Positions 1 through 64,000 of a stretch of DNA of 64,000 bases are shown here, one piece after another. Source of the stretch: a virus; IMG/VR virus record IMGVR_UViG_3300037316_000027, positions 32,001 to 96,000 of that record. One strand, 5' to 3'. A program made the position numbers and the translations under genes. The notes under the pieces are model-generated. The model was given only the letters and a program-made list of their open reading frames with translations, did no database searches and had not been told where the DNA came from. Numbering within the stretch: position 1 is the stretch's first letter; every line of letters starts with the position of its first letter.

Positions 1-202
1 CCATTTAACTTCTCCTGTTGCGGTGGGCGATGCGTGAATACGATAGCCGCTGCTTCCCGGACTTTGGGCGGCGCAGGACTGAGGTCTAAACGCGGACCAG
101 CATTGATATCGGTATCGCCCTTGAAGCGACCGATGCTGAGGTTGGGAGCTATCAGCCCAGTACGCTTGGGAGCGGCGGGTCGCCGATTGAGTGCAGTAGG
201 GA

Positions 203-2788
203 TCATGGCGACGACGGTGCCTCCAGATTGATGCCTTGCTTCACCACGAGCGGCGAAACGTTGATCGCATACGACCCGCCGAACGGCCCGTTGCCCGCGC
301 ATGGCTTGAGCAAGCACGACCAAGAGATCGGGTTCGCCGCCATCACGTAGGGCGTGTTCTGACTGAATAGCGCCAGTTGCTCGCGCAGAATTTTCCATGA
401 CACGTCCGGCGGGACGCCCGTAGTAGTCGTCGTCGGGTTGGCAGTGCCGCCTTGGGTGACGCCGACCGAGCCGCCGCTCTCGTTCAAGAACTGAAGTTGA
501 ACGGCAGCGGCGAACGAGCCGGTGATCGCAGCCGCTTGCGATGCAAGATCATTGCTCAAGATGCCGCCGTCGCTAATGTCTTCCCAACGCAGCGGGAAGA
601 TCAGGCCGTCGTCGAACCCCTGAAAAACAGGAAGCGAGAATGTAGTGTCTCCGCTGCCGTGTGCCAGCATCGCGTTGTCGTAAATCTGGTAGCCATTCTG
701 CACATAGCCAGCCGTGACGTATTCCGGCGTTCCCGTGATCTCCGCAATGCCCTCGCCGAAACCAATGGCGCATTCGATCTGGACTTTGCCAATTACCTTG
801 CCGTCGCTGCCCGACAAGCTGTAGCTCGTGACTTTGCCATTCGCCGCGCCGCCGGGAATACGTGGGTCGAACAGCGTCGCGTTCATACGGCACGACAGCG
901 CGACCGCGTCGCGGAAGCGACACTCCCAACCTACCTTGACAGCGCGAGAGCGATAGCGCAGCCGGGCGCGAGCACGACTGATCACGTATTGAACGCTATC
1001 GATGCCCCGCGCGGTAGGGAAGTAATCGCGCGCTGTAACGTTATCGGGCGTGCCGCCGATCGGGATACCAATCAGCGCGGGTGACGTGCCGAGCACAGTC
1101 CACGTGGCCGAGCCGTCCGTGATGATGGTCCCCACGCTGGTCCTGAAAGTAGGCGGCGAAACATAGTCGATATGCCTGATTGCCGGGGTAGGCTCAACGT
1201 TCGAAAAGACCGGCGGAGTGTACGAGAAGATCGTGTAGACGCCATTGGTCTGGCCCGCCCCAGTGCAGAGGTAGTAACTCGTTGCGCCCGGGACATCTTC
1301 GAACGCTCCGGTGTTGATATTGAAAAACTGATCCTGTAGCAGCATGATCTGCCCAAGCGGAACGAACGCGCCGGGCGACCACTTCGACGCCTCTGTAACG
1401 CTCTGCGTGCCGAGGCTAGCCCACGTCACGCCATTGTCTACCGTAACCGCGCCGGGGATGTCGCTGAAAACTGGCTCAGTCGTGCCGGCGGTGCCGGCGA
1501 CGACGCAAACCTGATACGATAGGCCGCCCGGCGTTGTCGGGTTGTTCGGAAAGATGGTTTGCGCGAGGCCGACAGCTTGTCCGGCGAAATCTGTCCACGC
1601 ATCGACTTCGATAAGCGGCTGCCCGATATCAACTGAAGAGAGTGTCAGCAATTCAGTGTGCTGATCGACTAGCGGGGATGCGAGGATACCCTGCACGCTC
1701 GCGAGCATGTCAAACGAGAGCACTTCGGAGAACTGACGGTTCGCATCGTAGCGCATCGTCATATCGAGCGCCACGCTCCACTGTGGGATGATGACGCCGC
1801 TGCACGAACTCTCCATCGGGGTATTCGTCGGTGGATCGCTGTCCGGGAAACAGACGCCAGACTTGTAGTAGCTCGTGAGCACGTTCTGCAACGGGCTAGG
1901 CGCGAGCAGCGCCGGGCCGCTCGACGAGGTAGAGGCCGATGCGTTCGAACACTGGCCCGGGTTCGGGTCCGTGTTCGTCCAGTTGTAATTGTAACTCGTG
2001 GTCGGCGTCTGCGACACGAAGTAGATGTCCGTAACGAAACTGCCCTCGCACTTGTAGCCGCCTCCGATGCCTGCGCCCGGCTTCGGCCAGTCACTCATCA
2101 ATGTCTCGCCCGTGTAGCTGGAGGCGTACACAGTCGGCACGACGAAGTAACCGGAGCTGCGCTGGGTCCAGTTGACCGTCGCTTCGACGCGGATGTTGTC
2201 GAGTGGGGGCTGACCCAGTTGCAGCGACACGCTGTTATAGAACGCCAAGTCTTCCGTATAGGTGATCGTACCGTCTTCACCTTCGAGGATATCGCTAGCC
2301 GTGATATCGAGTGTCAGCCGATCGATGTGCCAGAGAGCCGACCAGCCTTCGAGGATCGTATCAGGGTCGTCGCGCTTCGCCGGCTCGATCCAGATCGGAT
2401 CGTAGTAGGGGAACGACTTCATGGTTTCAGCAAGCGCTTGCTTGTTCCGGATGAACTGCGGCGAACGCGCGATGAATTGGAGGGTGACTTTTTCTTGGAA
2501 CAAGTTGGTAGGCACACCAACGAGCACGCCGAAGAAGAGGGGCACAAGCGCCCCTGCGTAAGTCGGGTCATCGGCCGGGCTCTGCCATGCAAACCATACC
2601 CACACCTTGCGGCCCGGTGCGAGCAGCCCGATACGTGGGTTCTTCACGATCACGTCCAGCGTCGGGTGCTGCCCTTCGTCATGCTGAATGACGAACGAGA
2701 AAAGGTCCTCGTCGAACACATTCATCGTGCTCGCGTTGAACGTCGTCTCGCTCTCATCGGCGTAGTAGAATGTAAACGGGAGGGTCAT
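203..2788 (-). CDS. Tail tip / baseplate hub-like virion protein (~861 aa)
   Basis: Large ORF downstream of the tape measure and distal-tail genes. ATG at 2788 overlaps the upstream stop (ATGA). Carries two internal 'Y.C..AG...P.F....G....D..vTW..LG' modules typical of tail proteins. Confidence 0.7.
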   Translation of the reverse strand: MTLPFTFYYADESETTFNASTMNVFDEDLFSFVIQHDEGQHPTLDVIVKNPRIGLLAPGRKVWVWFAWQSPADDPTYAGALVPLFFGVLVGVPTNLFQEKVTLQFIARSPQFIRNKQALAETMKSFPYYDPIWIEPAKRDDPDTILEGWSALWHIDRLTLDITASDILEGEDGTITYTEDLAFYNSVSLQLGQPPLDNIRVEATVNWTQRSSGYFVVPTVYASSYTGETLMSDWPKPGAGIGGGYKCEGSFVTDIYFVSQTPTTSYNYNWTNTDPNPGQCSNASASTSSSGPALLAPSPLQNVLTSYYKSGVCFPDSDPPTNTPMESSCSGVIIPQWSVALDMTMRYDANRQFSEVLSFDMLASVQGILASPLVDQHTELLTLSSVDIGQPLIEVDAWTDFAGQAVGLAQTIFPNNPTTPGGLSYQVCVVAGTAGTTEPVFSDIPGAVTVDNGVTWASLGTQSVTEASKWSPGAFVPLGQIMLLQDQFFNINTGAFEDVPGATSYYLCTGAGQTNGVYTIFSYTPPVFSNVEPTPAIRHIDYVSPPTFRTSVGTIITDGSATWTVLGTSPALIGIPIGGTPDNVTARDYFPTARGIDSVQYVISRARARLRYRSRAVKVGWECRFRDAVALSCRMNATLFDPRIPGGAANGKVTSYSLSGSDGKVIGKVQIECAIGFGEGIAEITGTPEYVTAGYVQNGYQIYDNAMLAHGSGDTTFSLPVFQGFDDGLIFPLRWEDISDGGILSNDLASQAAAITGSFAAAVQLQFLNESGGSVGVTQGGTANPTTTTTGVPPDVSWKILREQLALFSQNTPYVMAANPISWSCLLKPCAGNGPFGGSYAINVSPLVVKQGINLEAPSSP

Positions 2789-3021
2789 GTGACGATGTCG
2801 CTCCAATTGGTGTCAGGGCCGAAAGGCCCAAACCCTAGCGCCTCTGATGCCGCGTAGCGGCTGATCTCGGTAGCAATCGCACCAGTGACGTAGTCGATCG
2901 CCTGTTGTCGCGTCAGTCCGGAGGGCACATTGACTGTGATGCCCGTGCATAGACTGAAGTCGGTGCGTGGATCGACGATCACGCATCGGAAATTTTTCCT
3001 TACCATCACCGGGAGGGTCAT
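2785..3021 (-). CDS. Hypothetical protein (78 aa)
   Basis: ATGA overlaps at both ends within the tail operon. Confidence 0.6.
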   Translation of the reverse strand: MTLPVMVRKNFRCVIVDPRTDFSLCTGITVNVPSGLTRQQAIDYVTGAIATEISRYAASEALGFGPFGPDTNWSDIVT

Positions 3022-3401
3022 TTTGTTTTCACTCTAATGCTGCGCGGGTCGAGCGCGATGATCTCGCGCTTATCTGCCCGCATCAGCGCGTCGTGCCCCA
3101 TCGCCCGGTATTTATCGAGCTGTGCCTTTTCGTATCCAATCCATTCCATCGTATCGTCGTCCAAAATCTTTGGGTTGCGCGGCGCGAACTCCGCCTCAAG
3201 AACGCGGGCTGGCTCCCCGGTTACTTCGGACCGCGTCTTGGCGTAGTTGCGGGCGTCCCCGAGGTTGCTCGTAAAGAACGGGCTATGCGGCACTCCGCTT
3301 GCGCCGGCAGTGCCGTGAAAGACGCGGGTTCTGCCGACACTCTCGACGCCTTGCGAATGCAGGCCCTTCCCGTCGCTCCCGTGGCCCAGTGCGTCCTTCA
3401 T
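3018..3401 (-). CDS. ADP-ribosyltransferase-fold (ART-PolyVal-like) protein with N-terminal MKDALGHGS tag
   Basis: Likely start ATG 3401 (TGATG overlap with the upstream gene). Motifs VFHGT, FFTSNLGDARNYA, VLEAEF..RNP, GHDAL and EIIALDP match the ART-fold pattern seen in phage polyvalent proteins. Confidence 0.65.
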   Translation of the reverse strand: MKDALGHGSDGKGLHSQGVESVGRTRVFHGTAGASGVPHSPFFTSNLGDARNYAKTRSEVTGEPARVLEAEFAPRNPKILDDDTMEWIGYEKAQLDKYRAMGHDALMRADKREIIALDPRSIRVKTK

Positions 3402-3871
3402 CAGACTTCCTCCAGATCGAGCGTCCAGCCAACCACGCACTTCCACTCGTCGAAGTGTTGCTCGACTTTCTTGACCATCATAGTCAGCTCCGGGCGATAG
3501 AACGTGTAGGCTCCGAGGACGTAGGATGAGCCGGAGACTTCCGGCCTGTTATGAGGGCCATTGCCGCCGGACGTGAGGTAAGCGAGCGTGACCCCGCACT
3601 GCACGGTCACGATCATTCCGGGCCAGACACCATCAAGCGGCGGTGCGTCAGTGTCGTTGGGTGAGTTGATCGTCGAAGAGTATTTGCGAAATTGCGGGGC
3701 CGAGATATCGACTAGGGTGCCATTGATCGTGCGCTCCTGTTGAGTGGCCTCGCCGATCACTTCGAGTGTCTGGCTGAGACCACGGGCTTGATACAGCATG
3801 TCTCCAAACGACGAGATCGTCAGGAGCGTGTCGCTATTCGCGGGAAGAACGTTTTCAAATCCACCACTCAT
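3401..3871 (-). CDS. Distal tail-like virion protein
   Basis: 156 aa directly after the tape measure gene; beta-rich with RTINGTLVD motif and C-terminal WTLDLEEV. Confidence 0.6.
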   Translation of the reverse strand: MSGGFENVLPANSDTLLTISSFGDMLYQARGLSQTLEVIGEATQQERTINGTLVDISAPQFRKYSSTINSPNDTDAPPLDGVWPGMIVTVQCGVTLAYLTSGGNGPHNRPEVSGSSYVLGAYTFYRPELTMMVKKVEQHFDEWKCVVGWTLDLEEV

Positions 3872-6202
3872 TTACTTCATCCATGACGGGTTGTTGCCGG
3901 CGGCCGAGGCCTGTCGCGCAATCGCGAAGCTGGAGAGATCGTCAATCGTACTTTTCGGCCCGCGCAAACCATTGAACGATCGCCCGTCGATCGACAAGTT
4001 CAACGTACTCGTGGCCGGGACGCTACCGCTGCCCATGCGCACGGGCGACGGCACGAGGCCGCCGGACGCGAAGCCGGGCAGTTGCATGTTGTTCAAGGCA
4101 TGGAAGAGGCTAGCACCGTATGCTTGCACGGCCGCAGCCTTGACAACGAATTCCCCGCGCGAAAGCCGCGCCATGATGCTATCGCTTGTAGTCGTACCCG
4201 GGCCGTCAACTTGACCGCCGCCTGCCAGTGCCGTCGTGCCGCCGCTGAGATCGCCCGCAGTGCCGCCCTCTCCGGCGTTGCCGCCCCGCCCTACCGATGG
4301 GCCAGCGGGAGCCGCCGCACCGCCGTTGCCGCCAAGCCATTTAGGCAGCTTGCTGAGCCACCCCAGAAGCTCTTTAACTCGATCGGTGATGCCTTCGATG
4401 ATTTGACCGGCCGGGCTGGCCTTGAATTTCTCCCAGAGATCGACAACGTAGTTTTTGACTTTCGTCGTGATCTCACTGAGCCCGCCCATTGCCGTGATAA
4501 CCAAGACGATGGTAGCGGGGATAGCGACCCACACGCCCAAAAATAGCCCGACAATAACAGTCAGGGCGATCAAGAGCACTTGCATGCCTGTGCCGGGACC
4601 CAAGCTGAACGCCCGATCAATCGTGTTACCCAGTTGCTCGAAGAAGCCGACGACCAGTTTGACGCCGGTCCCGATCGCTTCAAGCCCGGTGACGAACGCA
4701 TGCAAAAGACCGCCGGTATTATCCAGAGACGATTGAAGGGTCTCGAAGAAAGAGACCAGAGCAGGGCTGGCCAGCGCCGCAAGATCACGCCGGGTCAGAT
4801 CGAGATCAATGTTGAGGTTCTCGAATGCTATCTTCAGATGCTCGGCAGCATCAGTCCCGGCTTTCTGGGTCGAGATATGCTTGCTCGCTGCCTCCGTCAG
4901 GTCCTTAAATTGGTCGCCCGTTCGCGACAAAGCCCGGGCCATCTCGGCCGCAGCCGCGCCGCCGGACTGAAAGCCACGGCTGATCAGCTCTTGAACAATC
5001 TCCAACCGCTGAGCTTCAGAGATCGTGTCCTTTGTCGAATTCTGGAAAACCTTCTGGAGTTCGGTGAAGGCTTGAATGCCCGTGGGTACTTTCACATTGT
5101 TGGCCGCCGCCGCCATAGCGATGACGCTCTTGGTGATGTTCCGCGTGGAAACTTCTCCAAGGTCGATCGACTTGGCTACATCAGCGTTCTTATCGATAAC
5201 GCCTTGCAAGGCAGTGGAGATTTTTGTGATGTCAGTGAGATCGCGCTGAGTGGCTTTCTCGCGCGCGCTATCCGCGCGATCGATAGCCTCATTAAGCGCA
5301 TTCTGGCGCTGAAGCCTCGCCGTCTCCATTTGAGCAATGTCCTTGGCCCGCGACAGTTCCGCATCGTCCGCCGCTTGCTTTTTCTGCGCTAGCTTGTCGG
5401 CCGCCTCAGCCTGATCCTTGATCCGCTTATTGATCGCATCAAGGTGCGCGGTCCGCGCGTTGTCCACCGCCTCCTGCGCTTGATTGAGCGCGAGAGACTG
5501 CTTCTCGGCGTCAGTGGGCGGGTTGCCTTGAACCGTATGGAGATGTTGCAGGGCCGCCTCAACGCTCGTAGCCGAACCGGCGACCGCTTCGTTATCATGT
5601 TGCATCAGGCTCGCCGCTTCGGCGGCAGCGAACTCAAGCGCTCGATAAGTCTCCCTTACGCGAAGGTTGGCGGCAGAGATTTTCTGAGCATCGCTCTCCG
5701 CGCCGAACGCAACAGCGTTCTGCGCCTCCTTGACGCGGATCGAGGCCGCAACGATTTGCTCCTGAGCCTCGCTCTGCTGTGTGGCGGCGGTGCGGATCGA
5801 GGCCGTGATCTGAGGCCACTCACGCGAGATCGTGATAGTAAGGCGCTGAGCGAAACGTTCGAAGTTACTGGCACTGATGCCGGCCGAAGCGAAGGCCGCT
5901 TCGATGCCAACGAGTTCTGCGGTGGTCGATCCAAAGGCTTCAGCCAAGAATGCGGTCTTCTGTGTCGCGTCGTCCGAAGCTTCGACGAAAGCGATCATAG
6001 CTCCGGTCACGGCAGCGATAGATGTTACGATAGCACTGGCGACGATGCCGATGCTCTCCATGCCGCTGGCACCGCTCTTCGAAGCCTCTTCCAGTTGCTT
6101 GAAGGCTTCCGCCCCGGTGCGACCGATCTCATTGAGCGCGGAGAGCATCTCTCCGTCGCCCTGAAGCAAAACTTTTTGGACTACGTCCTCAAGACCAGCC
6201 AT
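3872..6202 (-). CDS. Tail tape measure protein
   Basis: 776 aa, Ala/Gln-rich helical, with a hydrophobic segment and the C-terminal GGxVxGPGTxTSDSIxARLSxGEFVV motif common in tape measure proteins; position after the tail chaperone. Confidence 0.9.
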   Translation of the reverse strand: MAGLEDVVQKVLLQGDGEMLSALNEIGRTGAEAFKQLEEASKSGASGMESIGIVASAIVTSIAAVTGAMIAFVEASDDATQKTAFLAEAFGSTTAELVGIEAAFASAGISASNFERFAQRLTITISREWPQITASIRTAATQQSEAQEQIVAASIRVKEAQNAVAFGAESDAQKISAANLRVRETYRALEFAAAEAASLMQHDNEAVAGSATSVEAALQHLHTVQGNPPTDAEKQSLALNQAQEAVDNARTAHLDAINKRIKDQAEAADKLAQKKQAADDAELSRAKDIAQMETARLQRQNALNEAIDRADSAREKATQRDLTDITKISTALQGVIDKNADVAKSIDLGEVSTRNITKSVIAMAAAANNVKVPTGIQAFTELQKVFQNSTKDTISEAQRLEIVQELISRGFQSGGAAAAEMARALSRTGDQFKDLTEAASKHISTQKAGTDAAEHLKIAFENLNIDLDLTRRDLAALASPALVSFFETLQSSLDNTGGLLHAFVTGLEAIGTGVKLVVGFFEQLGNTIDRAFSLGPGTGMQVLLIALTVIVGLFLGVWVAIPATIVLVITAMGGLSEITTKVKNYVVDLWEKFKASPAGQIIEGITDRVKELLGWLSKLPKWLGGNGGAAAPAGPSVGRGGNAGEGGTAGDLSGGTTALAGGGQVDGPGTTTSDSIMARLSRGEFVVKAAAVQAYGASLFHALNNMQLPGFASGGLVPSPVRMGSGSVPATSTLNLSIDGRSFNGLRGPKSTIDDLSSFAIARQASAAGNNPSWMK

Positions 6203-6726
6203 TAGCTCGCCGCCTTAAACGCTGTGTCAAAGATGTCACGGAAGTTCGCCATGACGTTCAATTGGATTTCTCCAAGGTGGAATTTCTTGGGCACGTTCAC
6301 ACTGGCGATGCCGAAGTATTTGGGGGACTTGTCTCGGACCGAGAAGAGCAGCGGCGGGCCGCCCGCTTTGCGATTGACTGAGAACAGCGTGTCACCGTAG
6401 TTGCTGGCTCGAATTCCTTCGGCATCAGTGCCACTGATCGGAAGCCACAAGAGCGGGTTGCCGACGATGGTGCCGCCGCTCTCGAAGAGCGATGCGCCGG
6501 GCATATCGAGCGTCGTGGTGATGGTCTTGTCTTCGACCGTCACTTCCAGTCCCTCGGAACTGAATTGGCCTGCGCTCTCGATATCCGCCGCGCTCTGTTC
6601 CTTGATCATGCTGGCCGCCATATTCAGGGCGGTCGCGAATGCAGTCTCAAAGCGCTCTCCAAGCCCGGCCCAATTCTGCGCGAACTTGTCAGGAGCTACC
6701 GCGTCCGTGGTGATGCTAAACGTCAT
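6202..6726 (-). CDS. Neck/tail-completion protein (HK97 gp10-like)
   Basis: ATG 6726 overlaps the stop of the frameshifted chaperone frame. ASLFESGGTI..P.LWLP pattern. Confidence 0.55.
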   Translation of the reverse strand: MTFSITTDAVAPDKFAQNWAGLGERFETAFATALNMAASMIKEQSAADIESAGQFSSEGLEVTVEDKTITTTLDMPGASLFESGGTIVGNPLLWLPISGTDAEGIRASNYGDTLFSVNRKAGGPPLLFSVRDKSPKYFGIASVNVPKKFHLGEIQLNVMANFRDIFDTAFKAAS

Positions 6727-7013
6727 CCGCCTTCCTTTTCCCATTCTTCAAGTTGCCGCTTCACCGCCTTCTCATCCCCGCTCTGAGCGAGTAGCAGGAG
6801 CGAGAGGGTGACGTAGTTCTCGCGATGCAGACGCTTGGTCGCGAGAAACATGAAGGCCGACATCTGTCGGGGAGTGTAATCCCAGACTACGCTTGGGGAG
6901 TGTCCGGCAGCGATGAGGGCTTCGATGCTGGCGGCGATGTCATAGCCGTCACCTTTGAAGAGAGGGCGGAGTTGGCTGCGTCTGCCAGAGCCATGATCCG
7001 CTCCGCGAAAGGG
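6723..7013 (-). CDS. -1 frameshift extension of the tail chaperone (gpGT-like)
   Basis: The -1 frame is open from the slippery site to TGA at 6723 and encodes ...IEALIAAGHSPSVVWDYTPRQM...EEWEKEGG. Its stop overlaps the next ATG. Confidence 0.75.
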   Translation of the reverse strand, partial: PFRGADHGSGRRSQLRPLFKGDGYDIAASIEALIAAGHSPSVVWDYTPRQMSAFMFLATKRLHRENYVTLSLLLLAQSGDEKAVKRQLEEWEKEGG

Positions 7014-7366
7014 GCGAAGCCTTTTGTGAAGGTCAACCTCCCGACTGCTTCGAGAATATCGAACTGAATTTCGATCGGCAGCTCCGAGGCCGATTGCTCC
7101 GCGCTCTCGTCGCCGAGATCGCCCGTGGCTGCCGCGATGATCGCCGCGACGGCGTCGGGGGCAGCCGCGAGGAAGGTGCCCAAATTAAAAGTGGTCCCGC
7201 TTGTCATTCCACTGATATTGGGGAAACGGCGGAAGATTTCGAGGCCGGTCTTGGCTGAGATGCCGGAGACGCGGAGGAAGCTTTCACCGATCGGCACGTC
7301 TTCGTACATCGGTGCAAGATCGGTCAGATTGAGACCCGGCTTCTTGCCGGCCTTTTTCGAAGTCAT
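6887..7366 (-). CDS. Tail assembly chaperone (lambda gpG-like)
   Basis: Lies between the tail tube and tape measure genes; contains an in-frame slippery heptamer C CCT TTC at 7007-7013. Confidence 0.75.
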   Translation of the reverse strand: MTSKKAGKKPGLNLTDLAPMYEDVPIGESFLRVSGISAKTGLEIFRRFPNISGMTSGTTFNLGTFLAAAPDAVAAIIAAATGDLGDESAEQSASELPIEIQFDILEAVGRLTFTKGFAPFAERIMALADAANSALSSKVTAMTSPPASKPSSLPDTPQA

Positions 7367-7409
7367 AGGATATTCCTTATCAAGAGGGGGACATTCGATA
7401 GGGTAGAAG

Positions 7410-7526
7410 TTATCGGGGGCCGACGAAGAGAGCGAACATCAGAATGATCTCTACGATCACAACGACGGCGATCAGGGCATTGCCGGTGCGTCCATGATCG
7501 ACGAATTTTATCGGACGCTGGATCAT
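7410..7526 (-). CDS. 38-aa single-TM peptide (not in ORF track)
   Basis: MIQRPIKFVDHGRTGNALIAVVVIVEIILMFALFVGPR; ATGA coupling to the upstream small ORF. Confidence 0.5.
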   Translation of the reverse strand: MIQRPIKFVDHGRTGNALIAVVVIVEIILMFALFVGPR

Positions 7527-7690
7527 GGGGCGCGACGCTGGAGCTGCTTATCCGTAGCCCGGCCTAGTAAAATGATGACGACGAAGCCTGTAGCGAGGCC
7601 CATCGCCCAACCCGGACCGACGAACGACATCGCGGCCGTAGTCAGGGCCGCATAGCCGGTCCAAAAGTCGGGGATGTTCCGATCGGGCAT
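7523..7690 (-). CDS. 55-aa membrane peptide (not in ORF track)
   Basis: MPDRNIPDFWTGYAALTTAAMSFVGPGWAMGLATGFVVIILLGRATDKQLQRRAP; starts immediately after the stop at 7691. Confidence 0.5.
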   Translation of the reverse strand: MPDRNIPDFWTGYAALTTAAMSFVGPGWAMGLATGFVVIILLGRATDKQLQRRAP

Positions 7691-8065
7691 TTAGGCGTGC
7701 CGGTGCGTGTGCTGGTGCCGGGGATGATCGGCGGGACCGGTTTGGACGCCGTGTTTGGCGTGGCGCGTCGCGCCGGCCGAGACCGGGGCATCTTCCTGTT
7801 CGTGGATCGCGGCAATCGGCTCTTCACTGATAGCCGCCGCATCGGGGGCGTCGGCGGTCGGGGTTTCAGCGGTCGAGGCTGTTTCAGCGGCCGTTGAAAG
7901 GGCCGGGTCCGCTACAATGGGGTCCTGCGGGGCAGCGGAGGGGTCTGGAGCGGCTGCCGGGTCGGCCGCGACTTCGGCGGCAATTTCCGGGGCGGGCGCA
8001 TCCTGAGCGACTACAGCGGGGTCAGCGGGCTGTTCGGCGAGGGTATTGTCAACTTGATCTGTCAT
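7691..8065 (-). CDS. Acidic Ala/Pro-rich disordered protein with His-rich tail
   Basis: GGAG RBS upstream of ATG 8065; composition. Confidence 0.6.
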   Translation of the reverse strand: MTDQVDNTLAEQPADPAVVAQDAPAPEIAAEVAADPAAAPDPSAAPQDPIVADPALSTAAETASTAETPTADAPDAAAISEEPIAAIHEQEDAPVSAGATRHAKHGVQTGPADHPRHQHTHRHA

Positions 8066-8162
8066 GGGGGATACTCCGTGAGTGAAAATGGACACTTTGG
8101 GGGTGTTTCTGCATACGAGACTTCAGCCCGGTACTGGGCGGGAGCTGGGCAGGGACAGCCTG

Positions 8163-8194
8163 TGGCCTGATTTACTGAGCAGTAAATCAGGCCA
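8163..8194 (-). terminator. Long perfect hairpin after the tail tube gene (terminator or processing site)
   Basis: tggcctgatttactg / cagtaaatcaggcca inverted repeat just downstream of the stop; no clear U-tract. Confidence 0.45.
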
Positions 8195-8199
8195 TGGCC

Positions 8200-8769
8200 T
8201 TACAGAACGTTGGTCGGGCTATTGGGCAGCGAGACGGTCGCGGTGCCAAAGCCACCGGAAAGCTGATCGTACAGCACGTCACCTTCGAGATCGACCGTGC
8301 CCCACGTGTTGGCAATCAGCGAGATCGCCTTGTTGGGGCTCAGCTTCACGAGCGGGAAATTCACGGTCCAGATCGGGCCGATGTCGTTGGTGCCGACGAA
8401 TTTCACGGACCCGTAGATCACAGGCGTTCCGAGAATGTCGATAGTGTCCGGGGTCGGCGACGGGCCGCCGGTTGGAAGACCGAGCAGGGCGAAGCCCATG
8501 TTGCGCGCGGTCAACTCTTCGAGCTGCATCGTGAGCGAGCCGGAAATTTCGATGACGGCCGTGAAGTCCTTCACGCGCACGCCGGTCCGCGAGCTGTAGT
8601 GGTCAAGGTTCGTCACCTTGGCCATGAACTCGAACACGGGGGCGTTGCCGCAATCGACGAAGGCGCTCTCGCCGAGCAGCTTGATCGAGAGGATGCCCTT
8701 ACCGACGTAATAGTTGCCGATGTTGGGGGAGAGCAGCGAGCCCTCGATGAATTCGTTTCCAAGAGGCAT
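8200..8769 (-). CDS. Major tail tube protein
   Basis: NYYVGKG...FVDCGNAPVFEF...LDHYSSRTGVRVKD motif of siphophage tail tubes; strong RBS and its own promoter. Confidence 0.85.
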   Translation of the reverse strand: MPLGNEFIEGSLLSPNIGNYYVGKGILSIKLLGESAFVDCGNAPVFEFMAKVTNLDHYSSRTGVRVKDFTAVIEISGSLTMQLEELTARNMGFALLGLPTGGPSPTPDTIDILGTPVIYGSVKFVGTNDIGPIWTVNFPLVKLSPNKAISLIANTWGTVDLEGDVLYDQLSGGFGTATVSLPNSPTNVL

Positions 8770-8880
8770 GGTTTCTCTCCGCTAGAAAGGGGTTTTGATC
8801 TTACGGACGGCCCATGCCGGTGCAGGCGGCTGCCACGCTGCCCCACGGGCAGATCGTCACACGCCTCGAAAATCGTTCGT

Positions 8881-8920
8881 ATAATAGGCGGGAGGGATGA
8901 CAAGAACAACTAGGAATTAC
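8881..8920 (-). promoter_or_regulatory. Late promoter copy 1 (GTAATTCCTAG-TTGTTC-N17-TATTAT)
   Basis: One of five matching elements; upstream of the tail tube gene. Confidence 0.75.
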
Positions 8921-8936
8921 GAGAGCCCAAGCGGGC

Positions 8937-9452
8937 TCAGGACGCTGCGATTTCATCCGGGATGAAGGGGTAGACGAACGTCAACATCAGGCCCATCTGG
9001 CCTTTCATAACCCGGTTGCGCGCGAGGTCCGTAACGCATCCATTATACGTGATCGATCCATTGCTGCCCGTAATCTGAAGCAACGTCGGATCATGCAACA
9101 CAAGGTCCAAAATCGCGGCCCGCGCCGTATTCAGGTCCTCACTTACGTTTTCGTTCTTAGGCTGTCGCAAATCAAGAACGATATAAATCTCCGGCGACAG
9201 CTTCATCAGCGACGGGCCGGTCCGCGTCATCCGTCCCGGAGCCATGGGCAGCGGGAGGGCCAGTTCGTCGGCGTCCAGCATGATCATGCCGGGGACCAGC
9301 TCTTTCGGCAACTGATCGCGCTCCTTCACGATGTTGCCGGGTACGATCGTGACCACCCCGTTGGGGCCGCCCAGAAGCGGAATACTCAGTCCCGACAAAA
9401 TGTCGTAGAGCTGCGTGAGGATCATCTGTCGTCGATCAACTTGAGCTGTCAT
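8937..9452 (-). CDS. Tail terminator / tail completion protein
   Basis: 171 aa immediately upstream of the tail tube gene. Confidence 0.6.
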   Translation of the reverse strand: MTAQVDRRQMILTQLYDILSGLSIPLLGGPNGVVTIVPGNIVKERDQLPKELVPGMIMLDADELALPLPMAPGRMTRTGPSLMKLSPEIYIVLDLRQPKNENVSEDLNTARAAILDLVLHDPTLLQITGSNGSITYNGCVTDLARNRVMKGQMGLMLTFVYPFIPDEIAAS

Positions 9453-9504
9453 TTTGTCTTGACCTATATCCTTGGACTGGAGATCACCTATCTAGCTTCG
9501 TCAC

Positions 9505-9891
9505 TTACCCTCTAACTGTGAACTCCCAGAGTACGGTAATGCCGGCGGGCGCTGTCGGCTTGGGCTTGCACGTCAGCGGTAGAATTTCGTTGATCACTGG
9601 CGGGTTCGCAAGGGGCTGTACGAACGTCACCAATTGATCAAGTTCATTATCTGGCGCAATCGCCAAAGACAGGTTAGTCGAAGGATCGAGCGGCGACAGG
9701 ACGACCTTGCGATCAGTGGGGTTAGCCAAGTCCGCCGGTTTCTCACGCGGGTTGTACTCAATAATGCAGACCGTACATGGGCGATCAGTTGGGCTACTAC
9801 TCACTCGGCGTAGGACGGCTCCCATCCCAAAATACTTGATCAGGTTGTCAGCATCCTCTTGCGTCTGAATGTAGTCAAATCCTTGGATCAT
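9505..9891 (-). CDS. Head closure / head-tail joining protein
   Basis: 128 aa following the adaptor gene; ADNLIKYFG...PAG..VLW pattern. Confidence 0.6.
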   Translation of the reverse strand: MIQGFDYIQTQEDADNLIKYFGMGAVLRRVSSSPTDRPCTVCIIEYNPREKPADLANPTDRKVVLSPLDPSTNLSLAIAPDNELDQLVTFVQPLANPPVINEILPLTCKPKPTAPAGITVLWEFTVRG

Positions 9892-10799
9892 CGCATCACT
9901 GTCCGGTTGCCGCTCGCCATGAGTAGTCCAGCACTCCGAAGCATCCGGTCTACGATGGGGAACGAGGCGAAGAACCCGAGCCCAAATTTTGTGTCAAAAG
10001 CCGTGACAGTCTCCAGCGGGCCGACCTTTTTGGTAACCGACGAAACAACACTGCCGGCACCGCCAACAGACGTATCGTAGTCAGGCTGGAGGTTCGTGCC
10101 GTTCAATGCCCGGATAGCCAGCTCCGCGCACGCGCGCTTGACCGCCTCGGGAATGCCGTTGATCGTATCGCCGCTCAGGTCGATGGCACCCTGCCGAGGC
10201 CATTGCGTCGCCTGCGAGGACGTGCTGGGAGTGAGATATGAAACGCCGTTGAGGGCGTAGGGCGTCAGCCATGCTTCGAGGAAGGTCGCGTTCGCGTCGA
10301 TCAGCGCATTGCCGACCGTCTGCAAAAGCTTGATGCCGACGAAGCGGTACTTCGCGTCGATATAGTCGGTCGCCTGCACGATGGCGCTCTGGATCATCGG
10401 AGTGGTCGCGCCGACCGGGAGCGCGTTGCCGCGCGAGTTGTGGTACTTCGTGAAGTAGGCAACCTCGATGTAAGCATTCGCGCCATCGATCTCGAACACG
10501 GTCGAAGTCTCGGTCGCATTCGCGCCCGTCTCCCACGTGATCTGACCGTTCGCAGGCCAATCGGCCATGGTCGCATTGGTCGTCGAAACTGAGAAGTGCT
10601 CATTGTCGAGAACTTGGACCACTGTGAAAGGGAGAGAATTGAAAGCGGGCGCATTCGTAAGATCGGTGCCGTCATCCGGGAAACCAGCATAGATACCCGT
10701 GTCGCCTACAGAAATGATCTGCGACGGCGACGGCGAGGACATCAACGTCACTTGCGTAACAGTGCCCGTCTCGTTTTGAACTGAGAAGACTGTGGTCAT
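9888..10799 (-). CDS. Head-tail adaptor (putative DnaT-like family) with extra N-terminal domain
   Basis: GANAYI...YH..RGN...A.DYID...WPR...IPEAVKRACAELA...KKVGPLE motifs; TAATG coupling at 10799. Confidence 0.75.
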   Translation of the reverse strand: MTTVFSVQNETGTVTQVTLMSSPSPSQIISVGDTGIYAGFPDDGTDLTNAPAFNSLPFTVVQVLDNEHFSVSTTNATMADWPANGQITWETGANATETSTVFEIDGANAYIEVAYFTKYHNSRGNALPVGATTPMIQSAIVQATDYIDAKYRFVGIKLLQTVGNALIDANATFLEAWLTPYALNGVSYLTPSTSSQATQWPRQGAIDLSGDTINGIPEAVKRACAELAIRALNGTNLQPDYDTSVGGAGSVVSSVTKKVGPLETVTAFDTKFGLGFFASFPIVDRMLRSAGLLMASGNRTVMR

Positions 10800-11530
10800 T
10801 ATGGCCCCCACGCGCTAAAGGTGGCAGGGATTGTCCCGACGAAATCCGAGGCCCCGGTGTTGATCGTGTAGACACCGCCAGAAGTATTTGTGACGACCCC
10901 GATTTGATAGCTGGTTTCAACCGCCAGCGCGAACGGACCCTGTCGCGTACCGCCAGACGTGATATTCTGGAACCAGACTTCATGGTTGTCCACATCGACG
11001 CTGACGCCTATCACATCGCCCGTAGTTGGAGATCGCACTCCGCCATTGGCGTTGCCCAGATGACCACCGCTACCGTACACGTCGCCTGAATTCAGGTACT
11101 CGGTCGCCCCATGCGCACCGAGGCCGGAGCCCTGATTGGCGTAAGTCGCGGTGGCGTCCAAAATCGTGATGCCGGTGTTGCCCGCGCTAGCTTGGTTATC
11201 CGTCAGCGTGATCTCGGCGTAGAACTTGCCGGTGGTCTTGGCCGTAGTCGTACGAACGCCGTCCTGCGTAGTAGTGGCCGAATGCGTGAAAATAAGATCG
11301 GGCGCGTCCAACGTGCCGTTGACGATCGTCACCGGGTCCCACGTAGAAGGCGAGAACTGACGAGCGGTGCCGATCGCCGCGAATATGTCGGCGGCTTCGG
11401 TGGACGCCCAGCCAAGGCTCTCGCCGAGTGAAGACGCGATCCGAATGAGCCGCTGCCGCTTGCGCGCATAATACATCGCCGCCTGCAAAGCAGGCGACGA
11501 TTTGAATTTTGGAAATAGGGGTTTCGACAT
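10799..11530 (-). CDS. Virion protein with SPRY/B30.2 (ConA-like) domain
   Basis: KTTGKFYAEIT...GDVIGVSVDVDNHEVWF...NTGASDF...PATFSAW is a SPRY signature. Confidence 0.65.
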   Translation of the reverse strand: MSKPLFPKFKSSPALQAAMYYARKRQRLIRIASSLGESLGWASTEAADIFAAIGTARQFSPSTWDPVTIVNGTLDAPDLIFTHSATTTQDGVRTTTAKTTGKFYAEITLTDNQASAGNTGITILDATATYANQGSGLGAHGATEYLNSGDVYGSGGHLGNANGGVRSPTTGDVIGVSVDVDNHEVWFQNITSGGTRQGPFALAVETSYQIGVVTNTSGGVYTINTGASDFVGTIPATFSAWGP

Positions 11531-11557
11531 TACGGGTCGCCTTTATGAGCGACCGCC

Positions 11558-12169
11558 TTAAGCCGCCACTGACGCGCCGCTGCGCCGGGGAAGAGCAGCG
11601 GTCTTGGCCGCATCATCAGCCGTCCGGCCGGGGATGGGGCGCTTACGCCCCGTCAACGCAGCCTGAAGCGGGGAAATCTCCGCCTCTTTTGCCGCCGCAA
11701 GAGACGCGAGATGGGCCTTGATGTTGGCGGCGGGCGTGATCGGCGGAAACTGCCGCTGATGATCGGTGTGCGCCCGGCCGAGACGTTTCTGGCACGCAAC
11801 CACTTCCGCAGTTGCGTCCGCCGCGTGTTGGGTCGCTTCGAGAAGCGCTTGCTCGGCATCTCGAATGCGCCGAGTGAGAATGGTCCGCATCTGGTCGTCC
11901 GTTAGACGGACATCGCCGGTCAAAACATCCGGCAGCGCGGCAGCGGGTTCGGCGGCGGCCGGCTCGTTGTAGGTCTTCTTCACTTCGTCGGGGGAGACGC
12001 GCGCGAACCCGGGATACGCATCGTTGATCTGGGCTCGGCTGATCGAAGTATCGTTGAGCGCCTTCTGGATCACACTGAGAGACGGCGAACCATCTTCGGT
12101 CCAGTTCGTGTCATCGGCGAGATCGAGAGTGGCGAGAAATTCCTTGATGGCTGCTTTGGGGGTCGTCAT
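11558..12169 (-). CDS. Conserved phage head-region protein
   Basis: LD..DD.NWTEDGSP N-terminus typical of genes following the capsid gene in this phage type; GAGG RBS. Confidence 0.6.
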   Translation of the reverse strand: MTTPKAAIKEFLATLDLADDTNWTEDGSPSLSVIQKALNDTSISRAQINDAYPGFARVSPDEVKKTYNEPAAAEPAAALPDVLTGDVRLTDDQMRTILTRRIRDAEQALLEATQHAADATAEVVACQKRLGRAHTDHQRQFPPITPAANIKAHLASLAAAKEAEISPLQAALTGRKRPIPGRTADDAAKTAALPRRSGASVAA

Positions 12170-12320
12170 TGTATACCTCTGGGGCTCGGGGGTGGTGACC
12201 CGGTCCCGCATGGGAGCCGGGGAAGTCAGCCGGAGGGCAGGTACGAGCCCTGCCTCTCCGGCGATCTGCCAACTACGGACCGAAAGTGTCCCCCTCTTAA
12301 TCCGCCGTCAGCAAACCAAT

Positions 12321-12572
12321 TTACGGAAGCTGACTGATGTTCGTTGCGGCCTTGACGCGATCCGCGCCATACTTCTCAAGCCTCGCTTCGATGATGGCGG
12401 ACGTGCTCGAAAGTCGGGTCGCTTCCATTGCGAGGAAGGCGAGCGCCTGTTGCGAATGCCGATCGCGCGCGGGGTGCCGCTGATGCTTGTTGTATTCTCG
12501 CGGAGTAGCGCCGCCCTGTCCACTCTTGACGGTGGCCGGGTTGAGATCACTACCTTGAAAAGGCTGGGCCAT
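12321..12572 (-). CDS. Hypothetical protein (83 aa)
   Basis: AAGGA RBS before ATG 12572; follows the capsid terminator. Confidence 0.55.
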   Translation of the reverse strand: MAQPFQGSDLNPATVKSGQGGATPREYNKHQRHPARDRHSQQALAFLAMEATRLSSTSAIIEARLEKYGADRVKAATNISQLP

Positions 12573-12590
12573 GAGATGTTTCCTTCTTTG

Positions 12591-12630
12591 AAAGAAAAAC
12601 AGCCCGCCCGGTTTAGTGGGCGGGCTGTTT
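12591..12630 (-). terminator. Rho-independent terminator after the major capsid gene
   Basis: aaacagcccgccc / gggcgggctgttt hairpin followed by a U-rich run on the minus strand. Confidence 0.8.
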
Positions 12631-12676
12631 ATCCAGTGCGGCTTGTTAAAGGCCGGAATTCTTAAACCGAAGAGCC

Positions 12677-13783
12677 TTAGCTCTCGCGGGTGATCAGACG
12701 AGCCAGCTTGATCTGCTTGCGCTCGGGGAACACGCGGACCCACGAACCGTGGTAGGCGAGGTTGTTCGCCGTCGCCGCGTTGGTCGGGCCACCCTCGAAG
12801 GACGGGCTGCCGACGTAGGCATGGCCGACCGGATGGATGCACCATTCGACGCGGTTGTAGAGGATGTCCGACCCGGCACCGTTGCCGCGATCGGGGAAGC
12901 GGAAGACTTCGGTCGGGACGATGGGCGAGCCCACGCCGAGACGGAAGGAGGCAGGGCCAACCAGCCACGTATGGTAGATGCCGGAGGCGGTCTGTGCGCC
13001 GTTGCTGGCATCGCCGGCCGGGTTGGGCATCCCGTCGTCCACGATCACTCGGCGACCAAGGAAGACCGGAATGTTGGTCTTGCCTTCGCTGTCGGGGACG
13101 AAGTCGATCAGGTTGTTCTTCTGAGCGGTCGAGTACACGATCGAGTGCATGAACACTGCGGTCACATCCTCGGAGGCGTCGCCGAGCAGAGTGGCGGTGT
13201 TGATGAACTCGGGAGCCGAGAAGTTGGTGGTGCCCGCCAAGAACACGCCGCTGTTGTAGCCGGAGATGTCATGGGTCAGGTCGTTCTGGGAGCCGTAGGC
13301 GGCATTGATGCCGACCGAGCCGGACCGGCCCAAGGTGGGATCGGCCAGTGCGTTGTTGGCGAAGATGCCGTTGGCAACGGCGACGAACGCGCGCTGCAAC
13401 CGGCGGACCCAGTAGTCGGAAACACGCGATGCGATCGACTGCATCGGGTCCGCGCCGGCCAGAGCCGTCGCCAGACGCATCGTGCTCCAGCTTGAGTTAC
13501 GCGACAGGCGCACCGCGACTTCGGCGCTGGTCTGGGTGATGTTCGGGGTCGAAGTGGTGTTCGGGTCGTCCGAGGAAACGTTCTCCGCCGGATCGCCGAT
13601 GTCCTGCCAAGACGGCACGGTGAAGGTAAGACCGCCACCGGCAAGCAGGTTGTCGAGGAAGTCATCACGGGCGGCAACACCGCTCTGGATGATCGCGGTC
13701 TTCTCCATCGTGAGCTGCTGGGTGTAGGGAGTGAAGACGGCGGGGACGATAACGTCCGCGATTTGGGTGGACACGTTGACCAT
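12677..13783 (-). CDS. Major capsid protein (~368 aa)
   Basis: TQIADVIVPAVFTPY...LAGADPMQSIASRVSDYW...GRRVIVDDGMP...W.RVFPERKQI motifs; GGAG RBS. Confidence 0.92.
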   Translation of the reverse strand: MVNVSTQIADVIVPAVFTPYTQQLTMEKTAIIQSGVAARDDFLDNLLAGGGLTFTVPSWQDIGDPAENVSSDDPNTTSTPNITQTSAEVAVRLSRNSSWSTMRLATALAGADPMQSIASRVSDYWVRRLQRAFVAVANGIFANNALADPTLGRSGSVGINAAYGSQNDLTHDISGYNSGVFLAGTTNFSAPEFINTATLLGDASEDVTAVFMHSIVYSTAQKNNLIDFVPDSEGKTNIPVFLGRRVIVDDGMPNPAGDASNGAQTASGIYHTWLVGPASFRLGVGSPIVPTEVFRFPDRGNGAGSDILYNRVEWCIHPVGHAYVGSPSFEGGPTNAATANNLAYHGSWVRVFPERKQIKLARLITRES

Positions 13784-13923
13784 GATACTCTCCGCTAGGT
13801 GCGCGTTGGGGTGAAGGCGTTTCCGCATCTCTCCCCATGGAGAGTTTTGGTAAAACTTGCGCAGTGGAATTTCGCGACATCTCGACCATGCGAGGAAACG
13901 AAGTCACTGCAAATCGTGACGGG

Positions 13924-13963
13924 AGAATATCCGCTCATGTACTAGAAAACAACTGGGAATTAT
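13924..13963 (-). promoter_or_regulatory. Late promoter copy 2 (ATAATTCCCAG-TTGTTT-N17-TATTCT)
   Basis: Upstream of the major capsid gene. Confidence 0.75.
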
Positions 13964-14004
13964 CGCCAACCGTTTTTGCTGAATTTAGAGCGTAAATCGG
14001 CTCG

Positions 14005-15108
14005 CTACCGGAGAAGCTTCGTACGCTCCGGTCGGGGCTCGTACCAGCCCTTGCCGCCGAAAATATCTTTGACGGATTGGAAATAGTCGGTGTAGCGCGG
14101 GGCAACATTTTCGAGCGAAAATTGCTCTGCCCAATCGCGACAATCACTCGGCATGATCTGGTGGATGTTGCGCACGGCCCATTCGAACTGCTCGAAGGTT
14201 CGACAACGGAAGCCAGTCTTTCCCTGTAGATTATATTCGGCGAACGCGCCCCAGTCCGATGAGATGACCGGGGTCCCCGAAAGCATACTCTCGATTTGCA
14301 CGCCGCAGAACGGTTCAAGGAAGGTCGAAGCACAGATCGTCGCGCGCGCATCGCGTAGAAGAGCGCGACGCTTGATCGGACCGGCGTTTCCAACGTAGCT
14401 GATCAACTCGGTTGGCGGCTCCTGCACGCCGGGGCCTGCGATGACCAGCGGAGTGTTCGTCTTCTCCGCTAGCTGCTTGGCGATGTGAATGCCTTTACCG
14501 GAGTTGAGCCTGCCGAGGAACAGGAGGTAGTCCTTTTTCTGGTTGGAAAATTCAAAATCCCCGAGATTGAAAGCGTTCGGGATCACGGCATCATACCAGA
14601 ATTCGTTGCTGGCGCTCATCGCCGCCGCGTTGCCTTGATACGCGTGCATGATCGCGTAGCTCTCGTAGATTTTGAATTTCGCAAAGGTGCCATTCGGATA
14701 TCCGATGCCGCTCTCGACTACGATCATGTCTGGGTGTGCGTCGGCGACCGGCTTATGCCAGTCCCCGAAGGCGCAGAGCAGGAAGTCGCCCGGGTGCTTG
14801 CGCTTACCGATCTCCACGATAGCATTCTTGTAAAACTCGACGTAGCAGCGATCGGTCTTCGCGAAGGCAGGGAAACCGCTCTTGCGCCAGTTATGATTTG
14901 GATACGACTTGACAAGGTCGAACGCCGTCGTCACGGCGATGCTTTCATCGCACTCGACTTTCGAGTGAACGTTGCCATAGTGATAGACTTCGTGACCCTC
15001 CGCCTTCATCATCTTGCAGAGCTTGACGACCTTCTGAGTGAAGGCGCAGGATGAATACTCAGGCGTCGAGATTGTGTGCGGAATTCCCAGAATATGCAGG
15101 CGAGCCAT
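14005..15108 (-). CDS. Glycosyltransferase, GT-B fold (GT4-like)
   Basis: LLFLGRL..GKG, EPFCGVQIESMLSGTPVISSDWGAFAE (E-x7-E). Confidence 0.9.
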   Translation of the reverse strand: MARLHILGIPHTISTPEYSSCAFTQKVVKLCKMMKAEGHEVYHYGNVHSKVECDESIAVTTAFDLVKSYPNHNWRKSGFPAFAKTDRCYVEFYKNAIVEIGKRKHPGDFLLCAFGDWHKPVADAHPDMIVVESGIGYPNGTFAKFKIYESYAIMHAYQGNAAAMSASNEFWYDAVIPNAFNLGDFEFSNQKKDYLLFLGRLNSGKGIHIAKQLAEKTNTPLVIAGPGVQEPPTELISYVGNAGPIKRRALLRDARATICASTFLEPFCGVQIESMLSGTPVISSDWGAFAEYNLQGKTGFRCRTFEQFEWAVRNIHQIMPSDCRDWAEQFSLENVAPRYTDYFQSVKDIFGGKGWYEPRPERTKLLR

Positions 15109-15739
15109 GTGTGAGGGCCTTCGGAGTTATGAGGGACAAGGCGTCATCGGTGCTCGACTTCACCGCTTTTGTGATGGCGCGGATGTGCGGCAGAAGCTCC
15201 GTCGCAAAATCCGGGTGACAACGCATATGGTGGAAGTGGTCGTGAGGGATCGTGCCCTGAGTGACCAAGAAGTTCTCAGCGCGTTCTTTCAGTTCGCCGA
15301 GCCACTCGTCACGCTGCGCCGCCTCGTTGGCCTCCAGCGTCGGAAGGTTCTTGTACTTTCGGTGCGGCTCCAGCTCTGCCATGATCTTGTCGATGGTCGC
15401 GAGTTCATTGCGCGCGGCCTTGACGTTGTTATTCCAGATTTCCAGTTCGCCCTTGGCCTCGATGATATTAGCTTCAGCCAACATTCTCTGCCATGGGGGG
15501 ATATCCTGAGAGAGCGCGAACCGCGCCTCTTCGATTTTGGCATCCCGACGAAGGCGCTGCGCTTCGGCGTTCTTGAGATTGGCGTCGATTGCGATCCGCT
15601 GTCCGTACATCAGCATCCACGCACCGTCAGGTGTATGACAGCCGCCAGCCAAGAAGTAGCGAAGCTGAAAGTCGGAATTGGTTCGATGAGGGTGGCTTTC
15701 CATGGGGCTCTCCTTAGCCGAGACCGGACGGTCTGTCAA
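15059..15739 (-). CDS. Coiled-coil protein, possible fibre assembly chaperone
   Basis: Heptad-like central region; directly after the fibre/repeat genes. Confidence 0.5.
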   Translation of the reverse strand: MTDRPVSAKESPMESHPHRTNSDFQLRYFLAGGCHTPDGAWMLMYGQRIAIDANLKNAEAQRLRRDAKIEEARFALSQDIPPWQRMLAEANIIEAKGELEIWNNNVKAARNELATIDKIMAELEPHRKYKNLPTLEANEAAQRDEWLGELKERAENFLVTQGTIPHDHFHHMRCHPDFATELLPHIRAITKAVKSSTDDALSLITPKALTHGSPAYSGNSAHNLDA

Positions 15740-16606
15740 TCACATATTGACGCCGGTCGTGCCGTTACTGGCCCCGGCACCCTGCGAACATGCTGTCTGT
15801 AGCGCGGTCCCGGTGGCTGTTGTGGCTCCCGAATATGTATAGGAATTGGTAGTCGTGGAGTTCACTCCGATCATGATAATGCCGACAGTTGGATTACCCG
15901 CAGAGCCGCCTCTCAGAGCCCCCGTTTGTAGAGCGGTGCTATTGGCGGTGGTGGCCCCGGCATACGTATAGGAGTTGGTGGCGGTGTTGGCAGAGGTGCC
16001 GCCTAGGGGAAAGATACCAATAGCTGAATTACCCACGCCACCGTCTGAGGGACCCAGTACTGATTGTAGACTAGTGCCAGCGGCCACTATGTCGCCGGAA
16101 TAGGTATACGCCCTAGTGGTGGAGGTTCCTTCGCCGACAGCAAAAACGCCTATCGTTGACATGCCCGCAGCCGCACCACGATACTCGGCATTAGTTAGGG
16201 TAGTCCCGCTTGCGCACGTATCACCAGAATACGTATACTTGTCGGTCGTGGCGCTGAATTGGCCGCACGCCAAAATCCCGACCGTCGCATTTCCCGCAGC
16301 AGCGCCCGAAGAGGTAACGGCATTTGGTAACGCCGCTCCGGCAACACACGTATCCCCGGCAAAAGTATATTTGTCACTCGTGTTAAATCCGGACCCGTGA
16401 GCAAAAATGCCCTTTGTCGCAGTACCAGCAGCACACCCCTCAAGAAAATTATTTGATGGGAGAGCCGTGGCAACGGTAGTCGATCCGCCCGCAAACAGAT
16501 ACTTGTTCGTAGTGGTCGTGAAATTGCCAACAGCGAAAATGGCGAGCGTCCCGCTCGTCGTCGTCGCGATTTCCGCAATTAGCAATGGTCCTACGAGCCC
16601 GACCAT
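15740..16606 (-). CDS. Gly/Thr-rich repeat protein (beta-propeller-like fibre tip)
   Basis: About six repeats of AAG..T.GIFA.G....TT.KYTYSGDT...GT.L; TAATG coupling at 16606. Confidence 0.65.
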   Translation of the reverse strand: MVGLVGPLLIAEIATTTSGTLAIFAVGNFTTTTNKYLFAGGSTTVATALPSNNFLEGCAAGTATKGIFAHGSGFNTSDKYTFAGDTCVAGAALPNAVTSSGAAAGNATVGILACGQFSATTDKYTYSGDTCASGTTLTNAEYRGAAAGMSTIGVFAVGEGTSTTRAYTYSGDIVAAGTSLQSVLGPSDGGVGNSAIGIFPLGGTSANTATNSYTYAGATTANSTALQTGALRGGSAGNPTVGIIMIGVNSTTTNSYTYSGATTATGTALQTACSQGAGASNGTTGVNM

Positions 16607-18131
16607 TATGTTAGCCCCACACCAGAGATGACCCATTCGGTCGAAGTCACTTTTTCGGCGGTAGCAACGCCATAGGCCGTGAGCGTGCGCGATCCCGTCG
16701 TGGACGCCGCGCCCGCGAGATACATCGTGTCGGAAGTGATCGCAATGGTCAGTACGCCAGCTCCGTGCTGGTTGATGAAGTGCAAGAACGTTCCAACCGC
16801 ATAGGCGACGTTCGCGTTGCTATCGATAGTGAACGTGCGCGCGGAGCTATCGGCAGTCGGATGCAGAACGCCGTTATTAGCATCGCCGAGTACAGTCGTA
16901 TAGGCCGCGCTCTTCGAGAGCAGGGTCATCGCGACAGCGGGACCCGTTGCACCGGTAACACCGGTTGCACCGGTTGCTCCGGTGACACCGGTCGCGCCTG
17001 TAACGCCAGTCGCACCGACCCCGCCCGCGATATCGAGCGTACAGATGTCGCCGTTCGTGAATGTCCCGACTTCTGCGACAAACGTCAGAGCAATTTCGAC
17101 CCATGTGTCGGAGCCCTGTTGCGTGACGGCCCCTGTCGTGAAAATCGCATAACCACCGAGCGTCGTGATGTCGCGGAGGATCAACGTCGATCCCACTTTG
17201 ATGGCATTCAACCACGCTATAGCACTCGGGTTGCCGCTGTCATGAGATGTGCCCATAATCGCGATATTAGCAACGCTCGCCCACGTCGCGTTATCAACCC
17301 TAAATGTTCCAGTCCCCGGCGAAGCCATCGTCGTAGTGGATGAATAGGCCCACGTAAGGTTTCCCGTGAGGCCGGTCGCGCCTGTCGCGCCTGCCGCGCC
17401 TGTCGCGCCTGTCGCGCCTGTGACGCCGGTTGCGCCCGTGACGCCGGTTGCCCCGACTGCACCGGGCTGACCCGAGAGATTGATACTCCAGTCAGCGTGA
17501 GTTCCAGTTCCGCTGTTGTTGCTCATCGAAATCGTCAGAGTAGTCGAGCTATAGCTCGTGCAGATGCCCTCCATCCATTCGTTCGTGCTAGTCGAAGTCG
17601 CGCGGACATACGCCCCGGCTTGGTATGCGAGGCCTGCTTGCGTCGTAAAAATTCGTGTACCAAGGCCCACTGTGCTGAGGCTCGTTGTAGAGGTCGCGTA
17701 ATACCCCGGGCCGGTTGCGCCAGTTGCCCCGGTTGCGCCCGTGACGCCAGTTGCGCCGGTCGCCCCAGTTGCGCCTATTGTTCCGAGCAGGCCTGCGTTC
17801 CACGTCTCACCGCTAAACATCAACAGTTGGCCAGCGACGAGGGGGCCGCACCAAAGCACGCGATACGTTCCATTGTCGTCAAGTTTAACAGTGACAGTCT
17901 GAGTGACCACGTCGTTATTATAGATCGTGATCTGCTTGACGCGGCGGATCGTACTCGCGGCCGGCGCAGCGATAATCGTCACTGGCGCGGTGCCGTTCGT
18001 TGTCGTGTCAGTCGAGCCGTCCGTGTACGCCGAAGAAGTGATGTCCGCGTAAGAGACAGTCACATCGCAATCGGACGTGTTCTTTGCGCCCGCGAGGACG
18101 ACGGTGATTGATTTGGTAGTTGCATCTAAAA

Positions 18132-18135
<4 letters not shown>
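16606..18135 (-). CDS. Collagen-like fibre protein 2
   Basis: Three [12 protein letters not shown] triplet runs separating globular domains. Confidence 0.85.
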
Positions 18136-20095
<1,960 letters not shown>

Positions 20096-20099
<4 letters not shown>

Positions 20100-20350
20100 G
20101 TCGGATCACCATCTCCGGCTGAGCCCATGCCACCGCTGCTCGTACTCGTCGTGGTGCTACCAACGGTTTTACGAAGTATCCATTGACGTTCGATGATGCG
20201 CTGAGCGGGATCGACGGCAGGCCGCGTTGCGCCAACAGACGAACCCGCTAGACGCGCGGTACGCTGAGCGACGGAAAGGCCATATGCTTTGATGTACGCA
20301 CCCTGAGCCGTGAGGCTCCAAAATTCTCGGGTCCACGGGTTGTCTACCAT
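20096..20350 (-). CDS. Small protein homologous to the scaffold C-terminus
   Basis: [21 protein letters not shown]...A...A...GS.VGAT aligns with the scaffold end NPWSKEAWNLTNQGKYVKEYG...A...A...GS.LGAT. Confidence 0.75.
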
Positions 20351-20366
20351 CGTTCAATCCGATCAT

Positions 20367-20422
20367 GAAAAAGCGCGCCCCCATTCTACGAGGGCGCGCT
20401 CTCCCGAACAACTGGCAGTTAC
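20367..20422 (-). promoter_or_regulatory. Late promoter copy 3 overlapping the scaffold terminator
   Basis: GTAACTGCCAG-TTGTTC-N17-TAGAAT; the -10 lies in the loop of the agcgcgccc/gggcgcgct-TTTT hairpin. Confidence 0.7.
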
Positions 20423-20423
20423 A

Positions 20424-21281
20424 TCAGGCCGCTGTAGCCTTCGTCGCACCAAGATGCGAACCGACACTCTCGGCCAAGACCTTGGCTTTCTCTTCGCCGT
20501 ACTCCTTGACGTACTTACCTTGATTGGTGAGGTTCCATGCCTCCTTCGACCAAGGATTGTTCGCGCGACCGGCCGGGCCAGAGCCGCCCTTCGAGCCGCC
20601 GCCGACAGAGGCGGGCCACCAATGCGGGGACTTCTCCTGCATGTCCTTGAACCATTCACGCGGGGTCAGGCCCGGGACCGTCCCGAACACGTCCTTGGTG
20701 ATGATGCGACCATCGTCGGTCGCTTCGAACACGCGGTTGCCCTGCAAAACGGCGTCAGAGACAGCCGTGGGCACGAGCTTGGCTTCGATCGCCGCGTCGC
20801 GAATGGCGCGCTCGACGTTGCCGGTGACGATGGATGTCTTGAGGGTGTTGATCTCCCCATCCTTCTCGGCTGCGGCCTTGGTGATCGTATCGAGCTTGCG
20901 CTCGATATTGGTCTTGTCGCGCTCCAGCGGAGCGACGGCCTGCTTGACCCGGGCCGCGATGATCGGCTCCAGCTTGGTCTCGTCGATCGTGCCATCCTTC
21001 TTGATGGCGTCGAGCTGAGCCTTGGTCTCTTCCAGCTCCGTCGCCTGCAAGTGGATCAGCTCGGCATCGAGGCCTTCGAACGGCTTGAGCAGTTCCTTGA
21101 CGGCCTTGTGATCGGCTTTCTCCTTGCGGAGCGCTTCCGACACGCGGTCAACGTCGGCTTGGGTCTTGACGCCTTGCACGCCAGTCAATTCCCATTTGCC
21201 TCCGCGCTCCGTGTAGAGTTCGGCGTAGCCTTCTGGGATTTCCTCGGCCGTGTCGTAAATAGTCTTCAGAGTAACGGGCAT
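20424..21281 (-). CDS. Capsid scaffolding protein
   Basis: Charged coiled-coil, ..IPEGYAELYTE.. N-terminus, PHWWP.S.GGG and NPW..WNLT.QG C-terminus; AAGGAG RBS. Confidence 0.8.
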   Translation of the reverse strand: MPVTLKTIYDTAEEIPEGYAELYTERGGKWELTGVQGVKTQADVDRVSEALRKEKADHKAVKELLKPFEGLDAELIHLQATELEETKAQLDAIKKDGTIDETKLEPIIAARVKQAVAPLERDKTNIERKLDTITKAAAEKDGEINTLKTSIVTGNVERAIRDAAIEAKLVPTAVSDAVLQGNRVFEATDDGRIITKDVFGTVPGLTPREWFKDMQEKSPHWWPASVGGGSKGGSGPAGRANNPWSKEAWNLTNQGKYVKEYGEEKAKVLAESVGSHLGATKATAA

Positions 21282-21319
21282 GGTAACTTCTCCTTGGTAG
21301 AACCTAGGTGGACATCCAC

Positions 21320-21814
21320 TCAGGCACCGCTCATGCGGGATTTTCGTTTCTGGGGTTTCGATGGAAACGCCCAATTCACTAATCCGGGCTGAAATGATCG
21401 CTCAAGATAGAGTGCCCGTAATCGCAATAGTTTAGGACTATCCTTGATGCCCGTACCATTGTTGCACCCATGACAGCACCAACCGCGAAAACGGCCGGTA
21501 GCATGGCAATGATCAAAATGTAGAGTTCGAGTTGAGACCTCACCGCAACACTCACAACTTTCCGGTGGCAAACGCCCGGGGATTTCAATAGGCATCATAT
21601 ATTGCGTAGCAATAGTTATCGCTCGCCTTTCAGGCCGCTGGCGATAAGCCCTCTTAGCCGCCTTAGCTTCTGGAGTTCGTTGTCGGGCAAGCGCCGCCGC
21701 TAGATATTCCGGCGTTCGGCTACGCTCGCGCTTTCGATCGCGCAGACGGGCACGAGAGCGTCTCGCATCCAATGATTGATCAACAAAATGCGAGGCACGT
21801 GTATCACCGGCCAT
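21320..21814 (-). CDS. Endonuclease VII-family (HNH-type) nuclease, probable homing endonuclease
   Basis: CECC...LHFDHCHATGRFRGWCCHGCN motif; basic N-terminus. Confidence 0.8.
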   Translation of the reverse strand: MAGDTRASHFVDQSLDARRSRARLRDRKRERSRTPEYLAAALARQRTPEAKAAKRAYRQRPERRAITIATQYMMPIEIPGRLPPESCECCGEVSTRTLHFDHCHATGRFRGWCCHGCNNGTGIKDSPKLLRLRALYLERSFQPGLVNWAFPSKPQKRKSRMSGA

Positions 21815-22115
21815 AGTTTTTCCTCTTGTGCAACAGTCCTCGGCCTAGGCGGAAGATGTGCTGTCTCGTGATCTCTGTCGCGCCATTGGAGCCGTTCAAT
21901 CGACGGCTTCCGATGACGCGGTGAGCGATATCGGTGTTATCCTCGCCGGCTGTCAGGCCGACGCTGAGCGCGGAGTGGATGCGATTGGCATCATCAGCCG
22001 CGATACTTCGAGCCCATGCAACGAGCGTGTGCCCATGAATTTTCAGTGTTCGCGGTGCCCGGCGATGCCGGTCCCACGCGATGCCGTCGTGCTCGTGCTC
22101 TTCGACATCAGTCAT
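21804..22115 (-). CDS. Truncated MuF-like head morphogenesis protein (~103 aa)
   Basis: GHTL..WA..IAADD..RI..AL..GLTAGE....IA.RVIGS..LNG.NG..EITR resembles the central part of MuF/SPP1 gp7 proteins; the C-terminal MuF core is absent. Confidence 0.55.
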   Translation of the reverse strand: MTDVEEHEHDGIAWDRHRRAPRTLKIHGHTLVAWARSIAADDANRIHSALSVGLTAGEDNTDIAHRVIGSRRLNGSNGATEITRQHIFRLGRGLLHKRKNYGR

Positions 22116-22977
22116 CTTTTCGGCCTTCGTCCTCAACCCACTTCGGGAGCAGGCCCATCTTCTGCGGCGCGTAGACAGTATGCTCGCTGTCCGCAGTCCT
22201 GTTCGAAACTCCATGCGGGCCGTAGTTGACCCACGAATTCTGTCCGCGCGTGCCTGCTGTCATCGCCGGACGCGCAAGGTCCGAATACATCGCAGCGTGA
22301 GAGCGCCAAGCATTCTCTTCGCCGCCAGCCCGGAAGCCATTTCCTTCTTTCATGTGTCCGTTCATGTCATGCACGATCCGGAAGACATCGTTGGCGACGA
22401 CTTTACGGCCGCCGATAACTTCGCCCGTTTTCTTGAGGACGGGGCTGTCCTTTTCGTAGGCCCTCGCCTCGGGGCCGGTGCCGAACCCCTGATCGGTGGG
22501 AAAGCCCCACCAGTGATTATTCTCACTCACATCCTGCGCTCCGAGACGCGGCGACGCGGCATACGGGTCCTTTTGGCCGGGCTTGATCCAATCGACTTTC
22601 AGTCCGGTTGCCTTGATGGCTTCCCACTGCGCTTGCGTCTCCTTGATCATCGCATCGTAACTGGCCTTCGTCGCCGGTTCGGTCGGCGTGTGCTTCATCT
22701 CGTCGAACGCGTCCGCGATGCGCTTGGAACGATCGACATCGACCGGCACGTACTTCTTCGGAGGGTCGTATGGCAGACCCGCCGACTTCATGTAGCTCGC
22801 CGCTGCGTCCTTGAGCCGACCGATCGGTCCGGGAACATACCACTTGCCGCCCAAGTTGATCGGCTTCTGCGGCAGGCCTTCGAGCGGCTTGTGACCGCCA
22901 GCGACCTTGTCCGCCTGCGCCTGCGCAGCGGCCCACTCGCCTTTCTCGTCTCGTGCCTCGTCGGGATTATATGTCAC
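22108..22977 (-). CDS. Polyvalent-protein-type domain (HDxxGH...EENAW..H) with NPDEARDEKGEW leader
   Basis: NDVFRIVHDMNGH...GFRAGGEENAWRSHAAMYS...TRGQNSWVNYGP, recalled from large phage polyvalent proteins. Confidence 0.6.
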   Translation of the reverse strand: MTYNPDEARDEKGEWAAAQAQADKVAGGHKPLEGLPQKPINLGGKWYVPGPIGRLKDAAASYMKSAGLPYDPPKKYVPVDVDRSKRIADAFDEMKHTPTEPATKASYDAMIKETQAQWEAIKATGLKVDWIKPGQKDPYAASPRLGAQDVSENNHWWGFPTDQGFGTGPEARAYEKDSPVLKKTGEVIGGRKVVANDVFRIVHDMNGHMKEGNGFRAGGEENAWRSHAAMYSDLARPAMTAGTRGQNSWVNYGPHGVSNRTADSEHTVYAPQKMGLLPKWVEDEGRKDD

Positions 22978-23395
22978 TGGGCAAGTTATCCCGTAGATGG
23001 CGGAACGCCGCCTTGATGTGGCGCTCCCGGTGTGCAGCGATCTTCTTCGTCAGCTCGTCGCGCGTGAGCATCGCGTCACTGACCTTGGTTCGATTGATCC
23101 CGGCCACATCCATCAGCTCGTTCTCGATCATGTCGCGGATTTGCGGTTCGCTCTGATCGAGGATGTTGATCGCCTCCATGAACGTCTTGATGATGTGCTT
23201 GACGTGCGGGTCGCTCGTCTTGTCGCTCACGTCCTGCGCAGCCTGCTTCAGCGCACCAAACGGCCCATCATTCGATTTGTCCACCAGCTCCGGAAACATA
23301 GCAGCGGCGTTCTTGGCGAAGTCGGCCGCATTGCCGCTCGGAATGTCTCCCGGACCATCCGGGTCCGTGATCTGCGGTGCGTAGGTATCTTTCAC
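22967..23395 (-). CDS. Hypothetical protein (142 aa)
   Basis: Overlapping-coupled ORF in the head operon. Confidence 0.6.
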   Translation of the reverse strand: MKDTYAPQITDPDGPGDIPSGNAADFAKNAAAMFPELVDKSNDGPFGALKQAAQDVSDKTSDPHVKHIIKTFMEAINILDQSEPQIRDMIENELMDVAGINRTKVSDAMLTRDELTKKIAAHRERHIKAAFRHLRDNLPSDI

Positions 23396-24672
23396 AGCTT
23401 CACACCTTTCTCGGTCGCGATCTTTCGCAGCTCGGTGCTGTAGTCAGTGTTGAGACGTTCCGTGTTCCGGCTTCCCAGTTTCGTGTAGAGCCGCTTTTCC
23501 GGATACCACCACGTTGCCTGCATATCGGCGATCGTCATATGATGTCCCGCATCCGCGAGCTTCTGTTGGGCCTGATCGAACACGTCTCGAATGTGCTGGC
23601 GCTGGCTTCCGTTGCCGGGCTGATCCTTGATGCCCCCGACCGCGAGTTCATACCGCTCGGCCGCGTATGTCAATTCCGATTTGGTCTTCGTTCCGGCGTC
23701 GAAGTCCGCGCGGTTGTCCTTAAAATCCTTGATATGGGCCAGACGAATGTCTGCGGCCAGCTTAACCATTCGGGGCTCAGTCGTCGGGATTTTCTGCCCG
23801 GCGGCCTTGAGCGCAGCAGTGAAGCGCGCCTTCGGCTTTTCTACGTCTACCGTCCCAGTCAGCGTGCCCGTGAGACGGCCCCAGCCGCGCATGAGCCACA
23901 TATCGGCGGTGAGAGGTTTGAAGTTTCCATTGAGGTTCTGATAAAATCCCTGTCCGATTTTCGGTCCCAAGATCGCGGAGCCATACATCTTGGCCCCCAT
24001 GTTTTCGCCGCTCACGGGCATGCCCATCTTGTCGAGATCGCCAACGGTGTATTCCTTGTCCAGAAACGCTTGCGCGCCCGCGACGCCCATGGTCCCAATC
24101 AGCTTGTTGAGCTTGTCGAAATTGCCGTTGATGCTGATCCCAGCCTTTCCGGCCTCCATGTCAGTCGGGAATTTCCCGGTCTTCTCAAAAATTCCATATG
24201 CCTTGTCGGCGAGGGCGGTGTTGATCTGCACGGTTTGGTTCTGGCTCGTGACCGCCAGCGCGGCGGTGAAAGCGAACTTCGCCGCCGGGTTGTCGGCCAT
24301 TTCCGGGTGCAGCTTTTCGGCGACGCCCATGGCATCCTTCATGCTGCTCGTGTACCAGTCCTCTGCGTTGCCGCCGCGCTTCAGCTCGTTCTCAATCTCT
24401 GAAGCGATGGCGCTCGAAACGATGTTATCCGCTTTCGCGTTCGGCCCCTCTTTCCCTTTCGGCTCTTCGATCACGCCGCCCGGGATGCCGAGCGCCTTGA
24501 GAGCGGCCTGCCCGCGCGCATTCAGCTCCTTGGCGATGTCCGGGTTGCTGCGCGAGCCCGGTTTCGCCATGGTAGGATCATTCAGGATCGAGTTGACGGT
24601 GAGCTTGTCGTAAGCTCCGCCCGCCGTCCACTCTCCGTGCGCATCGCGCGGCTCGTCAGGATTGAAGGTCAC
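23392..24672 (-). CDS. HhH-GPD DNA glycosylase-like protein with NPDEPRDAHGEW leader
   Basis: WY...ALAVTSQ...GPKIG..FY.NL.G...LTADMW..R...QATWW pattern of the HhH-GPD fold. Confidence 0.6.
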   Translation of the reverse strand: MTFNPDEPRDAHGEWTAGGAYDKLTVNSILNDPTMAKPGSRSNPDIAKELNARGQAALKALGIPGGVIEEPKGKEGPNAKADNIVSSAIASEIENELKRGGNAEDWYTSSMKDAMGVAEKLHPEMADNPAAKFAFTAALAVTSQNQTVQINTALADKAYGIFEKTGKFPTDMEAGKAGISINGNFDKLNKLIGTMGVAGAQAFLDKEYTVGDLDKMGMPVSGENMGAKMYGSAILGPKIGQGFYQNLNGNFKPLTADMWLMRGWGRLTGTLTGTVDVEKPKARFTAALKAAGQKIPTTEPRMVKLAADIRLAHIKDFKDNRADFDAGTKTKSELTYAAERYELAVGGIKDQPGNGSQRQHIRDVFDQAQQKLADAGHHMTIADMQATWWYPEKRLYTKLGSRNTERLNTDYSTELRKIATEKGVKL

Positions 24673-26378
24673 GCGCCGCCCTTCGTCTTGCCCGCTGACG
24701 CGCCCTTCTTGCCGACTTTACGCTTCAGAGGAACAGGTGACCCACGCGTGTAGCCCTTCGCACGTGCGGTCGGCACAATCGGCACGTTCTGATTTGGCGG
24801 TGTAGCGCCTGCGGGGGCGGCCGGTGGGGCGGTCGGGGCTGGTGGTGTAGTGCCGCCGTCGCTCGGTGGCGGACCCGCGACTGCGCTGAGATCAGTATCC
24901 AAGAAAGTATCATCGGTGACAGACTGCCCAAAGGGGCCGACCATGGTCCCGAGCATCGACGCCGCTTCTTCCTCGATCTGATTGTTCTCTTCTTCAAAGT
25001 CCATCTCCGTCATGTCGTTCATCTGCATCATGCGATGCATCGAACGGAGTGACAAGGGCAGTCCGAGCTGCTTGGCCTGCATGAACGCGAGCAGCGCGGC
25101 ACCAGCGACAGTCTGATCGGCGAAGTCCGTGGTCGGCTTGACCGATACTTCATCGGGGTCTTCCCCGACCCACTCCGCGCAATACTTAAGCGCGGTCTCC
25201 AGTCCCTTGCCGGCGCACTGGGCGACGGATGAAATCGTGGTCGTGCGAGCCGCGACGCGAATACGGAGGGCTTCGCCGCTCTCACCGCGCGCGTTGCCGA
25301 CATCCAAGAAGGCCACACCGAGCGAAGCGGCTTCGTCCTGATCGCTCTTGAGCGACTGACGCATCTCGCCAAGACCGGCGGCGGAGACGCCGATGTATTT
25401 CGCATCGCCATCGATACGCAGATCGATGACGCCCTTGTTGCCGACGCGGAGTTTATCCGGCGCGGCTTCATCGACGTTGCCACCGATGATGACGAGCGTG
25501 TTCTGTCCTTGCAGGTAAAGCGTTTGCCGGTAGTCGGCCTCGCCCCGGTAGATAGCCAGAGCGAGGTTCGACAGGCCAAGAAGTGGGGACACTTCCGGTT
25601 CGGGTACGAGATCGTTTGCGCCGATGAAGACGAACGGGATGTCGTCGAGTGCGCGACCGCCGATCGACGGGAAAATAAAATCTTCCATGATGGGCATGGA
25701 GCTGTCATTGACTTTCACGGCGACAGCGTAGGGCGATCCCTCCGGCGGGCGCTCCCAGCCGCTCTCAAGGCTCTCGGGACCGCCGCGCGTGAGCACGCGA
25801 TACTTGCGTTCGGTCTTCCACGTAAAGCCCTCGCGGCGAAAACCGCTCTCGTCCAGCACGACGAGATCGAGCATGTTGCGGCCCTCGTTAAGGCGTCCCG
25901 CGTCCCAGTTGATGATCCGCATCGGCTCGTAGAATGACAGGTACGGGGTCGCCTTGTCGATATCGACGCCCTGCGGTGCGTCCGCAAGCAGCCCGCAGCG
26001 CCCATACAGGAGTTGCGCGACGTTGATCCGGCGAAGCAACATCTGGAGCCCCTCGCCTTGGATTGTCGCCTTATCCATCATGGTCTGAAGACGCGGAGGC
26101 AGCGTGATCACGGCGGGCTTGTTATGCATTATTCCAACCATTGCCTTCACGGCATCCTTGACAACGTCGTGGAAGTAGGCGCGCATCAAGTACGCTTCGT
26201 AGTCGCGCCAGCCGGGAGAGCTTGGGGTCGTCATTCCATCCTGCACCATGCCCTCGGTCGCCGGGAGGTAGTCGAGACGCTTCGACTTGACGGCGCGCTC
26301 GCCTTGATAGGTGTCCGAGAGCTGGAGCCATTCGCCCAGTCTTTCTACGTACTCGGGATGCTTGTCTGGCAATGCCAT
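24669..26378 (-). CDS. Portal protein (DUF4055-like)
   Basis: HPEY...YLP...Y..YL.RA.F...IINW...IPFVFIG...ESGEALRIR; directly after terL. Confidence 0.9.
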   Translation of the reverse strand: MALPDKHPEYVERLGEWLQLSDTYQGERAVKSKRLDYLPATEGMVQDGMTTPSSPGWRDYEAYLMRAYFHDVVKDAVKAMVGIMHNKPAVITLPPRLQTMMDKATIQGEGLQMLLRRINVAQLLYGRCGLLADAPQGVDIDKATPYLSFYEPMRIINWDAGRLNEGRNMLDLVVLDESGFRREGFTWKTERKYRVLTRGGPESLESGWERPPEGSPYAVAVKVNDSSMPIMEDFIFPSIGGRALDDIPFVFIGANDLVPEPEVSPLLGLSNLALAIYRGEADYRQTLYLQGQNTLVIIGGNVDEAAPDKLRVGNKGVIDLRIDGDAKYIGVSAAGLGEMRQSLKSDQDEAASLGVAFLDVGNARGESGEALRIRVAARTTTISSVAQCAGKGLETALKYCAEWVGEDPDEVSVKPTTDFADQTVAGAALLAFMQAKQLGLPLSLRSMHRMMQMNDMTEMDFEEENNQIEEEAASMLGTMVGPFGQSVTDDTFLDTDLSAVAGPPPSDGGTTPPAPTAPPAAPAGATPPNQNVPIVPTARAKGYTRGSPVPLKRKVGKKGASAGKTKGGA

Positions 26379-26449
26379 GGTGATATCCTTCCGGGGGCTA
26401 GGTCCTCTAGCCTATTAACCATATCCTGTCAATCATCTTGACAGGATGA

Positions 26450-28072
26450 TTACGCGCCTGCTCGCCCGGACTTCATGCCCGGGGAGCTGTCAAAGCGCAG
26501 CATGTACCGCGTCTCGTCTCCAGCGTGGTCTTCGCTGTCATCGTCTACATCATCGATCTTGACTTCGTCGCGCGGCAGCACCGGCACGCATCGAAGCCAT
26601 TGCTGGCATTCCGTCGTGACGAACAGGCCGGGGATTTCCCGGAAGCCGTCCGGCGGCCGTTTGGCCGCCTTGAGCCGCTTGCGGATTTGCTCCCAGCCCT
26701 GCTCGCGCGAACCGGGGCCTTTGTCGGCCCTCTCCCAGAAAACGCCACGGTATTTCACGCCGTTGATCGTGACCGGCTTCTCGAAGTCGTCCGCGATGGA
26801 AACTGTCGATGAGGACTGATCGCCATCGAAAATCGAACTGTCCGCCGGTCCTCGGCTCACCCGGGTCCACGTACCTTGAGGATCACGTAGGCCCCATTTG
26901 ATTTCGCGTTCAATGATGCCCTTCGCGATATCGGCGACGAGCAGCCGCGAGCCTTCGTTCGGTTGTCCGCGCCAGCCGTACCATTCGTGGATACGGAAGA
27001 GATCGCCGCGCACTGTCGCCCGCATTCTACCGGGGACGATCTGCCCCTGTGAGTTCTTCGTGTCGCGCAATTTCAAATCGGTCCCGTCGCTCCGTGCGTA
27101 CCAGCCGACCGAGAACGGCTTCGACGAGCCATGGTCATAGGCCCGATAAATCTTCCAGCCCGGCGGCACGTCGAACGGCTCGATCACGACCGCGTCCCGG
27201 TACTCGTACCAGATGTCGTCGAACATGCCGCCGGCAACGATGTCCCACGAGCCCTCCATCCACGCCGCGAGTTCGGACTTGTTGCGGGCTGACGCTTTAA
27301 TTTTGTTCTTGTACTCCGGGTCCGAGTGCAACAGCAGCACGTTCTCGTCGAGATAGCCGTGAATGGCGCGGCGCGGCGGCTCCTTGTTACCTGCTTCGTC
27401 TACGGTGCCCGTAATGAGTGGGCCGACTGTCGGCTTGCGCCCGTTGATCGTCTCGCCGTTGATCGGCAATCGCCAGCGGGCCTTGACCCAGTTATGGCCG
27501 ACGCCGTAGGGATTGGTCGTTGCGCGCACCTTGCGCGGCATTCCCCTGATCGTCGAACGCGAGCACGAGAACATGCTCATGTAGCAATCCGGGCTCGGCC
27601 AGTTCGTCAACTCTTCCCAACCAATCCACGGATAGGCGTGACCGTGGTAGTTATCGTAATCGCTGCGCACGTTGAAGTGGGCGAAGTACAGGCGCTCGCC
27701 TGTCGGCCACTCCCACATCGTCTTGACTTCATTGTAGACCGCGTTAGGCCAGATACGCTTGATCCACTTCTTGGACTTCTCAATGATGTCGCGCAACTGC
27801 GGATGCGATTGTCGAAACAAGACGCCTTTCCATTCTGCACCATAGCCTTTGCCGACATCCTGACAAAAGTCCATGATCAGCGCGTCGGTCTTGCCGGGGC
27901 CGCGTGTTCCTTCGTAGAGAACTTCCATTGTCGGATCGGCGAGGAAAAACTCCTGTGACCCCGGTTGCGGGCACCATATCGCAGCTTTTAACACCCCTCT
28001 ATCGTCACGAAAATACGGGACGTAAGCCCCATCCTTGTCCTGCACGAATTTTTCGACACTGGGCCACTGCAT
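26450..28072 (-). CDS. terL: Terminase large subunit
   Basis: Walker A GTRGPGKT, Walker B WIGWEEL, ATTNP, nuclease DHG...EDHAGDETRY. Confidence 0.95.
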   Translation of the reverse strand: MQWPSVEKFVQDKDGAYVPYFRDDRGVLKAAIWCPQPGSQEFFLADPTMEVLYEGTRGPGKTDALIMDFCQDVGKGYGAEWKGVLFRQSHPQLRDIIEKSKKWIKRIWPNAVYNEVKTMWEWPTGERLYFAHFNVRSDYDNYHGHAYPWIGWEELTNWPSPDCYMSMFSCSRSTIRGMPRKVRATTNPYGVGHNWVKARWRLPINGETINGRKPTVGPLITGTVDEAGNKEPPRRAIHGYLDENVLLLHSDPEYKNKIKASARNKSELAAWMEGSWDIVAGGMFDDIWYEYRDAVVIEPFDVPPGWKIYRAYDHGSSKPFSVGWYARSDGTDLKLRDTKNSQGQIVPGRMRATVRGDLFRIHEWYGWRGQPNEGSRLLVADIAKGIIEREIKWGLRDPQGTWTRVSRGPADSSIFDGDQSSSTVSIADDFEKPVTINGVKYRGVFWERADKGPGSREQGWEQIRKRLKAAKRPPDGFREIPGLFVTTECQQWLRCVPVLPRDEVKIDDVDDDSEDHAGDETRYMLRFDSSPGMKSGRAGA

Positions 28073-28073
28073 T

Positions 28074-28946
28074 TTAAGCGGCGTCCCCAGTGTCGTCCTC
28101 AGTACCCTCAACGCTGTCATCGAACGTGACGGCTGGCCGACCTTCGCGACGATAGGCACTTTCAAGTTCGTTGAGCGCTTCCGACGTGGCCGCGCGCATC
28201 CCGACGACAAGCACGCCGCCCGTGACGTTCATATCAACGATCGCCCGCTTGCCATATTCTTTCGGCTTGCGGTTTTCGAGATACCACCTGAGCATGTCGG
28301 GGTCTTGTTTGAAAATCGTCTCGGGGACTGGAGCACCGTTCTCGTCGCGAAGCCATAGCCTCGGGTTTCTGTCGTCAATGGGGTCGCCGAGCAGAACGAA
28401 CAGATCATACTTGTCTGGGTCGATTTTATATTGGACGCGCCCCCTGAAAGATTGTACCTCGAAGAAGCCCGTAGCCAGTGCCCACGAAGCCGTCTCCGCT
28501 TTCCCGAGGCCTTCATCCACCGCTGCGTCCCATGCGAGATGAAACCGCTGGGTGTTGTCAGAGTTCTCATTCTCTTCATCGTCGGGAAGAGCTACGTCGA
28601 AACCGTCCCCGGGAGCGCCCTCCTTGGATTTCTGTAGCCAGTATTTGAGTTGGGAGAGGCTGATGCCCGCGCGCTGCGCCGCGTCCGACGCATGGGGAAT
28701 TTCAGCGACGTTCTTGAGCAGACGATTGAGGCGTTCGGGAGTGTTCTTTCGCGGGGCGCGAGGGCCACGGACATCTAGGGGCGAAGGCCCAGACCCGTTT
28801 ACCGGATAGCTGCGGGATCGCTCTAGGACGCCCCGGCTTGCTGCGCCCATGGGACGAGACTTCGGCGGGGCTTTATCGATTAGCACTTCGGGGCCGACCG
28901 GAGCCGGGCCGAGCAAATCGTCGAGACTGGTTTCTTCTCCGCTCAT
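28074..28946 (-). CDS. terS: Terminase small subunit
   Basis: HTH (AAQRAGISLSQLKYW), DPDMLRWYLENRKPKEYG; immediately upstream of terL. Confidence 0.75.
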   Translation of the reverse strand: MSGEETSLDDLLGPAPVGPEVLIDKAPPKSRPMGAASRGVLERSRSYPVNGSGPSPLDVRGPRAPRKNTPERLNRLLKNVAEIPHASDAAQRAGISLSQLKYWLQKSKEGAPGDGFDVALPDDEENENSDNTQRFHLAWDAAVDEGLGKAETASWALATGFFEVQSFRGRVQYKIDPDKYDLFVLLGDPIDDRNPRLWLRDENGAPVPETIFKQDPDMLRWYLENRKPKEYGKRAIVDMNVTGGVLVVGMRAATSEALNELESAYRREGRPAVTFDDSVEGTEDDTGDAA

Positions 28947-29140
28947 GCGGGTATCCCCTTCAGGCATTGCATCGGCCCAGCCGATGGGAGGCGCGCATGC
29001 GCACTCGCGTATATTCGTCTTTGATACGCAAACGCGGATATAGCTCAGCTATACCCGATGTTTTGTATCATTCGCAGCCCTTACAGATGTCCGCCGGTCC
29101 CGGCGGGACTGGCGGAAGCGGGGCTACCTGAGACTGTGGC

Positions 29141-29416
29141 CTAGCACTGATATCCGGGCGTGACCCCACACCCTGTTGTGTGCTGTGCGGACCCAAAAAA
29201 GTAGTGAGGGAGGCCACCCCCGACGCCCATCAGTCCAGCGAGCCAGAGCATGACCGCGATCAGGCACAAGAGCGCTACGATGATCTTCCCGACCTTCACC
29301 ATGTCCGCCGAGGGCGGATATCCGACGAGGGTGAGTAGCCAGAGCATTGTGAAAGCAACGAACACAACGATCGCACAGTAGAGCACGACGTTGGCCAGTC
29401 CGATAAGAATTTCCAT
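29141..29416 (-). CDS. Small two-TM membrane protein
   Basis: Two long hydrophobic helices; GAGG RBS. Confidence 0.6.
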   Translation of the reverse strand: MEILIGLANVVLYCAIVVFVAFTMLWLLTLVGYPPSADMVKVGKIIVALLCLIAVMLWLAGLMGVGGGLPHYFFGSAQHTTGCGVTPGYQC

Positions 29417-29572
29417 GGTAGCCTCACTTGCCTAGTTCGGCGCGGATGATACTCGCGCGAGCTTGACTAAGCTTGTCATCGGGAAATTGTTCCAGATGCT
29501 TTTGGATACCTTCAAGTTGACGTTCTAGGCGCTTCTGTCTACTCGAAGGCGCGCACGTGTTGACTTTGCCCA

Positions 29573-29935
29573 TCAGATTTTGCCGTCTTCAACGCCGAAG
29601 ATGACGCCTTTTTCAGATGTTGGGAAAGCGCCGTAGCCGACCATGCATCCGTTTCTGAAGGTGACGAAGACCGACAAGATGCCGCCGTCCTTATCGAAAA
29701 TTTCGGCGAGATCGACATCCGCATTCGGCGAGGGACTTCTCGCCATCATCCCCTTGAGCACGGCACCTTCGACCTTCCGATCGAATTTGAGCGGGGCTGG
29801 GGCGGTCTTGAGAACCACTTCAGGGGTGAGACAGACTTCTGCCGGGGCCTTGTGGGCGATGGATGTGTTCTTAGCGAGGACAGGGGGAGCGAGGGCGAGA
29901 AGAGCAGCGAGGGACAGCGATGCGACCTTCAGCAT
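29573..29935 (-). CDS. Exported protein with signal peptide
   Basis: MLKVASLSLAALLALAPPVLA signal; AGGAG RBS. Confidence 0.6.
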   Translation of the reverse strand: MLKVASLSLAALLALAPPVLAKNTSIAHKAPAEVCLTPEVVLKTAPAPLKFDRKVEGAVLKGMMARSPSPNADVDLAEIFDKDGGILSVFVTFRNGCMVGYGAFPTSEKGVIFGVEDGKI

Positions 29936-29950
29936 TTGTTGAAACTCCTG

Positions 29951-30238
29951 TTACCGCTGAAATGAGCGATTGGTGATGGGACCACGGGCGCGCCGGATGT
30001 TGGCGGCCGGAATTTTCCCGCCCTCGTCATTGCGCGAGCGCATGGTCGGAGTGGTCGGCACTTTCTGCTCGGCGGAGACGGGGCGCGTTTGCGGGTTGAC
30101 GCCGACTGGCACAGTAGCCTGCGGCAGGAAGCCGGAAGTCGTGTGCTTGCCGGGAGTGTCGCTCGACGGACCAGCGAAGCCGTTCTGGCCGTAGCCATTG
30201 TCCGACTTCATCTTGCTTCCAACTACGTCAATCGCCAT
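29951..30238 (-). CDS. Small basic Gly/Pro-rich protein
   Basis: ORF downstream of late promoter copy 4. Confidence 0.5.
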   Translation of the reverse strand: MAIDVVGSKMKSDNGYGQNGFAGPSSDTPGKHTTSGFLPQATVPVGVNPQTRPVSAEQKVPTTPTMRSRNDEGGKIPAANIRRARGPITNRSFQR

Positions 30239-30344
30239 GATCGTCTCTTTCGTCAATGTCGCTACCGTGCAGCCCGTCTTCCGCTTCCAGCCTTTCGGCT
30301 TCGGCGTCAGCTTCGAGCCACTCGCTCAGAAAGTCGTCCACAGA

Positions 30345-30719
30345 TTAGCGGCCGAGGCGCGCGGCCTCTGCGAGGACGGCCTTGCCGAGATTGCCGTTGA
30401 CCGACTGGCCGTTGGCGTCCTTCATGCCCCACGAGGACTTGAGTTCGCCCGGCTGCCGACGCAAAACCTTGTCGGTCGGCGACGGATCGAGCGGGTTCGG
30501 GCTGGAGGCGTCGGGCGCGTGATCGAAGCCCGGGCTCGTCGGCGACGCGCCGCGAAGCTTCGAGGCATCGGTCTGATCCTTCATGCCTTCCTTGACAGGG
30601 AATTTGGTCTGGGTGCGCTTCGCAGCGCCAGAGCGCGGATCGACGGGGCTGTTGGAAATGCGATCCTGCATCGCGGGGTCGATGGTCTTCGCTACAACGC
30701 CGCTACCTTTGACTGCCAT
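30345..30719 (-). CDS. Small disordered protein
   Basis: AAGGA RBS; first gene after late promoter copy 4. Confidence 0.6.
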   Translation of the reverse strand: MAVKGSGVVAKTIDPAMQDRISNSPVDPRSGAAKRTQTKFPVKEGMKDQTDASKLRGASPTSPGFDHAPDASSPNPLDPSPTDKVLRRQPGELKSSWGMKDANGQSVNGNLGKAVLAEAARLGR

Positions 30720-30753
30720 GTGCGTGATCCTTACGAGTTGGAATTTCTCCGCA

Positions 30754-30793
30754 AGCATACGCGTAGCGCAGCTTCGGAACAACTGGGAATTAG
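30754..30793 (-). promoter_or_regulatory. Late promoter copy 4 (CTAATTCCCAG-TTGTTC-N17-TATGCT)
   Basis: Matches the five-copy consensus. Confidence 0.75.
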
Positions 30794-30837
30794 GACGGGG
30801 GCTTGACAGTCCTCAGTGAGAGCAGTATCAAAACCAT

Positions 30838-31503
30838 ATGCCCCATTTTCTCTATCGCATCGTTGCTCCAGATGGTCGTGCCTACATAGGTGTTACCAAG
30901 AGCCCGAAAAAGCGTTTCAGTGCCCACTGCCATCGCTCTTCGTCGGCGGTCAACGCAGCGATCAGAGAGTTCGGCCGCGCCGCGATGAAATTCGAATTAC
31001 TCACCTGCGGACCTAACGAGTATATCTACGAGCTTGAAGCGGCAGCCATTACTGCTTTTAATACTCGGCAGCCGAACGGTTTCAATCTGGCGATTGGCGG
31101 TCCTGCCGGGCGGTCCAATCGCAACCCGCTTCCGTCTACGCGTACCCGACTGTCAGAGGCGGCTAAGAAAAATATCAAAGCTCAAGTGGCTATGACGCTT
31201 GCTGCGACGGCAGCGCGACTTGGGAAACCCCTCCCAGCCACAACACGCGCAAAAATATCTGCGGCAAACAGCGGCACAAAACCCGCCGCACATACGATTG
31301 CGGCGTCGGTAGCCGCGCGAAAAGGCAAGCCTGCATGGAATAAAGGAATATCACCGTCTGCCGCGACCCGCACGAAACAGTCGATAGCGAGCAAGAATAA
31401 CCCGAGGGTGGTAGCGGCACAAATTTTTGCGACGGCGAAAGCGGCAGAGAAGCGACGAATTATGTCGAGCCGAGCGGGCCGCCCGGACCTGAGCCGCCGG
31501 TAG
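30838..31503 (+). CDS. GIY-YIG homing endonuclease with NUMOD3-like repeats
   Basis: FLYRI...AYIGVT...RF..H...E...I..FNT...GFNL; TRAKISAAN.G and AWNKG repeats; opposite strand to its neighbours. Confidence 0.85.
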   Translation: MPHFLYRIVAPDGRAYIGVTKSPKKRFSAHCHRSSSAVNAAIREFGRAAMKFELLTCGPNEYIYELEAAAITAFNTRQPNGFNLAIGGPAGRSNRNPLPSTRTRLSEAAKKNIKAQVAMTLAATAARLGKPLPATTRAKISAANSGTKPAAHTIAASVAARKGKPAWNKGISPSAATRTKQSIASKNNPRVVAAQIFATAKAAEKRRIMSSRAGRPDLSRR

Positions 31504-31690
31504 TTGGGGGACCATTTGCTCCGGGCGCAGCTCCGCTCCCCGGCGAGCCCGGAAGAACTTGAGCTGGTTCCGGAAAGCTCGGCGGATCACTCTTGGGATG
31601 GCCATTTGCCAACACATCAGCGGCTTCATCATCGGTCACGCTCCGGTTGGGTTTGTCCCACTGGATATTGCTTTTAGATGCTCGCAGCAT
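31460..31690 (-). CDS. Small protein with PKS-box motif
   Basis: AADVLANGHPKSDPP resembles the motif shared by genes at 33.2-35.2 kb. Confidence 0.55.
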   Translation of the reverse strand: MLRASKSNIQWDKPNRSVTDDEAADVLANGHPKSDPPSFPEPAQVLPGSPGSGAAPGANGPPTTGGSGPGGPLGST

Positions 31691-31691
31691 G

Positions 31692-32150
31692 TTACTTCCC
31701 CTTGAGTTTCATATAGACGACATCGGGTCCGCCCGCTGTCCAATTCTTTTCGCGATGATCTTCAACGAACCCGTGCTTCGCGTAAATCTGCGGAAGCCCG
31801 ACATCGAACGCGTCGAGGGTTTTCCCGCCGGCCGCTTTCGCCGCTTCGATAGCCGCGCCGCCTGCGCCCTTTTCGCCTGAATTGTTGAACACGCTCTGCA
31901 CGTCACCTTCGGGAGAGACGGCGGAGCCGACCTTGCCGTCGTTGCGAAGGATCAGCGTGTGATGGTCGAGTTCGCTCGGGTCGGCGTGAGGCGTGAACAT
32001 GCCGACGCGCGAAGACTGATTGCGCGCAGCCAAGAACTCAGCAGGGGCGGCGCGGCGAAAGCCATTGGGCAGGCCGATGTTGTTGATGCCCGTCGCGTGC
32101 GCGGGGCCGCCGCGCGGGTTCGATCCGTGTCCGCCTGCATCCTTGGGCAT
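31692..32150 (-). CDS. GNAT-fold acetyltransferase-like protein with KDAGGHGS tag
   Basis: SVFNNSGEKGAGGAAIEAAK..GG.TLDAFD..LP..YAKHGF matches GNAT motifs A/B. Confidence 0.7.
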   Translation of the reverse strand: MPKDAGGHGSNPRGGPAHATGINNIGLPNGFRRAAPAEFLAARNQSSRVGMFTPHADPSELDHHTLILRNDGKVGSAVSPEGDVQSVFNNSGEKGAGGAAIEAAKAAGGKTLDAFDVGLPQIYAKHGFVEDHREKNWTAGGPDVVYMKLKGK

Positions 32151-32521
32151 TACGAGTTACTCCATTTGGCATCGCATGCGCACTGGGGCCAGAGATGCCA
32201 TGCACGCGGTACGGTGTGCCCGACATGGTGATGGCGTAGGCGTGCGTGCGGGACCGGAACGTAAGAGGGCATCACCGCCTGCGGATACGCGAACGCGGCG
32301 ACCTTGGTCTCGGGGAACGGCGCGGGCTTTCGTTCGATGACCCTATCGACGAACGTTTCGACTTTCGTTTCGACGGTCTTCACGATCACCTTCGGTCGAA
32401 AGACCAACCGCTCAACGGTCTTCGTCTGAGCTGGCGCGGCGACAGGCTTATCCTGCTCATGGAAAAAGACGAGGGTCACGACGGCAGCTAGCACAATGAT
32501 CGATGGGATGGTGATGTTCAT
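32150..32521 (-). CDS. Membrane-anchored hypothetical protein
   Basis: N-terminal hydrophobic helix; coupled overlaps. Confidence 0.5.
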   Translation of the reverse strand: MNITIPSIIVLAAVVTLVFFHEQDKPVAAPAQTKTVERLVFRPKVIVKTVETKVETFVDRVIERKPAPFPETKVAAFAYPQAVMPSYVPVPHARLRHHHVGHTVPRAWHLWPQCACDAKWSNS

Positions 32522-32981
32522 CCGAGTGGCCTTTCTGATGGCAGCACAATTCGCTTCTGCGCCCGCGTGCGTCGATCGGCCGATGCCATGTTGCGGATGG
32601 CTGCGTTCGGTGCCGAGATGTTCGACGGAGCGCCAAGCTTCGGGATCACGTCCATCCGCGAGGCGTTAATGCTTTTTGGTTGTTCGATCTGATCTGTCAT
32701 TTTGCTCTCCGCATAGCGTCGATTTGGGCAACAGTTTCTCTGACTGCATGCATCTCGCCATCGACGCGAAGAACCGCTTTCGTGCCCGGAGTGTTCGCAC
32801 GGTCCTCGTCGAAGGTTTCAGCGCGGGTGTTTTCATTCTTTCATTATCGACTTCGGCTTATCCACGACAAACTCGTCAAGGGCCTTATCGAGCGCGGAGC
32901 CGATCGGCAGAAGCGCGTGCGGGCACTCTTGGAGCCTTTCCTTGTCGTCATACCGGCGTTTGCATTTCGGGCAAGTGATGA

Positions 32982-33212
32982 TCATGATCCGTATCCTCGG
33001 TCCCATTCCTGTGCGAGTTGCCCCGCGTTAGGGGCGAGCTTATCCGCGTGCGGGTTGTCCGCCGGTCGTCCAAGGCGCTTGGCCTCTCGACCCTTGTGGA
33101 ACGCGATCTCCAGCGGCGACATCGTAGGCGTCGGCGTGAAGTCCGCATGCGGGACGGCGATCGTCACTCCGACCGAATGCGTAGGTTTCGAAACTCGTTG
33201 CATCGGTGCCAT
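32982..33212 (-). CDS. Small protein, Rmf/CrpP-like motif
   Basis: AF..GR.A...G....NP......W.RGY pattern. Confidence 0.4.
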   Translation of the reverse strand: MAPMQRVSKPTHSVGVTIAVPHADFTPTPTMSPLEIAFHKGREAKRLGRPADNPHADKLAPNAGQLAQEWDRGYGS

Positions 33213-33496
33213 TAGCTTGCTGCCTGATATCCGCGCTGTTTCGCCATCGTCTGAATGTTGTCGGCCAGAACCGGCGTGGTATCGTAGCCGCCCACGCTGT
33301 CGTGCACTGGGACCGGGTCCGACTTCGGCCCGCTGTAGAGTTCGCTGGCCGCGTCAGTGTTCTGCGTTGACGTGGCGAAACCGCGCACGCCCGGAATAGA
33401 CCCCGAGGTCCCTCGGACCCCGGGAGCAGTCACGAAGCCGCGTGCGCCCTCGTCCGCGAGATCATTCGTCCCCGATGTGCCACGTTCGTTTTTCAT
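33212..33496 (-). CDS. Small protein with PKS-box
   Basis: AASELYSGPKSDPVPVHDS; internal PGVRG duplication. Confidence 0.65.
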   Translation of the reverse strand: MKNERGTSGTNDLADEGARGFVTAPGVRGTSGSIPGVRGFATSTQNTDAASELYSGPKSDPVPVHDSVGGYDTTPVLADNIQTMAKQRGYQAAS

Positions 33497-33996
33497 CGCC
33501 CACTCAGAAGTCGGTGGATCATCTTCGCTTCGCGCCCGCCGATGCGTCGTCCGCTACGGTTCGAGCTGTTGATCGCGTTCTGCACCGCGCCCGCGTGATA
33601 GTTGGGGTTCGATCGCGACCAGCCATTCTTCGCATTGTAACTCGCCTGATCGGTTGCGCTCCAGTGAGAAGGGGCCGGACCCGCGCCCGGGTATGTATCC
33701 TGTACCATGCTGTCGTGCACCGGGACTGTGTCCGACTTCGGCGTACCACTGTGAAGCTGATCAGCGGGCGCATCCGACTTGCCGCCCCGGGCGCGATAGC
33801 CCATGACGGTTGCCGCGTCCGCGACTTGATCAGCGTATTTGCTGATGCCTCTCTGATCGCCCATCTCCTGCGCGTTGCGCCCGGCCTCGGCGGCGTCCTT
33901 CGCGATGAAGCGAAGCTCGTCGTTGGTCTTCGTGTGCATCGGCGAGCCCGAGATCGGCTTCGCATTGCTTCCGTGGCCTTTTGCGTCTTTTGCCAT
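33493..33996 (-). CDS. KDAKGHGS-tagged protein with PKS-box
   Basis: MAKDAKGHGSN; LHSGTPKSDTVPVHDSM. Confidence 0.75.
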   Translation of the reverse strand: MAKDAKGHGSNAKPISGSPMHTKTNDELRFIAKDAAEAGRNAQEMGDQRGISKYADQVADAATVMGYRARGGKSDAPADQLHSGTPKSDTVPVHDSMVQDTYPGAGPAPSHWSATDQASYNAKNGWSRSNPNYHAGAVQNAINSSNRSGRRIGGREAKMIHRLLSGR

Positions 33997-34000
33997 CTGT

Positions 34001-34270
34001 TTACTCTTCCGTGTTGGGTCGAGACGGGTTCATGCTCTTGAGCATGTTATAAATCCCGCTCTTGATGCCGGCGGCATCGGTCATTCCGGCGTGAACCGGC
34101 ACTGAGTTCGACTTCGGACCGCCGCTCGAAAGTGTGCTCGCCGCTGCTTGATCAGATGCCCCATAGAACTTGGCACGATCAGCTACGGATAGAAATTGCC
34201 GAGCGCGAGCGTATGGTATCTTCAGCGCGCCGCCGTTACCGTTACTGCCGTGTCCTTTGGCGTCTTTCAT
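34001..34270 (-). CDS. KDAKGHGS-tagged protein with PKS-box
   Basis: MKDAKGHGSN; AASTLSSGGPKSNSVPVHAGM. Confidence 0.75.
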   Translation of the reverse strand: MKDAKGHGSNGNGGALKIPYARARQFLSVADRAKFYGASDQAAASTLSSGGPKSNSVPVHAGMTDAAGIKSGIYNMLKSMNPSRPNTEE

Positions 34271-34341
34271 TTTAGAAAAATCCTCTCAAGAGCGCACAGA
34301 CCGCGCCGCTGATGATGATGATGGCGAAAACGTCGGCCACC

Positions 34342-34758
34342 TTAGTAGCTCACGCGGGCGAGAGACGCTGCTCGTCGGGCAGTGTGATCGGGCTGAGCGC
34401 CTACGTCACCACTCCAGCCGTGTTTGGCCTGATATGCGTCGGACAGGTTTTTGCCATAGTCTCCCTTGGTCGAGACGCCGTTGCTATCGCGGTCACCCCA
34501 ATCCTGTCCGTGACCGCCCGCCATGCTGTCGTGCACCGGCACCGGGTCCGATTTCGGGCCGCCGCTTGAGAGCGTGCTCGCCGCTTCTCGATCGCCGCCC
34601 GGAGTGTTGCTCCATGCATCCTGTCCGGCGATCGGCGTACCTTGACTGACAACTCGGCTGAGCACGCCCAGCGGATGGTTTGGATTGGTGCGCGCCGCCG
34701 CGAGCCGCGCCATCGCGCCGCTGCGCCCGTTGCTACCGTGGCCTTGTGCGTCTTTCAT
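34342..34758 (-). CDS. KDAQGHGS-tagged protein with PKS-box
   Basis: MKDAQGHGSN; AASTLSSGGPKSDPVPVHDSM. Confidence 0.75.
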   Translation of the reverse strand: MKDAQGHGSNGRSGAMARLAAARTNPNHPLGVLSRVVSQGTPIAGQDAWSNTPGGDREAASTLSSGGPKSDPVPVHDSMAGGHGQDWGDRDSNGVSTKGDYGKNLSDAYQAKHGWSGDVGAQPDHTARRAASLARVSY

Positions 34759-34931
34759 GTGCCTGCTCCAAGTGCTGACCCGATGCCGTAGCCCAGAGTT
34801 GAGCCGACTTCGAGTTTGTTCTGCCCGGTGCCGACCATCGCGGGATGGATCGGTGCCTCGTGAGACTTTCCGCCACCGAGCGCGACCGCGACCTTCACGT
34901 CCTGATCGGTCACTGCCGGCGCTCGTTTCAT
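34755..34931 (-). CDS. Small protein with PKS-box variant
   Basis: ATGA-coupled; AVALGGGKSHEAPIHPAM. Confidence 0.55.
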   Translation of the reverse strand: MKRAPAVTDQDVKVAVALGGGKSHEAPIHPAMVGTGQNKLEVGSTLGYGIGSALGAGT

Positions 34932-35248
34932 TTCTGTCCTCGCCACGCTGCCGAAGCCAGTCTCTCGCCTTGACTTTGTCCGCGCGTTACGACGCCGCTG
35001 ATCCGATCACCGAGACCTGTGGGCGCTCGCCCCGTGGTCGGGTTCGAAGCCCGACCGGCCATCGCATCGTGCACGGGGGCTTGCGTAGACTTCAGCGTGC
35101 TCATGAGCGACTGCGCTGCTTGCGCGTTCGAAGTCGTGTCGCGCAACAGCGTCGGGCGCGGGCCGCCGAACATCCGCGCGTCTTCTCCCATCCGTTGACG
35201 GAGAAAAGCACCAGTGCTGCCGCTACCGTGTCCAAGTGCATCTTTCAT
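34928..35248 (-). CDS. KDALGHGS-tagged protein with PKS-box variant
   Basis: MKDALGHGS; AAQSLMSTLKSTQAPVHDAM. Confidence 0.75.
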   Translation of the reverse strand: MKDALGHGSGSTGAFLRQRMGEDARMFGGPRPTLLRDTTSNAQAAQSLMSTLKSTQAPVHDAMAGRASNPTTGRAPTGLGDRISGVVTRGQSQGERLASAAWRGQK

Positions 35249-35256
35249 TAGACTGT

Positions 35257-35643
35257 TTATCCTTTGATCCGTCCGTTGGGGCCTTCGCTTCGTTCGCTGG
35301 GACGAAGGGTCTTATAGCGGAAAGATTTGTCGTTCCCCAAGCCGGGGTTCAAATCAGCCCCGCTAACTTTCGCGGCTCGGCGCTGCACGGCGGGATCGCC
35401 GTGATCAGATTTGAACCGATAATCGCCGCCGGTCGCAGCAGCGACGAAGAAGTCACGCCGAAAACCGGGGTTCGTGGTCGCGAGCTTGTCAGCCATTGCG
35501 TGGACTTCGTCCGGTTTCGCGCCTCTCGCCTTCAAGTCGGAGGCGATTGCTTCGAAATGCCGACGCTGCAACTGCGGGGTTGCCTTCACGCCTTGCGAGT
35601 GGATGCCACTGCCGGCCGAACCGTGTCCAAGTGCGTCTTTCAT
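35257..35643 (-). CDS. KDALGHGS-tagged protein
   Basis: MKDALGHGSAGSGIHSQGV, then a RRHFEAIA...LATTNPGFRRDFF domain. Confidence 0.75.
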   Translation of the reverse strand: MKDALGHGSAGSGIHSQGVKATPQLQRRHFEAIASDLKARGAKPDEVHAMADKLATTNPGFRRDFFVAAATGGDYRFKSDHGDPAVQRRAAKVSGADLNPGLGNDKSFRYKTLRPSERSEGPNGRIKG

Positions 35644-35658
35644 GGGGGAGCCCCTTCC

Positions 35659-36063
35659 TCAGTAGTCTTCGCCGGACATGCCGACCTTGTGATACTTGAC
35701 TTGAACCCGATCGGGGCTCTTCGGGGCCACGCTGTAGCCCCGGCGATTGTCCTGTAGTTCGCGCGCTACGTCGCGCCAATTCTCGCGCTTGGCATACGCT
35801 TCATCGACCCGAGACTTTTCGCCAGCGCTCAGGCCTTCCGGCTTTTGACTGCCGGACCAAAGCCCGAGCAAGTCTTGAACGCCGCCCGTAAATCGCTCCG
35901 CTGGCATCGTCGCGTGATAGACCGCGTCCGACATGCCGCCAAACACTCCGCCGCCCTTCGCAGGGAGCGCGTTGACAGCGGCAGCATGTGTCGCTACCGG
36001 CGCAGCCGCCGGAGCAGCCGCACCGCCGCGATCTTCCGAACCGTGGCCGAGTGCGTCCTTCAT
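35659..36063 (-). CDS. KDALGHGS-tagged protein
   Basis: MKDALGHGSEDRGG; GAGG RBS. Confidence 0.75.
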   Translation of the reverse strand: MKDALGHGSEDRGGAAAPAAAPVATHAAAVNALPAKGGGVFGGMSDAVYHATMPAERFTGGVQDLLGLWSGSQKPEGLSAGEKSRVDEAYAKRENWRDVARELQDNRRGYSVAPKSPDRVQVKYHKVGMSGEDY

Positions 36064-36070
36064 GGCAGCC

Positions 36071-36310
36071 TCACGCGTTGTGGTATTTGCAGTCGTGCTT
36101 GCCCAAGACCGCGTCGGCCTTGTGCTTGATCTTCGATGCCTGCACAGGAGAGAGCTTGCCCTTCGAGACCATCTCGCTTTCGCGCGCGAGCGCGTCGCGG
36201 GCGTGAGCCGGGTTCTCGACGGGATACTTGCCCGGCTTGCCGTTCTTGCCCGGGAGAGCGAATTTCGACGACGGGATTGCCTTGCGGGTCTTCGCAGTGA
36301 GTGCGGCCAT
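36071..36310 (-). CDS. DUF6582-like small basic protein
   Basis: LTAKTRKAIPSSKFALP...KYPV....HARDALAR; GGAGG RBS; first gene after late promoter copy 5. Confidence 0.65.
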   Translation of the reverse strand: MAALTAKTRKAIPSSKFALPGKNGKPGKYPVENPAHARDALARESEMVSKGKLSPVQASKIKHKADAVLGKHDCKYHNA

Positions 36311-36342
36311 GACGGTGCCTCCGGTAGCGGGATTGGGCGTTG

Positions 36343-36382
36343 AACTTAGCGCGCAATGGTTCCCGAGGCAACTGGGAACTAC
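36343..36382 (-). promoter_or_regulatory. Late promoter copy 5 (GTAGTTCCCAG-TTGCCT-N17-TAAGTT)
   Basis: Matches the consensus; heads the tagged-gene cluster. Confidence 0.7.
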
Positions 36383-38093
36383 ATCAGGTCCTCAACGCTG
36401 TCGCGAATGCTCGCGGCCTCACGATCTGTGATACCAGCAAGGTGCTCGTCGGGCGTCGCCGACTTCGTCTCGACCTTGTCCGCTACAAGATCAATCACAG
36501 CCCGGGGCTTCTTCAGCTTCGCCGCCGTGGTGAGGGCGAGCATGACTGCCTTGACCGGGTCCGCATCCTCGGCAAAGCTCACGCCGAAATGACTGCACAT
36601 CGCGAACGTCGCACGCCATGTCTTGCCGCCCTGCGACGGCACAAGCGAGATATGACTGATCTCGCCTCGTTTGGCTAGATCGCGGATGGTGTCCTCAAGC
36701 GTCGGCATCGTCATTGGTCGCTCCGGGTATGCCCTGAATTGGGCGAGTAGTCTTCGGCTCTGCCGGCAGCGGTCGTGCGGCACGGGATTTCTCCCACGCG
36801 GCTTTCCGTTCGTCCTGCGGTATCTGCAAAAACTTCGGGATGTCTTCAAGCGCCATAGCCATCTCGCTCCGGATCGTAATTTTGCCAGCCGTCCGCATAC
36901 GCCTCGCCGACCAGTCTGTCAAATGCCTCGTCGGCGGCGAACGTGGAGTGCACCGTCTCGGATTTCTCCGGCCATGTCTTCGGCGTGTCGCCCTCGTGCG
37001 GAGGGTCTAACACTCCCGGCAGAAACGACGCGGCCTTGAAGAACGTGCCGTAGTGCTGGATGCGAACGTCGCCCAGCTCGGTGTCGCGCCCGGTGCCACG
37101 CTTTAGCATGAGCATGCGGACAGCGTCGCCGGAATACTTCGGTTCGGTCCAGAGGCTCACGTTCACTCGCCTTCGCCGAACTCGCAGCCCGGATAACGGT
37201 AAGACAGATGGATGACGCCCTCGGCATCAGCATACCGGACCGGGTGACAGTGCTCGGTCCAGCGCGCGATGGCGGCATCGCGAGCGCGACGCTCGGCATC
37301 GCCAAGCGGCTCCGGGATGTTGATGATATGCGCACTAGCTCCCGGCGAAAACAAGAGCGGCGGAGCGAGCCGGATGGTGATGTCCTCGGCCTCAGCCGAC
37401 GAAGTAGACAGCGCCGCCACGAAGACGACGACTAGAACCGGGTGTTTCATTTGATCTCCCTAAATGAGCGTATGGCGTTCACGCTCTCCCAGTTGACTGT
37501 GTAGAGGCCCGCCCACGCCGCGAACTGCACGCGCTCACACGTACCGAAATACGTCAGCGTGAAACAGTTGCGTGGCATAGCCGACAACGCAGCGGCCTGC
37601 ACGAAGGCTGCGAAAACCAGCGCGGCGATCTTCATGCCACCCTCACTGCGTTGTTGTGAAGGTCCTGCCGGAGGTTCTGCGCTACGCGCTCGGCAACCGC
37701 CGGTCGCGCGTAGCGGCCGACTGTCTCCCAGATACGCCCGACCCGAACGCCGCTCGGCAGTTTGCCGGCGAGGGTCATGCACACTTGGACCTTGAATTTC
37801 GGCTTGCGGGTCATTTGCTGTTCCTTGCGGTTTCACTAGCCAGATCACTGGCGATGCGGTCACTAACGTAGCGCAGGAACGTTTTGCGGTCCAGTTCTAC
37901 GTCGTCAAGACTGACATACGACGCCAGTGATTTCACCAAATCTGACACGGTAAGTTCGTGCTTGCGCAAGTCCCTGTCGTGATCGGCGCGTTCGTCTGGT
38001 GTGGCGTTGCGGGTCATGTGTTGTTACCGTTCGTTGACATTCGTGGGTGTAGTCGTTCGCCGACATTCCGTCAATCCAAAACGTCGGCGGTGG

Positions 38094-38108
38094 TTAACGT
38101 CGGGTTAA
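38094..38108. promoter_or_regulatory. CtrA-type box TTAA-N7-TTAA
   Basis: TTAAcgtcgggTTAA; reads TTAA-N7-TTAAC on the minus strand, upstream of a TTGACG element. Confidence 0.55.
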
Positions 38109-39051
38109 AAGAACTCGATCCGGGTCTGATCGTGAAACTTCGGCTCATTGTCGGCAGTGAATTCGATCCCGAAGCTTTTGCCCGGATCGACCTTGTCCTT
38201 GCTCAGATAGCCGAAGCCCCGGTACTGGCGAGCGTCCATCAGAACGCTTTCGACGAAGCTCTGAATGTGCTTACGGCCGTCCGCGTAGTCGTTCTCACTT
38301 GTACGGAACACGGCGTTGGCTTTCGCCTTCAGGGCGGCGAGATGGATCGTTGTGCGCTTGGACATTTGATTTCAATCCTCGTCAATGGGTTCGTCGTGCC
38401 AGTAGTTCGGGTCGGTCAGCACGTCGGGGCGATACCCGGCGAGCTTTTGCTTTTCGCACTTGCTACAGGTGTAGCATAAGAAGATGTTGCGCGCGTCGTG
38501 CTGCGCCTCCGGGTATTCTCCGGAGCCGCAGGGACATTGCTGAAGTCTACGCGGCATGACACTCCCCACTCGCGATCAGGGTCGCTGCGGTCCGGCCGAA
38601 GAAGCCTTGCAGCTTCCAGCACAGGCCGGTGTTGATCAGGTGTTGCCACGCGGAGCGCAGCGCCTCAGCATCGTGGTCCTCGCCGTCGAAGCCTTCGCAG
38701 GCGGCGACCGCATCGTAGTCGGTCCAGACGCGTTGCTCTTCCAGCTTGACCCCGGCATCGTGCGCCATCTTCTTGGCGGCGGTCGGATATGGGGCGGGCT
38801 TCACGTCGCTCTTCAGTGTCGGTTTGCGTTTGGCAGTCATGGTAGCACCACTATGGTTTGGGATCGGCGCATGACGGCGATCCGGGTTGCCTCCTTGAGC
38901 GCGGAGGGATAGGTCTGATCGACTTTCGAGCTGACGAAGTGGTCGCGCTCTGTCACGCGGTCGGTTACCAGCTTGAAGGTCCAGTAGCCGCGACCGCGAG
39001 GCTTGCGCCCCATCACTCGCTCGTAAATTTCAGTGCTCACTTTCATGCAGT

Positions 39052-39196
39052 CAACATACACCCTCCCGGAGCGCATGCAAGCCAAACCACTCGGCATAGT
39101 TAACGCTTGGTTAACGCCTGCGGCACAGGGGTCTTTACGATCTGTTAACCACCCTGAGCGGCTTTGCTTGCAGGTTCTACGGGAGAGTGTATGTTG
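39052..39196. promoter_or_regulatory. Divergent mirror-image promoter pair with two CtrA-type boxes
   Basis: GCTTGCA-N7-CGGGAGRGTGTATGTTG on both strands (39052-39082 minus, 39166-39196 plus); TTAAcgcttggTTAAC at 39100 and TTTAcgatctgTTAAC at 39134. Confidence 0.7.
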
Positions 39197-39229
39197 TGGA
39201 TATCGAGAAACGAACAAGGACATCAGCAC

Positions 39230-39643
39230 ATGCTTTACGTTTCAACAGTACGCAGCTCGGTAGACGACAAACTCCTGAGCGCAGTTGCGACCAGCGAATA
39301 CCATCCCGATTTCGAAACCCGGAACGACTGGAAAACATTCGAAGAGGCGAAGGAAGTCGCCGCCGTTCTTGGTGCCGACTACGTCGCGACCGATGCCGGT
39401 CAATGGACTTCGCCCCGGTACGACGTGATCAAGCTGCCGAAAGTCGGCGACAAGATCAGCAAGGCATTCAACGGCGACAGCTATCCGAGCGGTACGATCA
39501 AGTCGATCAGCAAGTCGCTCCGGGTGATCATCACCGACGAAGGCGAAAAGTTCTACCGCATCCGGGAGACCGGGAGCTGGCGCAACAACGGCACGTGGTT
39601 CTTGACCCCGGGCCACGTCTACACTCAGAACCCCTCATTCTAA
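39230..39643 (+). CDS. Hypothetical protein
   Basis: AAGGA RBS; first gene of the plus-strand island; D.G....PRYDVI..PKVGD..S..FNGDSYP pattern. Confidence 0.65.
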   Translation: MLYVSTVRSSVDDKLLSAVATSEYHPDFETRNDWKTFEEAKEVAAVLGADYVATDAGQWTSPRYDVIKLPKVGDKISKAFNGDSYPSGTIKSISKSLRVIITDEGEKFYRIRETGSWRNNGTWFLTPGHVYTQNPSF

Positions 39644-42600
39644 GGAACGCACCATGCTGCCGAAAGTCATCAACTTCATCCCTCGTGGCCACTGCGGGTT
39701 TCTCCCGCAGCGGTACTTCTACCGCGTCGTCGGGAAGCGCGCGCCCAAGAAGGGCGAGTTCTATCTGTCCGGCGCGATCGTCGAAGCTTACGAGGCCCTG
39801 TTCGACATGGCGGACGAATACACCATCGTCGAAAAGGCCCATCGGGCCAAGACGATTACGATTGAGGTTCCAGCATGACCCGGCCGGTCGAAATGTCCGA
39901 AGGGTTCGCCGCGTTCTACGTCGGCGCGAACAAGAAGTGGCGCGTCGCACGCGACGCCCGGGGTGAGATAATTCTGTGCGAGACCGAAGCTCTCGCGAAC
40001 TCTGTCGCCCGCTACCGCAGGCGTCGTCTGAAAATCTGGAGCTGAGAAAATGCCGAAATTTACCGCCCTCTCTATCGAAGACCTTTTCACCGCAGAACGC
40101 GACGCCGGTCGCGTCGCCCGCAAGGTCGAGTACATCGTCGCATGCGAAGCGAGCGATGGCACTTGGTGCGAATTCGACGCCGATACCCTTCTGCACGCGA
40201 GCCTTCTGGCGGACAATGCAGTCGATAAGCTCGGGGCTCGCGGCTGCTCGGTTTGGCGCGTGCGCCTGATCGATGGTAAGCTCGTGGGCACCAGCGGACA
40301 GCTCCCCGGTCGGCTTCCCTTGTATAAACACTTCGCTGCTTGAACCCCAAGCTGTCCCTCGTTCGACGACAGCGCCAACTTCTAACGGAGCAAACCATGA
40401 GCAAGATCACGTACCATGCCGAAGATGAAACCGATACCAAGGTTCGCGTCTATTCTGGTGGCCTTCGCGTCGGCACCATCAAGCAGGAGACCGAGGCTGG
40501 TAGCGAAGGCTATCGCTACTACCCGAAGGGCAACAAGTACGGCGGCGACTTCTACAAGTCGCTGGCCGCGTGCAAACGATCACTGGAGGGTTGAGCCGTG
40601 GCAAAACACTGGAGCGATGTTCTGGTCTGTCAGTGCGGCAAGCGATTTCGATCGATGTCGGCTGAGGCCGTGCACCGGCACAACTTCCCGGCGCTCTGTC
40701 GGCGCAAGCCGAAGGCCGCGTGGGAAGTCGTCGCTGGGCTGGAGTGGACGCGCAAGCAGGACGGCTTCGATAACTCGGGTCGTCCGATGTACGAATACGA
40801 GGCGCACCATGGGAAAATTCATTTCGACATCGTCAAGAGCACGGACGCCGGGTTCGGCATCAGCGTGCATGACGGCGAGAAGTATCTGACCCATCACTTC
40901 GGCATCGAATGGCGGCGCACGCTTGGCAATTGTCAGGCCCGCGCCGTGCAGATCATGAACCTTGTTAGAGCAAAGGAAAAGTCATGCACGGTCTAGGTGA
41001 GATCAGGCGGATGAACAATAATCTCTCGCGTAACGGTCGGGGGTCGCCGTGGGAAGTTCGTTGGCCCACACGCTGGCCCGCGTCCGGCGAAAGAATTTTC
41101 AGTGTCGTCCGTGTCGCGGACGGCGTGGTCGAAAGTACGCACCCCAAACTCAGATTGGCCCGGCGCGCTGTCGTGACCCTGATCAAAAACGGGGAGCGCA
41201 CCGATGGTGCTTGACATTCACGACGAGATCATTTTGGAGCTTGCGCGGCTCCAACGGGCGGCCTTTGACGCCGTCCGCAAGCGCTGTGCTGAACAACAGC
41301 TCGGCGAGGCTTGGGTCGATTTCGAAACCGCCCATGTCGATGAACATCCGCGCAAGACTGCGTGACCTTTTCGCTGATCTTTTCGCGGCATCGTTTTTCA
41401 TAATTCGGCCATCAATTGCCCGGGATGCAGTCGGGATCGCATTGATTGAAGATCGTCGGCGGCTCCGGCTTCGGCGGCTCGGCCTTGTAGGCGCTCTTGA
41501 GCATATCGGCCGCGATCAGCTCGAAGTTGTCCCAGTTCTTCGAGTTGCTGGCTGTCAGCTCCGCCATGTCCCGCAGCATCTTCGCGGCCCCTGCCACGTC
41601 CATAATCTGGGTCACCTTAGCCATTTTGACCCCGCGCGGCGGCGATGACGTTCGCGTTGTCCTTGACGACCACGCTCTTGACCGCCTTGGCGACCTTGGT
41701 GAGCCCAGCCATGAGCCCGACCGGCGCAAGCGGGGCAACCCCACCCCGCTTCTTGCCGTGCGTTGGGTAGACCTTGCTACGCGCTACACCAGTGTACTGA
41801 CGACCGAGGAAGACCGGCCGCGCCTTGCGGTCACCGACCGGCTTGTGCGGGACCTGTGGCCCTTCGGAACGAACGCCCTTGACCGCGACCCTCTCGCCGG
41901 CCACGGCGATGAATGTCTTGGCATTGCGGTACGCCTTCTGAGGCGAGCGGTTTCGTTTCGTGCGGCGTGTCTTAGCCATCTGCTAATTTCCTGTCTAGTT
42001 TGGCGTTCATTGTCCGGAGGCGATCGAAGAAAACCTTTTCGATGTCCGCCCCGGCGCGAAGCAGCTTCTCGCCGGGGATCATCTCTTGAACTTGAGCGGT
42101 GCGACTACCCGCCGAAAAATCAACGATGCGAAAGAAAATCCCCTCGCTGGTTCGTGACAGGCAAAGCTCACGTTTCTCGGGGATGGCCCGGTAAAGCTCA
42201 TTCAAGTACAGTTCATCTCCTTGCGAATCATGCCTATCCGGTTAAAACCCATAGCCGCCAACCCTTGATGGTGCGGCAGCGTCGCCGAGCCAAGCCCACG
42301 GCCCCAGCTTGTACATCGTGACCCAATAAGCTGGCCACGTAGCTGCGATGATCGGGCCAAAAACAATAGTGACACTTGTGCGGGTAAAAGGAGGATAGTC
42401 GGGCACACCCTTGAGCCACACGAACTCCCAATGCAGCAAGGTTAGGATGCCGAGCGTGACGTAGAGCGCGAGGGCCTTAGTCGCTAGTCGTCTCACTCCG
42501 ATTTGCGTCATGATCTAGTCTCCTTGGGTGACAACCGGATAGGCATGTTGCGAATGATGGAGCCAGCCTGCTTTTGCCGCTCGGCCAAAAACGCGGTGAC

Positions 42601-45600
42601 CATTCCGGCTGGCATTGGTCCGAACACCACGGTCCCGGGACGATCGTTCTCGCGCTCGATCACGTAGGAGCCCGCCAGTTCGTGTCGGACGCCCCACGTA
42701 TATCGAATAAAGTTATCCATCGACAGTGCGGTAGTCGAGACCACCGTCCGTGTTCTTAGCGATGAATTCTTCAAGCCGGTCGATCAGATCGTGGGCCACG
42801 TGGTAGTTGAGCCCAATCGCGTTGTGCACTTCAGTCCGCGCGCGAAGCTCGTCAAGAAGCTGGCGCGTCGTAGCGCAGCCGAGCTGAGGCTCGTTGGGTG
42901 TCAGCGTGAAGTCCACCGCCGGCTTGGCGATTTCCTCGGCATAGTCCTTGAACCATGGGGCGATGTCCTGCGTGAGCGCCGCGAAGTGCTTCGCCTGCGC
43001 GGCAGCTTCATTCGGCGAAAAGCTCGCCCGCATCACAAGGCCCAGCCCCCGCAGGAGCAATTGTTCCGCCGACGTTGCCATGATCTTTCCTTCTCGGTTG
43101 AATGGTGCAGTAGATCGAGCCGTTCTCGACGCGCGCGTAGCTGATATGAACTAGCTCACCTTCGACGATCAAGTCAAGCAGGTATTTTCGTTCACATTCA
43201 TTTAGACAGCGCATCGGGGTCCGGGTTCATCTCGCTAGGGGCATGGTCATCCGTCGAGCCCTTGTAGCTTATCCGATCGCTGAGCGGGTCCGCTATGGTA
43301 GCGTAGAGCGTCTTGTCTGGCCCGGTGAAGTGGTAACCGTTCCCAGTGATGGCGGGCTCGACCGCGCGCGTCGGGTCAGACAGGATTGCCTTCGCAGCCG
43401 CGACCGTTGTGGCGTCGGGGCTCTTCCATGCGCCGGCTGACCCAGCTCCTAGGAAGTCGCCCCCGTGCCCATTGAACGGTGCCTCCGGAGTGATCGTGAG
43501 ACCGGTATCGACATAGACGCGTCCTGACGAGTGGTCAGCAAACTTGGTCTCGTACAGGAGCAGGTACGTCAACCAATCGCTGACCGTGGTGGGTTGGTTG
43601 GTTCCGGTGCGCCTCGCGACGCGAGCCGCGTGTGCCGCTGCATTGGTAAAGCCCCATCGATTGAGCGGGGTGCGACCTTGAAGCTTGCGCTGGATGTTCA
43701 CGCGCTCCAGTTGGCGCGGTGTCAGGAAGATCGAGGGCTTACGCTTGCCGAAGACTGGCGGCGCGTTGCGGAGCCAGTAAGCGACGATGCCCCCATCCCG
43801 GAAGCGCTCCCGCATCTTCTCGAACCCGGCCGGATCGAGCGGCGTGGGATGGTCGATCCCGGAAGATTTCGAGCGGGGCCAGCAGAAGAACGTGGCAAGT
43901 GCGGCCATGGTCATGCTGAGGACAAAAATCTCGAAGGGGGTCATGTGCCATCCAATGTAGTGCGCCACTGAAACGAAGCTCGGTGTGCGTCGTTGAAGTA
44001 GACCGGGGCCATGCGATCGCTGAACGAATTGAAATAGTATAGCAGCTTCTTTTCGGCTACCCACCGTATAGACCAGCCGGGCCGCATCAATTCATCGTTG
44101 CGAATGAAGCCGCCGTGTTCTGCCGTGTGGGTCGCGCTATTCAGGTCCATGGCCAGATCAATCCGAAGCCTGCGATGTACGAGAAAAATTCCAAGACCAC
44201 GATGCTTACCAGATACGCCGCGATGATAACCGCGACGGTGACAGCAAGAGCTTTGATCGCCCAAACTCTCATGCGCCGCCCGTGAAGAAGCCTGCGCTGT
44301 AGAGCACGAACAGGCCTAGCGCGGTGAAGGCTGTCGTGAGGGCGGCCGTGAAGTATTCACGGTCAATGACGCGAACGCCAACATTTACCATGCTGATGCC
44401 AAACCCCACGAGGAAGTACCATTGCTGCCAATGTAGCACGATCGGGGCAGTTGTCATGCGATGAAGCTCCGTATTGCGAGAATGAGCGGCGGTGCGAGGC
44501 ACACGGCCTCCGGGATCATGCTAAGCACGTCCTGAGTGGCCCGGTCAATAGCCTCGGCCATATTATTTTCGGGAGGGTTAACCGCCGGGCGCTCGTGCGC
44601 GTCCCACCCGGCAGTGAACGCGCCCTTGAGTAGCGCGCGGTCGCGAGCCGACGAACATAGTTCCGGCCACGCTTCGGCGACCCATTTCCTGTACGCTGCA
44701 TCGCGCACGATGTGATGCCGCTTATTTTCGCTCACGGTGACACTCCTGACAAACCCATTGGCCCGCGTCCGGCGTCGCGTTCTCGCATTGCGGCTTCCAC
44801 CACTCGCACTTTGCGCACATGAAGACGATCATGTCCAGCGCCGCGCAAAAATCCCTGTTGCTGTCGCAGCCTTCGAACTTCTCGTTGCCCTCGCGCGAAC
44901 AGAACTCGGCAAGGTCAATGGTCGTGTAGTTCAACCGCAGGGCCGCTTCGCCGGCCAGTGCGATGCTGTTGGTCATCACATCTCTCCGAAGCCGATACCG
45001 TCAACGCTACAACGCTCAGTACCATCCGGATCACGGGTCCTGCAATGCGGATAGTGACAGGGCGTCGGTCCATCGGTGCGATAGTTCTTGCAGAAGGCCG
45101 TGCTAGGCGGCGTCGCATAGGCGCGTCCCTCTGGCCCCCAGCCCTCAGTAACTCCCCTTGCCATTCGCAGCGCCCGCTCGCCTGCGCGGTCCTCCGGGAC
45201 CCAGCGGCGATAGCGGTAATGGTGCTCGTCGCCGGAGCCCCAGCCCCAGCCTTCGATCAGGACCCGCTCCCAGTGCAGCCATTCCAGCATGACGAGATCG
45301 CCTTCGATCGTGCGTCGCGGCCAGACGGCGAAGAAAATTCCGCACTGCTTGCGCGGTTTGCGTTTCAGGAGCATAGCGACGAAACCTCCACACGTGAAAT
45401 CTCTGCGGTGCGGTCGAGACCGGTGATCACCGAGACGCCGGGGACTTCGACTTCGAAAAAGGTGCCGTCCTTGAACATGAAGCGCAACGCGGTGTGATGG
45501 CCAGCCTGCGTAGTCTTCATCGACAGCGCGCGATCCGTGATGATCTGCTCGCCCGCGTAGCGTAGCCGCACGGGGACTGCTTCGCTGAGCGGGACAGGCT

Positions 45601-46031
45601 CGTCGAGATCGTGCGTGTGTGAAATGCCCCAGAGCCCGGCCATCGCGTGAACCCACACGATGCAGTGCGGATTGGCGCGCTCAGTGATCAGTGCTTTGAC
45701 TTCGGGAGACAGTGCGATCATAGCGCCCCCAGTGCGGCGCGCATCGCCGCGCGCCCGCGAAAACGGTCGAGCCAAATCTCCGCATCCGTGTAGCTGCGCG
45801 CGCCCTCGCAGCGGATGATCTGGTAGGTGATGCTGTCGGAGCCCGGGCCTTCAGGGATCGGAGCTTCCATCCGGTCTTCGCGGATGATCTGATAGTCATG
45901 CATGCCGCCGCCGTGACGCATGATGCGCCAGCACGCGGCTTCAGCACAGTACGCGGCATGGGCGCGATCGAGCGTCTCTTCATCGAACTCCATCGCCTTG
46001 ATGGAAGATGCAAACCGTTTACGGGGGGTGC

Positions 46032-46541
46032 TCATAGCAGCGGCATTTCGGGATGTGGCACATCAACGAGCACACTGCACATGAGCAGCACGTCGCGCGG
46101 TGCGATGTGATGAAACGGAACGGTCAGGACGTACGGGAGGATTTTGCCGTGTCGCATCGCTGCCGTCGTGATTGCGGAACAGATCAGCTCACCCTGCTTG
46201 TGCAAATTCAACGAGGGAGCGATGAAGCTGATGAGCGAGCGCCAGTCATACGGCTCATTGTTGACTTTACTTTCGAGGTAGCCGTAGTACGTATCCGCCT
46301 GTTTCTGCGTGCATGGAATTTCAACGAAGAACTCCGCCTTCAAGGTCGCGTCGTCATACCCCTTCGGGCGTTTCCGCAAGCCTCCTGAGATATGCTCTCC
46401 GTAGTACCACTGACCATCCGGAGAAACACTCTCGACGTGGTTAGGCGTAAAAGGCATTGCGATGCCTGCTTGCACACGAATGAGCCAAGGCATGAAGCCT
46501 TTCTGGGCGATGAACCTGATGACTACTTTTGCTTCACTCAT
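46032..46541 (-). CDS. Permuted papain-like (NlpC/P60 YiiX-type) amidase
   Basis: N-terminal His (PNHVE), PYDW, C-terminal LICS catalytic Cys order. Confidence 0.6.
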   Translation of the reverse strand: MSEAKVVIRFIAQKGFMPWLIRVQAGIAMPFTPNHVESVSPDGQWYYGEHISGGLRKRPKGYDDATLKAEFFVEIPCTQKQADTYYGYLESKVNNEPYDWRSLISFIAPSLNLHKQGELICSAITTAAMRHGKILPYVLTVPFHHIAPRDVLLMCSVLVDVPHPEMPLL

Positions 46542-49500
46542 GACTTCAACCTAATCGTTGAAACGGGATACCAGCGACGCGGCCGATGAAGTTCGGCTTC
46601 GACGAATTCGTCCGGGTCGTCGAATGTAAAGCACAGGCCGTGAGCTTCGTCAAGTCGCAGCCCCTTGACCGTGCCGGCCTCGCCGTTAAACGTCTGCACA
46701 GCGGAGCCGACAAGGTCGTCCTCGGCCAGATGAAGCCACTTCAGGATGCTGACGACGGCGCGCTCGTAATCGTGGTGCGTCACAGGTCTTCTCCCAGACG
46801 ATCTTCCCACGCCTCGTATACGGCCGTCTCAAGCTCGCCAATGTAATCGAGTAGCGTGATCACGTTTTCGGGCGTCACGCACACGTAGTAGTTTGCTTGC
46901 TTCGCCTGCTCGCGGAGCTGATGCTGAAGTGTGGCGTGCCTGCCAATGGGTGGGCTCATTGGAATTCCCCTTCATCGTACAGCTCCAGCCCGGAGAAGCG
47001 GGCGCGCGCGCCCTCGCGGCTCTCCCGGATTTCGCGGGCCTTCTCTTTCGTAGACTTTGAGCGGCGAAACTGAGCGGGCTCCGGCAGCATCGGTACTCCG
47101 GGTGCCCACGGCTCTATCGCGGCCCGCTCGGCGAGCTGGCGCGTCAGCTTTCTCGACAGTGGCGGCGCATCGGTCTCGACCTTTTCGACAGGGGCTCCCG
47201 CCCTCTCTGCATTCTCGACGGTCACTGCGCCCATCTCGGCAACGATCTTGATCTCGCCGGCAGACATGCGATCGGTCTCGTCGGTCGTGAAACTGATCAG
47301 CCCCTTACGCAACAGGTATTCCCCGAACGCGGCTGCGAGGCTACGCTTGATCGGCTCCTGAAACTTGCGCGCCTGTTCGATGTTGTACTCGCTGACGACC
47401 TTGAGCGCGCGGACCTTTTGGTACTGCACCATGGGCACGCACTGCGGGCAATCGAATTCACGATACACGTGGTCCAGCATGGTCATCTCTTCAGCCGGCG
47501 TCGGCGCGCACTCAAGCTCATGGTGCCGCATCAATCGTACGCGCTTGGCATCCTGACAAATGTCACACTTCACGGAAGTAGAACTCCCCAAACATGATCG
47601 TTGCAACAAAGACCGCGCCGCCCAAAAACGCGCCGGAACCCCAAAGTTCTCCGCTGAAGATTGCGACGATCGGCCGACCTAGGCACTCCAAAATCGAGCC
47701 GATCACAATTCCGTCTGCTATATGCTTGATCGTCATCGCAGCGCCGTCACGTACATGATCAAACTGAAGGCGGCAGCAAAGCTAAGCCAGCTAGCGAGCG
47801 CAGCCCAGCGAGCGTGACGCTGCGCTCGCTCGCGCATACCCTCGCTACGGAGATGGTCGCGCGCGACAAGACGAAACAGCCTGCCGAGATTGGGGCTGTC
47901 GTCGAACAGTTCATCTTTGAAGTCGGGACCCCCGAATTCGGTCACTAGCATATCTCCTGCTTCTGATGACGCTTCCGTCGTCGTCGATTGGCGCGGATAC
48001 AATGGACAGCGGCGAAGGCCGCGATAGAGACAGTCCCCAGCCCGACGCCAGAGAGCGATGCGGTCGGAGGCGCGAACATCACCATGGCAGTGCTGACGGC
48101 AAGCGTGAATGGCGCACCGTAGATGACGGCGCGCTCAGTACGTTCGTGATGTGGATGCGTCACCGCAATTCTCCGATGGCAATTACCAGAGCTACGATTA
48201 CGCCGGACCATAACACGAGCCCGACCAGTTCGCAACGAGTAATTCGGTCACAGGAAGACATACGCGTAGGCTCCGACGAGAAAGATGCATAGGACCGTAG
48301 CCCAGAAGCCAATTTCGTAATTGCGCTCGCTGCTCTCACGCTCGCGCCGACGCCGCGCCGTGATCATGCGATTGCGGTCGCGGATGCGGAGCTGCTTCTT
48401 CAGCTCCCACTTCTCGTCGAATGTCAGGCCCGCGAACTCTGGGCCAGTCATGTCGAATGGGTTCTCGTGATGGTTCATGCGAACGCCGCGAACGCAATAG
48501 CGAGGATCAAAAGCAACATGCCTATCCGGTTTAGACACACGGCCCTAGATGTTGTGGTCATGTGTCGTCCTCTTCTGCGTAGGCTCCGGGCTTGCAGGTT
48601 TCCCATCCGCCGTCATGGTGGTCGGTGTAACAGGTTTCGCACCATGTACGATTGCCTTCACAGACCGGACATTGATGAACATTGCAGCGGTTGCCTTCCC
48701 CGAGCGCCGCGATATCCGCGTCGCCCCGTAACAGGCTTTGGCAGGGCTGCTTCCCAATTGTGTAACGGTGTTGCGGTTTCATGGCGTATTCCGATTTAGA
48801 CGGACTTCATCTTGTAGGGCCTCGCGGGCATAGCGGTGCATATTGTGGATGGTATCGAGCAGCCCCATTTCGCCCGTGCCGCTCTCATTGGCGCACTGCT
48901 CGATGCGCTCAAGGGAGCCCCAGATGTGCACGCGAGCCTCCTGCCGGTTCACGACATTGCTCCGAAGACCAGCGCGATGACCGCGAGCACGGCGGCAACG
49001 ATCCAGAAGATATGCGCCCGCGTCTCCAGCCGGTTCGTATCGCCCAGCTCCTGCATGAGCTGCATGCGGCGCTGATGGCGCGCTTGCGCCCAGATACGAT
49101 CAGCGTCGTCGCTCGGCCGACGAGCACGCGGCACGCCAGCTTCGTCCAAGACCTGTTCCATCGGCGTCCCGAGCGGAATGATTTCGGGATCAGCGCGTGT
49201 GTTCGGCGGCGTCACGCCTGAGCGCGGACCGCCGCCTCGGGGTCCCATCACTGCACTCATGGCACGTTGCTCCCTGTTCCGTATGCGCCGCCCTGATCAT
49301 GCCGGCTACCGGCGACGATGCACGTGATGATGAAGCCGATGAAGCACACGACGGCGGCAACCGCCACGTGACTAGGGTGCGCGACGAACGGCGAGCTGAG
49401 AGCAAACGCGGCGGTGAAGCCGAGCAGCGTGCGGGCTGCGATAGCTTCGTGCTTGCGCTGACGTATGACCTTGCCCTCAGCGATCGTGGGGAAGTGAGGC

Positions 49501-52500
49501 GAGAGGCGACGACGACTATCTCCCAGCGGCGGCATTGGGTCGGAGCCTGCGGCGGCGGCGGCGATCTGGCGAAGCTCCTGATTGACTGCCGCGTCGGCGC
49601 GAAGGGCTTCATGGCATCCGTATGGGGCGCAGAGAGCCGGGTGAAAGCCGACGATGCGATCGTCACCGACCCGGGGATTGCATCGGCGCGGACGAGCAGC
49701 CCACGCGTGGGCCAGTCCCGGCTCTTCGTTGAGATGCTGTTGCCAGCTCTGTTCCGATATCTGTCCGCTGAGGTAGCAGTCGATCAGATCGCGATTGCGT
49801 TCGCTCGTTGACATCTTGTGTTCGAACTTCATAGGATGTCCTCAATGCTTCGGCGGAAGCGGTCCGCCTCCGATAGCTCAACTCCTAAACCATCATCCTC
49901 GGTCGTGTCAAGCGGTTCGATGGGGTCCGGCCCTTCTTGCGCAGTTTGGTTAACGAACTGACCCGGATCGAGCGCGGCGGTGATGTTTTCCGCGCTGTAT
50001 TCGTCGAGTACGATCGTAATAGAGGCCTGCGTCTCGGTATCTTCCGCACCGGCCTCTAGCGAGGCGATATGGGCCGCCGCCGCTGCCTGCGCCTTGAGAA
50101 ATTTCCATGCTTCGCGCCGTTCGGTCGCAAGGGTCCGCGCGCAATGGGCGCAGCCGCCGCCGATGTAACGCTCGGTCGTACCGCACGCTGCATGCGGGCT
50201 GCCGGTGTAAGTCTTGAAGCCGAGCGCGATTGCGTTCTGGCGATCGAGGTTGGTTGGTCTTCCGCCGCTCATGGTGTGTTCCTTTTGATTACGTCGCGCA
50301 CGATCTGATCGAAGTGGTAGTCGATCCACAGTCGCAGATACGCAGCCGCGAAGCGTTTGAAGTATTCAATCCCGGGGGTCATACGGTTTCCTCCGGGACA
50401 TCGGTCGCATGCCGTGCTGTTGCGACACAACGTCGATCAGCATGTCGGCGAGCGCACCATACGAGCGAATGACTTCGCTGCGCTGGTAGTCGTTGCGGCA
50501 GAGCTTGAGCGCGGGGCGTTGCGCCTCTTCGACGCGCACTTGGATATCGCGAACCTGTCGCTGGAGCGGGGTGTCCTCGGTCATTTCATCCCCTCCCCCG
50601 AAATTTGTCAGTCATCGCTTCAGGCCCTCTCTGGCGATCTTCTGGATATCGTCGTGCGCGTTCACGTGCTCGACGATATGCCGTAGCACCGCTCGCAGGC
50701 GTTCCACGTCGCGCCGGAGCTGAGCCGCGTCGTCTTCGGCTGCCATGCGCAGGAACGCATTGTCGCCGCCGTAGCTCTCGTATCGAATTCCCATGTCAGT
50801 CATCCTCGCTGCACGCGACGCATTTGCCGGGCAGGCGGACGCGCTAACTTCCGACACGAGACGATCTTGTGTTCGACGATATCGACTTCCACGCGACATA
50901 CGTCACCGGCTTCGTAGGCCCCCGCGCCCATTGGTTGTGCGCTCCAGAGCGGTGCGCTCCAGAGCGGCCCCGACGTGATGGTGTAGCAGCCAACGCTCTT
51001 GCCCTTCGCGTTTTTGATCCACTCGAATTTCGGGCTGGGATTGCCGCGCCGCGTGAGCGAGCCCGGCTCGGGCGCGATCGACGTGGTGTTGCCCAGACAA
51101 TACCGCCGACTTTCGCAAAGCGGATTGGAGCAGCTAGCGCAGCGCACGAACGGGCGCTCGAATTCATCGCGCGTGTGTTCGATCTTCATTTGGGGTGCAC
51201 CGCGAATGCCGGCATCACGTCCTGCCGTTATAGATGGCTTTGAGCTTGGCTTGCAACGCGCTAAACGCGGCCATCACTTCGCGATGCTCGGTGATAAGCT
51301 CGTCGCTGACTTCGTAATCGCCATCATCATCATGATTGTCGTCGAAGTCGAAATACGGATAAAGCTCGTCGCGGTAGATGTAGCGCTTAGGCATCACACA
51401 TTGACCTTTCGCTTGACGCGGTTGTCCCACTCGTCACCGCCGGTCGGTTGCTCAAGCCATTGATCGACCGTGGTGCGCATCTCCGTGGTGTAGCGGCGGA
51501 TCAGGCGGAAGTTACGTGACGGGAACGACGCTTCGGCCCAGCCCTTGCCGCCGGAGAAGCGCACGGTAGGATTGCGCAGACCAACGAGTAAGATATTCGT
51601 CTCGCGCCTCTTACAGATCGAGCGCACCGTGTAGCGTTGGCCGACCACGGGCGGAGTGACGCGCCACTGTCGCGCGGCGCGGTGCCACTCGGGCGTGAGG
51701 CCCTTGATGCATTCGACTTCGTCGCTGGGTCCCATCACGCACCTTCTTCGTTGTCGTCGGCGTCTTCCTCGCGGCCGGCCTCTGCAAAACTCCAACTGTA
51801 CCAGAATTGAATACTGTTGCAGGAGATCGGCATCTTCGTGCGCCCGTCCAGCGGTTCGTTGTGCTGCATGAGGCCGGGCAGCGGAAAATGTTCTCCGTCA
51901 GACGTGACCCGATCGAAGCCGGCGATCAAGCCATTAGAGCCGAAGCTTGGCTTGATGTCGTCGCCCGTGTGGAAGATGACGGGCTCCGCGAGAACGAAGT
52001 GGCGCGGCTGCGTTCGCTGATCGGCGGCCGACGCGTGATCGCCTCGCGGCTCGTACTCCGGGCCGCGACCGACCCAATTGCGGAACAGGTACTCGCCGAC
52101 GCACAGCGCTTCGAAATTGACACGGGGAAAAGCTCGCATAACGTTTCCGAAAAGTTGCGGTTCGACCCATGGAGCGTCGGGAGTTTCGGACGGCTCGGGG
52201 ATCACGCGGCGGCCGACGCGTTGAATGTCCGCCGCCGTAGGCAGGGGCTTCATTGGCTCCGGTGCGTGATCGCCGACAGCGACCGCGTCGCGCGGTGTCT
52301 GTTCGAGACGGGCGCGGGCTTCGGCGAGTAGTTGACGCGTGATGTCCGCGCCGAGTTCATCGCCAGCGCGGACGCGTTCGAACATCAGGTCGCCGAGAAT
52401 TCTGACGGCCGCAGTGCGGCGTTCGTAGAGGGTCGTCATGATTTGGCATCCTCGATCTTGCAACTGAGATCATCAAGGTCACACTGTTCGAGTGCGTACT

Positions 52501-52899
52501 GCACTTCCTCCAACAGCGTCGCCGAGTTCTCGGCAGCAGTGCCCTTGTCGCCGCTCTGCATGTTCTCCGGCATGTTGTCGTAGAACTCGCGCTCTTCCGG
52601 CGCGACGGCTTCGATGATGTCCACCAAGGCCTCGAAGTCGGATTTGATTTTCTCGATCAGGTCTTGCGCCTTGGCAAGCTCTTTGCGGCGGGCGGCGTTC
52701 ATTGGCGATGGCTCTTGTGATCATGCTCGGTCGCGAGGATGCGCGCGCGGGTCAGCTTAATCTGGGTCATCAGGTCGTCGTTGATCGGCGAGGCTGATGT
52801 GATCCACAAGGTGCGCATGATCACGAGCTGATTGCTCAGTAGCAGGAGAAGGTCTTCGCGTGACATCGTTCACTCCAGATTTGCCGGACCGGCGGAGCT

Positions 52900-54020
52900 T
52901 TTGCCTAGTTGAAAACCGGAACTGTGTCAAGGGAAGTTTTTCTTAAACCCGAATTTTTAATTTTTCTGAATTCCGACTTGAAAACCGGAAGGTGTGTGCG
53001 CACAAGGGCACATAGCACTTTCGGCCGATCGCCGATTTTGGGGTCCTACCCCGTATGTCTGCGCCGCCACGGTAGCACCAACCTTGCCAGCCCCTCAAGC
53101 ACGCGCAGGTTGTAATTCATCATGTGGTTTATAATTAAGGTTAATGGTTCGATCTGCTAACGTGGTTACTAGTTAAGGTTAATAGGCTCCCTACCCTAGG
53201 GCTGGCGTTAACGTTAATAGTTAAGGTTAATGCACGATAGTCTAGCGTAGCGCATGCTGGCGTTAACCTTAATAGTTAAGGTTAACGCCAAGTGGTATAG
53301 TAGTAGGGTTGACAGCCCCCTACAGGGGTGGTTAACCTTAATTAGTAACCCTACCTACAGCCGGGGGCTTGTGTAACGCCCTGATACAGGGTATAAGTGC
53401 TTGATATTGCTAGCCAAAGGGCGTTGGTAGGGTTAATAGTTAAGATTTACCTAGCTCCGTGTACGTTAAGGTTAATGAGTAAGGTTAACGCGCCCCTGAT
53501 TAGGGTTAATCTTAACTATGTTGACAGCCGGCGCTTGACATGCATGCGCTACGGTAGCAGATGGCGGATGCCAACTAAGCGGCGGAGCAACCATAGACCC
53601 GACAATCAATCGCTCATCATGTTCAGATGGTGTACCGAGCGGCTGAGCGATAATCAAATCAAGCACTTAAGAGCCGATTATACAGGAAACTTGTGATGTT
53701 TTGCATGGTGGCCTTTCTGAGTATAGCCGATATACTGACACTTCCGATAGTGTATATCCTGTATTCTGTAGCATGAACTTAGAGAAGACAGTAAGGACCA
53801 TGTGTAACCGTGAATAAGCGATTGATTTGTCAACTATAAAAGCCTCTCACTCTTCATTGAGTTAATCACAGGCTTCACTGAGTACCTGAGTAGAAGATTG
53901 TCCAACAGTTTCAAGGATCGGCACCCGGCCAGCCCGCTCAAAGCGGCAAAACTTGACAGTGTCAGAAACCCGTGATAATGACCCCAAACGACCCCTCAAA
54001 AACGACCCCTAAAAAGGCAT
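52900..54020. repeat. AT-rich non-coding block with TTAAGGTTAA/TTAACCTTAA repeat array at the strand switch
   Basis: At least seven TTAAnnTTAA units between 53135 and 53520, a palindrome at 53259-53289, repeated TTGAAAACCGGAA and AAACGACCCCT; no credible gene. Confidence 0.75.
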
Positions 54021-54675
54021 CAAAATGACGACAATTCGCCGACCACTCGCACGCTCCTATCCCGAGATCGCCGCCGCTCAAGGGCTGACAAACGCCGGCC
54101 ACGTGAACCGCACAGGCTTGAGCCGAGCCGAGCGAGCGGTGCTCGATGTTGGTCCACGGTCAAGGCGAGAGGCTACGGTAGAAGAGCAAATAGTCCGAAA
54201 CGAGAAATACGTGATCAGCCTTCTACGCCCGACAGCGGAGATTAACAACAGGGAGATCGAGCGGGACCGCGTCAAGCTTGCGGTGGTCCACAACACGGCC
54301 GACCAATTGGAGTTGACTGGTGCGGATCGGGACTACTTCGTTGCCAGTTACGGGACCGACAGCGGCACGATACGGGCTGCGAAAGCGGGAGGCCATCTCT
54401 TGACAGCGGTCAACTTGAAAGCCTCTGTAGGCGTTCCTGAGACGCCTTACGAGATGATGGAGCGCCTTGGCCTGACCGAACAGGAGCGCGAACGTCTCGG
54501 CGAATTCACCGTCACCATCACATGGGCGAGAGCTTGACAATGGCTTCATCATCTGCGATTGAGAAAAACAAGGTGCTACCACGTCGCTTGCGACGTGCAG
54601 TGGCTAAGCTGCAAATTGAGGTTTACTCCAAGATTGCAGTGGGGGCCAGACCGACCGAACAAGAGCGAGCAAACC

Positions 54676-55599
54676 ATGTTAGGCACGATGATGGCCCGGG
54701 CGGCCGGCTGGGGCAAAGGTAATCCCGTGAACCGAGACGATCCGCGCCAACGCAAGATCGAGTGCAAGGAAAGCGGAACGCCTTTTCGTGATGAACCCGA
54801 CTTGCGATCAGTCGCGGTGCTCTACGTGACAAGAGAAGAGGCATCGGCGATTGCCGATCTGGTGCGCGAGTTGCAAGCTGCCCGGGCCAGCGGTGCCGAT
54901 CAGTTCGTGGTGCGCAAGCCATACACGTGTGCTAACGGTCACAGGTTGAACGATCCGGGCCAGCGATGCGTCAAGTGTGCGGCGGCGGTGAAGTTGTTTC
55001 CGCCTACGACCGGCGTCACGGGAGCGATCGGGGTGACCAGCGGCTATCCTAATGGCGTTGGCGCGACCGGATATACTGGCAGCGGTTATAGAGAGCCAAC
55101 CGGGTATACTGGCGACAGAGAGCTGTCCGGGCTCATAGAGGGTGCGCGGTTTCAGCCCGGCCGAATGCCATCGGGTTGGACGATCGACTTCGATGCAGGT
55201 AATGAGCGGTATCTTCTATGCGACGAGACGCGTGCGGTCCGCGCTGAGGTAGACCGCGTGTTAGGTACGGCGGACGACTGGATGATAGTTCGCCTCGTTG
55301 ATAAACAGCCCCCAAAGCCGATTGGCGCTACTGGCGGTGGCATCGGCTTTCTCATTGAACCGAGCGCGCGGTTTCAGCCCGACCAACTGCCATCGGGTTG
55401 GGCGATCGACTTCGATGCAGGTAATGAGCGGTATCTTCTATGCGACGAGACGCGTTCGGTTCGTGCTCAAGTAGCGCGCTTGATAGCAGGCCAATGGATG
55501 GTAGTGCGCGCCGTCGAGACAGCAAAACCTACAGAACCCACAACGGCAAAACTAAGCGGCGACGCGGCGAGATTTGCGGGGATCGACTTCAATGACTAA
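54676..55599 (+). CDS. Mosaic protein with Zn-ribbon and internal tandem domain duplication
   Basis: CANGH...CVKC; two copies of ARFQP..PSGW.IDFDAGNERYLLCDETR.VRA. Confidence 0.65.
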   Translation: MLGTMMARAAGWGKGNPVNRDDPRQRKIECKESGTPFRDEPDLRSVAVLYVTREEASAIADLVRELQAARASGADQFVVRKPYTCANGHRLNDPGQRCVKCAAAVKLFPPTTGVTGAIGVTSGYPNGVGATGYTGSGYREPTGYTGDRELSGLIEGARFQPGRMPSGWTIDFDAGNERYLLCDETRAVRAEVDRVLGTADDWMIVRLVDKQPPKPIGATGGGIGFLIEPSARFQPDQLPSGWAIDFDAGNERYLLCDETRSVRAQVARLIAGQWMVVRAVETAKPTEPTTAKLSGDAARFAGIDFND

Positions 55600-57380
55600 G
55601 AAACTTTCGCCTATGGAGTTGGGCACACGCTTGCATCAAGAGATCGAAAGCCTGCGCCAAGAGATCGAAAAGGTGAGTGGCAATCCGCGTCCGCAACGCG
55701 CGCTGATTTTCGGCGACATGCATGCAGGAATGTACGAGAGCGTTGCCGAGCACGCGACAGCGATGCGCAAAACGTCCGCTCAACTTCGCGTCTACGCTAG
55801 CGCAGTCGCGATGGACGAGGCGATCTACGGCAGAGCCGACGTGCTGGTGATACACGGGGGCGATCTGTTACAACTCGCCGTTAAGGATGTTGACTTTTCG
55901 AAGATCGAGCGGCGCGTTCTCGACCACATGGTTGTTGACATGGCCAAGAAGATCGAGCTAGACACCGAGGACGTTGCAATGATCGGCTATGCCGAAGAAT
56001 GGATGTATCATGGCTAAGTGCATTCGTGTTGTCGGTCAAGGCGTTCCCGTCCGCATGTCGGACGAGGACGCTTTTCAAGTCGTGGTGCGCGACCACGACG
56101 GCGAGTATTGCCCGAAGCAATACTACAAGAGTTGGCATGAGCCGGCGGTAGAGGGCAAGGAGCCGACGACGAAGATCGTCAAGCTTCAGCAAGGCAAGCT
56201 CGTCGAGACTGGCACGCTGGCGCGCAATCTCCAACACAAACGGGAGAAGAAGCGCCATGCCGTTTAAGCATAAAGCCTACACCCCGCCACTTGGTCTGCT
56301 CTGCAAGCTGGGCAGTATCATCGTGCATGCCGAAGAGATGATGCAGCCCGATGGGCACGACTTCGATCGTGTCGCGATGGAGACGTTGCTTGCCGATCGC
56401 GATGTTCGGAAATGGATCGACGACATGGGCTCGTTGTTGCCTCTCAAGCGGAGTGCGCGGCGATGATGCAGATCAACGTTAGAAACCCACTTCGTTTGGG
56501 TGCAGTCGTTGGCGGTGCCATCGCCTATTACTATTTCGCAGGCGGGCTCACGTGCTTTGCGTTTCTGTTTGGTGCAGTCGTCGGCAGTCTATCAGTTGAG
56601 CTGAAGCCTAAGCAGCAACAGCCGACGCGCAAGGCCAACCCGGAGGACATCCCGATATGACCTACCACACAAAGTTGTTCTGGTTGTCATGGTGGGCTAT
56701 TATGATCGGGCTTGTCGGCTTCGTGACGATTGTCCTGCCACCGCTGCTCAAGCTGGAGATGCGATACCTCGATTGGATCAACGGCGTGTTGGGGTGCCGA
56801 TGAACAAGACCAAGGAAGCCCAACGCTCCGATCTGATCGATCAGTTATGCGCGCTTCAACGCGAGTATCATACGCGCGCCGAACCAATCATCATGGAGCT
56901 TGCCCGCTTGACGACGCCAGCCCCGATTGTTATGCCTGACGGCAGCACGATGAAGTACATCGGTCCGGGGAGCGAAGATGACAGGGATTAAGAGCCTGCC
57001 GGCGATGCGTGTTGATATCGCGCAACTGCGGCAGCAGCAATGGCGAGCCGACAAGCTCTACAACGAATTTCGGCGCTTCGCTGTTAGTATCGGCTGCAAG
57101 GTCGGTGAAGGCACGTGCTCAGACGAAATCATGGCGACCAACGCGCAAGCGCGAGAGCTGGCCAGATGGTGGCAGGAGAAAACGACATGACATACGATGA
57201 GGCGATGGAGCGTGCAAAAGCAAACCCCGGCCTAGGCGTCCGCGAGAAACGGATGCAGGCGAAGTGGAAGATAGTCTGGATGAACCTCAAAGCTGGAGAC
57301 GGTGACTTCTTCTGTATCAACCCGATCACCGGCAGTGACTATCTATATCATCCGAGCGATGCCGACAGGGTTTCCACGAA

Positions 57381-57776
57381 ATGGGGGATCGCTTGAAGCG
57401 CACGCGGGAGATGGTTCGAAGTCAGGGGCACAATGACTGCGGTGTGTGCGCCGTAGCCAATCGCTGCGGTATCACGTGGGCAGCGGCCCGCGTTCGTATC
57501 TTCGGCACCAAGCGCAAGCGCGCGTTCAATACCACGACATGGATGCTCAAGGATGCGATGTTCGTCAACGGTTGGCGTCTGATCCGAGCGCGCGACTGGT
57601 ACGACATTCCCAACAACTCAGTTGTGAAGGTGATACCCTCCGGATGCCGGGGCACGCGCAACTGGCACTGGGTGGTCTGGCGCGGCGGCATGGTGTGGGA
57701 TAGTGAATTCACCGTCCCGATATCGCCCGTCTACTACACGCACGGCCCTGTCTCTTACATAGGATACCCGAAATGA
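57381..57776 (+). CDS. C39-like cysteine peptidase
   Basis: Q...DCGVCAVA...HWVVW.G..VWD catalytic pattern. Confidence 0.65.
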   Translation: MGDRLKRTREMVRSQGHNDCGVCAVANRCGITWAAARVRIFGTKRKRAFNTTTWMLKDAMFVNGWRLIRARDWYDIPNNSVVKVIPSGCRGTRNWHWVVWRGGMVWDSEFTVPISPVYYTHGPVSYIGYPK

Positions 57777-59233
57777 CTTTCATTGCAGAAGGTGGCGCGC
57801 GCACGGTGACCAACTGATGCCGACCAACAAATTCATCCCCTGCAAGGACTGCCGATGGTTTTCGTCGTGGGGCGATGACGGCGTGACGTGCACCAACGTT
57901 CTGTATCGGAAGTTCGATCCGGTCGATGGTTGGCAGCCGCAACAGGCGAGGCATGTGCGCACAACCGAAGAGCTATGCGGCGAGGCCGGCAAGGGCTGGG
58001 AGCCGCGCCGCCCCGCGCCCCCGAGATGGATGGATCATGTCGGAATGGGTGTGCTTGTCGTGCTGATCCTAGCATGGTTGTGGGTTACGGTGTCGCGATG
58101 AGTGACTACATCACTCTGCTCGGAGCCGAAGATGTTCGCAGCGCGGGCCACACGATGACGCGTGCGGCCGAAACAATGAGCAACGCTGCCAGCACAATCG
58201 ACGGCGCGATGGAGCGCCAGCGTCATTTCCTTGAAGACTGGCTGGCCCGGTTCGAGATCGCCGTCGAGAAGATGCCGCGCCCCGAAGTTCGCGCGGGCTC
58301 TACCGACGACGACTACCTGCCGTCAATGGCGAAAGGCTGACAATGGCCGACCACCCGATGAAAACATTCGTTACGCAAGACGGTCGCCACTTCCTGATCC
58401 CGGGCAATCCGGCGTGCGGCTATCAACGCGCCGAGGCCGCGACTAGGGAGGACGGCTATCAGTGCGACTGTCACCAGATGATGGGCAACGATTTTTATTT
58501 CCTGCCTGTCGGTCAGTGTATCCGCAAGGATAAGACGTGCAATCGGGTGGACGCATGAAACTCCCGTGGCGATACCATGCGAGGATGATCGGCGAGATCG
58601 TGGTCGAGATCGACCAGCGCGGCTGCATGGCCGAGGACCATGTGATCAAGCGGGTAGGCGAGATCGTCGGTATCGATGATCAGCGCGTGTTCCTGAATAA
58701 CCCCGGCGCGCAAAGCATCATCGTCGCGCGTTGTCGCACGCTTTCTAGTCAAGAACTGATCGAACCCGAATTCTTTCTAGTGCCGATTGCAGACGGCGGT
58801 TTCCAGCCGTCCGAGAACGCGACCCTGTATTGGTGGAGGCACTGATGGGCGTTCAAGATGACTACAATGAAGCGTGGGAGGCTGGCGCGAAAGACGCGGC
58901 CGAACGTTGCGCGCTGCTGGCCGAAGGGCTGGCGGCTATCCACGAAGCGAGCGCGGCCCGCATACGTCGAGAGGGCACGTTCACCTATGGTTGGTTCGGT
59001 CGCAAGAAGCGTGTTGCTCCAGCGTGGGAGCGTGCGGCCAAGGATATGGAGGCAGCCGCTCACGGCCTGCGCACCATAGCGCGCGGCTGTCGTGCCGGCT
59101 GGGACCCGCGCAAGTGTGAGCCGGACCCGAACGAGAAGATCGAAGTAAACCCGGCCGCTGTTTGGAAACCGTGTTCGCGTTGCTCCATGCCAATGGATTG
59201 TGCTTCGTGGTGCTCATGCGAACGGGGCCTGTT

Positions 59234-59623
59234 GTGAAGTCCCTAGCACAGAAGCTTCTTGACGTGACGCCCGCGTTCGCCGACCGTCAAGTCGCGAACA
59301 TGATCGCCAGCCGGGCAATCGAGTTTGGTGCTCCCTACCGCTTCGCTATCAATCACGACATCCGGCCGCCCGGCATGAAGGCCTGCCCGTTGTCTCATTA
59401 CGATTGGGCGCTGAAAGACGCGGTCGGTATCGATACGCCGGTCACCCCGATCGCTTTTAGGTGGTTGACATCGGCATTGCTCCGGGGCTATACGATCTCC
59501 CGCGTAGACCACAATCACCGTGATCTGGTTCCCGGCTTTTCTTCTAGCATCGCCATCGTGCGACGCCGCGCCGAGAACCATCAGCGGCCGAAGGTAGACA
59601 ATGACGATGATATCCCGTTCTGA
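59234..59623 (+). CDS. Hypothetical protein ending in DDDIPF
   Basis: GTGA-coupled start; SSB-like acidic tail. Confidence 0.55.
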   Translation: MKSLAQKLLDVTPAFADRQVANMIASRAIEFGAPYRFAINHDIRPPGMKACPLSHYDWALKDAVGIDTPVTPIAFRWLTSALLRGYTISRVDHNHRDLVPGFSSSIAIVRRRAENHQRPKVDNDDDIPF

Positions 59624-59666
59624 CCTCAATGAGTGCCCGTTTAATTCAAACTCTGGAGAGAATATC

Positions 59667-60260
59667 ATGGTAGCCGATGACGAGCCCATAGCTGACGAGG
59701 CCGCACCGACGTTCGATCACGTGATGATCGATATCGAGACTATGTCGCTGCATCCGCACAATGCGCTGATCCTGTCGATCGGCATGGTCGAGTTCGATCC
59801 ATCTCCGATCGAGGGGCTAGTGATCGGCGAGCGCAAACTATTCTTGCCTGATCTCGAAGCTCAGCTAGGTCTCGGTCGCGAAGTCAGTGCCAGCACACAG
59901 AAATGGTGGATGGATCAGTCACCTGAAGCACGTAAGCACTGGGCCGCTACAGGAAATACGCGTGAGCATCTGTCTAGCGTGCTGTATCGCATCCGGTCGT
60001 TTTGCGCCGACAAGAAATGCATCTGGGCCAACGGCACCCAATTCGATCTTTCCAATCTTGTTGGCCTCAATGCTCAGGTCAGCGGCGAGCCGCTGTGGCA
60101 TTATCAAGCGCCGAACGATATGCGGACGTTTGTCAGGCGAACGCCCGCGACGCGGCTGGTGCCGATCGGCGATGCACTGGCTATTCCCGGCGTGCCTCAC
60201 GACCCGATCTACGATAGCACTTCGCAAGCGTGGCAAGTATGGAGCCATTGGGCATGCTGA
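59667..60260 (+). CDS. DEDDh 3'-5' exonuclease (Rv2179c/DUF5051-like)
   Basis: HVMIDIETM, T.KWWM.QS, WANG..FD, H.P..D. Confidence 0.85.
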   Translation: MVADDEPIADEAAPTFDHVMIDIETMSLHPHNALILSIGMVEFDPSPIEGLVIGERKLFLPDLEAQLGLGREVSASTQKWWMDQSPEARKHWAATGNTREHLSSVLYRIRSFCADKKCIWANGTQFDLSNLVGLNAQVSGEPLWHYQAPNDMRTFVRRTPATRLVPIGDALAIPGVPHDPIYDSTSQAWQVWSHWAC

Positions 60261-61068
60261 CAACACAAGAACAACAGCGACGCGCTAAGACCATCAAGCG
60301 CATGGTGACGTTTTGGTACTGGGTCATTGCGACCATTGTCGCTGCCGGCTTTGCCGCCGCCATCATGGGCGTGTACTCAGGCGAGTGGCGATGGTTGCTG
60401 ATCTCAGTGCCCGGTTATCTCCTTCTTCGCGCTGCGATGAAGCACCCATGACCCCGCGTCTGCGCAAGAAGCTGACAGCGACGGAACGTGCGCAGTTCTT
60501 CCGGCTGTCGGCTGCTTGCGCCGATCGCGATCAACTGAAGCGGTTGACAGCGCGGCTGAAGCTGAATAGGTTCGTGATCCTGCACAGCAAGGAAGCCTGT
60601 CAAGCGGCATGGGATGCGAGAAAGAAAAAGCGATGAGTGTCTCCCCTAGAATGTTGGATTGGGCGCTTAATGGCGTGCCGGTCTACATCCGAAAGCGTCC
60701 GATCGACGGCGCGGTCTACGCTACGACGTTTGACTTCTCTAAGTTCATTCGTGAAGCGGCGCTCGAAACGATGCGCGTGCACGTGCCGAAAAACGCGCTG
60801 AGAAACTGGGATGCTGCACAGGACCCGCGCGTAAAGAAAAAGATAGCGGAGTGGGAGCGCGCCAGCGCATGACCGATAAATTCACGATGCAATACGTTGA
60901 AGAGGAACGCGACCGTTGCGCGAAGCTCGTCGAGATGCTAATAGGCGAGCCGGACTTCCTGATGCATTGCATCGCGTACTGGATCAGGCCTGACGAAGTC
61001 GAGACGCGACGTGCTCGCTTCGAAGAGATGGACAACGTCATCGCCGTAGACAACTTTGAGGATTTGAT

Positions 61069-61254
61069 GTGAGTAACCGAGCGCTCGATAGCGCCGAAGT
61101 CAAGGGCGCGAAAGCGGCTGAAGAGGGCAAGCCCTTGACGGCCAACCCTTACGGTGATACTCGCACCTATAGAGGCTCTGTGACGTTCGCGCGCGCCTTC
61201 TGGCGCGCATGGCGTCGCGGGCATACCGAGTACGTCTTGAAAAGGAAAGTGTGA
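61069..61254 (+). CDS. Small Rmf/CrpP-like protein
   Basis: G..A...GKP..ANPY......W..GH pattern. Confidence 0.45.
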   Translation: MSNRALDSAEVKGAKAAEEGKPLTANPYGDTRTYRGSVTFARAFWRAWRRGHTEYVLKRKV

Positions 61255-62454
61255 TGCGTGGACGCGGCGGAGTGATAGCACCTAGCAGCGTGCGCCGACA
61301 GGCGGCGTGGGATGAGCCCATCTCGGACAAGATGAACAAGCACGTCCGGTTCCAGTGGGTGAAGCGGGGCGGCGTCGGCCGACAGTCCGGTTCCGGTCCG
61401 AGCGGCTGTAAGGCGACGCCCAGAGCCCTCCTGAGCCGTGCGCTACGCGAACGTGCTGGAGTGGCTGAGTTCGTAACCAAGCGACAGGCGGCTGTTGTAG
61501 TCCGCAAGGCAAGCCCTCCCAAGGTGATCTATGGCCCCTCGGTTTAACCTGAAAGTCCAAGTCAAGCGACTGGGCGACAGCCTCTTGCCGCCGGCCGAGC
61601 CAGCGCGCAAGGCACCGCACGGCATGGTGCTTTCGCCCAACGGGCTGAATGCGTCACCAATCCGCCGTAAGCGCAGGACACGGTCAACGTTCTGTTCTGA
61701 CTTCGCGTGCGAGAGTGAAGAATTCAACGGCCCGAAATGCAAACGTCAATGTCGGAGCTGCAAGCCCAAGAAGCAGGCAACGCATCCGAGTGTCCAATGG
61801 GAGGACTACCGCGTAGACATCGGCTCCGATGGAAAGTACGGCATCTATACGCGAAATTATAACTGCCGACTGGCCACATTCAACGTGGGCACGCTGGCGC
61901 TACAGACCCGACTTAGACTTCTGTTCGACAAGGCCCATCAACGGCGTCACGATATCGGTGGGATGACTAATGATATCGAGGGCGCACTCTTGCGTGCCGG
62001 GGAAACGCGGCGCAAATGAGGATCAACAGTGTGCATCGGGCGATCCTTGACAATCAGCGGGCCATCATGCTCGCCCTGTTGCAGAACGCGACGGCCGTCT
62101 CGACCCGCTCGCTACGGGACAGGCTAGAAATTACGTCGGCTCTGACAGCCGTGCCCAAGGTGAAGCCGAAACGCAGAGCGCCGCGCGTGATCGACGTAAT
62201 CGGAGGCGGGGCGTTCATGAGCGACGTGGGCGATCAGGGCTATCCCAAGGTGAAGCGATGATCCATCGTCTCGTCATGCATGAGGACTTCTCGACGCACA
62301 CTCGCTGCGGCATTCGGCTCAGCGACAATGATACGCGGCTGACGTATGCTGGCGTAGAGATCGACACGACGCACTTCGACGCCCGGATCACGTGCCCCGA
62401 TTGTCGCGACCATTTCGTGCGCGTTACGAAGCCCAAACTCAGCATGGTGCGGTG

Positions 62455-62712
62455 ATGTTTGGCCAGCTTACCATCGAGGAAGAGACGCGGCTCGGCACAC
62501 AGATGGCCGCTGTTTACAAGATCATGCGCGACGGTCAGTGGCACACCCCGCCGGAGATCATGGCGCGCGTTGTTGGCGGGACCGCTGCGATCACGGCACG
62601 CATCCGTGATCTTCGAAAGGAAAAGTTTGGCGGGTTCACGATCGAGCGTGACTACATCGAACGCGGGCTGTATCGCTATCGCATGATCGATCCCGTAGAG
62701 GATTTGATGTGA
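62455..62712 (+). CDS. Winged-helix DNA-binding protein
   Basis: MRDGQWHT..EI......AAITARIRDLRK..GG..IER.....G...YR. Confidence 0.65.
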   Translation: MFGQLTIEEETRLGTQMAAVYKIMRDGQWHTPPEIMARVVGGTAAITARIRDLRKEKFGGFTIERDYIERGLYRYRMIDPVEDLM

Positions 62713-63309
62713 TGATGAAAGTAAGCAAGAAGCAGCGCAAGGCACTGCGGTCTGTGTGGCGTCTCGGCAAGCCGCGCAAGCAGATGGAGCACTCACGCCG
62801 GATCAACAACGCGATGGAGCGAGCCCAATGGCGACGGAACAGAACTTCCTGATCACAGTGCAGCGCATGTGCACGTCCGACGAATGCGATCTAGTCAGCA
62901 GTTGGTCGGCCGTCGTCGCCGAGAAAGATATCGGAAATTTCGGTGCGCTCGAAGACGTGATCAAGTTGACCGGCATATCGCTTGAAGGTGCGCCGGTCAC
63001 GAACATCCGACCGATGACGGAAGCCGAGATCAAGGCGTGGAGAGATGCGGATGCTTAAGCGCATCGCGTGCATAGGTCGCGAGGCGCGCTACACGCGCGC
63101 CATCATCGATCTTGACTTTCCCACAGAGAAGGCCCAACGTGCGATCATCATCATTGAGCGCGATAAAGACGTGGGACTTCTGGGCGGTTATCAGCCGGAC
63201 GAGCTTTGCTATATTCCGATGGCCCCAACGAAATACCAGCTCGACTTTCTCGCGTCTCGACACTTCAGCAGCATCACGATCGAAGCGGCCCGAGAATGGC
63301 TCAAGCAGC

Positions 63310-63693
63310 ATGCCTGAGTACAGCATGCCTGAGTATCGCATCTGGCTAGATGTTGACGCCGGTATCTACGCTACAGTCTCGCTCGAAGATCATGCGTGGG
63401 CTCTCCAATGGAAATGGCAGATCACGTGGGATCGGCACAAGCGCAAGGCCTATGCGACGCGTTCGACGCGCACGAAAGAGAGCGGCGGCCGGCGGCACAA
63501 GCTCTACCTTCACAAGGAAATCTTGAAACGCTCCGGCAAGCCCCCGCCGTGCGATCGGCACACGATGGGCGATCACGGTGACGGCAACAGCCTGCACTGC
63601 GAGCGGGATAATCTTGACTGGGCCACTCCAGCGCAGAACCGCAAAACGGCCCGGCCGCCCGCGCCGAAGCCCGTTAGTGATATTCCGTTTTAG
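63310..63693 (+). CDS. HNH endonuclease
   Basis: YA.R.......LYLHKEI...GDHGDGNSLHC.RDNL; 15-bp tandem duplication at the start. Confidence 0.7.
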   Translation: MPEYSMPEYRIWLDVDAGIYATVSLEDHAWALQWKWQITWDRHKRKAYATRSTRTKESGGRRHKLYLHKEILKRSGKPPPCDRHTMGDHGDGNSLHCERDNLDWATPAQNRKTARPPAPKPVSDIPF

Positions 63694-64000
63694 TGCTTGA
63701 CTTCGCAAAGCCGTCGCCCCACGTTGCGCCGATCGAAACCAATTGGAGATGGCTATGAGAGGGATTTTGGCTGGGCTCGCAGCGCTGGTTTGCGTGTGCG
63801 CGCTCATCTTCGGGTTGAACCTGTTCGGGTTCGCCCAGTTTCAGTTCTTCGCGCCGAAGATGGAAAGTGTCCGTCGCGACGTGATGATCCAGTCTCGCGC
63901 TTACGGCGAGGCGAATACTCGCGAGCTTTACCGGCTGAGGCTGCAATACGCGCAGGCTCAGTCCGATGAAGAGCGGGCAACCATCAAGGCATTTGCACTT

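Follow-up and report, generated by a model that had tools for sequence, protein, structure and literature searches.

In encapsulins, a short peptide at one terminus is enough for diverse enzymes to be loaded into a shell of HK97 fold, and in phage T4 the capsid-targeting leader is removed by the prohead protease. The diverse internal defence proteins of T-even phages are described as having only the capsid-targeting sequence in common (PMC3012670). Polyvalent proteins of phages and conjugative elements were described by Iyer, Burroughs, Anand, de Souza and Aravind in 2017 (PMC5512222), who name ART and GNAT as domain classes of these proteins and mention solo GNATs among late genes. A capsid-targeting role has been hypothesised for the MuF domain (PMC11699363). 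Here we analyse a window of 64,000 nt (positions 32,001–96,000 of IMGVR_UViG_3300037316_000027), which corresponds to the virion-gene region in a complete siphovirus-like phage genome of 127 kb (126.8 kb) from soil. In at least ten of its stand-alone genes the product starts with a short conserved peptide of one of two kinds (tag 1, n = 8; tag 2, n = 2).

Two conserved N-terminal peptides in a virion-gene region

An earlier note had read four of these genes as late genes for ART, GNAT, HhH-glycosylase and HDxxGH domains, each with its own N-terminal tag and together replacing a single giant polyvalent protein. All four ORFs are present on the minus strand, each carries a conserved peptide of one of two types, and they lie where the note had placed them: behind the portal, in the tail region past the tape measure, and ahead of the terminase. 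Position and orientation suggest that they are late genes. Giant proteins are absent, the longest ORF of the complete genome being 869 aa.

Tag 1, M(x)KDAxGHGS, forms the N-terminus of eight small genes and is often followed by a Gly-rich spacer and then AHxxG(V/I)xx(I/V)G. Its DNA pattern occurs 8 times in the window, while 100 shuffles gave a mean of 0.00, and all 8 copies in the 126.8-kb genome fall within the window. Third codon positions vary among the copies, with serine written as AGC, AGT or TCG; selection therefore acts on the peptide and not on the DNA. Six of the tagged genes, encoding 89–167 aa and each starting M(A)KDAxGHGS, form a minus-strand tandem array at 33493–36063 (35659–36063, 35257–35643, 34928–35248, 34342–34758, 34001–34270 and 33493–33996). 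All six were assigned to one cargo cluster (cluster 0), and the first has no Pfam match. An untagged 94-aa paralogue (33212–33496, minus strand) has the internal SGPKSDPVPVHD motif that is common to the array genes.

The tag-1 pattern marks 81 IMG/VR stretches, many of them with arrays and two with 10 matches each, and yields 282 tagged ORFs that represent 219 unique proteins of 24–205 aa. Across these loci and the window, every motif copy sits at the start of its ORF (289/289; 282 after M, 7 where the start is GTG or TTG). Clustering of 211 tag-1 cargos gave 54 clusters, with 109 cargos in one paralogous family tied together by further short motifs. In a scan of 109 tag-1 cargos most had no match, and the matches included three ART-PolyVal, two GNAT, one Arr-ms and one ParB_N; tag 1 is thus common to unrelated folds. 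In 596 Gb of bacterial genomes the pattern occurs in 27 stretches where, by a rough estimate, ~35 are expected by chance, so its presence there looks like chance level, as phage specificity would have it. All 81 loci come from a single phage clade (TerL 80–86% identical in the eight best of 39 loci, portal 62–89%), and the strict N-terminal rule is hence a lineage feature rather than many independent cases. The nearest annotated portals are 45–47% identical, and the clade is without a cultured relative.

Tag 2 reads NPDE(P/A)RDxxGEW in the window and heads both post-portal genes. Its general form is (F/Y)(N/D)PxExRDxxG(E/R/K)W, followed by Gly-rich residues. The first tag-2 gene (23392–24672, minus strand, 426 aa, starting VTFNPDEPRDAHGEW) lies directly after the portal gene, and the second (22108–22977, minus strand, 289 aa) starts VTYNPDEARDEKGEW. 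In BLASTP the two proteins align over residues 1–20 (13/20 identical, E 3e-5) and nowhere beyond. Among related loci tag 2 is N-terminal in 17 of 18 matches, and the gene that comes next after the portal starts with tag 2 or tag 1 in 12 of 19 distinct loci.

Several head genes provide the context. The portal protein (24669–26378, minus strand; tblastn to annotated portals) and the scaffolding protein (20424–21281, minus strand; phrog_206, 7.6e-40) are candidate receptors for the tags. A MuF-like core of ~103 aa (21804–22115, minus strand; phrog_241 'head morphogenesis', 4.5e-10) is untagged, unfused to cargo and kept across 13 related loci. By tblastn and ORF reading, the 142-aa product of 22967–23395 (minus strand) has as its homologue, in two relatives (L051 and L019), the N-terminal half of one MuF-like ORF. 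Neither this gene nor the MuF-like core has a Pfam match. A search of the complete genome for prohead protease families found no S78 or ClpP and an S77 score of 11.8 bits, under the cut-off. A glycosyltransferase gene adjoins the capsid gene in the virion region.

Cargo domains and their kinship with giant polyvalent proteins

None of the four ORFs has a Pfam match at E ≤ 1 or an NCBIfam match at E ≤ 0.1, so the domain labels of the earlier note rest on remote evidence, which is consistent with all four. The 127-aa tag-1 protein of the tail module, just past the tape-measure region (3018–3401, minus strand), starts MKDALGHGS, then LHSQGVESVG, at the ATG of the tag; a longer GTG frame to 3446 is unnecessary. 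By remote evidence, it resembles ART-PolyVal clusters (Atlas feature score 0.93, structure TM 0.79–0.81), with a weak hhalign match (43% probability, E 2.4e-4). Its structural neighbours in the Atlas are fused to LPD22, MuF_C or Phage_Mu_F. The 152-aa tag-1 protein encoded upstream of the terminase genes (31692–32150, minus strand, starting MPKDAGGHGS) matches phrog_2563 (6e-23), and depositors name its homologues acetyltransferases. With a match to the PDB acetyltransferase 1y9w at E 0.025 and an Atlas score of 0.97 to small viral clusters automatically named 'putative acetyltransferase', it appears to belong to a small viral GNAT-like family of putative acetyltransferases.

The two tag-2 cargos were modelled with AF2. 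For 23392–24672 (pLDDT 92.3), the best 22 VIA rows of the fold search all fall in the HhH-GPD superfamily (Z 9.8 to 6.3), and G236, K238, G240 and D257 are invariant; on this remote evidence the predicted fold is like that of HhH-GPD glycosylases. The 22108–22977 protein (pLDDT 91.7), with the pattern HDxxxH ... EE..W..H, has H203, D204 and H208 invariant in 48 aligned sequences, and its model places HDxxxH on one helix and EE on a second helix after it. Foldseek returned no match and the best VIA Z was 2.6, which points to a fold without a solved structural relative. An ART-PolyVal-like cargo also occurs with tag 2, more weakly, in L007 (E 0.004).

Both post-portal cargos have relatives inside giant proteins. 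Among the best 150 of 1824 representatives related to 23392–24672, 92 exceed 1000 aa and 60 exceed 2000 aa, with the domain internal, and 16 are ≤500 aa. In phages that are cultured or deposited, 22108–22977 finds its best matches as internal segments of 2772-, 2986- and 3209-aa proteins. The 3209-aa protein combines, in a single chain, ART-PolyVal (701–833), a 23392-like domain (about 915–1263) and a 22108-like domain (about 1623–1882). Giant relatives of both cargos carry ART-PolyVal, LPD22 and LPD38 and are encoded among podovirus virion genes. Pfam holds no model for either post-portal domain, and the word 'glycosylase' is absent from the main text of PMC5512222, whose supplementary files may cover these domains.

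Free-standing homologues divide by cargo. For 22108–22977 there are 487, mostly tagged: 84 of 120 carry the strict pattern and most of the others a looser form. Members of the GNAT-like family normally stand alone and have no tag, as in 194 records of Streptomyces and Pseudomonas phages, including homologues in early regions of Pseudomonas podoviruses, which argues that the tag was added to this cargo. Three of the four cargos, all but the GNAT-like one, are genuinely tied to polyvalent proteins, and the interpretation of the earlier note is supported in part.

Both motifs also occur outside the clade. KDAxGHGS recurs in head modules of phages with other portal families: beside a Portal_Mu gene in L119, where it comes after a 16-residue leader; beside Phage_portal_3 and a 1201-aa Phage_Mu_F protein in L123; and beside a 1600-aa ART-PolyVal protein in L117. 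Copies beyond the clade lie within proteins, where short helices precede them at the junctions between modules (residues 38 and 419 of 518 aa in L117, 121 and 197 of 358 aa in L125, and 232 in L123, past a DUF2213 domain at 72–195). Tag 2 is likewise found between domains, in P0164 (26, 306), P0166 (38, 847) and P0167 (482). Of five giant polyvalent proteins with the same cargo domains, four contain neither motif; the L088 protein has one RDxxGxW, and the sole GHGS of L086 falls within its HDxxGH motif. The lack of any ORF above 869 aa agrees with the idea that many tagged effectors replace one polyprotein, but because both motifs also lie inside multi-module proteins of other phages, tags cannot be viewed simply as a substitute for fusion. 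A fused ancestor that later split is only a candidate for the direction of evolution.

Possible roles of the peptides

Since enzyme domains of several tagged proteins are strung into a giant virion protein in other phages, the peptides probably serve as labels for delivery or handling. Our main reading, to which we assign a probability of roughly 0.55, is that both are modular address or handling labels for virion-borne proteins. During procapsid assembly the tag would dock its cargo non-covalently onto a head-assembly component (portal, small MuF-like protein or scaffold), doing the job of covalent MuF fusion or of concatenation into a giant polyvalent protein in other phages, and might be trimmed after docking. 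Tagged cargos would then travel inside the virion and reach the host together with the DNA. Four cargos are predicted host- or DNA-modifying enzymes: the ADP-ribosyltransferase is ART-PolyVal-like and the acetyltransferase GNAT-like, the HhH-GPD-fold enzyme would act on DNA bases, and the HDxxxH protein is a putative metal enzyme; several small tag-1 proteins of no assigned function would be further cargo. We infer capsid loading, ejection, the receptor and every catalytic activity in this scheme.

The internal copies suit a processing or junction role no less than an address. Both motifs could be recognition or cleavage junctions of a maturation peptidase, or boundaries of self-processing modules, from which this clade would have lost the upstream leader while keeping the junction N-terminally. 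Such junctions would accommodate the copies at module boundaries in L117, L125 and L123, the leader in L119 and tag 2 between domains in P0164, P0166 and P0167, and the T4 capsid-targeting leader is itself cut off. Metallopeptidase domains, including an HEXXXH form, are predicted to process polyvalent proteins (PMC5512222), and 22108–22977 has its invariant HDxxxH and EE on two helices. However, neither the fold search nor Pfam supports a peptidase there, the searches for S78, ClpP and S77 found no prohead protease family in the complete genome, and with no upstream part to remove, invariance at all 289 starts would not be needed. We regard junctions as an unlikely account.

It is quite unlikely that the tags direct proteins elsewhere than the capsid interior (to the tail lumen, a host factor or a phage modifying enzyme such as the neighbouring glycosyltransferases) or time their degradation. 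Although 3018–3401 lies within the tail module, a glycosyltransferase sits beside the capsid gene, and the tag's His, Ser and Lys could be modified, the genes next to the motifs in four phage lineages are portal, MuF or scaffold genes and not tail genes, and the cargo comes from families seen in head-borne polyvalent and MuF-fusion proteins. That there is no targeting, the shared N-terminus reflecting descent of a fast-evolving paralogous family or a need of translation initiation, would suit the tandem arrays and the 109 of 211 cargos that cluster through further common motifs. This is very improbable given the same tag on unrelated folds (ART-PolyVal, GNAT, ParB_N, Arr-ms, HTH), the untagged GNAT-like homologues, the AGC and TCG serine codons and the internal copies in other phages.

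Comparison with known systems

Encapsulin cargo-loading peptides differ from the tags in being usually C-terminal, in binding the shell protein of a non-viral compartment and in sequence. The closer parallel is T4, in which IPI, IPII, IPIII and Alt likewise carry a short conserved N-terminal leader, set on unrelated, fast-changing small proteins and an ADP-ribosyltransferase. The leader sequences differ (KDAxGHGS and RDxxGxW here), and unlike T4 this is a siphovirus with a scaffold, a MuF-like protein and no recognised prohead protease found; its two tag classes divide by cargo size, and its packaging of cargo is a prediction.

Polyvalent proteins share ART-PolyVal and both post-portal domains with this locus, in chains of 2772–3209 aa with LPD22 or LPD38, whereas here the domains are separate genes of 127–426 aa, each with its own leader. 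MuF-fusion toxins and effectors (Bxa, Apk2), in which a variable C-terminal toxin follows an N-terminal MuF, occupy the same post-portal head-morphogenesis slot, and their cargo is of the same type, ADP-ribosyltransferases included. Here, in contrast, the MuF-like core is bare, and the cargos are unfused and bear a peptide of 13–16 residues instead.

Leader peptides in a siphovirus virion module

Four genes of this phage (3018–3401, 31692–32150, 23392–24672 and 22108–22977) each open with a short leader peptide, and the leaders are of two types. An earlier note had described these ORFs as domains of giant polyvalent proteins split into separate tagged genes, an alternative to fusion; all four are present, and the observation that they are separate and tagged is confirmed. 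The first type, tag 1 (M(x)KDAxGHGS), reads MKDALGHGS in 3018–3401 and MPKDAGGHGS in 31692–32150, and a six-frame scan revealed six further tag-1 genes in tandem at 33493–36063. The corresponding DNA pattern matched 8 times in the window, compared with 0.00 in 100 shuffles, and all eight copies present in the genome lie inside the window. Across the aligned tag-1 DNA, third-base changes are synonymous and the serine is encoded by AGC, AGT or TCG, indicating selection on the peptide. A second motif, AHxxG(V/I)xx(I/V)G, follows a Gly-rich spacer in many tag-1 proteins (LHSQGVESVG in 3018–3401). The second leader type, tag 2 (NPDE(P/A)RDxxGEW-type), opens 23392–24672 as VTFNPDEPRDAHGEW and 22108–22977 as VTYNPDEARDEKGEW. 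BLASTP alignment of these two proteins is confined to their first 20 residues, 13 of which are identical.

The parent genome is a single IMG/VR virus record of 126,820 bp, 100% complete by CheckV, of which the window covers positions 32001–96000, and minus-strand genes from position 1 to ~37,000 of the window constitute a siphovirus virion module. In transcription order, this module begins with the large terminase (26450–28210) and continues with the portal (24669–26378), the tag-2 gene 23392–24672, a 142-aa gene (22967–23395), the tag-2 gene 22108–22977, its downstream neighbor the MuF-like core (21804–22115, ~103 aa, phrog_241), an endonuclease VII/HNH-like gene (21320–21814; phrog_2633, 2.1e-14) and the scaffold (20424–21281). 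Collagen-like and fibre-like proteins and then a glycosyltransferase (within 14005–20099) separate the scaffold from the major capsid protein (12677–13828), after which come the head-tail adaptor and major tail protein. The tape measure (3872–6202) is followed by gene 3401–3871, the tag-1 gene 3018–3401 and an 867-aa protein. The portal is only 45–47% identical to those of the nearest deposited phages, and megablast of 20000–36500 against deposited phages returned nothing beyond short terminase matches at 72–78% identity.

Several further features of the genome are recorded here in their own right. The stretch 14005–20099, which holds genes for a collagen-like protein (655 aa), a fibre-like protein (509 aa) and the glycosyltransferase (phrog_3408, 5e-127) together with two unassigned ones, is an unusual insertion inside the head module. 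A plus-strand ORF at 30838–31503, amid the minus-strand pre-terminase genes, looks by eye like a GIY-YIG homing endonuclease. A short minus-strand frame (30345–30425) opens with MKDANGQSV and runs ~26 codons to a stop; its sequence suggests a tag-1 start that has decayed. A third motif, SG(x)PKSxxVPVH(D)SM, is shared by five proteins encoded in the array region (33212–35248), including the untagged 33212–33496. The Pro-rich C-terminal tail of the portal (24669–24900) ends in NVP(I/V)xP...RGSPVPLKRKVGKKGASAGK, an ending strongly conserved in most of 18 aligned portals, and is loosely like this third motif (internal PVPVHD). In the whole genome record, near-identical peptide stretches at 105–116 and 126728–126739, both outside the window, could stem from terminal redundancy or gene duplication.

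Spread of the leaders within and beyond one phage clade

The tag-1 pattern occurs in 81 IMG/VR stretches, many of them with arrays and two with 10 matches each. From these stretches 282 tagged ORFs were read, yielding 219 unique proteins (24–205 aa, median 129.5), and every one of the 289 motif copies in the stretches and the window lies at an ORF start. All of these loci come from one phage clade: for the eight best matches listed, identity is 80–86% in TerL and 86–93% in the capsid protein, and portal identity across distinct tag-1 loci is 62–89%. Bacterial genomes contained the pattern 27 times, mostly as single copies, with two each on two Hyphomicrobiales MAG contigs; a rough hand estimate, as opposed to a computation, puts the chance expectation at ~35.

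Behind this uniform start the proteins are diverse. The tag-1 cargos (n=211) fall into 54 clusters, the largest of which (109 members) is tied together by further short motifs and includes the six array genes of the window. Most of the 109 tagged proteins scanned matched no Pfam family; the matches were ART-PolyVal (3), GNAT (2), Arr-ms (1), ParB_N (1) and a few HTH domains. The best match to ART-PolyVal (PF18760) reached 8.7e-14, and none of the three proteins is 3018–3401. PHROGs added little beyond six matches to phrog_3170. To see whether one cargo type occurs under both tags, profiles of the 22108-like and 23392-like domains were run by hmmsearch against the 219 tag-1 proteins; neither was found, so the six phrog_3170 matches touch another part of that profile.

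Tag 2 recurs in the tag-1 loci, where 17 of 18 matches are N-terminal. The proteins have 269–804 aa, apart from one 53-aa ORF and two ORFs truncated where the locus ends. In the 450 nt that follow the portal gene, a tag-2 gene starts in 11 of 19 distinct loci, a tag-1 gene in 1 and neither in 7, with 2 further loci too short to count.

The motifs are not always terminal. Using a pattern that bars a start codon directly before the Lys, we found 32 copies that do not follow M among the 313 in all loci collected; seven of the 32 have GTG or TTG as the start codon in front, and short frames account for several chance matches. The genuine internal set comes from phages outside the clade and always reads (K)AKDA(L/G)GHGS behind a short helix. 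In locus L117, a 518-aa protein carries the motif at 38 and 419 next to a 1600-aa ART-PolyVal protein, and a 221-aa protein of the same locus carries it at 148. The 358-aa protein of L125 and L139, for which no neighbor was identified, has the motif at 121 and 197 and a tag-2-like KDVHGPW at 29. In L123, a 491-aa protein has it at 232, directly after a DUF2213 domain, alongside a portal of the Phage_portal_3 family and a Phage_Mu_F protein of 1201 aa; in L119 and L121, a 118-aa protein has it at 17, near a Portal_Mu portal gene. Tag 2 also lies between domains, in the database proteins P0164, P0166 and P0167. Given these internal copies, both motifs reach beyond the clade and are tied to the head-morphogenesis neighborhoods of several portal families.

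Two of these large neighbors, head-associated effector proteins, also gave intein-splicing-domain matches below the curated cut-off: the 1600-aa protein of L117 (439–5238, minus strand), which combines ART-PolyVal with a 2'-5' RNA ligase-like part, and the 1201-aa protein of L123 (4216–7818, plus strand). Among five giant polyvalent proteins, four lack both motifs; L088 contains a single RDxxGxW, and L086 a single GHGS that falls within its HDxxGH motif. A role of the motifs as linkers inside such giants was rejected on this count.

Cargo domains and their polyvalent relatives

Searches of all four proteins against Pfam (E≤1, PF18760 included for 3018–3401) and NCBIfam identified no family, and PHROGs matched only two, with no assigned function. 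Structure was more informative for 23392–24672. Its AF2 model (pLDDT 92.3) had no PDB match at E≤0.001 in Foldseek, and profile searches of the PDB yielded no credible relative. In the VIA wide search, the best row was the 8-oxoG glycosylase/OGG Tm1821 (rmsd 4.2, 196/209 aligned), at a Z of 9.8 that itself lies under the caution line for helical proteins. All of the top 22 rows are members of the HhH-GPD superfamily or its fold relatives DUF2419 and PaMx11 PUGT; they include NTHL1 (8.8), ROS1 (8.1), PUGT (6.7), EndoIII, MagIII, MutY, OGG1 and the queuine-salvage DUF2419, with unrelated rows at 5.5 or below. G236, K238, G240 and, further on, D257 do not vary across 40 sequences, an order that may fit an HhH-GPD hairpin followed by the catalytic Asp. 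These comparisons support the fold proposed in the earlier note, and the model indicates that 23392–24672 has the two-lobed helical fold of the HhH-GPD superfamily; its reaction could be that of a glycosylase or a PUGT-like base transfer.

The model of 22108–22977 (pLDDT 91.7) likewise had no PDB match at E≤0.001 (Foldseek), its profile found no credible PDB relative, and its best VIA Z was 2.6. H203, D204 and H208 are invariant, E220 is nearly so and H227 is conserved, all on two consecutive helices. Compared with the zincin motifs HEXXH and HEXXXH, an Asp stands in place of the Glu, and the best folds, minigluzincins and YbeY, score only Z 2.4–2.6. A possible reading is a putative zincin-like peptidase of the HEXXXH kind; such a peptidase is mentioned for polyvalent proteins by Iyer et al. 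(PMC5512222).

For 3018–3401, tblastn against deposited phages found nothing. Its Atlas feature score to ART-PolyVal clusters is 0.93, with 187 features in common, and residues 24–127 superpose at TM 0.79–0.81 on clusters in which 92–100% of members carry PF18760, some of them 864 aa long with LPD22 or 462 aa long with MuF_C. A 518-aa Phage_Mu_F cluster lacking PF18760 gave TM 0.73, and hhalign against four ART-PolyVal sequences gave a probability of 43%. By these comparisons of predicted structure and features, 3018–3401 resembles the ART-PolyVal family. The fourth protein, 31692–32150, matches phrog_2563, and its sole PDB profile match is the acetyltransferase 1y9w, at E 0.025. Its homologues are small genes in 194 phage records (171 Streptomyces, 21 Pseudomonas), on which acetyltransferase and GNAT names are depositors' or automatic labels; its Atlas neighbors are viral clusters of 123–141 aa, named putative acetyltransferase.

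Three of these domains have kin in polyvalent proteins. The 23392–24672 family has 1824 representatives at E≤0.001; among the best 150, 92 exceed 1000 aa (60 of them >2000 aa), 42 have 501–1000 aa and 16 have ≤500 aa. In the long relatives the domain is internal, and the proteins that contain it are mostly 1000–4168 aa (P0129–P0278). Of five such proteins scanned (687–3072 aa), one contained LPD22, one InPase and one had no matches; weak ART-PolyVal and DUF7178 matches in these five were under the cut-offs. Among deposited sequences, 22108–22977 best matches internal segments of longer proteins (40–55% identity, 83–91% query coverage). Planktothrix phage Pag-Yong1 encodes one of 2772 aa, labelled 'large polyvalent protein'; those of an Octadecabacter virus and of isolate ctQRb9 have 2986 and 3209 aa, respectively, and another, of 847 aa, is encoded after a portal gene. 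Pfam places ART-PolyVal, LPD22 and LPD38 in the giants with this segment. The 3209-aa protein has the module order ART-PolyVal, 23392-like, 22108-like; three of the four cargo types are therefore fused elsewhere in one chain.

Free-standing relatives of the tag-2 genes are also tagged. A search restricted to 158–506 aa found 487 stand-alone homologues of 22108–22977; strict tag 2 opens 84 of the 120 listed, and most of the other 36 have looser forms such as EARDYHGRW or KHPRDDKGQW. Within the best 150 of 1824, the closest stand-alone relative of 23392–24672 opens with KHPRDDHGKW. By contrast, homologues of the GNAT-like gene in phages of Streptomyces and Pseudomonas are stand-alone and untagged, the outcome that the earlier note had named as refuting its proposal. 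The polyvalent kinship drawn in the earlier note thus holds for three domains and fails for the GNAT-like one, whose relatives are small stand-alone proteins, leaving that interpretation partly supported.

Two side observations concern this neighborhood. Gene 22967–23395 and the MuF-like core 21804–22115 form one continuous ORF in loci L051 (~8109–8630) and L019 (~8229–8684), and in the window (21804–23395, minus strand) and at least seven other loci the 22108–22977 tag-2 gene lies between these two halves.

Possible roles of the leaders and comparison with known systems

Our best reading, by analogy, takes both peptides as modular elements for addressing or handling proteins that would travel in the capsid and be delivered together with the DNA. 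Other phages deliver the same cargo families through MuF fusion or giant virion proteins, and stand-alone copies would need another route into the particle. Moreover, the leader is the sole thing common to these unrelated proteins, as it is in the internal proteins of T-even phages (PMC3012670). Candidate receptors would be the portal, the scaffold and the MuF-like core, which is small and carries no tag. A complex prediction that put a 40-residue N-terminal segment of 3018–3401 together with these three proteins, all entered as alignments, returned 'no answer' (score 0.00, without controls) and bears neither way.

As the main rival reading, the motifs would be junctions for processing. Internal copies speak for this, whereas the invariant copies sit at extreme N-termini and the complete genome yielded no recognized prohead protease (no S78, no ClpP and only a sub-threshold S77 match), both of which argue against processing. 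Since the T4 leader is an address and a cleaved propeptide at once, addressing and processing are not exclusive.

Extending the address reading, we give a probability of roughly 0.4 to the proposal that tailed phages make wide use of two short 'virion cargo' motifs not described before, KDAxGHGS and (D/N)PxExRDxxGxW, which a conserved component of head assembly would read. In the clade they would serve as free-standing N-terminal addresses, such that any small gene gaining nine to sixteen codons would become an injected effector, a plug-and-play alternative to fusion that would explain the fast turnover of at least 54 cargo types. Within the literature searched, the strings KDALGHGS, DALGHGS, KDAKGHGS, PRDDHGRW, PRDxxGRW and RDxxGKW were not found, and topical searches returned no description of such tags.

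Phage-injected proteins act before phage gene expression and include counter-defence enzymes, and they are hard to spot by sequence unless fused to MuF or contained in giant polyvalent proteins. A transferable leader that marks them would let the injected arsenal be read from genomes, on a scale of at least 10 genes here and 219 unique tagged proteins in relatives. If the proposal is true, injected phage effectors could be listed from metagenomes by searching for the motifs, and foreign proteins could be loaded into siphovirus capsids with a minimal tag. The HhH-GPD DNA-glycosylase fold of 23392–24672 extends to a 1824-representative module family in polyvalent proteins that Pfam does not model, and makes DNA-base chemistry a candidate injected function. 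Nowhere in its main text does the polyvalent-protein paper (PMC5512222) mention a 'glycosylase', though its supplementary files may list these domains.

Compared with known systems, the arrangement departs from both fusion strategies. In a polyvalent protein, a single chain unites two to fifteen effector domains (Iyer et al. 2017, PMC5512222), whereas each gene here encodes one cargo domain (127–426 aa) and the largest ORF of the complete genome is 869 aa, which excludes that class. MuF-fusion effectors join the cargo to MuF; here the MuF-like core is a separate ~103-aa ORF and the cargos open with a tag, excluding MuF fusion as well. If the leaders do mark injected proteins, fusion and tagging would be two answers to one loading problem. 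In its working the arrangement would come closest to the T4-type capsid-targeting leader system, from which it differs in its peptides, its siphovirus setting and its two tag classes; the likeness is a conserved short N-terminal leader on varied cargo, at the start in 289 of 289 copies and across 54 clusters.

Follow-up and report, generated by a model that had tools for sequence, protein, structure and literature searches.

A short leader on unrelated genes of a phage head-gene slot is very probably the single-copy form of a motif that separates modules in giant phage proteins

A number of phages inject proteins together with their DNA, among them the T4 internal proteins and Alt, the P1 Dar proteins, the N4 RNA polymerase and MuF-fused toxins. 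To our knowledge, the choice and loading of such cargo are understood in only a few model phages. In T4, the prohead protease removes the targeting signal. Encapsulin cargo-loading peptides, which are usually C-terminal, are short conserved peptides that, together with a flexible linker, bring an enzyme into an HK97-fold shell. In polymorphic toxins, a boundary motif (VENN in CdiA, DPxGL in Rhs) stands once per protein, ahead of the C-terminal toxin, where a constant delivery part gives way to variable toxin cassettes.

The T4 capsid targeting sequence is a short N-terminal peptide found on unrelated proteins that reside inside the head and are injected (Mullaney and Black 1996, as described in PMC9024508). 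For P1 DarB, the same article reports that the N-terminal 30 residues suffice for capsid loading of a reporter. Delivery of polyvalent proteins, and their processing into units, were proposed in 2017 (Iyer et al., PMC5512222), and one such protein, phi24B gp47, was found in virions by proteomics according to a preprint (bioRxiv 10.64898/2026.04.10.717836).

We analysed a window of 64,000 nucleotides (positions 32,001 to 96,000 of IMG/VR virus record IMGVR_UViG_3300037316_000027). In it, the interval between the portal and scaffold genes consists of gpA, gpB, gpC, a MuF-like protein and an endonuclease VII gene (Table 1), and the GTG start of gpA overlaps the portal stop codon (GTGA). The initial annotation had placed only a MuF-like fragment and two leader-bearing proteins in this slot; all three are present, but gpB and the endonuclease VII gene had been missed. 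gpB has no family match in Pfam, PHROG or NCBIfam, and its C-terminal ~80 amino acids are kept beside gpC in ~25 syntenic loci. The endonuclease VII gene is probably a mobile insertion; it is missing at the same place in syntenic relatives, where the scaffold gene follows mini-MuF directly in most cases and after a gap in a few.

Table 1. Features of the cargo slot between the portal and scaffold genes (positions in the window)
Feature	Position	Strand	Description
Portal protein	24669-26378	(-)	phrog_145 E 1.3e-105, PF13264 E 4.8e-19; upstream boundary of the cargo slot
gpA, 426 aa	23392-24672	(-)	Leader, short Gly linker and predicted all-helical HhH-GPD-like putative enzyme domain
gpA leader MTFNPDEPRDAHGEW	24628-24672	(-)	15 codons, GTG start
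gpB, 142 aa	22967-23395	(-)	No leader, no family match
gpC, 289 aa	22108-22977	(-)	Leader, variable linker and predicted alpha/beta domain with HDxxGH...EENAWRSH site
gpC leader MTYNPDEARDEKGEW	22933-22977	(-)	15 codons, GTG start
Mini-MuF, 103 aa	21804-22115	(-)	N-terminal helical part of the MuF/gp7 head-morphogenesis domain
Endonuclease VII / HNH-type gene	21320-21814	(-)	PF02945 E 7.5e-13, phrog_2633 E 2.1e-14
Head scaffolding protein	20424-21374	(-)	phrog_206 E 7.6e-40; downstream boundary of the slot

The MuF-like protein, here called mini-MuF, is 103 amino acids long when read from an internal ATG and 136 when read from the first ATG. It matches phrog_241 ('head morphogenesis', E 4.5e-10) over only profile positions 139-199 of 679, as well as phrog_3517 (E 2.2e-4); Pfam Phage_Mu_F (PF04233) gave no match on the ORF or at the locus in a genome-wide search, and neither did NCBIfam TIGR01641. 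A length of ~100 amino acids is kept in 16 aligned relatives, with the invariant pattern G..A..I..G..A..V.G..G..G.TE.TR..LG, and the place between portal and scaffold is kept in ~25 relatives. Judged from these alignments, mini-MuF is a stable ~100-aa protein and a partial MuF homologue. The earlier description of a truncated MuF of ~103 amino acids therefore holds as regards partial homology, but the conservation in syntenic relatives speaks against a decayed fragment.

gpA and gpC are alike only in residues 1-20 (13 of 20 identical, BLASTP E 2e-5), all segments outside these residues having E values of at least 0.37. The pattern [RK][DN]xxGx[WF] occurs five times in the open frames of at least 80 amino acids in the whole 126,820-bp genome, and among these five only gpA and gpC have the full leader context with a start codon eight codons upstream. 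The leader is predicted to be disordered in both AF2 models (pLDDT of residues 1-20: 46-57 in gpA, 56-71 in gpC) and is joined to the folds by a variable linker, which drifts in length and sequence among homologues; this argues against the leader being an integral part of the folded domains. The leader lies within the first 30 amino acids in 101 of 120 gpC homologues among the matches listed. Of the gpA homologues, 26 of the 29 close ones keep it; among the 73 distant ones, only 2 carry the motif in their first 30 residues. At the extreme N-terminus of the stand-alone proteins, R, D, G and W/F stay invariant. BLASTP, conservation and predicted disorder thus uphold the earlier view of a leader on two unrelated proteins of the head-gene slot, and point to a genuine, selected and modular N-terminal element.

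Selection on the leader acts on the protein and not on the DNA, because codons vary at the invariant residues: across 44 distinct leader DNAs, the invariant Arg is encoded by five codons and the invariant Gly by all four. The same variation largely refutes the idea that the leader is a DNA-level recombination junction, that is, a homology patch for swapping cargo cassettes that has no function in the protein. Such a patch would fit the observations that the cargo behind the leader differs between syntenic phages and that gpA sits in different slots. However, the leader DNAs of gpA and gpC are identical at 34 of 48 nucleotides, and the x positions of the motif vary, so that it is the amino acids that are conserved; we regard this explanation as highly improbable. 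That the two leaders are alike by chance, or that one 5' gene end was recently duplicated locally in this phage, would account for there being only two copies in the genome. This is refuted, since dozens of relatives carry the leader on orthologues as well as on unrelated cargo and the total comes to 3032 clusters, and we assign it a negligible probability.

Members of the HhH-GPD superfamily (Nth, Ogg, MutY, AlkA) have a two-lobed all-helical fold with a Gly-rich hairpin and a conserved Asp ~20 residues further on. A glycosylase-like domain of this type had been suggested for gpA, and the proposed check by structure prediction agreed with it. When the AF2 model (pLDDT 92.0) was compared using VIA-align (wide), ranks 1-22 all belonged to the HhH-GPD superfamily (Z 9.8-6.2, 168-223 residues aligned, rmsd 4.0-4.7), although Z values below ~13 can be non-specific for helical proteins. 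The best match was Tm1821 Ogg (Z 9.8, rmsd 4.2, 193 aligned), further matches were NTHL1 (Z 8.6), MagIII (Z 8.1) and EndoIII (Z 7.6), and the fold matches as a whole take in Ogg, Nth, MagIII, AGOG, MutY and AlkA. gpA has a Gly-rich hairpin, LGPKIGQGF, at 235-243 and an invariant Asp257 17 residues later; K238, I239, G240, G242, F243, T255, D257, W259 and R262 are invariant in 60 sequences. The queuine salvage enzyme DUF2419 (Z 8.5) also stands in the same structural list, as does the PaMx11 gp46 glycinyltransferase (Z 7.2), both of them non-glycosylase members. Foldseek returned nothing at E <= 0.001, a profile search against PDB sequences gave one unrelated match (E 0.024), and there was no match in Pfam, PHROG or NCBIfam, with no HhH-GPD family among the Pfam matches at E <= 0.1. 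We consider gpA a putative enzyme of predicted HhH-GPD-like fold, which has the fold, the hairpin and the Asp in common with HhH-GPD glycosylases but differs from them in having no sequence-profile match.

The HDxxGH/EENAW..H site reported earlier for gpC is indeed present, with H203, D204, H208 (at least 90%), E220, N222, A223, W224, R225 and H227 invariant or nearly so in 50 aligned homologues. Its AF2 model (pLDDT 89.8) has no fold match (Foldseek best E 0.33, VIA-align best Z 2.8), and its sequence has a weak phrog_3170 match and no Pfam peptidase match. A zincin-like metallopeptidase of the type known from polyvalent proteins was considered for gpC: such enzymes have an HExxH or HExxxH helix and a Glu further downstream, gpC has HDMNGH, with four residues between the histidines, and E220, and the zincin-like structural rows are weak (abylysin Z 2.6, YbeY Z 2.5, jannalysin Z 2.1, BlaR1 Z 2.0). 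gpC is thus enzyme-like, its domain combining an unrecognised fold with an invariant His/Asp/His/Glu/His site.

The initial annotation had regarded the leader as a second leader of this phage. A search for the PRDxxG[ER]W motif in phage proteins, which it had proposed, was run with a leader profile against 1.84 billion representatives, and found instead that the leader is the solo form of a motif present in 3032 clusters at E <= 1e-3, of which 521 reach E <= 1e-10. The motif has a consensus of ~16 residues, K-[YF]-[SDN]-P-[DNS]-[QE]-P-R-D-[ED]-x-G-[RK]-[WF]-T-x-G-G-G, with Gly-rich positions +9 to +12 and an aromatic residue (W 82%, F 18%) directly before the linker. The best matches are proteins of 1000-3800 amino acids that hold 4-10 copies of the motif, at a median spacing of 238 amino acids. 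A pattern scan of IMG/VR DNA found at least 120 stretches with the motif; 80 loci held 90 matches, 26 of them N-terminal and 58 internal, and in 71 of 74 uncut ORFs at least 100 amino acids lie downstream of the motif. Pfam families in 81 motif proteins include ADPrib_exo_Tox, ART-PolyVal, Zeta_toxin, Phage_Mu_F, GNAT, Acb1, Topoisom_I and Portal_Mu, each in up to 6 members per set. The motif stands behind MuF (L104, L117, L138, L144), portal (L111, L143) or S78 protease (L129) domains, and ahead of ART or NUDIX domains (L087, L096, L097, L144). It is found at the start of mycobacteriophage Damien gp10 and of the 'capsid maturation protease' of Nocardia phage P3.1, and near the N-terminus of Streptomyces phage Gilgamesh gp48 (4624 amino acids, after a portal-MuF fusion). 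The proposed kinship of the leader with the KDAxGHGS tag found no support beyond the shared letters [RK]DxxG; that tag is present in none of 150 motif-rich giants and is confined to this phage clade. None of the papers searched was found to describe the motif, and the texts of PMC5512222 and PMC5576092 do not mention it.

In ~25 IMG/VR loci the gene order is TerL-portal-[variable leader cargo]-gpB-gpC-[variable leader cargo]-mini-MuF-scaffold, and every variable cargo gene extracted from these loci opens with the leader. gpC is constant across these relatives, whereas gpA-type cargo differs by phage and by slot. Fused forms also exist: four of them (L026, L028, L029, L054) have 2-3 internal motif copies each, and in another (P0068) the gpC core is followed by the motif and then by a P-loop domain. 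Using tblastn, the gpA and gpC cores were both found inside one 3209-aa protein (MW202722.1), and the gpC core also inside a 2772-aa 'large polyvalent protein' (OL906435.1); giant polyvalent proteins with gpA or gpC cores carry ART-PolyVal, LPD22 or LPD38 domains. The giants of MW202722.1 and OL906435.1, which come from cultured or assembled podoviruses, have no copy of the motif, and therefore gpA- and gpC-like modules can be deployed without it. Since the motif separates modules in giants and heads solo genes here, the phage of the window appears to encode an "unbundled" polyvalent protein, with its modules as separate, translationally coupled genes. gpA and gpC each form an ORF that has its own start and stop codon, in place of the 2-15 effector domains per polypeptide typical of polyvalent proteins, but their cores are homologous to polyvalent modules and their genes lie among virion genes. 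We thus hold it very probable that the leaders are single-copy N-terminal versions of a widespread inter-module motif and that the genes they head are unbundled cargo genes.

Our best guess is that the motif is a capsid-loading and/or processing tag, and we infer that the leader targets its proteins to the virion. As in a targeting sequence, a short N-terminal peptide is common to unrelated proteins that are putative head cargo. Motif, flexible tether and domain would together form an address tag unit, in which the motif docks each module at a repeating site inside the assembling head; the docked enzymes would be packaged and then injected alongside the DNA, and the motif may also serve as a cut point between fused modules. 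Its manner of action would be like that of the T4 capsid targeting sequence, the P1 DarB packaging signal and the encapsulin cargo-loading peptides. For the statement as a whole, with the head-loading role included, we see the chances as evenly balanced. That [FY]-x-P-x-[EQ]-x-R-D-x-x-G-x-[WF] plus a Gly-rich tether is a general, portable label of tailed phages, by which the domain behind it is loaded into the head, perhaps cleaved free, and injected, is a possibility that we advance only tentatively. The phages that carry the motif differ in their portal, MuF and capsid families, which sits uneasily with a simple docking peptide, unless the receptor site has a universal structure. Moreover, portal and MuF fusions keep the motif although their cargo is already tethered, which is no less compatible with processing or with a hinge role than with docking.

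The motif might serve purely for processing, as the place where a peptidase of the phage or the host recognises or cleaves polyvalent proteins between their modules, the solo copies being short propeptides or gene-fission relics without a part in targeting. One motif per module, followed by a flexible Gly-rich stretch, is what a protease-accessible junction usually looks like, and an aromatic residue stands directly ahead of the linker. The motif also occurs in or adjoining annotated head maturation proteases, gpC with its His/Asp/Glu site takes the usual place of the prohead protease in this clade, and processing of polyvalent proteins into units is what Iyer et al. proposed (PMC5512222). Nevertheless, the invariance of R, D, G and W/F at the N-terminus while the linker drifts is hard to explain by purposeless trimming of 8-15 residues. 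The complete genome has no match to the S78, S78_2, S14 or S49 prohead proteases, and its one S77 match is sub-threshold (11.8 bits) and lies at a distance from the head genes. No peptidase fold is recognisable in gpC, and since its core occurs in just 2 of 150 motif-rich giants, gpC cannot act as the general peptidase. On this evidence, we judge a role in processing alone to be unlikely.

Alternatively, loading could be independent of the motif, which would act during ejection or after injection, either as a short linear motif that binds a conserved host factor or as a handle that leads each unfolded module through the portal and tail channel. The motif is kept in actinobacteriophages and in soil and jumbo contigs, whose hosts and head-gene families are very different, which points to a universal partner, and one copy per module would suit a repeated handle on a thread-like exiting polypeptide. 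However, the analysis yielded neither a candidate partner nor a likeness to any nameable host-factor-binding motif, and annotated head maturation proteases, whose place of action is the prohead and not the host, carry the motif too. This makes an exclusive role at or after ejection quite improbable.

If the motif is a general address label, its at least 3032 carrier clusters would be a catalogue of injected effectors and anti-defence enzymes, and this clade would represent the simplest form, with one tag per gene. Standing before ADP-ribosyltransferases, zeta-type kinases, acetyltransferases, Acb1 and further enzymes, the motif would offer a means of locating injected effectors and anti-defence proteins in phage genomes by sequence, a candidate signal for loading or processing in general that can be put to the test, and a possible tag for putting chosen proteins into phage heads. 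With exactly one N-terminal copy on each of its cargo genes, the clade lends itself well to such tests. If the motif is only a cleavage site, it would explain how polyvalent proteins are cut into working units, which was proposed in 2017 with no known site (PMC5512222).

Compared with polyvalent proteins (PMC5512222) and with MuF- or portal-fused effectors (Jamet et al. 2017, PMC5576092), the locus described here has the same modules and the same location among head genes, but in separate genes. P1 DarB, as described, is a polyvalent-type antirestriction protein whose packaging signal is N-terminal, and its likeness to the leader is in concept and not in sequence; the motif has no copy in DarB, DarA, DdrA, DdrB, Hdf or Ulx, so the P1 precedent is conceptual only. 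The T4 targeting sequence differs in that this phage has no recognisable prohead protease and in that the motif is also internal and multi-copy. Encapsulin cargo-loading peptides have a like layout but another sequence, and are usually C-terminal, whereas the leader is N-terminal. Finally, VENN and DPxGL resemble the phage motif in bordering variable cassettes, but the phage motif stands before every module and also on stand-alone genes.

The virus contig that contains the window (its bases 32001-96000) is a single sequence of 126,820 bp that is rated complete. The initial annotation had placed a MuF-like ORF and two leader-bearing proteins between portal and scaffold, and this content is borne out, although two further genes in the slot, gpB and a gene for endonuclease VII, had been overlooked. 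Both leader-bearing proteins, gpA and gpC, start at GTG codons, and that of gpA overlaps the stop codon of the portal gene. Searches of Pfam, PHROGs and NCBIfam gave no match for gpA, gpB or gpC, save one weak match to gpC.

Head genes of the window phage and their annotation
Feature	Position in window	Strand	Annotation
Large terminase	26450-28210	minus	
Portal	24669-26378	minus	phrog_145, E 1.3e-105
gpA, 426 aa	23392-24672	minus	no family match
gpB, 142 aa	22967-23395	minus	no family match
gpC, 289 aa	22108-22977	minus	weak phrog_3170
MuF-like ORF (mini-MuF), 103 aa	21804-22115	minus	phrog_241, E 4.5e-10, only profile positions 139-199 of 679
Endonuclease VII	21320-21814	minus	PF02945, E 7.5e-13
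Scaffold	20424-21374	minus	phrog_206, E 7.6e-40
ORF after scaffold gene, 84 aa	20096-20350	minus	resembles scaffold C-terminus

The N-termini of gpA (MTFNPDEPRDAHGEW) and gpC (MTYNPDEARDEKGEW) carry the same leader on two otherwise unrelated proteins, as first noted: by BLASTP, residues 1-20 are alike (13 of 20 identical, E 2e-5) and nothing else is. No other ORF of the whole genome carries it. We found 487 homologues of gpC, and among the 120 listed, 101 have [RK][DNGE]xxGx[WF] within the first 30 residues, nearly always in the form M-x-[FY]-[ND]-P-x-[EQ]-x-R-[DN]-x-x-G-x-[WF] from residue 1. Between it and the conserved core of the family, which starts at KPLEGLPQKP, lies a linker of variable length and sequence. 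In the gpA family the leader is present in 26 of 29 close homologues and within the first 30 residues of only 2 of 73 distant ones, several of which have variants such as KHPRDxxGxW placed further in. AlphaFold2 models from 50- and 60-row alignments (mean pLDDT 89.8 for gpC and 92.0 for gpA) place the leader outside both predicted folds, with residues 1-20 at pLDDT 46-71 and free of secondary structure. Among 44 distinct leader DNAs, the invariant Arg is encoded by five codons and the invariant Gly by four, and the leaders of gpA and gpC are identical at 34 of 48 nucleotides, which argues that selection acts on the peptide and not on the DNA. A frameshift fusion of portal and gpA is ruled out by a stop 1-5 codons ahead of the leader start in relatives, and Asn-Pro self-cleavage is ruled out since neither N nor P is conserved.

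When IMG/VR was scanned with the gpC alignment, 80 of 574 confirmed loci were returned, and in ~25 of these the genes run TerL, portal, variable genes, gpB, gpC, variable genes, mini-MuF, scaffold. The variable genes of these syntenic relatives encode proteins of 297 to 1044 aa, all starting with the leader; most have no Pfam family, and some match DUF7178 or, weakly, ART-PolyVal. The slot of gpA itself differs, following the portal in the window, L014 and L015 and following gpC in L003. These data demonstrate that the clade of the window phage encodes its cargo modules as separate genes. Such an 'unbundled' layout, in which each cargo gene has a single tag, did not turn up in the literature searched. 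In two loci, L034 (1683-3380, 566 aa) and L036 (9089-10783, 565 aa), the leader, a weak ART-PolyVal-like region and the gpC core are fused, and two domains are served by one leader.

The remaining genes of the slot are of different kinds. gpB has no leader; its C-terminal ~80 residues are kept adjoining gpC in relatives, mostly preceding gpC but following it in L024, L025, L030 and L032. A role for gpB as a cargo-system adaptor or chaperone is possible. The mini-MuF had been described as truncated, but its length of ~100 aa and its core (...GL.AG.DNTDIAHRVIGS...NG.NG.TE.TRQ.I..LG) are kept in 16 aligned relatives, and we regard it as a stable small protein with no recent truncation. We also considered a split MuF, as the sole, weak PF04233 match in the genome (15.4 bits, window 34527-34730, minus strand, profile positions 47-111) would, if real, be the missing C-terminal half; we judge this match spurious because it lies in an Arg-rich alternative frame overlapping a gene with the KDAxGHGS tag. 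The endonuclease VII gene (HNH-type) stands between mini-MuF and scaffold only in the window phage; it is missing at this place in the ~25 syntenic relatives and is likely a mobile, homing-type insertion. Similar endonuclease genes are found at other places in L018 and L034. The ORF resembling the scaffold C-terminus is also found in relatives, frequently along with another copy farther downstream.

Outside this clade, the leader recurs as a motif within much larger proteins. In the more distant loci L026, L028, L029 and L054, the motif occurs two to three times inside long ORFs and is followed by Gly-rich stretches, and one gpC homologue (P0068) has the motif and a P-loop domain downstream of the gpC core. 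A leader profile (34 columns, 30 leaders), searched against 1.84 billion representative proteins, matched 3032 clusters at E <= 0.001 and 521 at E <= 1e-10. The best 150 of the 3032 clusters are mostly proteins of 1000-3800 aa with 3-10 matched stretches each and a median motif spacing of 238 residues; their consensus is K-[YF]-[SDN]-P-[DNS]-Q-P-R-D-[ED]-x-G-R-W-T-[SD]-G-G-G, and the strict core R[DN]xxGx[WF], preceded by at least 10 residues, occurs 691 times in them. Pfam matches in 81 of these 150 include ADPrib_exo_Tox, ART-PolyVal, Zeta_toxin, Phage_Mu_F, GNAT acetyltransferases, Acb1 and Portal_Mu, as well as topoisomerase IB, histidine phosphatase, Tpt1 and LigT/2H. No Pfam or NCBIfam model covering the motif itself was found when the motif-rich proteins and the window proteins were scanned.

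An exact DNA pattern for N-P-x-[EQ]-P-R-D-x-x-G-x-W matched at least 120 IMG/VR stretches, where a rough arithmetic estimate of chance expectation gives only a handful. Of 90 pattern matches in 80 loci, 26 lie no more than 20 residues from the first start codon, against 58 internal and 6 unplaced ones; at least 100 residues follow the motif in 71 of the 74 uncut ORFs. A Pfam scan of 20 such ORFs left 8 with no family match; among the 20, MuF (L104, L117, L138, L144), portal (L111, L143) or S78 protease (L129) was found upstream of the motif, and ADP-ribosyltransferase or NUDIX downstream of it (L087, L096, L097, L144). The short-query tblastn search of cultured phages, which is insensitive, gave 13, 1 and 2 records. 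The motif stands at the start of Mycobacterium phage Damien gp10 (L083 5001-5774, MSFNPRQPRDRFGRW) and of a Nocardia phage P3.1 protein (L204 5989-6699, MARRKFNPRQPRDLRGRW), both labelled 'capsid maturation protease' by annotation only; these two cultured actinobacteriophages would be convenient for a wet test. In Streptomyces phage Gilgamesh, the 4624-aa hypothetical protein gp48 (L206 2979-16853) has KWNPALHPRDSKGRF at about residues 31-45, and its gene comes directly after that of a 'portal and MuF-like fusion protein'. We conclude that the leader represents, in single copy, a motif that heads the modules of phage polyvalent and head-anchored proteins. Our literature searches found no description of this delimiter motif, including in the main text of PMC5512222 and PMC5576092, and the supplementary alignments of PMC5512222 may show it; judged by title or abstract, none of the articles listed on polyvalent proteins, phages, cleavage sites and capsids concerned the motif.

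The leader is real and widespread, and the reading given in the initial annotation is supported in part. Its proposed kinship with the KDAxGHGS tag finds no support. KDAxGHGS is found in none of the 150 motif-rich giants, as against 69 small ORFs in close relatives, and it is a separate tag restricted to the clade of the window phage. In the form M(x)KDAxGHGS, it heads nine window ORFs (at 3375-3398 and 32121-36060, minus strand), and the relatives concerned are L004-L032.

Neither the gpA nor the gpC model had a Foldseek match in the PDB at E <= 0.001, and profile searches of PDB sequences returned nothing meaningful for either. With exhaustive VIA-align, ranks 1-22 for gpA all belong to the HhH-GPD superfamily, among them Tm1821 Ogg (Z 9.8, rmsd 4.2, 193 aligned), NTHL1 (Z 8.6), MagIII (Z 8.1), AGOG (Z 7.8) and EndoIII (Z 7.6), as well as the non-glycosylase members DUF2419 queuine salvage (Z 8.5) and PaMx11 gp46 glycinyltransferase (Z 7.2). 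LGPKIGQGF and Asp257, 17 residues on, are invariant in 60 sequences. Based on the predicted model and this conservation, we accept the HhH-GPD-like fold suggested earlier for gpA, probably with a catalytic Asp.

The residues of gpC singled out initially (HDxxGH and EENAW..H) also proved conserved, with H203, D204, E220, N222, A223, W224, R225 and H227 invariant and H208 nearly so. No fold match to gpC was convincing (best Z 2.8 in the wide VIA-align search), and ESM Atlas returned only unnamed viral clusters. HELLGH is the iron site of aromatic amino-acid hydroxylases, and HDxxGH resembles it; the best Foldseek rows for gpC are tryptophan hydroxylase (E 0.33, TM 0.17), a match too weak to rely on. 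There is some resemblance to the 'HEXXXH' peptidases named by Iyer et al. (PMC5512222), both in the spacing of HDxxGH and through weak zincin-like rows (Z 2.0-2.6); we treat this as a lead only. Giant annotated proteins of two phage records also contain the cores of gpA and gpC as internal modules. The one in MW202722.1, of 3209 aa, has ART-PolyVal and LPD22 as well, and the one in OL906435.1, a 'large polyvalent protein' of 2772 aa, has LPD38; neither giant carries the motif as a linker. Among the 150 motif-rich proteins, 6 contain the gpA core and only 2 the gpC core, which rules out gpC as a general peptidase for the motif.

We give roughly even chances to the motif being a loading tag. In favour of loading, stand-alone enzymes retain it, under selection, at their free N-terminus, and it is confined to proteins that are encoded among the head genes (portal, MuF, protease) or fused to them. 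A unit of motif, tether and domain would then address each module to the head interior, and the motif may double as the boundary at which fused modules are split. The main rival reading, that the motif is a processing site at which polyvalent proteins are cut, accords with the single copy per module and the flexible stretch after each, and with the idea put forward in 2017 that cutting divides polyvalent proteins into units (PMC5512222); however, the genome of the window phage has no match to S78, S78_2, S14 (ClpP) or S49, which speaks against cutting by a canonical protease there, and for S77 it has one sub-threshold match only (11.8 bits, genome 118504-118680). Head maturation in the window phage may proceed with no canonical prohead protease, or with an unrecognised one. 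gpC occupies the place where a prohead protease would be expected. Complex prediction of the leader with portal residues 1-480, the gpC core and mini-MuF (score 0.01, mark 0.32) speaks neither for nor against binding.

Analogy with known systems also favours a loading tag: the T4 targeting sequence and the N-terminal signal of P1 DarB are precedents for loading (PMC9024508), and a polyvalent protein was detected in phi24B virions (bioRxiv 10.64898/2026.04.10.717836). The P1 Dar proteins differ in that they do not carry the motif. Overall, the system belongs to a known kind: injected effectors of the polyvalent or MuF-linked type, together with capsid targeting by N-terminal signals.

Follow-up and report, generated by a model that had tools for sequence, protein, structure and literature searches.

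Phage T4 offers the best-known case of a short peptide shared by proteins that otherwise differ. IPI, IPII, IPIII, and Alt are described as variable, otherwise unrelated, early-acting proteins that carry a short N-terminal peptide, the capsid-targeting sequence (CTS) (PMC3012670, PMC9026906). For IPIII, determinants of targeting have been placed at positions 4 and 7, and those of processing at positions 8 and 10 (Glu) (PMC9026906). Alt is cited as a packaged ADP-ribosyltransferase (ART) in an account of the polyvalent proteins, for which Iyer, Burroughs, Anand, de Souza, and Aravind (2017) predicted injection with the DNA (PMC5512222). The same account describes MuF-domain and portal-fused effectors, in which a constant part, folded as a head domain and several hundred residues long, brings variable effectors into the particle (PMC5512222).

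Here, we analyzed a 64-kb stretch of DNA (referred to as the window) from the complete genome (126,820 bp) of an uncultured soil phage, which encodes exactly eight copies of an N-terminal peptide, X-KDAxGHGS. A literature search found no published account of this KDAxGHGS tag. Based on sequence comparison, we put at about one in two the probability that the tag is a portable leader at the mature N terminus of small, Cys-free, basic effectors that would be made late, carried in the virion, and delivered with the DNA. The tag thus probably marks enzymes that the soil phage carries and injects.

Like the T4 CTS, the tag is the sole element common to a variable protein set (110 clusters; arrays in 21 loci). 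The locus also resembles the T4 internal-protein system in combining variable cargo with conserved flanks, and, as with Alt, an ART is found among the tagged cargo. Unlike the CTS, the tag (M-K-D-A-x-G-H-G-S-N) has Ala at position 4, His at position 7, Gly at position 8, and no Glu at position 10, and it has been retained in phages whose heads belong to unrelated lineages. Searches of the complete genome of the soil phage detected neither an S77 nor an S78 prohead protease, also with the profile for the gp21-type enzyme (PF03420), and, whereas the CTS is removed, the tag would remain on the mature protein. In T4-like phages, the tag comes in addition to a CTS-like leader and stands behind it; no such leader was found on the tagged proteins of the soil phage.

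The resemblance to polyvalent proteins concerns an overlapping domain stock (relatives of tagged gene H carry ART-PolyVal with LPD22 or LPD38), the proximity of the tagged genes to packaging and late virion genes, and the same predicted role, namely injection with the DNA. Unlike polyvalent proteins, which have 2 to 15 domains in one chain, the tagged proteins of the window comprise 89 to 167 residues with at most one folded body, and each tagged module is encoded on its own by a small gene that starts with the leader; a few multimodule proteins with internal tags elsewhere form a partial exception. MuF and portal-fused effectors likewise combine a constant part with variable effector domains, but the constant part is only about 13 residues here and is predicted with low confidence, as if disordered. 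An analogy may also be drawn with encapsulin cargo-loading peptides, which are short, have a Gly-rich flexible linker, and bring diverse enzymes into an HK97-fold shell. These peptides are mostly C-terminal, and each binds one cognate shell. The tag would resemble them as a short conserved peptide with a flexible linker on diverse enzymes, but it needs the N terminus and is common to phages with unrelated capsid sequences.

The tagged genes and their setting

A six-frame regular-expression search for KDA.GHGS returned the same eight matches in the window as in the whole genome, compared with 0.0004 matches expected by chance from amino acid composition. All eight copies are on the minus strand and directly follow the ATG (as M, MA, or MP) of genes starting at window positions 36063, 35643, 35248, 34758, 34270, 33996, 32150, and 3401. 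The longer consensus reads X-KDA[K/L]GHGS[N/D/E]x[R/H]G[G/A].

The array opens with a conserved 79-aa gene (36071–36310, minus strand; phrog_16160, E 1.5e-17; weak DUF6582-like match) that has homologues in 33 tag loci. It is followed, on the same strand, by gene A (35659–36063, 134 aa), in which MKDALGHGSE and an Ala/Gly linker lead to a HAAAVNALP box and an unassigned body that matched no Pfam or PHROG family, and by gene B (35257–35643, 128 aa; homologues in 18 loci), which has MKDALGHGSAGSGIHSQGV and an unassigned body. Then come genes C (34928–35248, 106 aa), D (34342–34758, 138 aa), E (34001–34270, 89 aa), and F (33493–33996, 167 aa; MAKDAKGHGSN; homologues in 18 loci) and, lastly, gene G (31692–32150, 152 aa), with MPKDAGGHGSN, a linker, a HATGINNIG box, and a GNAT acetyltransferase-like body. 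Gene H (3018–3401, minus strand, 127 aa) lies in the tail module, where its ATG overlaps the 3′ end of a 156-aa gene upstream; it combines MKDALGHGSD with a GLHSQGVESVG box and an ART-like body.

The first-pass annotation of this DNA had reported eight genes with a common N-terminal tag, and all eight are exact copies at a start codon. It had also reported that four of them continue with H(S/A)x(G/A)(V/I); this continuation was recovered in genes A (HAAAV), B (HSQGV), G (HATGI), and H (HSQGV). Its description of the proteins as unrelated holds only in part, since genes B and H are alike over about 35 N-terminal residues and genes C, D, E, and F have a second internal motif, (A)STLxSGxPKSxxVPVHDxM, in common (TLKSTQAPVHDAM, GGPKSDPVPVHDSM, GGPKSNSVPVHAGM, and GTPKSDTVPVHDSM, respectively). 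This motif recurs in two untagged open reading frames on the minus strand: a 94-aa gene (33212–33496; SGPKSDPVPVHDSV; homologues in six loci) and a putative 63-aa gene with a GTG start (34755–34946; GGKSHEAPIHPAM), which has a homologous frame in L039 and L062.

The synonymous codon variation noted among the eight genes, including that of Ser, extends to the 246 tag copies of the soil-phage lineage, which use all four Gly codons, both codons for Lys, Asp, and His, and both Ser families (AGY and TCN). The identical peptide is encoded by other codons in a lineage with 39% GC. Selection acts on the tag as a peptide, not as DNA.

A promoter-like motif, TTCC(C/T)AG-TTGyyy followed by a 17-nt spacer and TAnnnT, is present in four minus-strand copies, each located after a stop codon. 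One copy (36343–36378; TTCCCAG TTGCCT, 17-nt spacer, TAAGTT) stands before the 79-aa gene and the array, another (30754–30789) before two small conserved genes, a TerS-like gene, TerL, and the portal gene, a third (13924–13959) before the major capsid gene (12677–13828, minus strand), and a fourth, with one mismatch (8881–8916), before the tail genes. The earlier proposal of a promoter common to the array, capsid, and tail genes thus stands and is extended by the copy before the packaging module. In eight of 32 related loci, the site occurs with at most one mismatch upstream of the homologue of the 79-aa gene; most of the remaining loci show a looser core (AGTTG/GGTTG). The 156-aa tail gene is directly followed by a tagged gene in eight of eight related loci, four of which have a second tagged gene behind the gene for the tape measure protein (the eight loci include near-duplicates). 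Together, the promoter-like motif and the tail-module slot support a late-type, structural setting of the tagged genes; since tail operons are common moron sites too, the slot in the tail module counts for little by itself. Among the listed sequencing runs that contain the window DNA, none is recorded as RNA. The soil phage has a scaffold gene (phrog_206). A separate MuF-like fragment is located at 21804–22214.

The tag is detachable from the bodies of genes G and H

Twenty of 25 aligned relatives of gene G have the tag, and two relatives with 40 to 44% identity lack both the tag and the linker. For gene H, the tag is missing from 30 of 32 representatives of its relatives. The tag is therefore a portable element, and the choice between full-length paralogy and a detachable tag falls on the latter. 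These untagged relatives agree with the first-pass view of a tag grafted onto varied effectors, among which a GNAT-like and an ART-like member had been suspected; our models point to both.

Gene G matches phrog_2563 over residues 62 to 150. Its AF2 model (pLDDT 79.7, with residues 1–26 below 50) gave 24 PDB matches in Foldseek at E ≤ 0.001; among the matches listed, all are GNAT or acetyltransferase structures (E from 1e-4, TM 0.5–0.6), and a GNAT fold is predicted accordingly. The alignment of its relatives contains a loop, V-K-G-A-G-G-A-A, and a C-terminal I-Y-x-x-H-G-F, which we take to be the CoA-binding motif.

Gene H had no Pfam match at E ≤ 1, and Foldseek by itself gave no match at E ≤ 0.001. 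With VIA-align, the best structural match was a pre-ejectosome chain of cyanophage A4 (Z 8.4, rmsd 2.3 Å, 95 residues), and nearly every one of matches 2 to 50 among the best 50 was an ART toxin or a domain with the PARP/ART fold (Z 6.0–6.8). The hallmarks of an ART fold, which the body fits, are a conserved His within H-G-T, a strand with an aromatic-x-S/T pattern, and a Glu late in the sequence; in the alignment, conservation is complete or reaches at least 90% for H29, G30, T31, and E113. The body also matches ART-PolyVal modules of proteins of 1115 to 2540 residues bearing LPD22 or LPD38, and none of these giant relatives has a tag-like motif. As modeled, the body of gene H adopts an ART fold with kinship to the ART-PolyVal modules, which makes it a putative ADP-ribosyltransferase. 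Residues 11 to 18 of this model are below pLDDT 50, and blocks within residues 1 to 20 average about 50; in both predicted models, the segment after the tag is of low confidence and disorder-like.

Spread of the tag among soil viruses and T4-like phages

Arrays of 3 to 10 tagged genes were found in about 80 related soil viral contigs, where the conserved 79-aa gene flanks them on one side and the packaging genes on the other; in 21 loci, variable arrays of this size lie between conserved flanks. Positions were counted using the pattern K[DE]xxGHG in 81 related stretches and the soil phage genome. All 331 occurrences are at a start, 322 of them at most three residues after Met and nine directly after a GTG or TTG codon. 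By the usual rule of Met excision, Met is kept before Lys and cut off before Ala, Pro, Ser, and Gly, which, given the start position, entails that the mature end is always one residue followed by KDA. The complete tagged proteins are basic (median pI of tagged proteins, 9.9), and 232 of 236 are Cys-free (the control set for Cys was a crude call of open reading frames, spurious frames included). A second module is absent in 129 of the 236.

The diversity of cargo behind the motif is evident from the clustering of these 236 proteins at 40% identity, which yielded 110 clusters. Twelve Pfam families were matched, each on only one or two of 111 tagged representatives (two in the case of ART-PolyVal), and the body types that overlap with the polyvalent stock are ART-PolyVal, GNAT, ParB_N, methyltransferase-like, and HNH-like domains.

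A T4-like lineage contributed 78 tag copies in 48 loci. Sixty-eight of these lie 7 to 11 residues after an in-frame Met, and in a few loci the leader has at least 29 residues. The leaders resemble M-K-S-F-L-T-Y-L-K-E-E, with aromatic residues at positions 4 and 7, an aliphatic residue at position 8, and Glu at position 10, and so fit the CTS positions (F4, Y7, L8, and E10). The tag begins one residue after the Glu, i.e., after the predicted cut; the scan pattern itself demanded Glu at the second residue before the tag, and two scans without this requirement, which covered part of the possible codons, refound the same genes. Peptidase_S77 scored above the cut-off in three of five T4-like records, the other two being 43% and 36% complete. 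One complete record has four adjacent genes with such leaders, two of which carry the tag. Because a separate leader precedes the tag and half of these leader genes do without it, the tag is not the capsid-targeting sequence in T4-like phages, which does not bear out the capsid-targeting role suggested by the first-pass annotation. In the cultured relatives Melnitz and S-CRM01, the same gene cluster has similar leaders, and the tag is absent from all nine coding sequences examined, meaning that it is dispensable there.

In the T4-like record, CTAAATAAT precedes a baseplate wedge gene, a tail tube gene, and both groups of leader genes. The first leader gene has a near-consensus sigma-70-type promoter upstream, which makes early expression possible. 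The soil-phage and T4-like lineages have one detectable protein in common, which is exonuclease-like; their head proteins have no detectable sequence in common, and no phage-encoded partner of the tag common to both lineages is visible.

Possible roles of the tag

For a leader that acts at the mature N terminus, the two lineages could arrive at the same end by different routes. In T4-like phages, a gp21-type protease would cut off the leader and free the X-KDA end, which the soil phage would make directly. The free end would then act after loading, most likely as a flexible leading end when the cargo exits the head via portal and tail, or possibly by holding the cargo in the DNA-filled head. 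The cargo itself may comprise enzymes that modify the host as a first strike, in the manner of T4 Alt. A head-module example in line with this reading comes from another phage, in which a DUF2213-led multimodule protein with an internal tag is encoded two genes after the portal gene.

Alternatively, and in line with the first-pass annotation, the tag itself may be the loading signal, comparable to the T4 CTS or an encapsulin cargo-loading peptide; while the procapsid is being assembled, it would dock cargo to the scaffold, the portal, or the inner face of the capsid. A short conserved peptide with a flexible linker on diverse cargo would suit this function, as would a scaffold gene in a phage with neither a protease nor another leader on its tagged proteins, and the hypervariable array with conserved flanks resembles descriptions of T-even internal-protein loci (PMC3012670). 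We nevertheless consider docking rather unlikely, as the T4-like tag is preceded by its own CTS-like leader, which neighboring genes have without the tag, and as the conservation of nine residues across unrelated heads is hard to square with lineage-specific docking to a scaffold. The tag is conserved in phages whose hosts differ widely, which suggests that its partner is universal, and it could then be an intracellular handle rather than a mark of virion cargo, for example a handle for chaperones, a peptide that binds one conserved hub of the host, or a degron that sets the timing of small late-made proteins. A free N terminus is a typical requirement of N-terminal recognition systems, which fits its strict position; the sigma-70-like promoter before the first T4-like leader gene is compatible with this role, and the conserved 79-aa first gene could encode a common handler. 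We judge such a handle unlikely, since it would account neither for the CTS-like leaders where a gp21-type protease is encoded nor for the fixed place of a tagged gene in the tail operon, and it leaves unexplained why Cys is almost wholly absent and why the cargo is related to modules of polyvalent proteins and of the pre-ejectosome; relatives of the 79-aa gene occur in cultured phages, with or without the tag, but not in the T4-like record.

Two further readings may be considered. That the common start is an RNA-level feature (translation-initiation context or a regulatory element) would agree with its invariable place at the start codon in the soil-phage lineage, but is scarcely credible given the free synonymous variation in both Ser families, the different codons at 39% GC, and the copies located 7 to 35 codons into T4-like genes and 120 to 900 codons into other proteins. 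These internal copies could instead indicate that the motif marks joints or processing sites in cargo polyproteins, next to which a head protease would cut, with the stand-alone copies being former modules that became separate genes. A 358-aa Cys-free protein has two internal tags, each after K-A (L181, L191), and one internal tag occurs in each of two DUF2213-led proteins, where it follows G-N-A (L179) or A-N-E (L185); L185 has three further joints reading x-x-N and then GGPGSGP, and a cut one residue before Lys would give the same X-KDA end everywhere. We regard this origin as quite improbable: in the soil lineage, the 331 copies all occupy starts and the search for a protease gene was negative, so the peptide is maintained in the absence of cutting; the second residue before the tag varies by lineage (E, K, or N), which matches no single rule of protease cleavage; and the giant ART-PolyVal relatives of gene H lack the motif.

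Tagged genes and their setting in the window's genome

The virus record, of which the window covers bases 32001–96000, measures 126,820 bp and is rated complete by CheckV. An earlier reading of the sequence had reported eight genes whose products start with the same peptide, X-KDAxGHGS (the tag), and this holds: a six-frame search finds KDA.GHGS eight times in the window and the identical eight in the whole genome, with 0.0004 occurrences expected from composition. All eight sites lie on the minus strand, directly after an ATG. Seven of the genes form an array and start at 36063 (A), 35643 (B), 35248 (C), 34758 (D), 34270 (E), 33996 (F), and 32150 (G), and the eighth (H) starts at 3401. The array is preceded by a conserved gene of 79 aa (36071–36310, minus strand), and between it and the packaging genes lies a GIY-YIG/NUMOD3 homing endonuclease gene in the opposite orientation (30838–31503, plus strand). 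Inside the array region, a 76-aa gene (32982–33212) matches ribosome modulation factor below the cut-off (Pfam RMF, E 7.8e-5) and has homologues in 21 tag loci. The adjoining ORF (33212–33496) matches phrog_2206, the N4 virion RNA polymerase, weakly (E 0.03).

Two small genes that belong to no known family and encode Cys-free, Pro/Ser/Gly-rich products (30345–30782 and 29951–30256) are followed on the minus strand by a TerS-like gene, TerL, the portal gene, a head-morphogenesis region, and the scaffold gene. Then come collagen-like fibre genes, a glycosyltransferase gene, the major capsid gene, and the head-tail adaptor, followed by the tape measure gene, a 156-aa gene, tagged gene H, and the gene for an 867-aa protein. 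The two small genes (29951–30256 and 30345–30782) are the most widely kept neighbours of the array, at 35 and 46 loci. The capsid and TerL proteins share 52 to 59% identity with their counterparts in 58-kb siphoviruses of Pseudomonas, Xanthomonas, and Roseobacter. A search for prohead proteases of families PF04586 and PF03420 gave no match in the genome.

The promoter proposed in the first-pass annotation was recovered as TTCC(C/T)AG-TTGyyy, a 17-nt spacer, and TAnnnT at 36378, 30789, 13959, and 8916 on the minus strand. Each copy directly follows a stop codon, and the genes behind them are those of the array (36378), packaging (30789, ahead of the two small genes), capsid (13959), and tail (8916). 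A 10-mer of the site has three exact copies in the genome, compared with approximately 0.24 expected by arithmetic. In form, the site resembles a sigma-70-type promoter extended upstream, and the copies are taken to be late because of the nature of the genes that they precede. Among the sequencing runs listed for this stretch, none is recorded as RNA.

Distribution and detachability of the tag

A back-translated tag pattern matched 81 IMG/VR contig stretches. Together with the window's genome, these hold 331 K[DE]xxGHG sites, of which 322 lie at most three residues after a Met and nine directly after a GTG or TTG codon. The 254 distinct tagged proteins have a median length of 127 aa and do not exceed 206 aa; clustering of the 236 complete sequences (40% identity over 60% of the length) gives 110 groups. 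Homologues of the window's genes recur across the loci (TerL at 39, TerS-like at 40, portal at 32, the 145-aa gene at 46, and the 79-aa gene at 33), which therefore belong to one phage lineage with a conserved layout. Where both flanks are present (21 loci), the array comprises 3 to 10 tagged genes in 1.6 to 6.7 kb. ORF calls at the related loci are crude, several loci are near-duplicates, and the pattern scans sample part of codon space only. With a stricter pattern, only four loci were found among 185,579 species genomes, all in alphaproteobacterial MAGs; two of these adjoin a TerL 45 to 46% identical to the window's on contigs of 436 to 611 kb and are thus prophages. None of six tag heptamers was found in the literature searched.

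The tag also marks a position in the tail module. Each of the eight loci with the 156-aa tail gene has a tagged gene that begins at the stop of the tail gene, with a body that varies from locus to locus, and in four of the eight a second tagged gene (about 205 aa, with a V-W-Y-H-G-S strand) lies behind the tape measure gene. With several near-identical copies among them, the eight loci amount to fewer independent cases.

The conserved stretch exceeds nine residues, reading X-KDA[K/L]GHGS[N/D/E]x[R/H]G[G/A], and passes into a Gly/Ala/Ser/Pro-rich stretch; in the predicted models, the segment behind the tag is of low, disorder-like confidence. Tagged proteins have a median pI of 9.9, and 232 of 236 are free of Cys (8 Cys in 29,425 residues), compared with 1.7 to 2.2% Cys in crude ORFs of the same loci, a control that includes spurious frames. 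Two further motifs occur behind the tag: the X box, HxxG(V/I)xx(I/V)(G/P), 11 to 18 residues into the protein, and the PKS box, with the consensus sNAxAAxxLxsGPKSxx(V/A)P(V/I)H(D/P)(S/A)M. Among the 236 proteins, 67 have the X box only, 40 the PKS box only, none both, and 129 neither (Fisher p 4.5e-7). In the window, the strict X box is found in A, G, and H, with a variant in B, and the PKS box in C, D, E, F, and two untagged ORFs. Of 58 distinct frames with a PKS box (window 31460–35248 and loci L009–L086), 42 have it behind a tag, and the strict form occurs in 12 viral stretches, each a locus already known via the tag; the box therefore appears restricted to the lineage of the window's phage. 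Pfam matches are few among 111 representatives and include ART-PolyVal and Acetyltransf_1 (two each) and Arr-ms, HTH, sigma region 4, and ParB_N (one each), to which PHROGs adds ParB-like, methyltransferase, and HNH matches.

The claim that the tag is portable is supported by the bodies of G and H, both of which have untagged relatives. The match of G to phrog_2563 is confined to residues 62 to 150, and the predicted model has a GNAT fold, with residues 1 to 26 below pLDDT 50. The tag is present in 20 of 25 aligned relatives of G; one has the X box without the tag, and two (40–44% identity) begin directly with the body. The GNAT of G also occurs in cultured Streptomyces and Pseudomonas phages, and the copy examined, that of Streptomyces phage Verabelle, has no tag.

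For H, whose body resembles an ADP-ribosyltransferase (ART), only two of 32 representative relatives are tagged. Several are proteins of 100 to 114 aa that start at the Y-H-G-T strand, and others are internal modules of proteins of 887 to 2540 aa with ART-PolyVal and LPD22 or LPD38 domains, in which neither KDxxGHG nor GHGS was found. The predicted model of H (pLDDT 82.6) aligns best with a chain of the cyanophage A4 pre-ejectosome (Z 8.4, rmsd 2.3 Å, 95 residues), followed by PARP-type ART domains and ART toxins at Z 6.0 to 6.8. Judged by residue numbers, the A4 chain is probably the >1,700-residue protein. In the available text of the A4 paper, the capsid is described as the store of ejection proteins, and there is no mention of ADP-ribosylation. 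For B, a search for longer homologues gave no fused relatives among 393 candidates at E ≤ 1; the tag is too short for such a search.

The tag in T4-like phages

A scan for the tag preceded by Glu-x gave 60 stretches, 48 of which come from contigs with a GC content of about 39%. These carry two adjacent genes with the tag 7 to 11 residues after the Met: one for a DUF6267 protein of about 400 aa (Pfam 1.6e-99; domain from residue 27) and one for a protein of 1000 to 1270 aa that begins with a cytidylyltransferase-like module. We found no mention of DUF6267 in the literature searched. Peptidase_S77, the family of T4 gp21, is present in three of five T4-like records, the two without it being fragments. 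The tag is preceded by the leaders M-K-S-F-L-T-Y-L-K-E-E and M-I-T-F-K-E-L-F-E-A. According to PMC9026906, the first ten residues of T4 IPIII suffice for capsid targeting, residues 4 and 7 count for targeting and 8 and 10 for processing, and gp21 cleaves after Glu. The T4-like leaders match this pattern, with the reservation that the scan itself required their Glu; two scans free of this requirement, at partial codon coverage, recovered the same genes. Cleavage after the leader Glu would leave one residue plus KDAxGHGS, the register that the window's phage makes directly.

One complete T4-like record has a row of four genes with such leaders, just two of them tagged, and the cultured relatives Melnitz and S-CRM01 have the same cluster and similar leaders without the tag; leader and tag are therefore separate elements. 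The sequence CTAAATAAT occurs 10 times in the complete record, always on the coding strand, and lies upstream of the baseplate wedge gene, the tail tube gene, and both leader-gene groups. It looks like the late promoter of this lineage, and the first leader gene has a sigma-70-like promoter besides. The four adjacent genes with T4-type capsid-targeting-like leaders in record G002 (loci L159–L166; 103970–110160) encode a DUF6267 protein with a K-x-D-G ligase-like motif (seen by eye), a 221-aa basic protein, and two cytidylyltransferase-like proteins, which together suggest a packaged RNA-repair or nucleotide-salvage kit.

When the ORFs of the window's genome were compared with a complete T4-like tag-bearing record by tblastn, a single match was obtained, to an exonuclease-like protein, and a tag receptor shared by the two phages did not come to light in this comparison. 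Roseobacter phage RDJL3, whose TerL is 59% identical to the window's, has no match to a loose tag pattern. Among cultured phages, B has no relative and the 79-aa gene only six weak matches.

Possible roles of the tag

Judged by sequence comparison, the tag is a portable N-terminal peptide that is itself under selection and, in two or three unrelated lineages, goes with late and structural contexts. The first-pass annotation had proposed a tag for first-strike cargo on the model of T4. The portable peptide, the varied bodies, and the late and structural setting support this in part, and in design the tagged set resembles the T4 internal-protein system; it differs in that the tag does not have the sequence of a T4 capsid-targeting sequence (CTS) and that no match to the accompanying protease was found in the window's genome. 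The tagged proteins share their stock of domains with polyvalent proteins, as described in PMC5512222, and differ from them in not being multi-domain proteins.

We favour the reading that the tag marks proteins that travel in the particle, probably as a leader for exit or threading; from sequence and predicted structure, we put this at about one half. Because targeting in the T4-like phages belongs to a separate leader, the action of the tag most likely follows loading and takes place at a free N-terminus, and the same separation speaks against the tag being the loading signal proper, which we consider unlikely. A role as a handle inside the cell seems more doubtful still. An explanation at the level of RNA was ruled out by the codon variation and by internal copies of the tag. 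These copies came from a later scan that added 21 new loci, most of them chance matches in fibre-like repeats, and are found in four multi-module proteins: a Cys-free protein of 358 aa (L181, L191) with two tags, each after K-A, and two DUF2213-led proteins with one tag each, after G-N-A (L179, encoded two genes after the portal gene) and after A-N-E (L185, a 1199-aa open frame at 512–4108 of a 94-kb viral contig). They would suit a joint at which proteins are processed, a role that we nonetheless hold to be improbable, as the giant ART-PolyVal relatives of H have no tag-like motif. The L185 protein has three joints of the form x-x-N followed by GGPGSGP(R/Q/H), besides one A-N-E-KDALGHGSD. GGPGSGP is similar to G-H-G-S-x-x-R-G, and Asn precedes all four joints; GGPGSGP and KDALGHGSD seem to be versions of a single G[H/P]GS class.

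The partner of the tag is probably generic, since the two lineages have no sequence-detectable head protein in common; candidates would be the portal-tail conduit as a structure, DNA, or a universal host component. More tentatively, and as a possibility rather than an expectation, the free N-terminal X-KDAxGHGS could be a universal delivery leader common to tailed phages of unrelated head lineages, perhaps as one member of a wider G[H/P]GS class to which the GGPGSGP joints also belong. Such a leader would act like a secretion signal of the virion: a protein bearing it at its mature N-terminus would leave the head through portal and tail into the next host, loading being left to lineage-specific elements such as a T4-type CTS or the PKS box.

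To our knowledge, injected phage proteins are known for a few model phages only, and a general sequence rule for finding such proteins is lacking. The favoured reading, if true, would supply a simple one that yields candidate injected effectors in the hundreds, with ART, GNAT, ParB-like, and many unknown bodies, from uncultured soil and aquatic phages, and would separate entry into the head from exit, two steps that the T4 model merges. The mutually exclusive X and PKS boxes would then suggest a small grammar of short cargo-handling peptides. With a universal delivery leader, the first-strike effectors that phages inject could be read from metagenomes as a catalogue, and the tag would serve as a portable handle in phage delivery of chosen proteins.

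Some other features of the window are worth recording. Two large collagen-like fibre genes (Gly-X-Y, 9-nt period; 16606–20099) lie between the scaffold and capsid genes, an unusual location, and may encode head fibres. Behind them and directly upstream of the major capsid gene, the glycosyltransferase gene (14005–15108; phrog_3408, E 5e-127) may serve glycosylation of virion proteins. The head-morphogenesis region is apparently split (ORFs 23392–24672, 22967–23395, 22108–22977, and 21804–22214) and contains an endonuclease VII-like gene (21320–21814, minus strand). At least five copies of GTTAAGGTTAAT-like repeats occupy 53124–53491, the stretch of lowest GC content (53%), at a switch of coding strand, and may be an origin or regulatory region. 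A 121-nt direct repeat (55144–55264 and 55366–55486) has copies 222 nt apart that are 89% identical.
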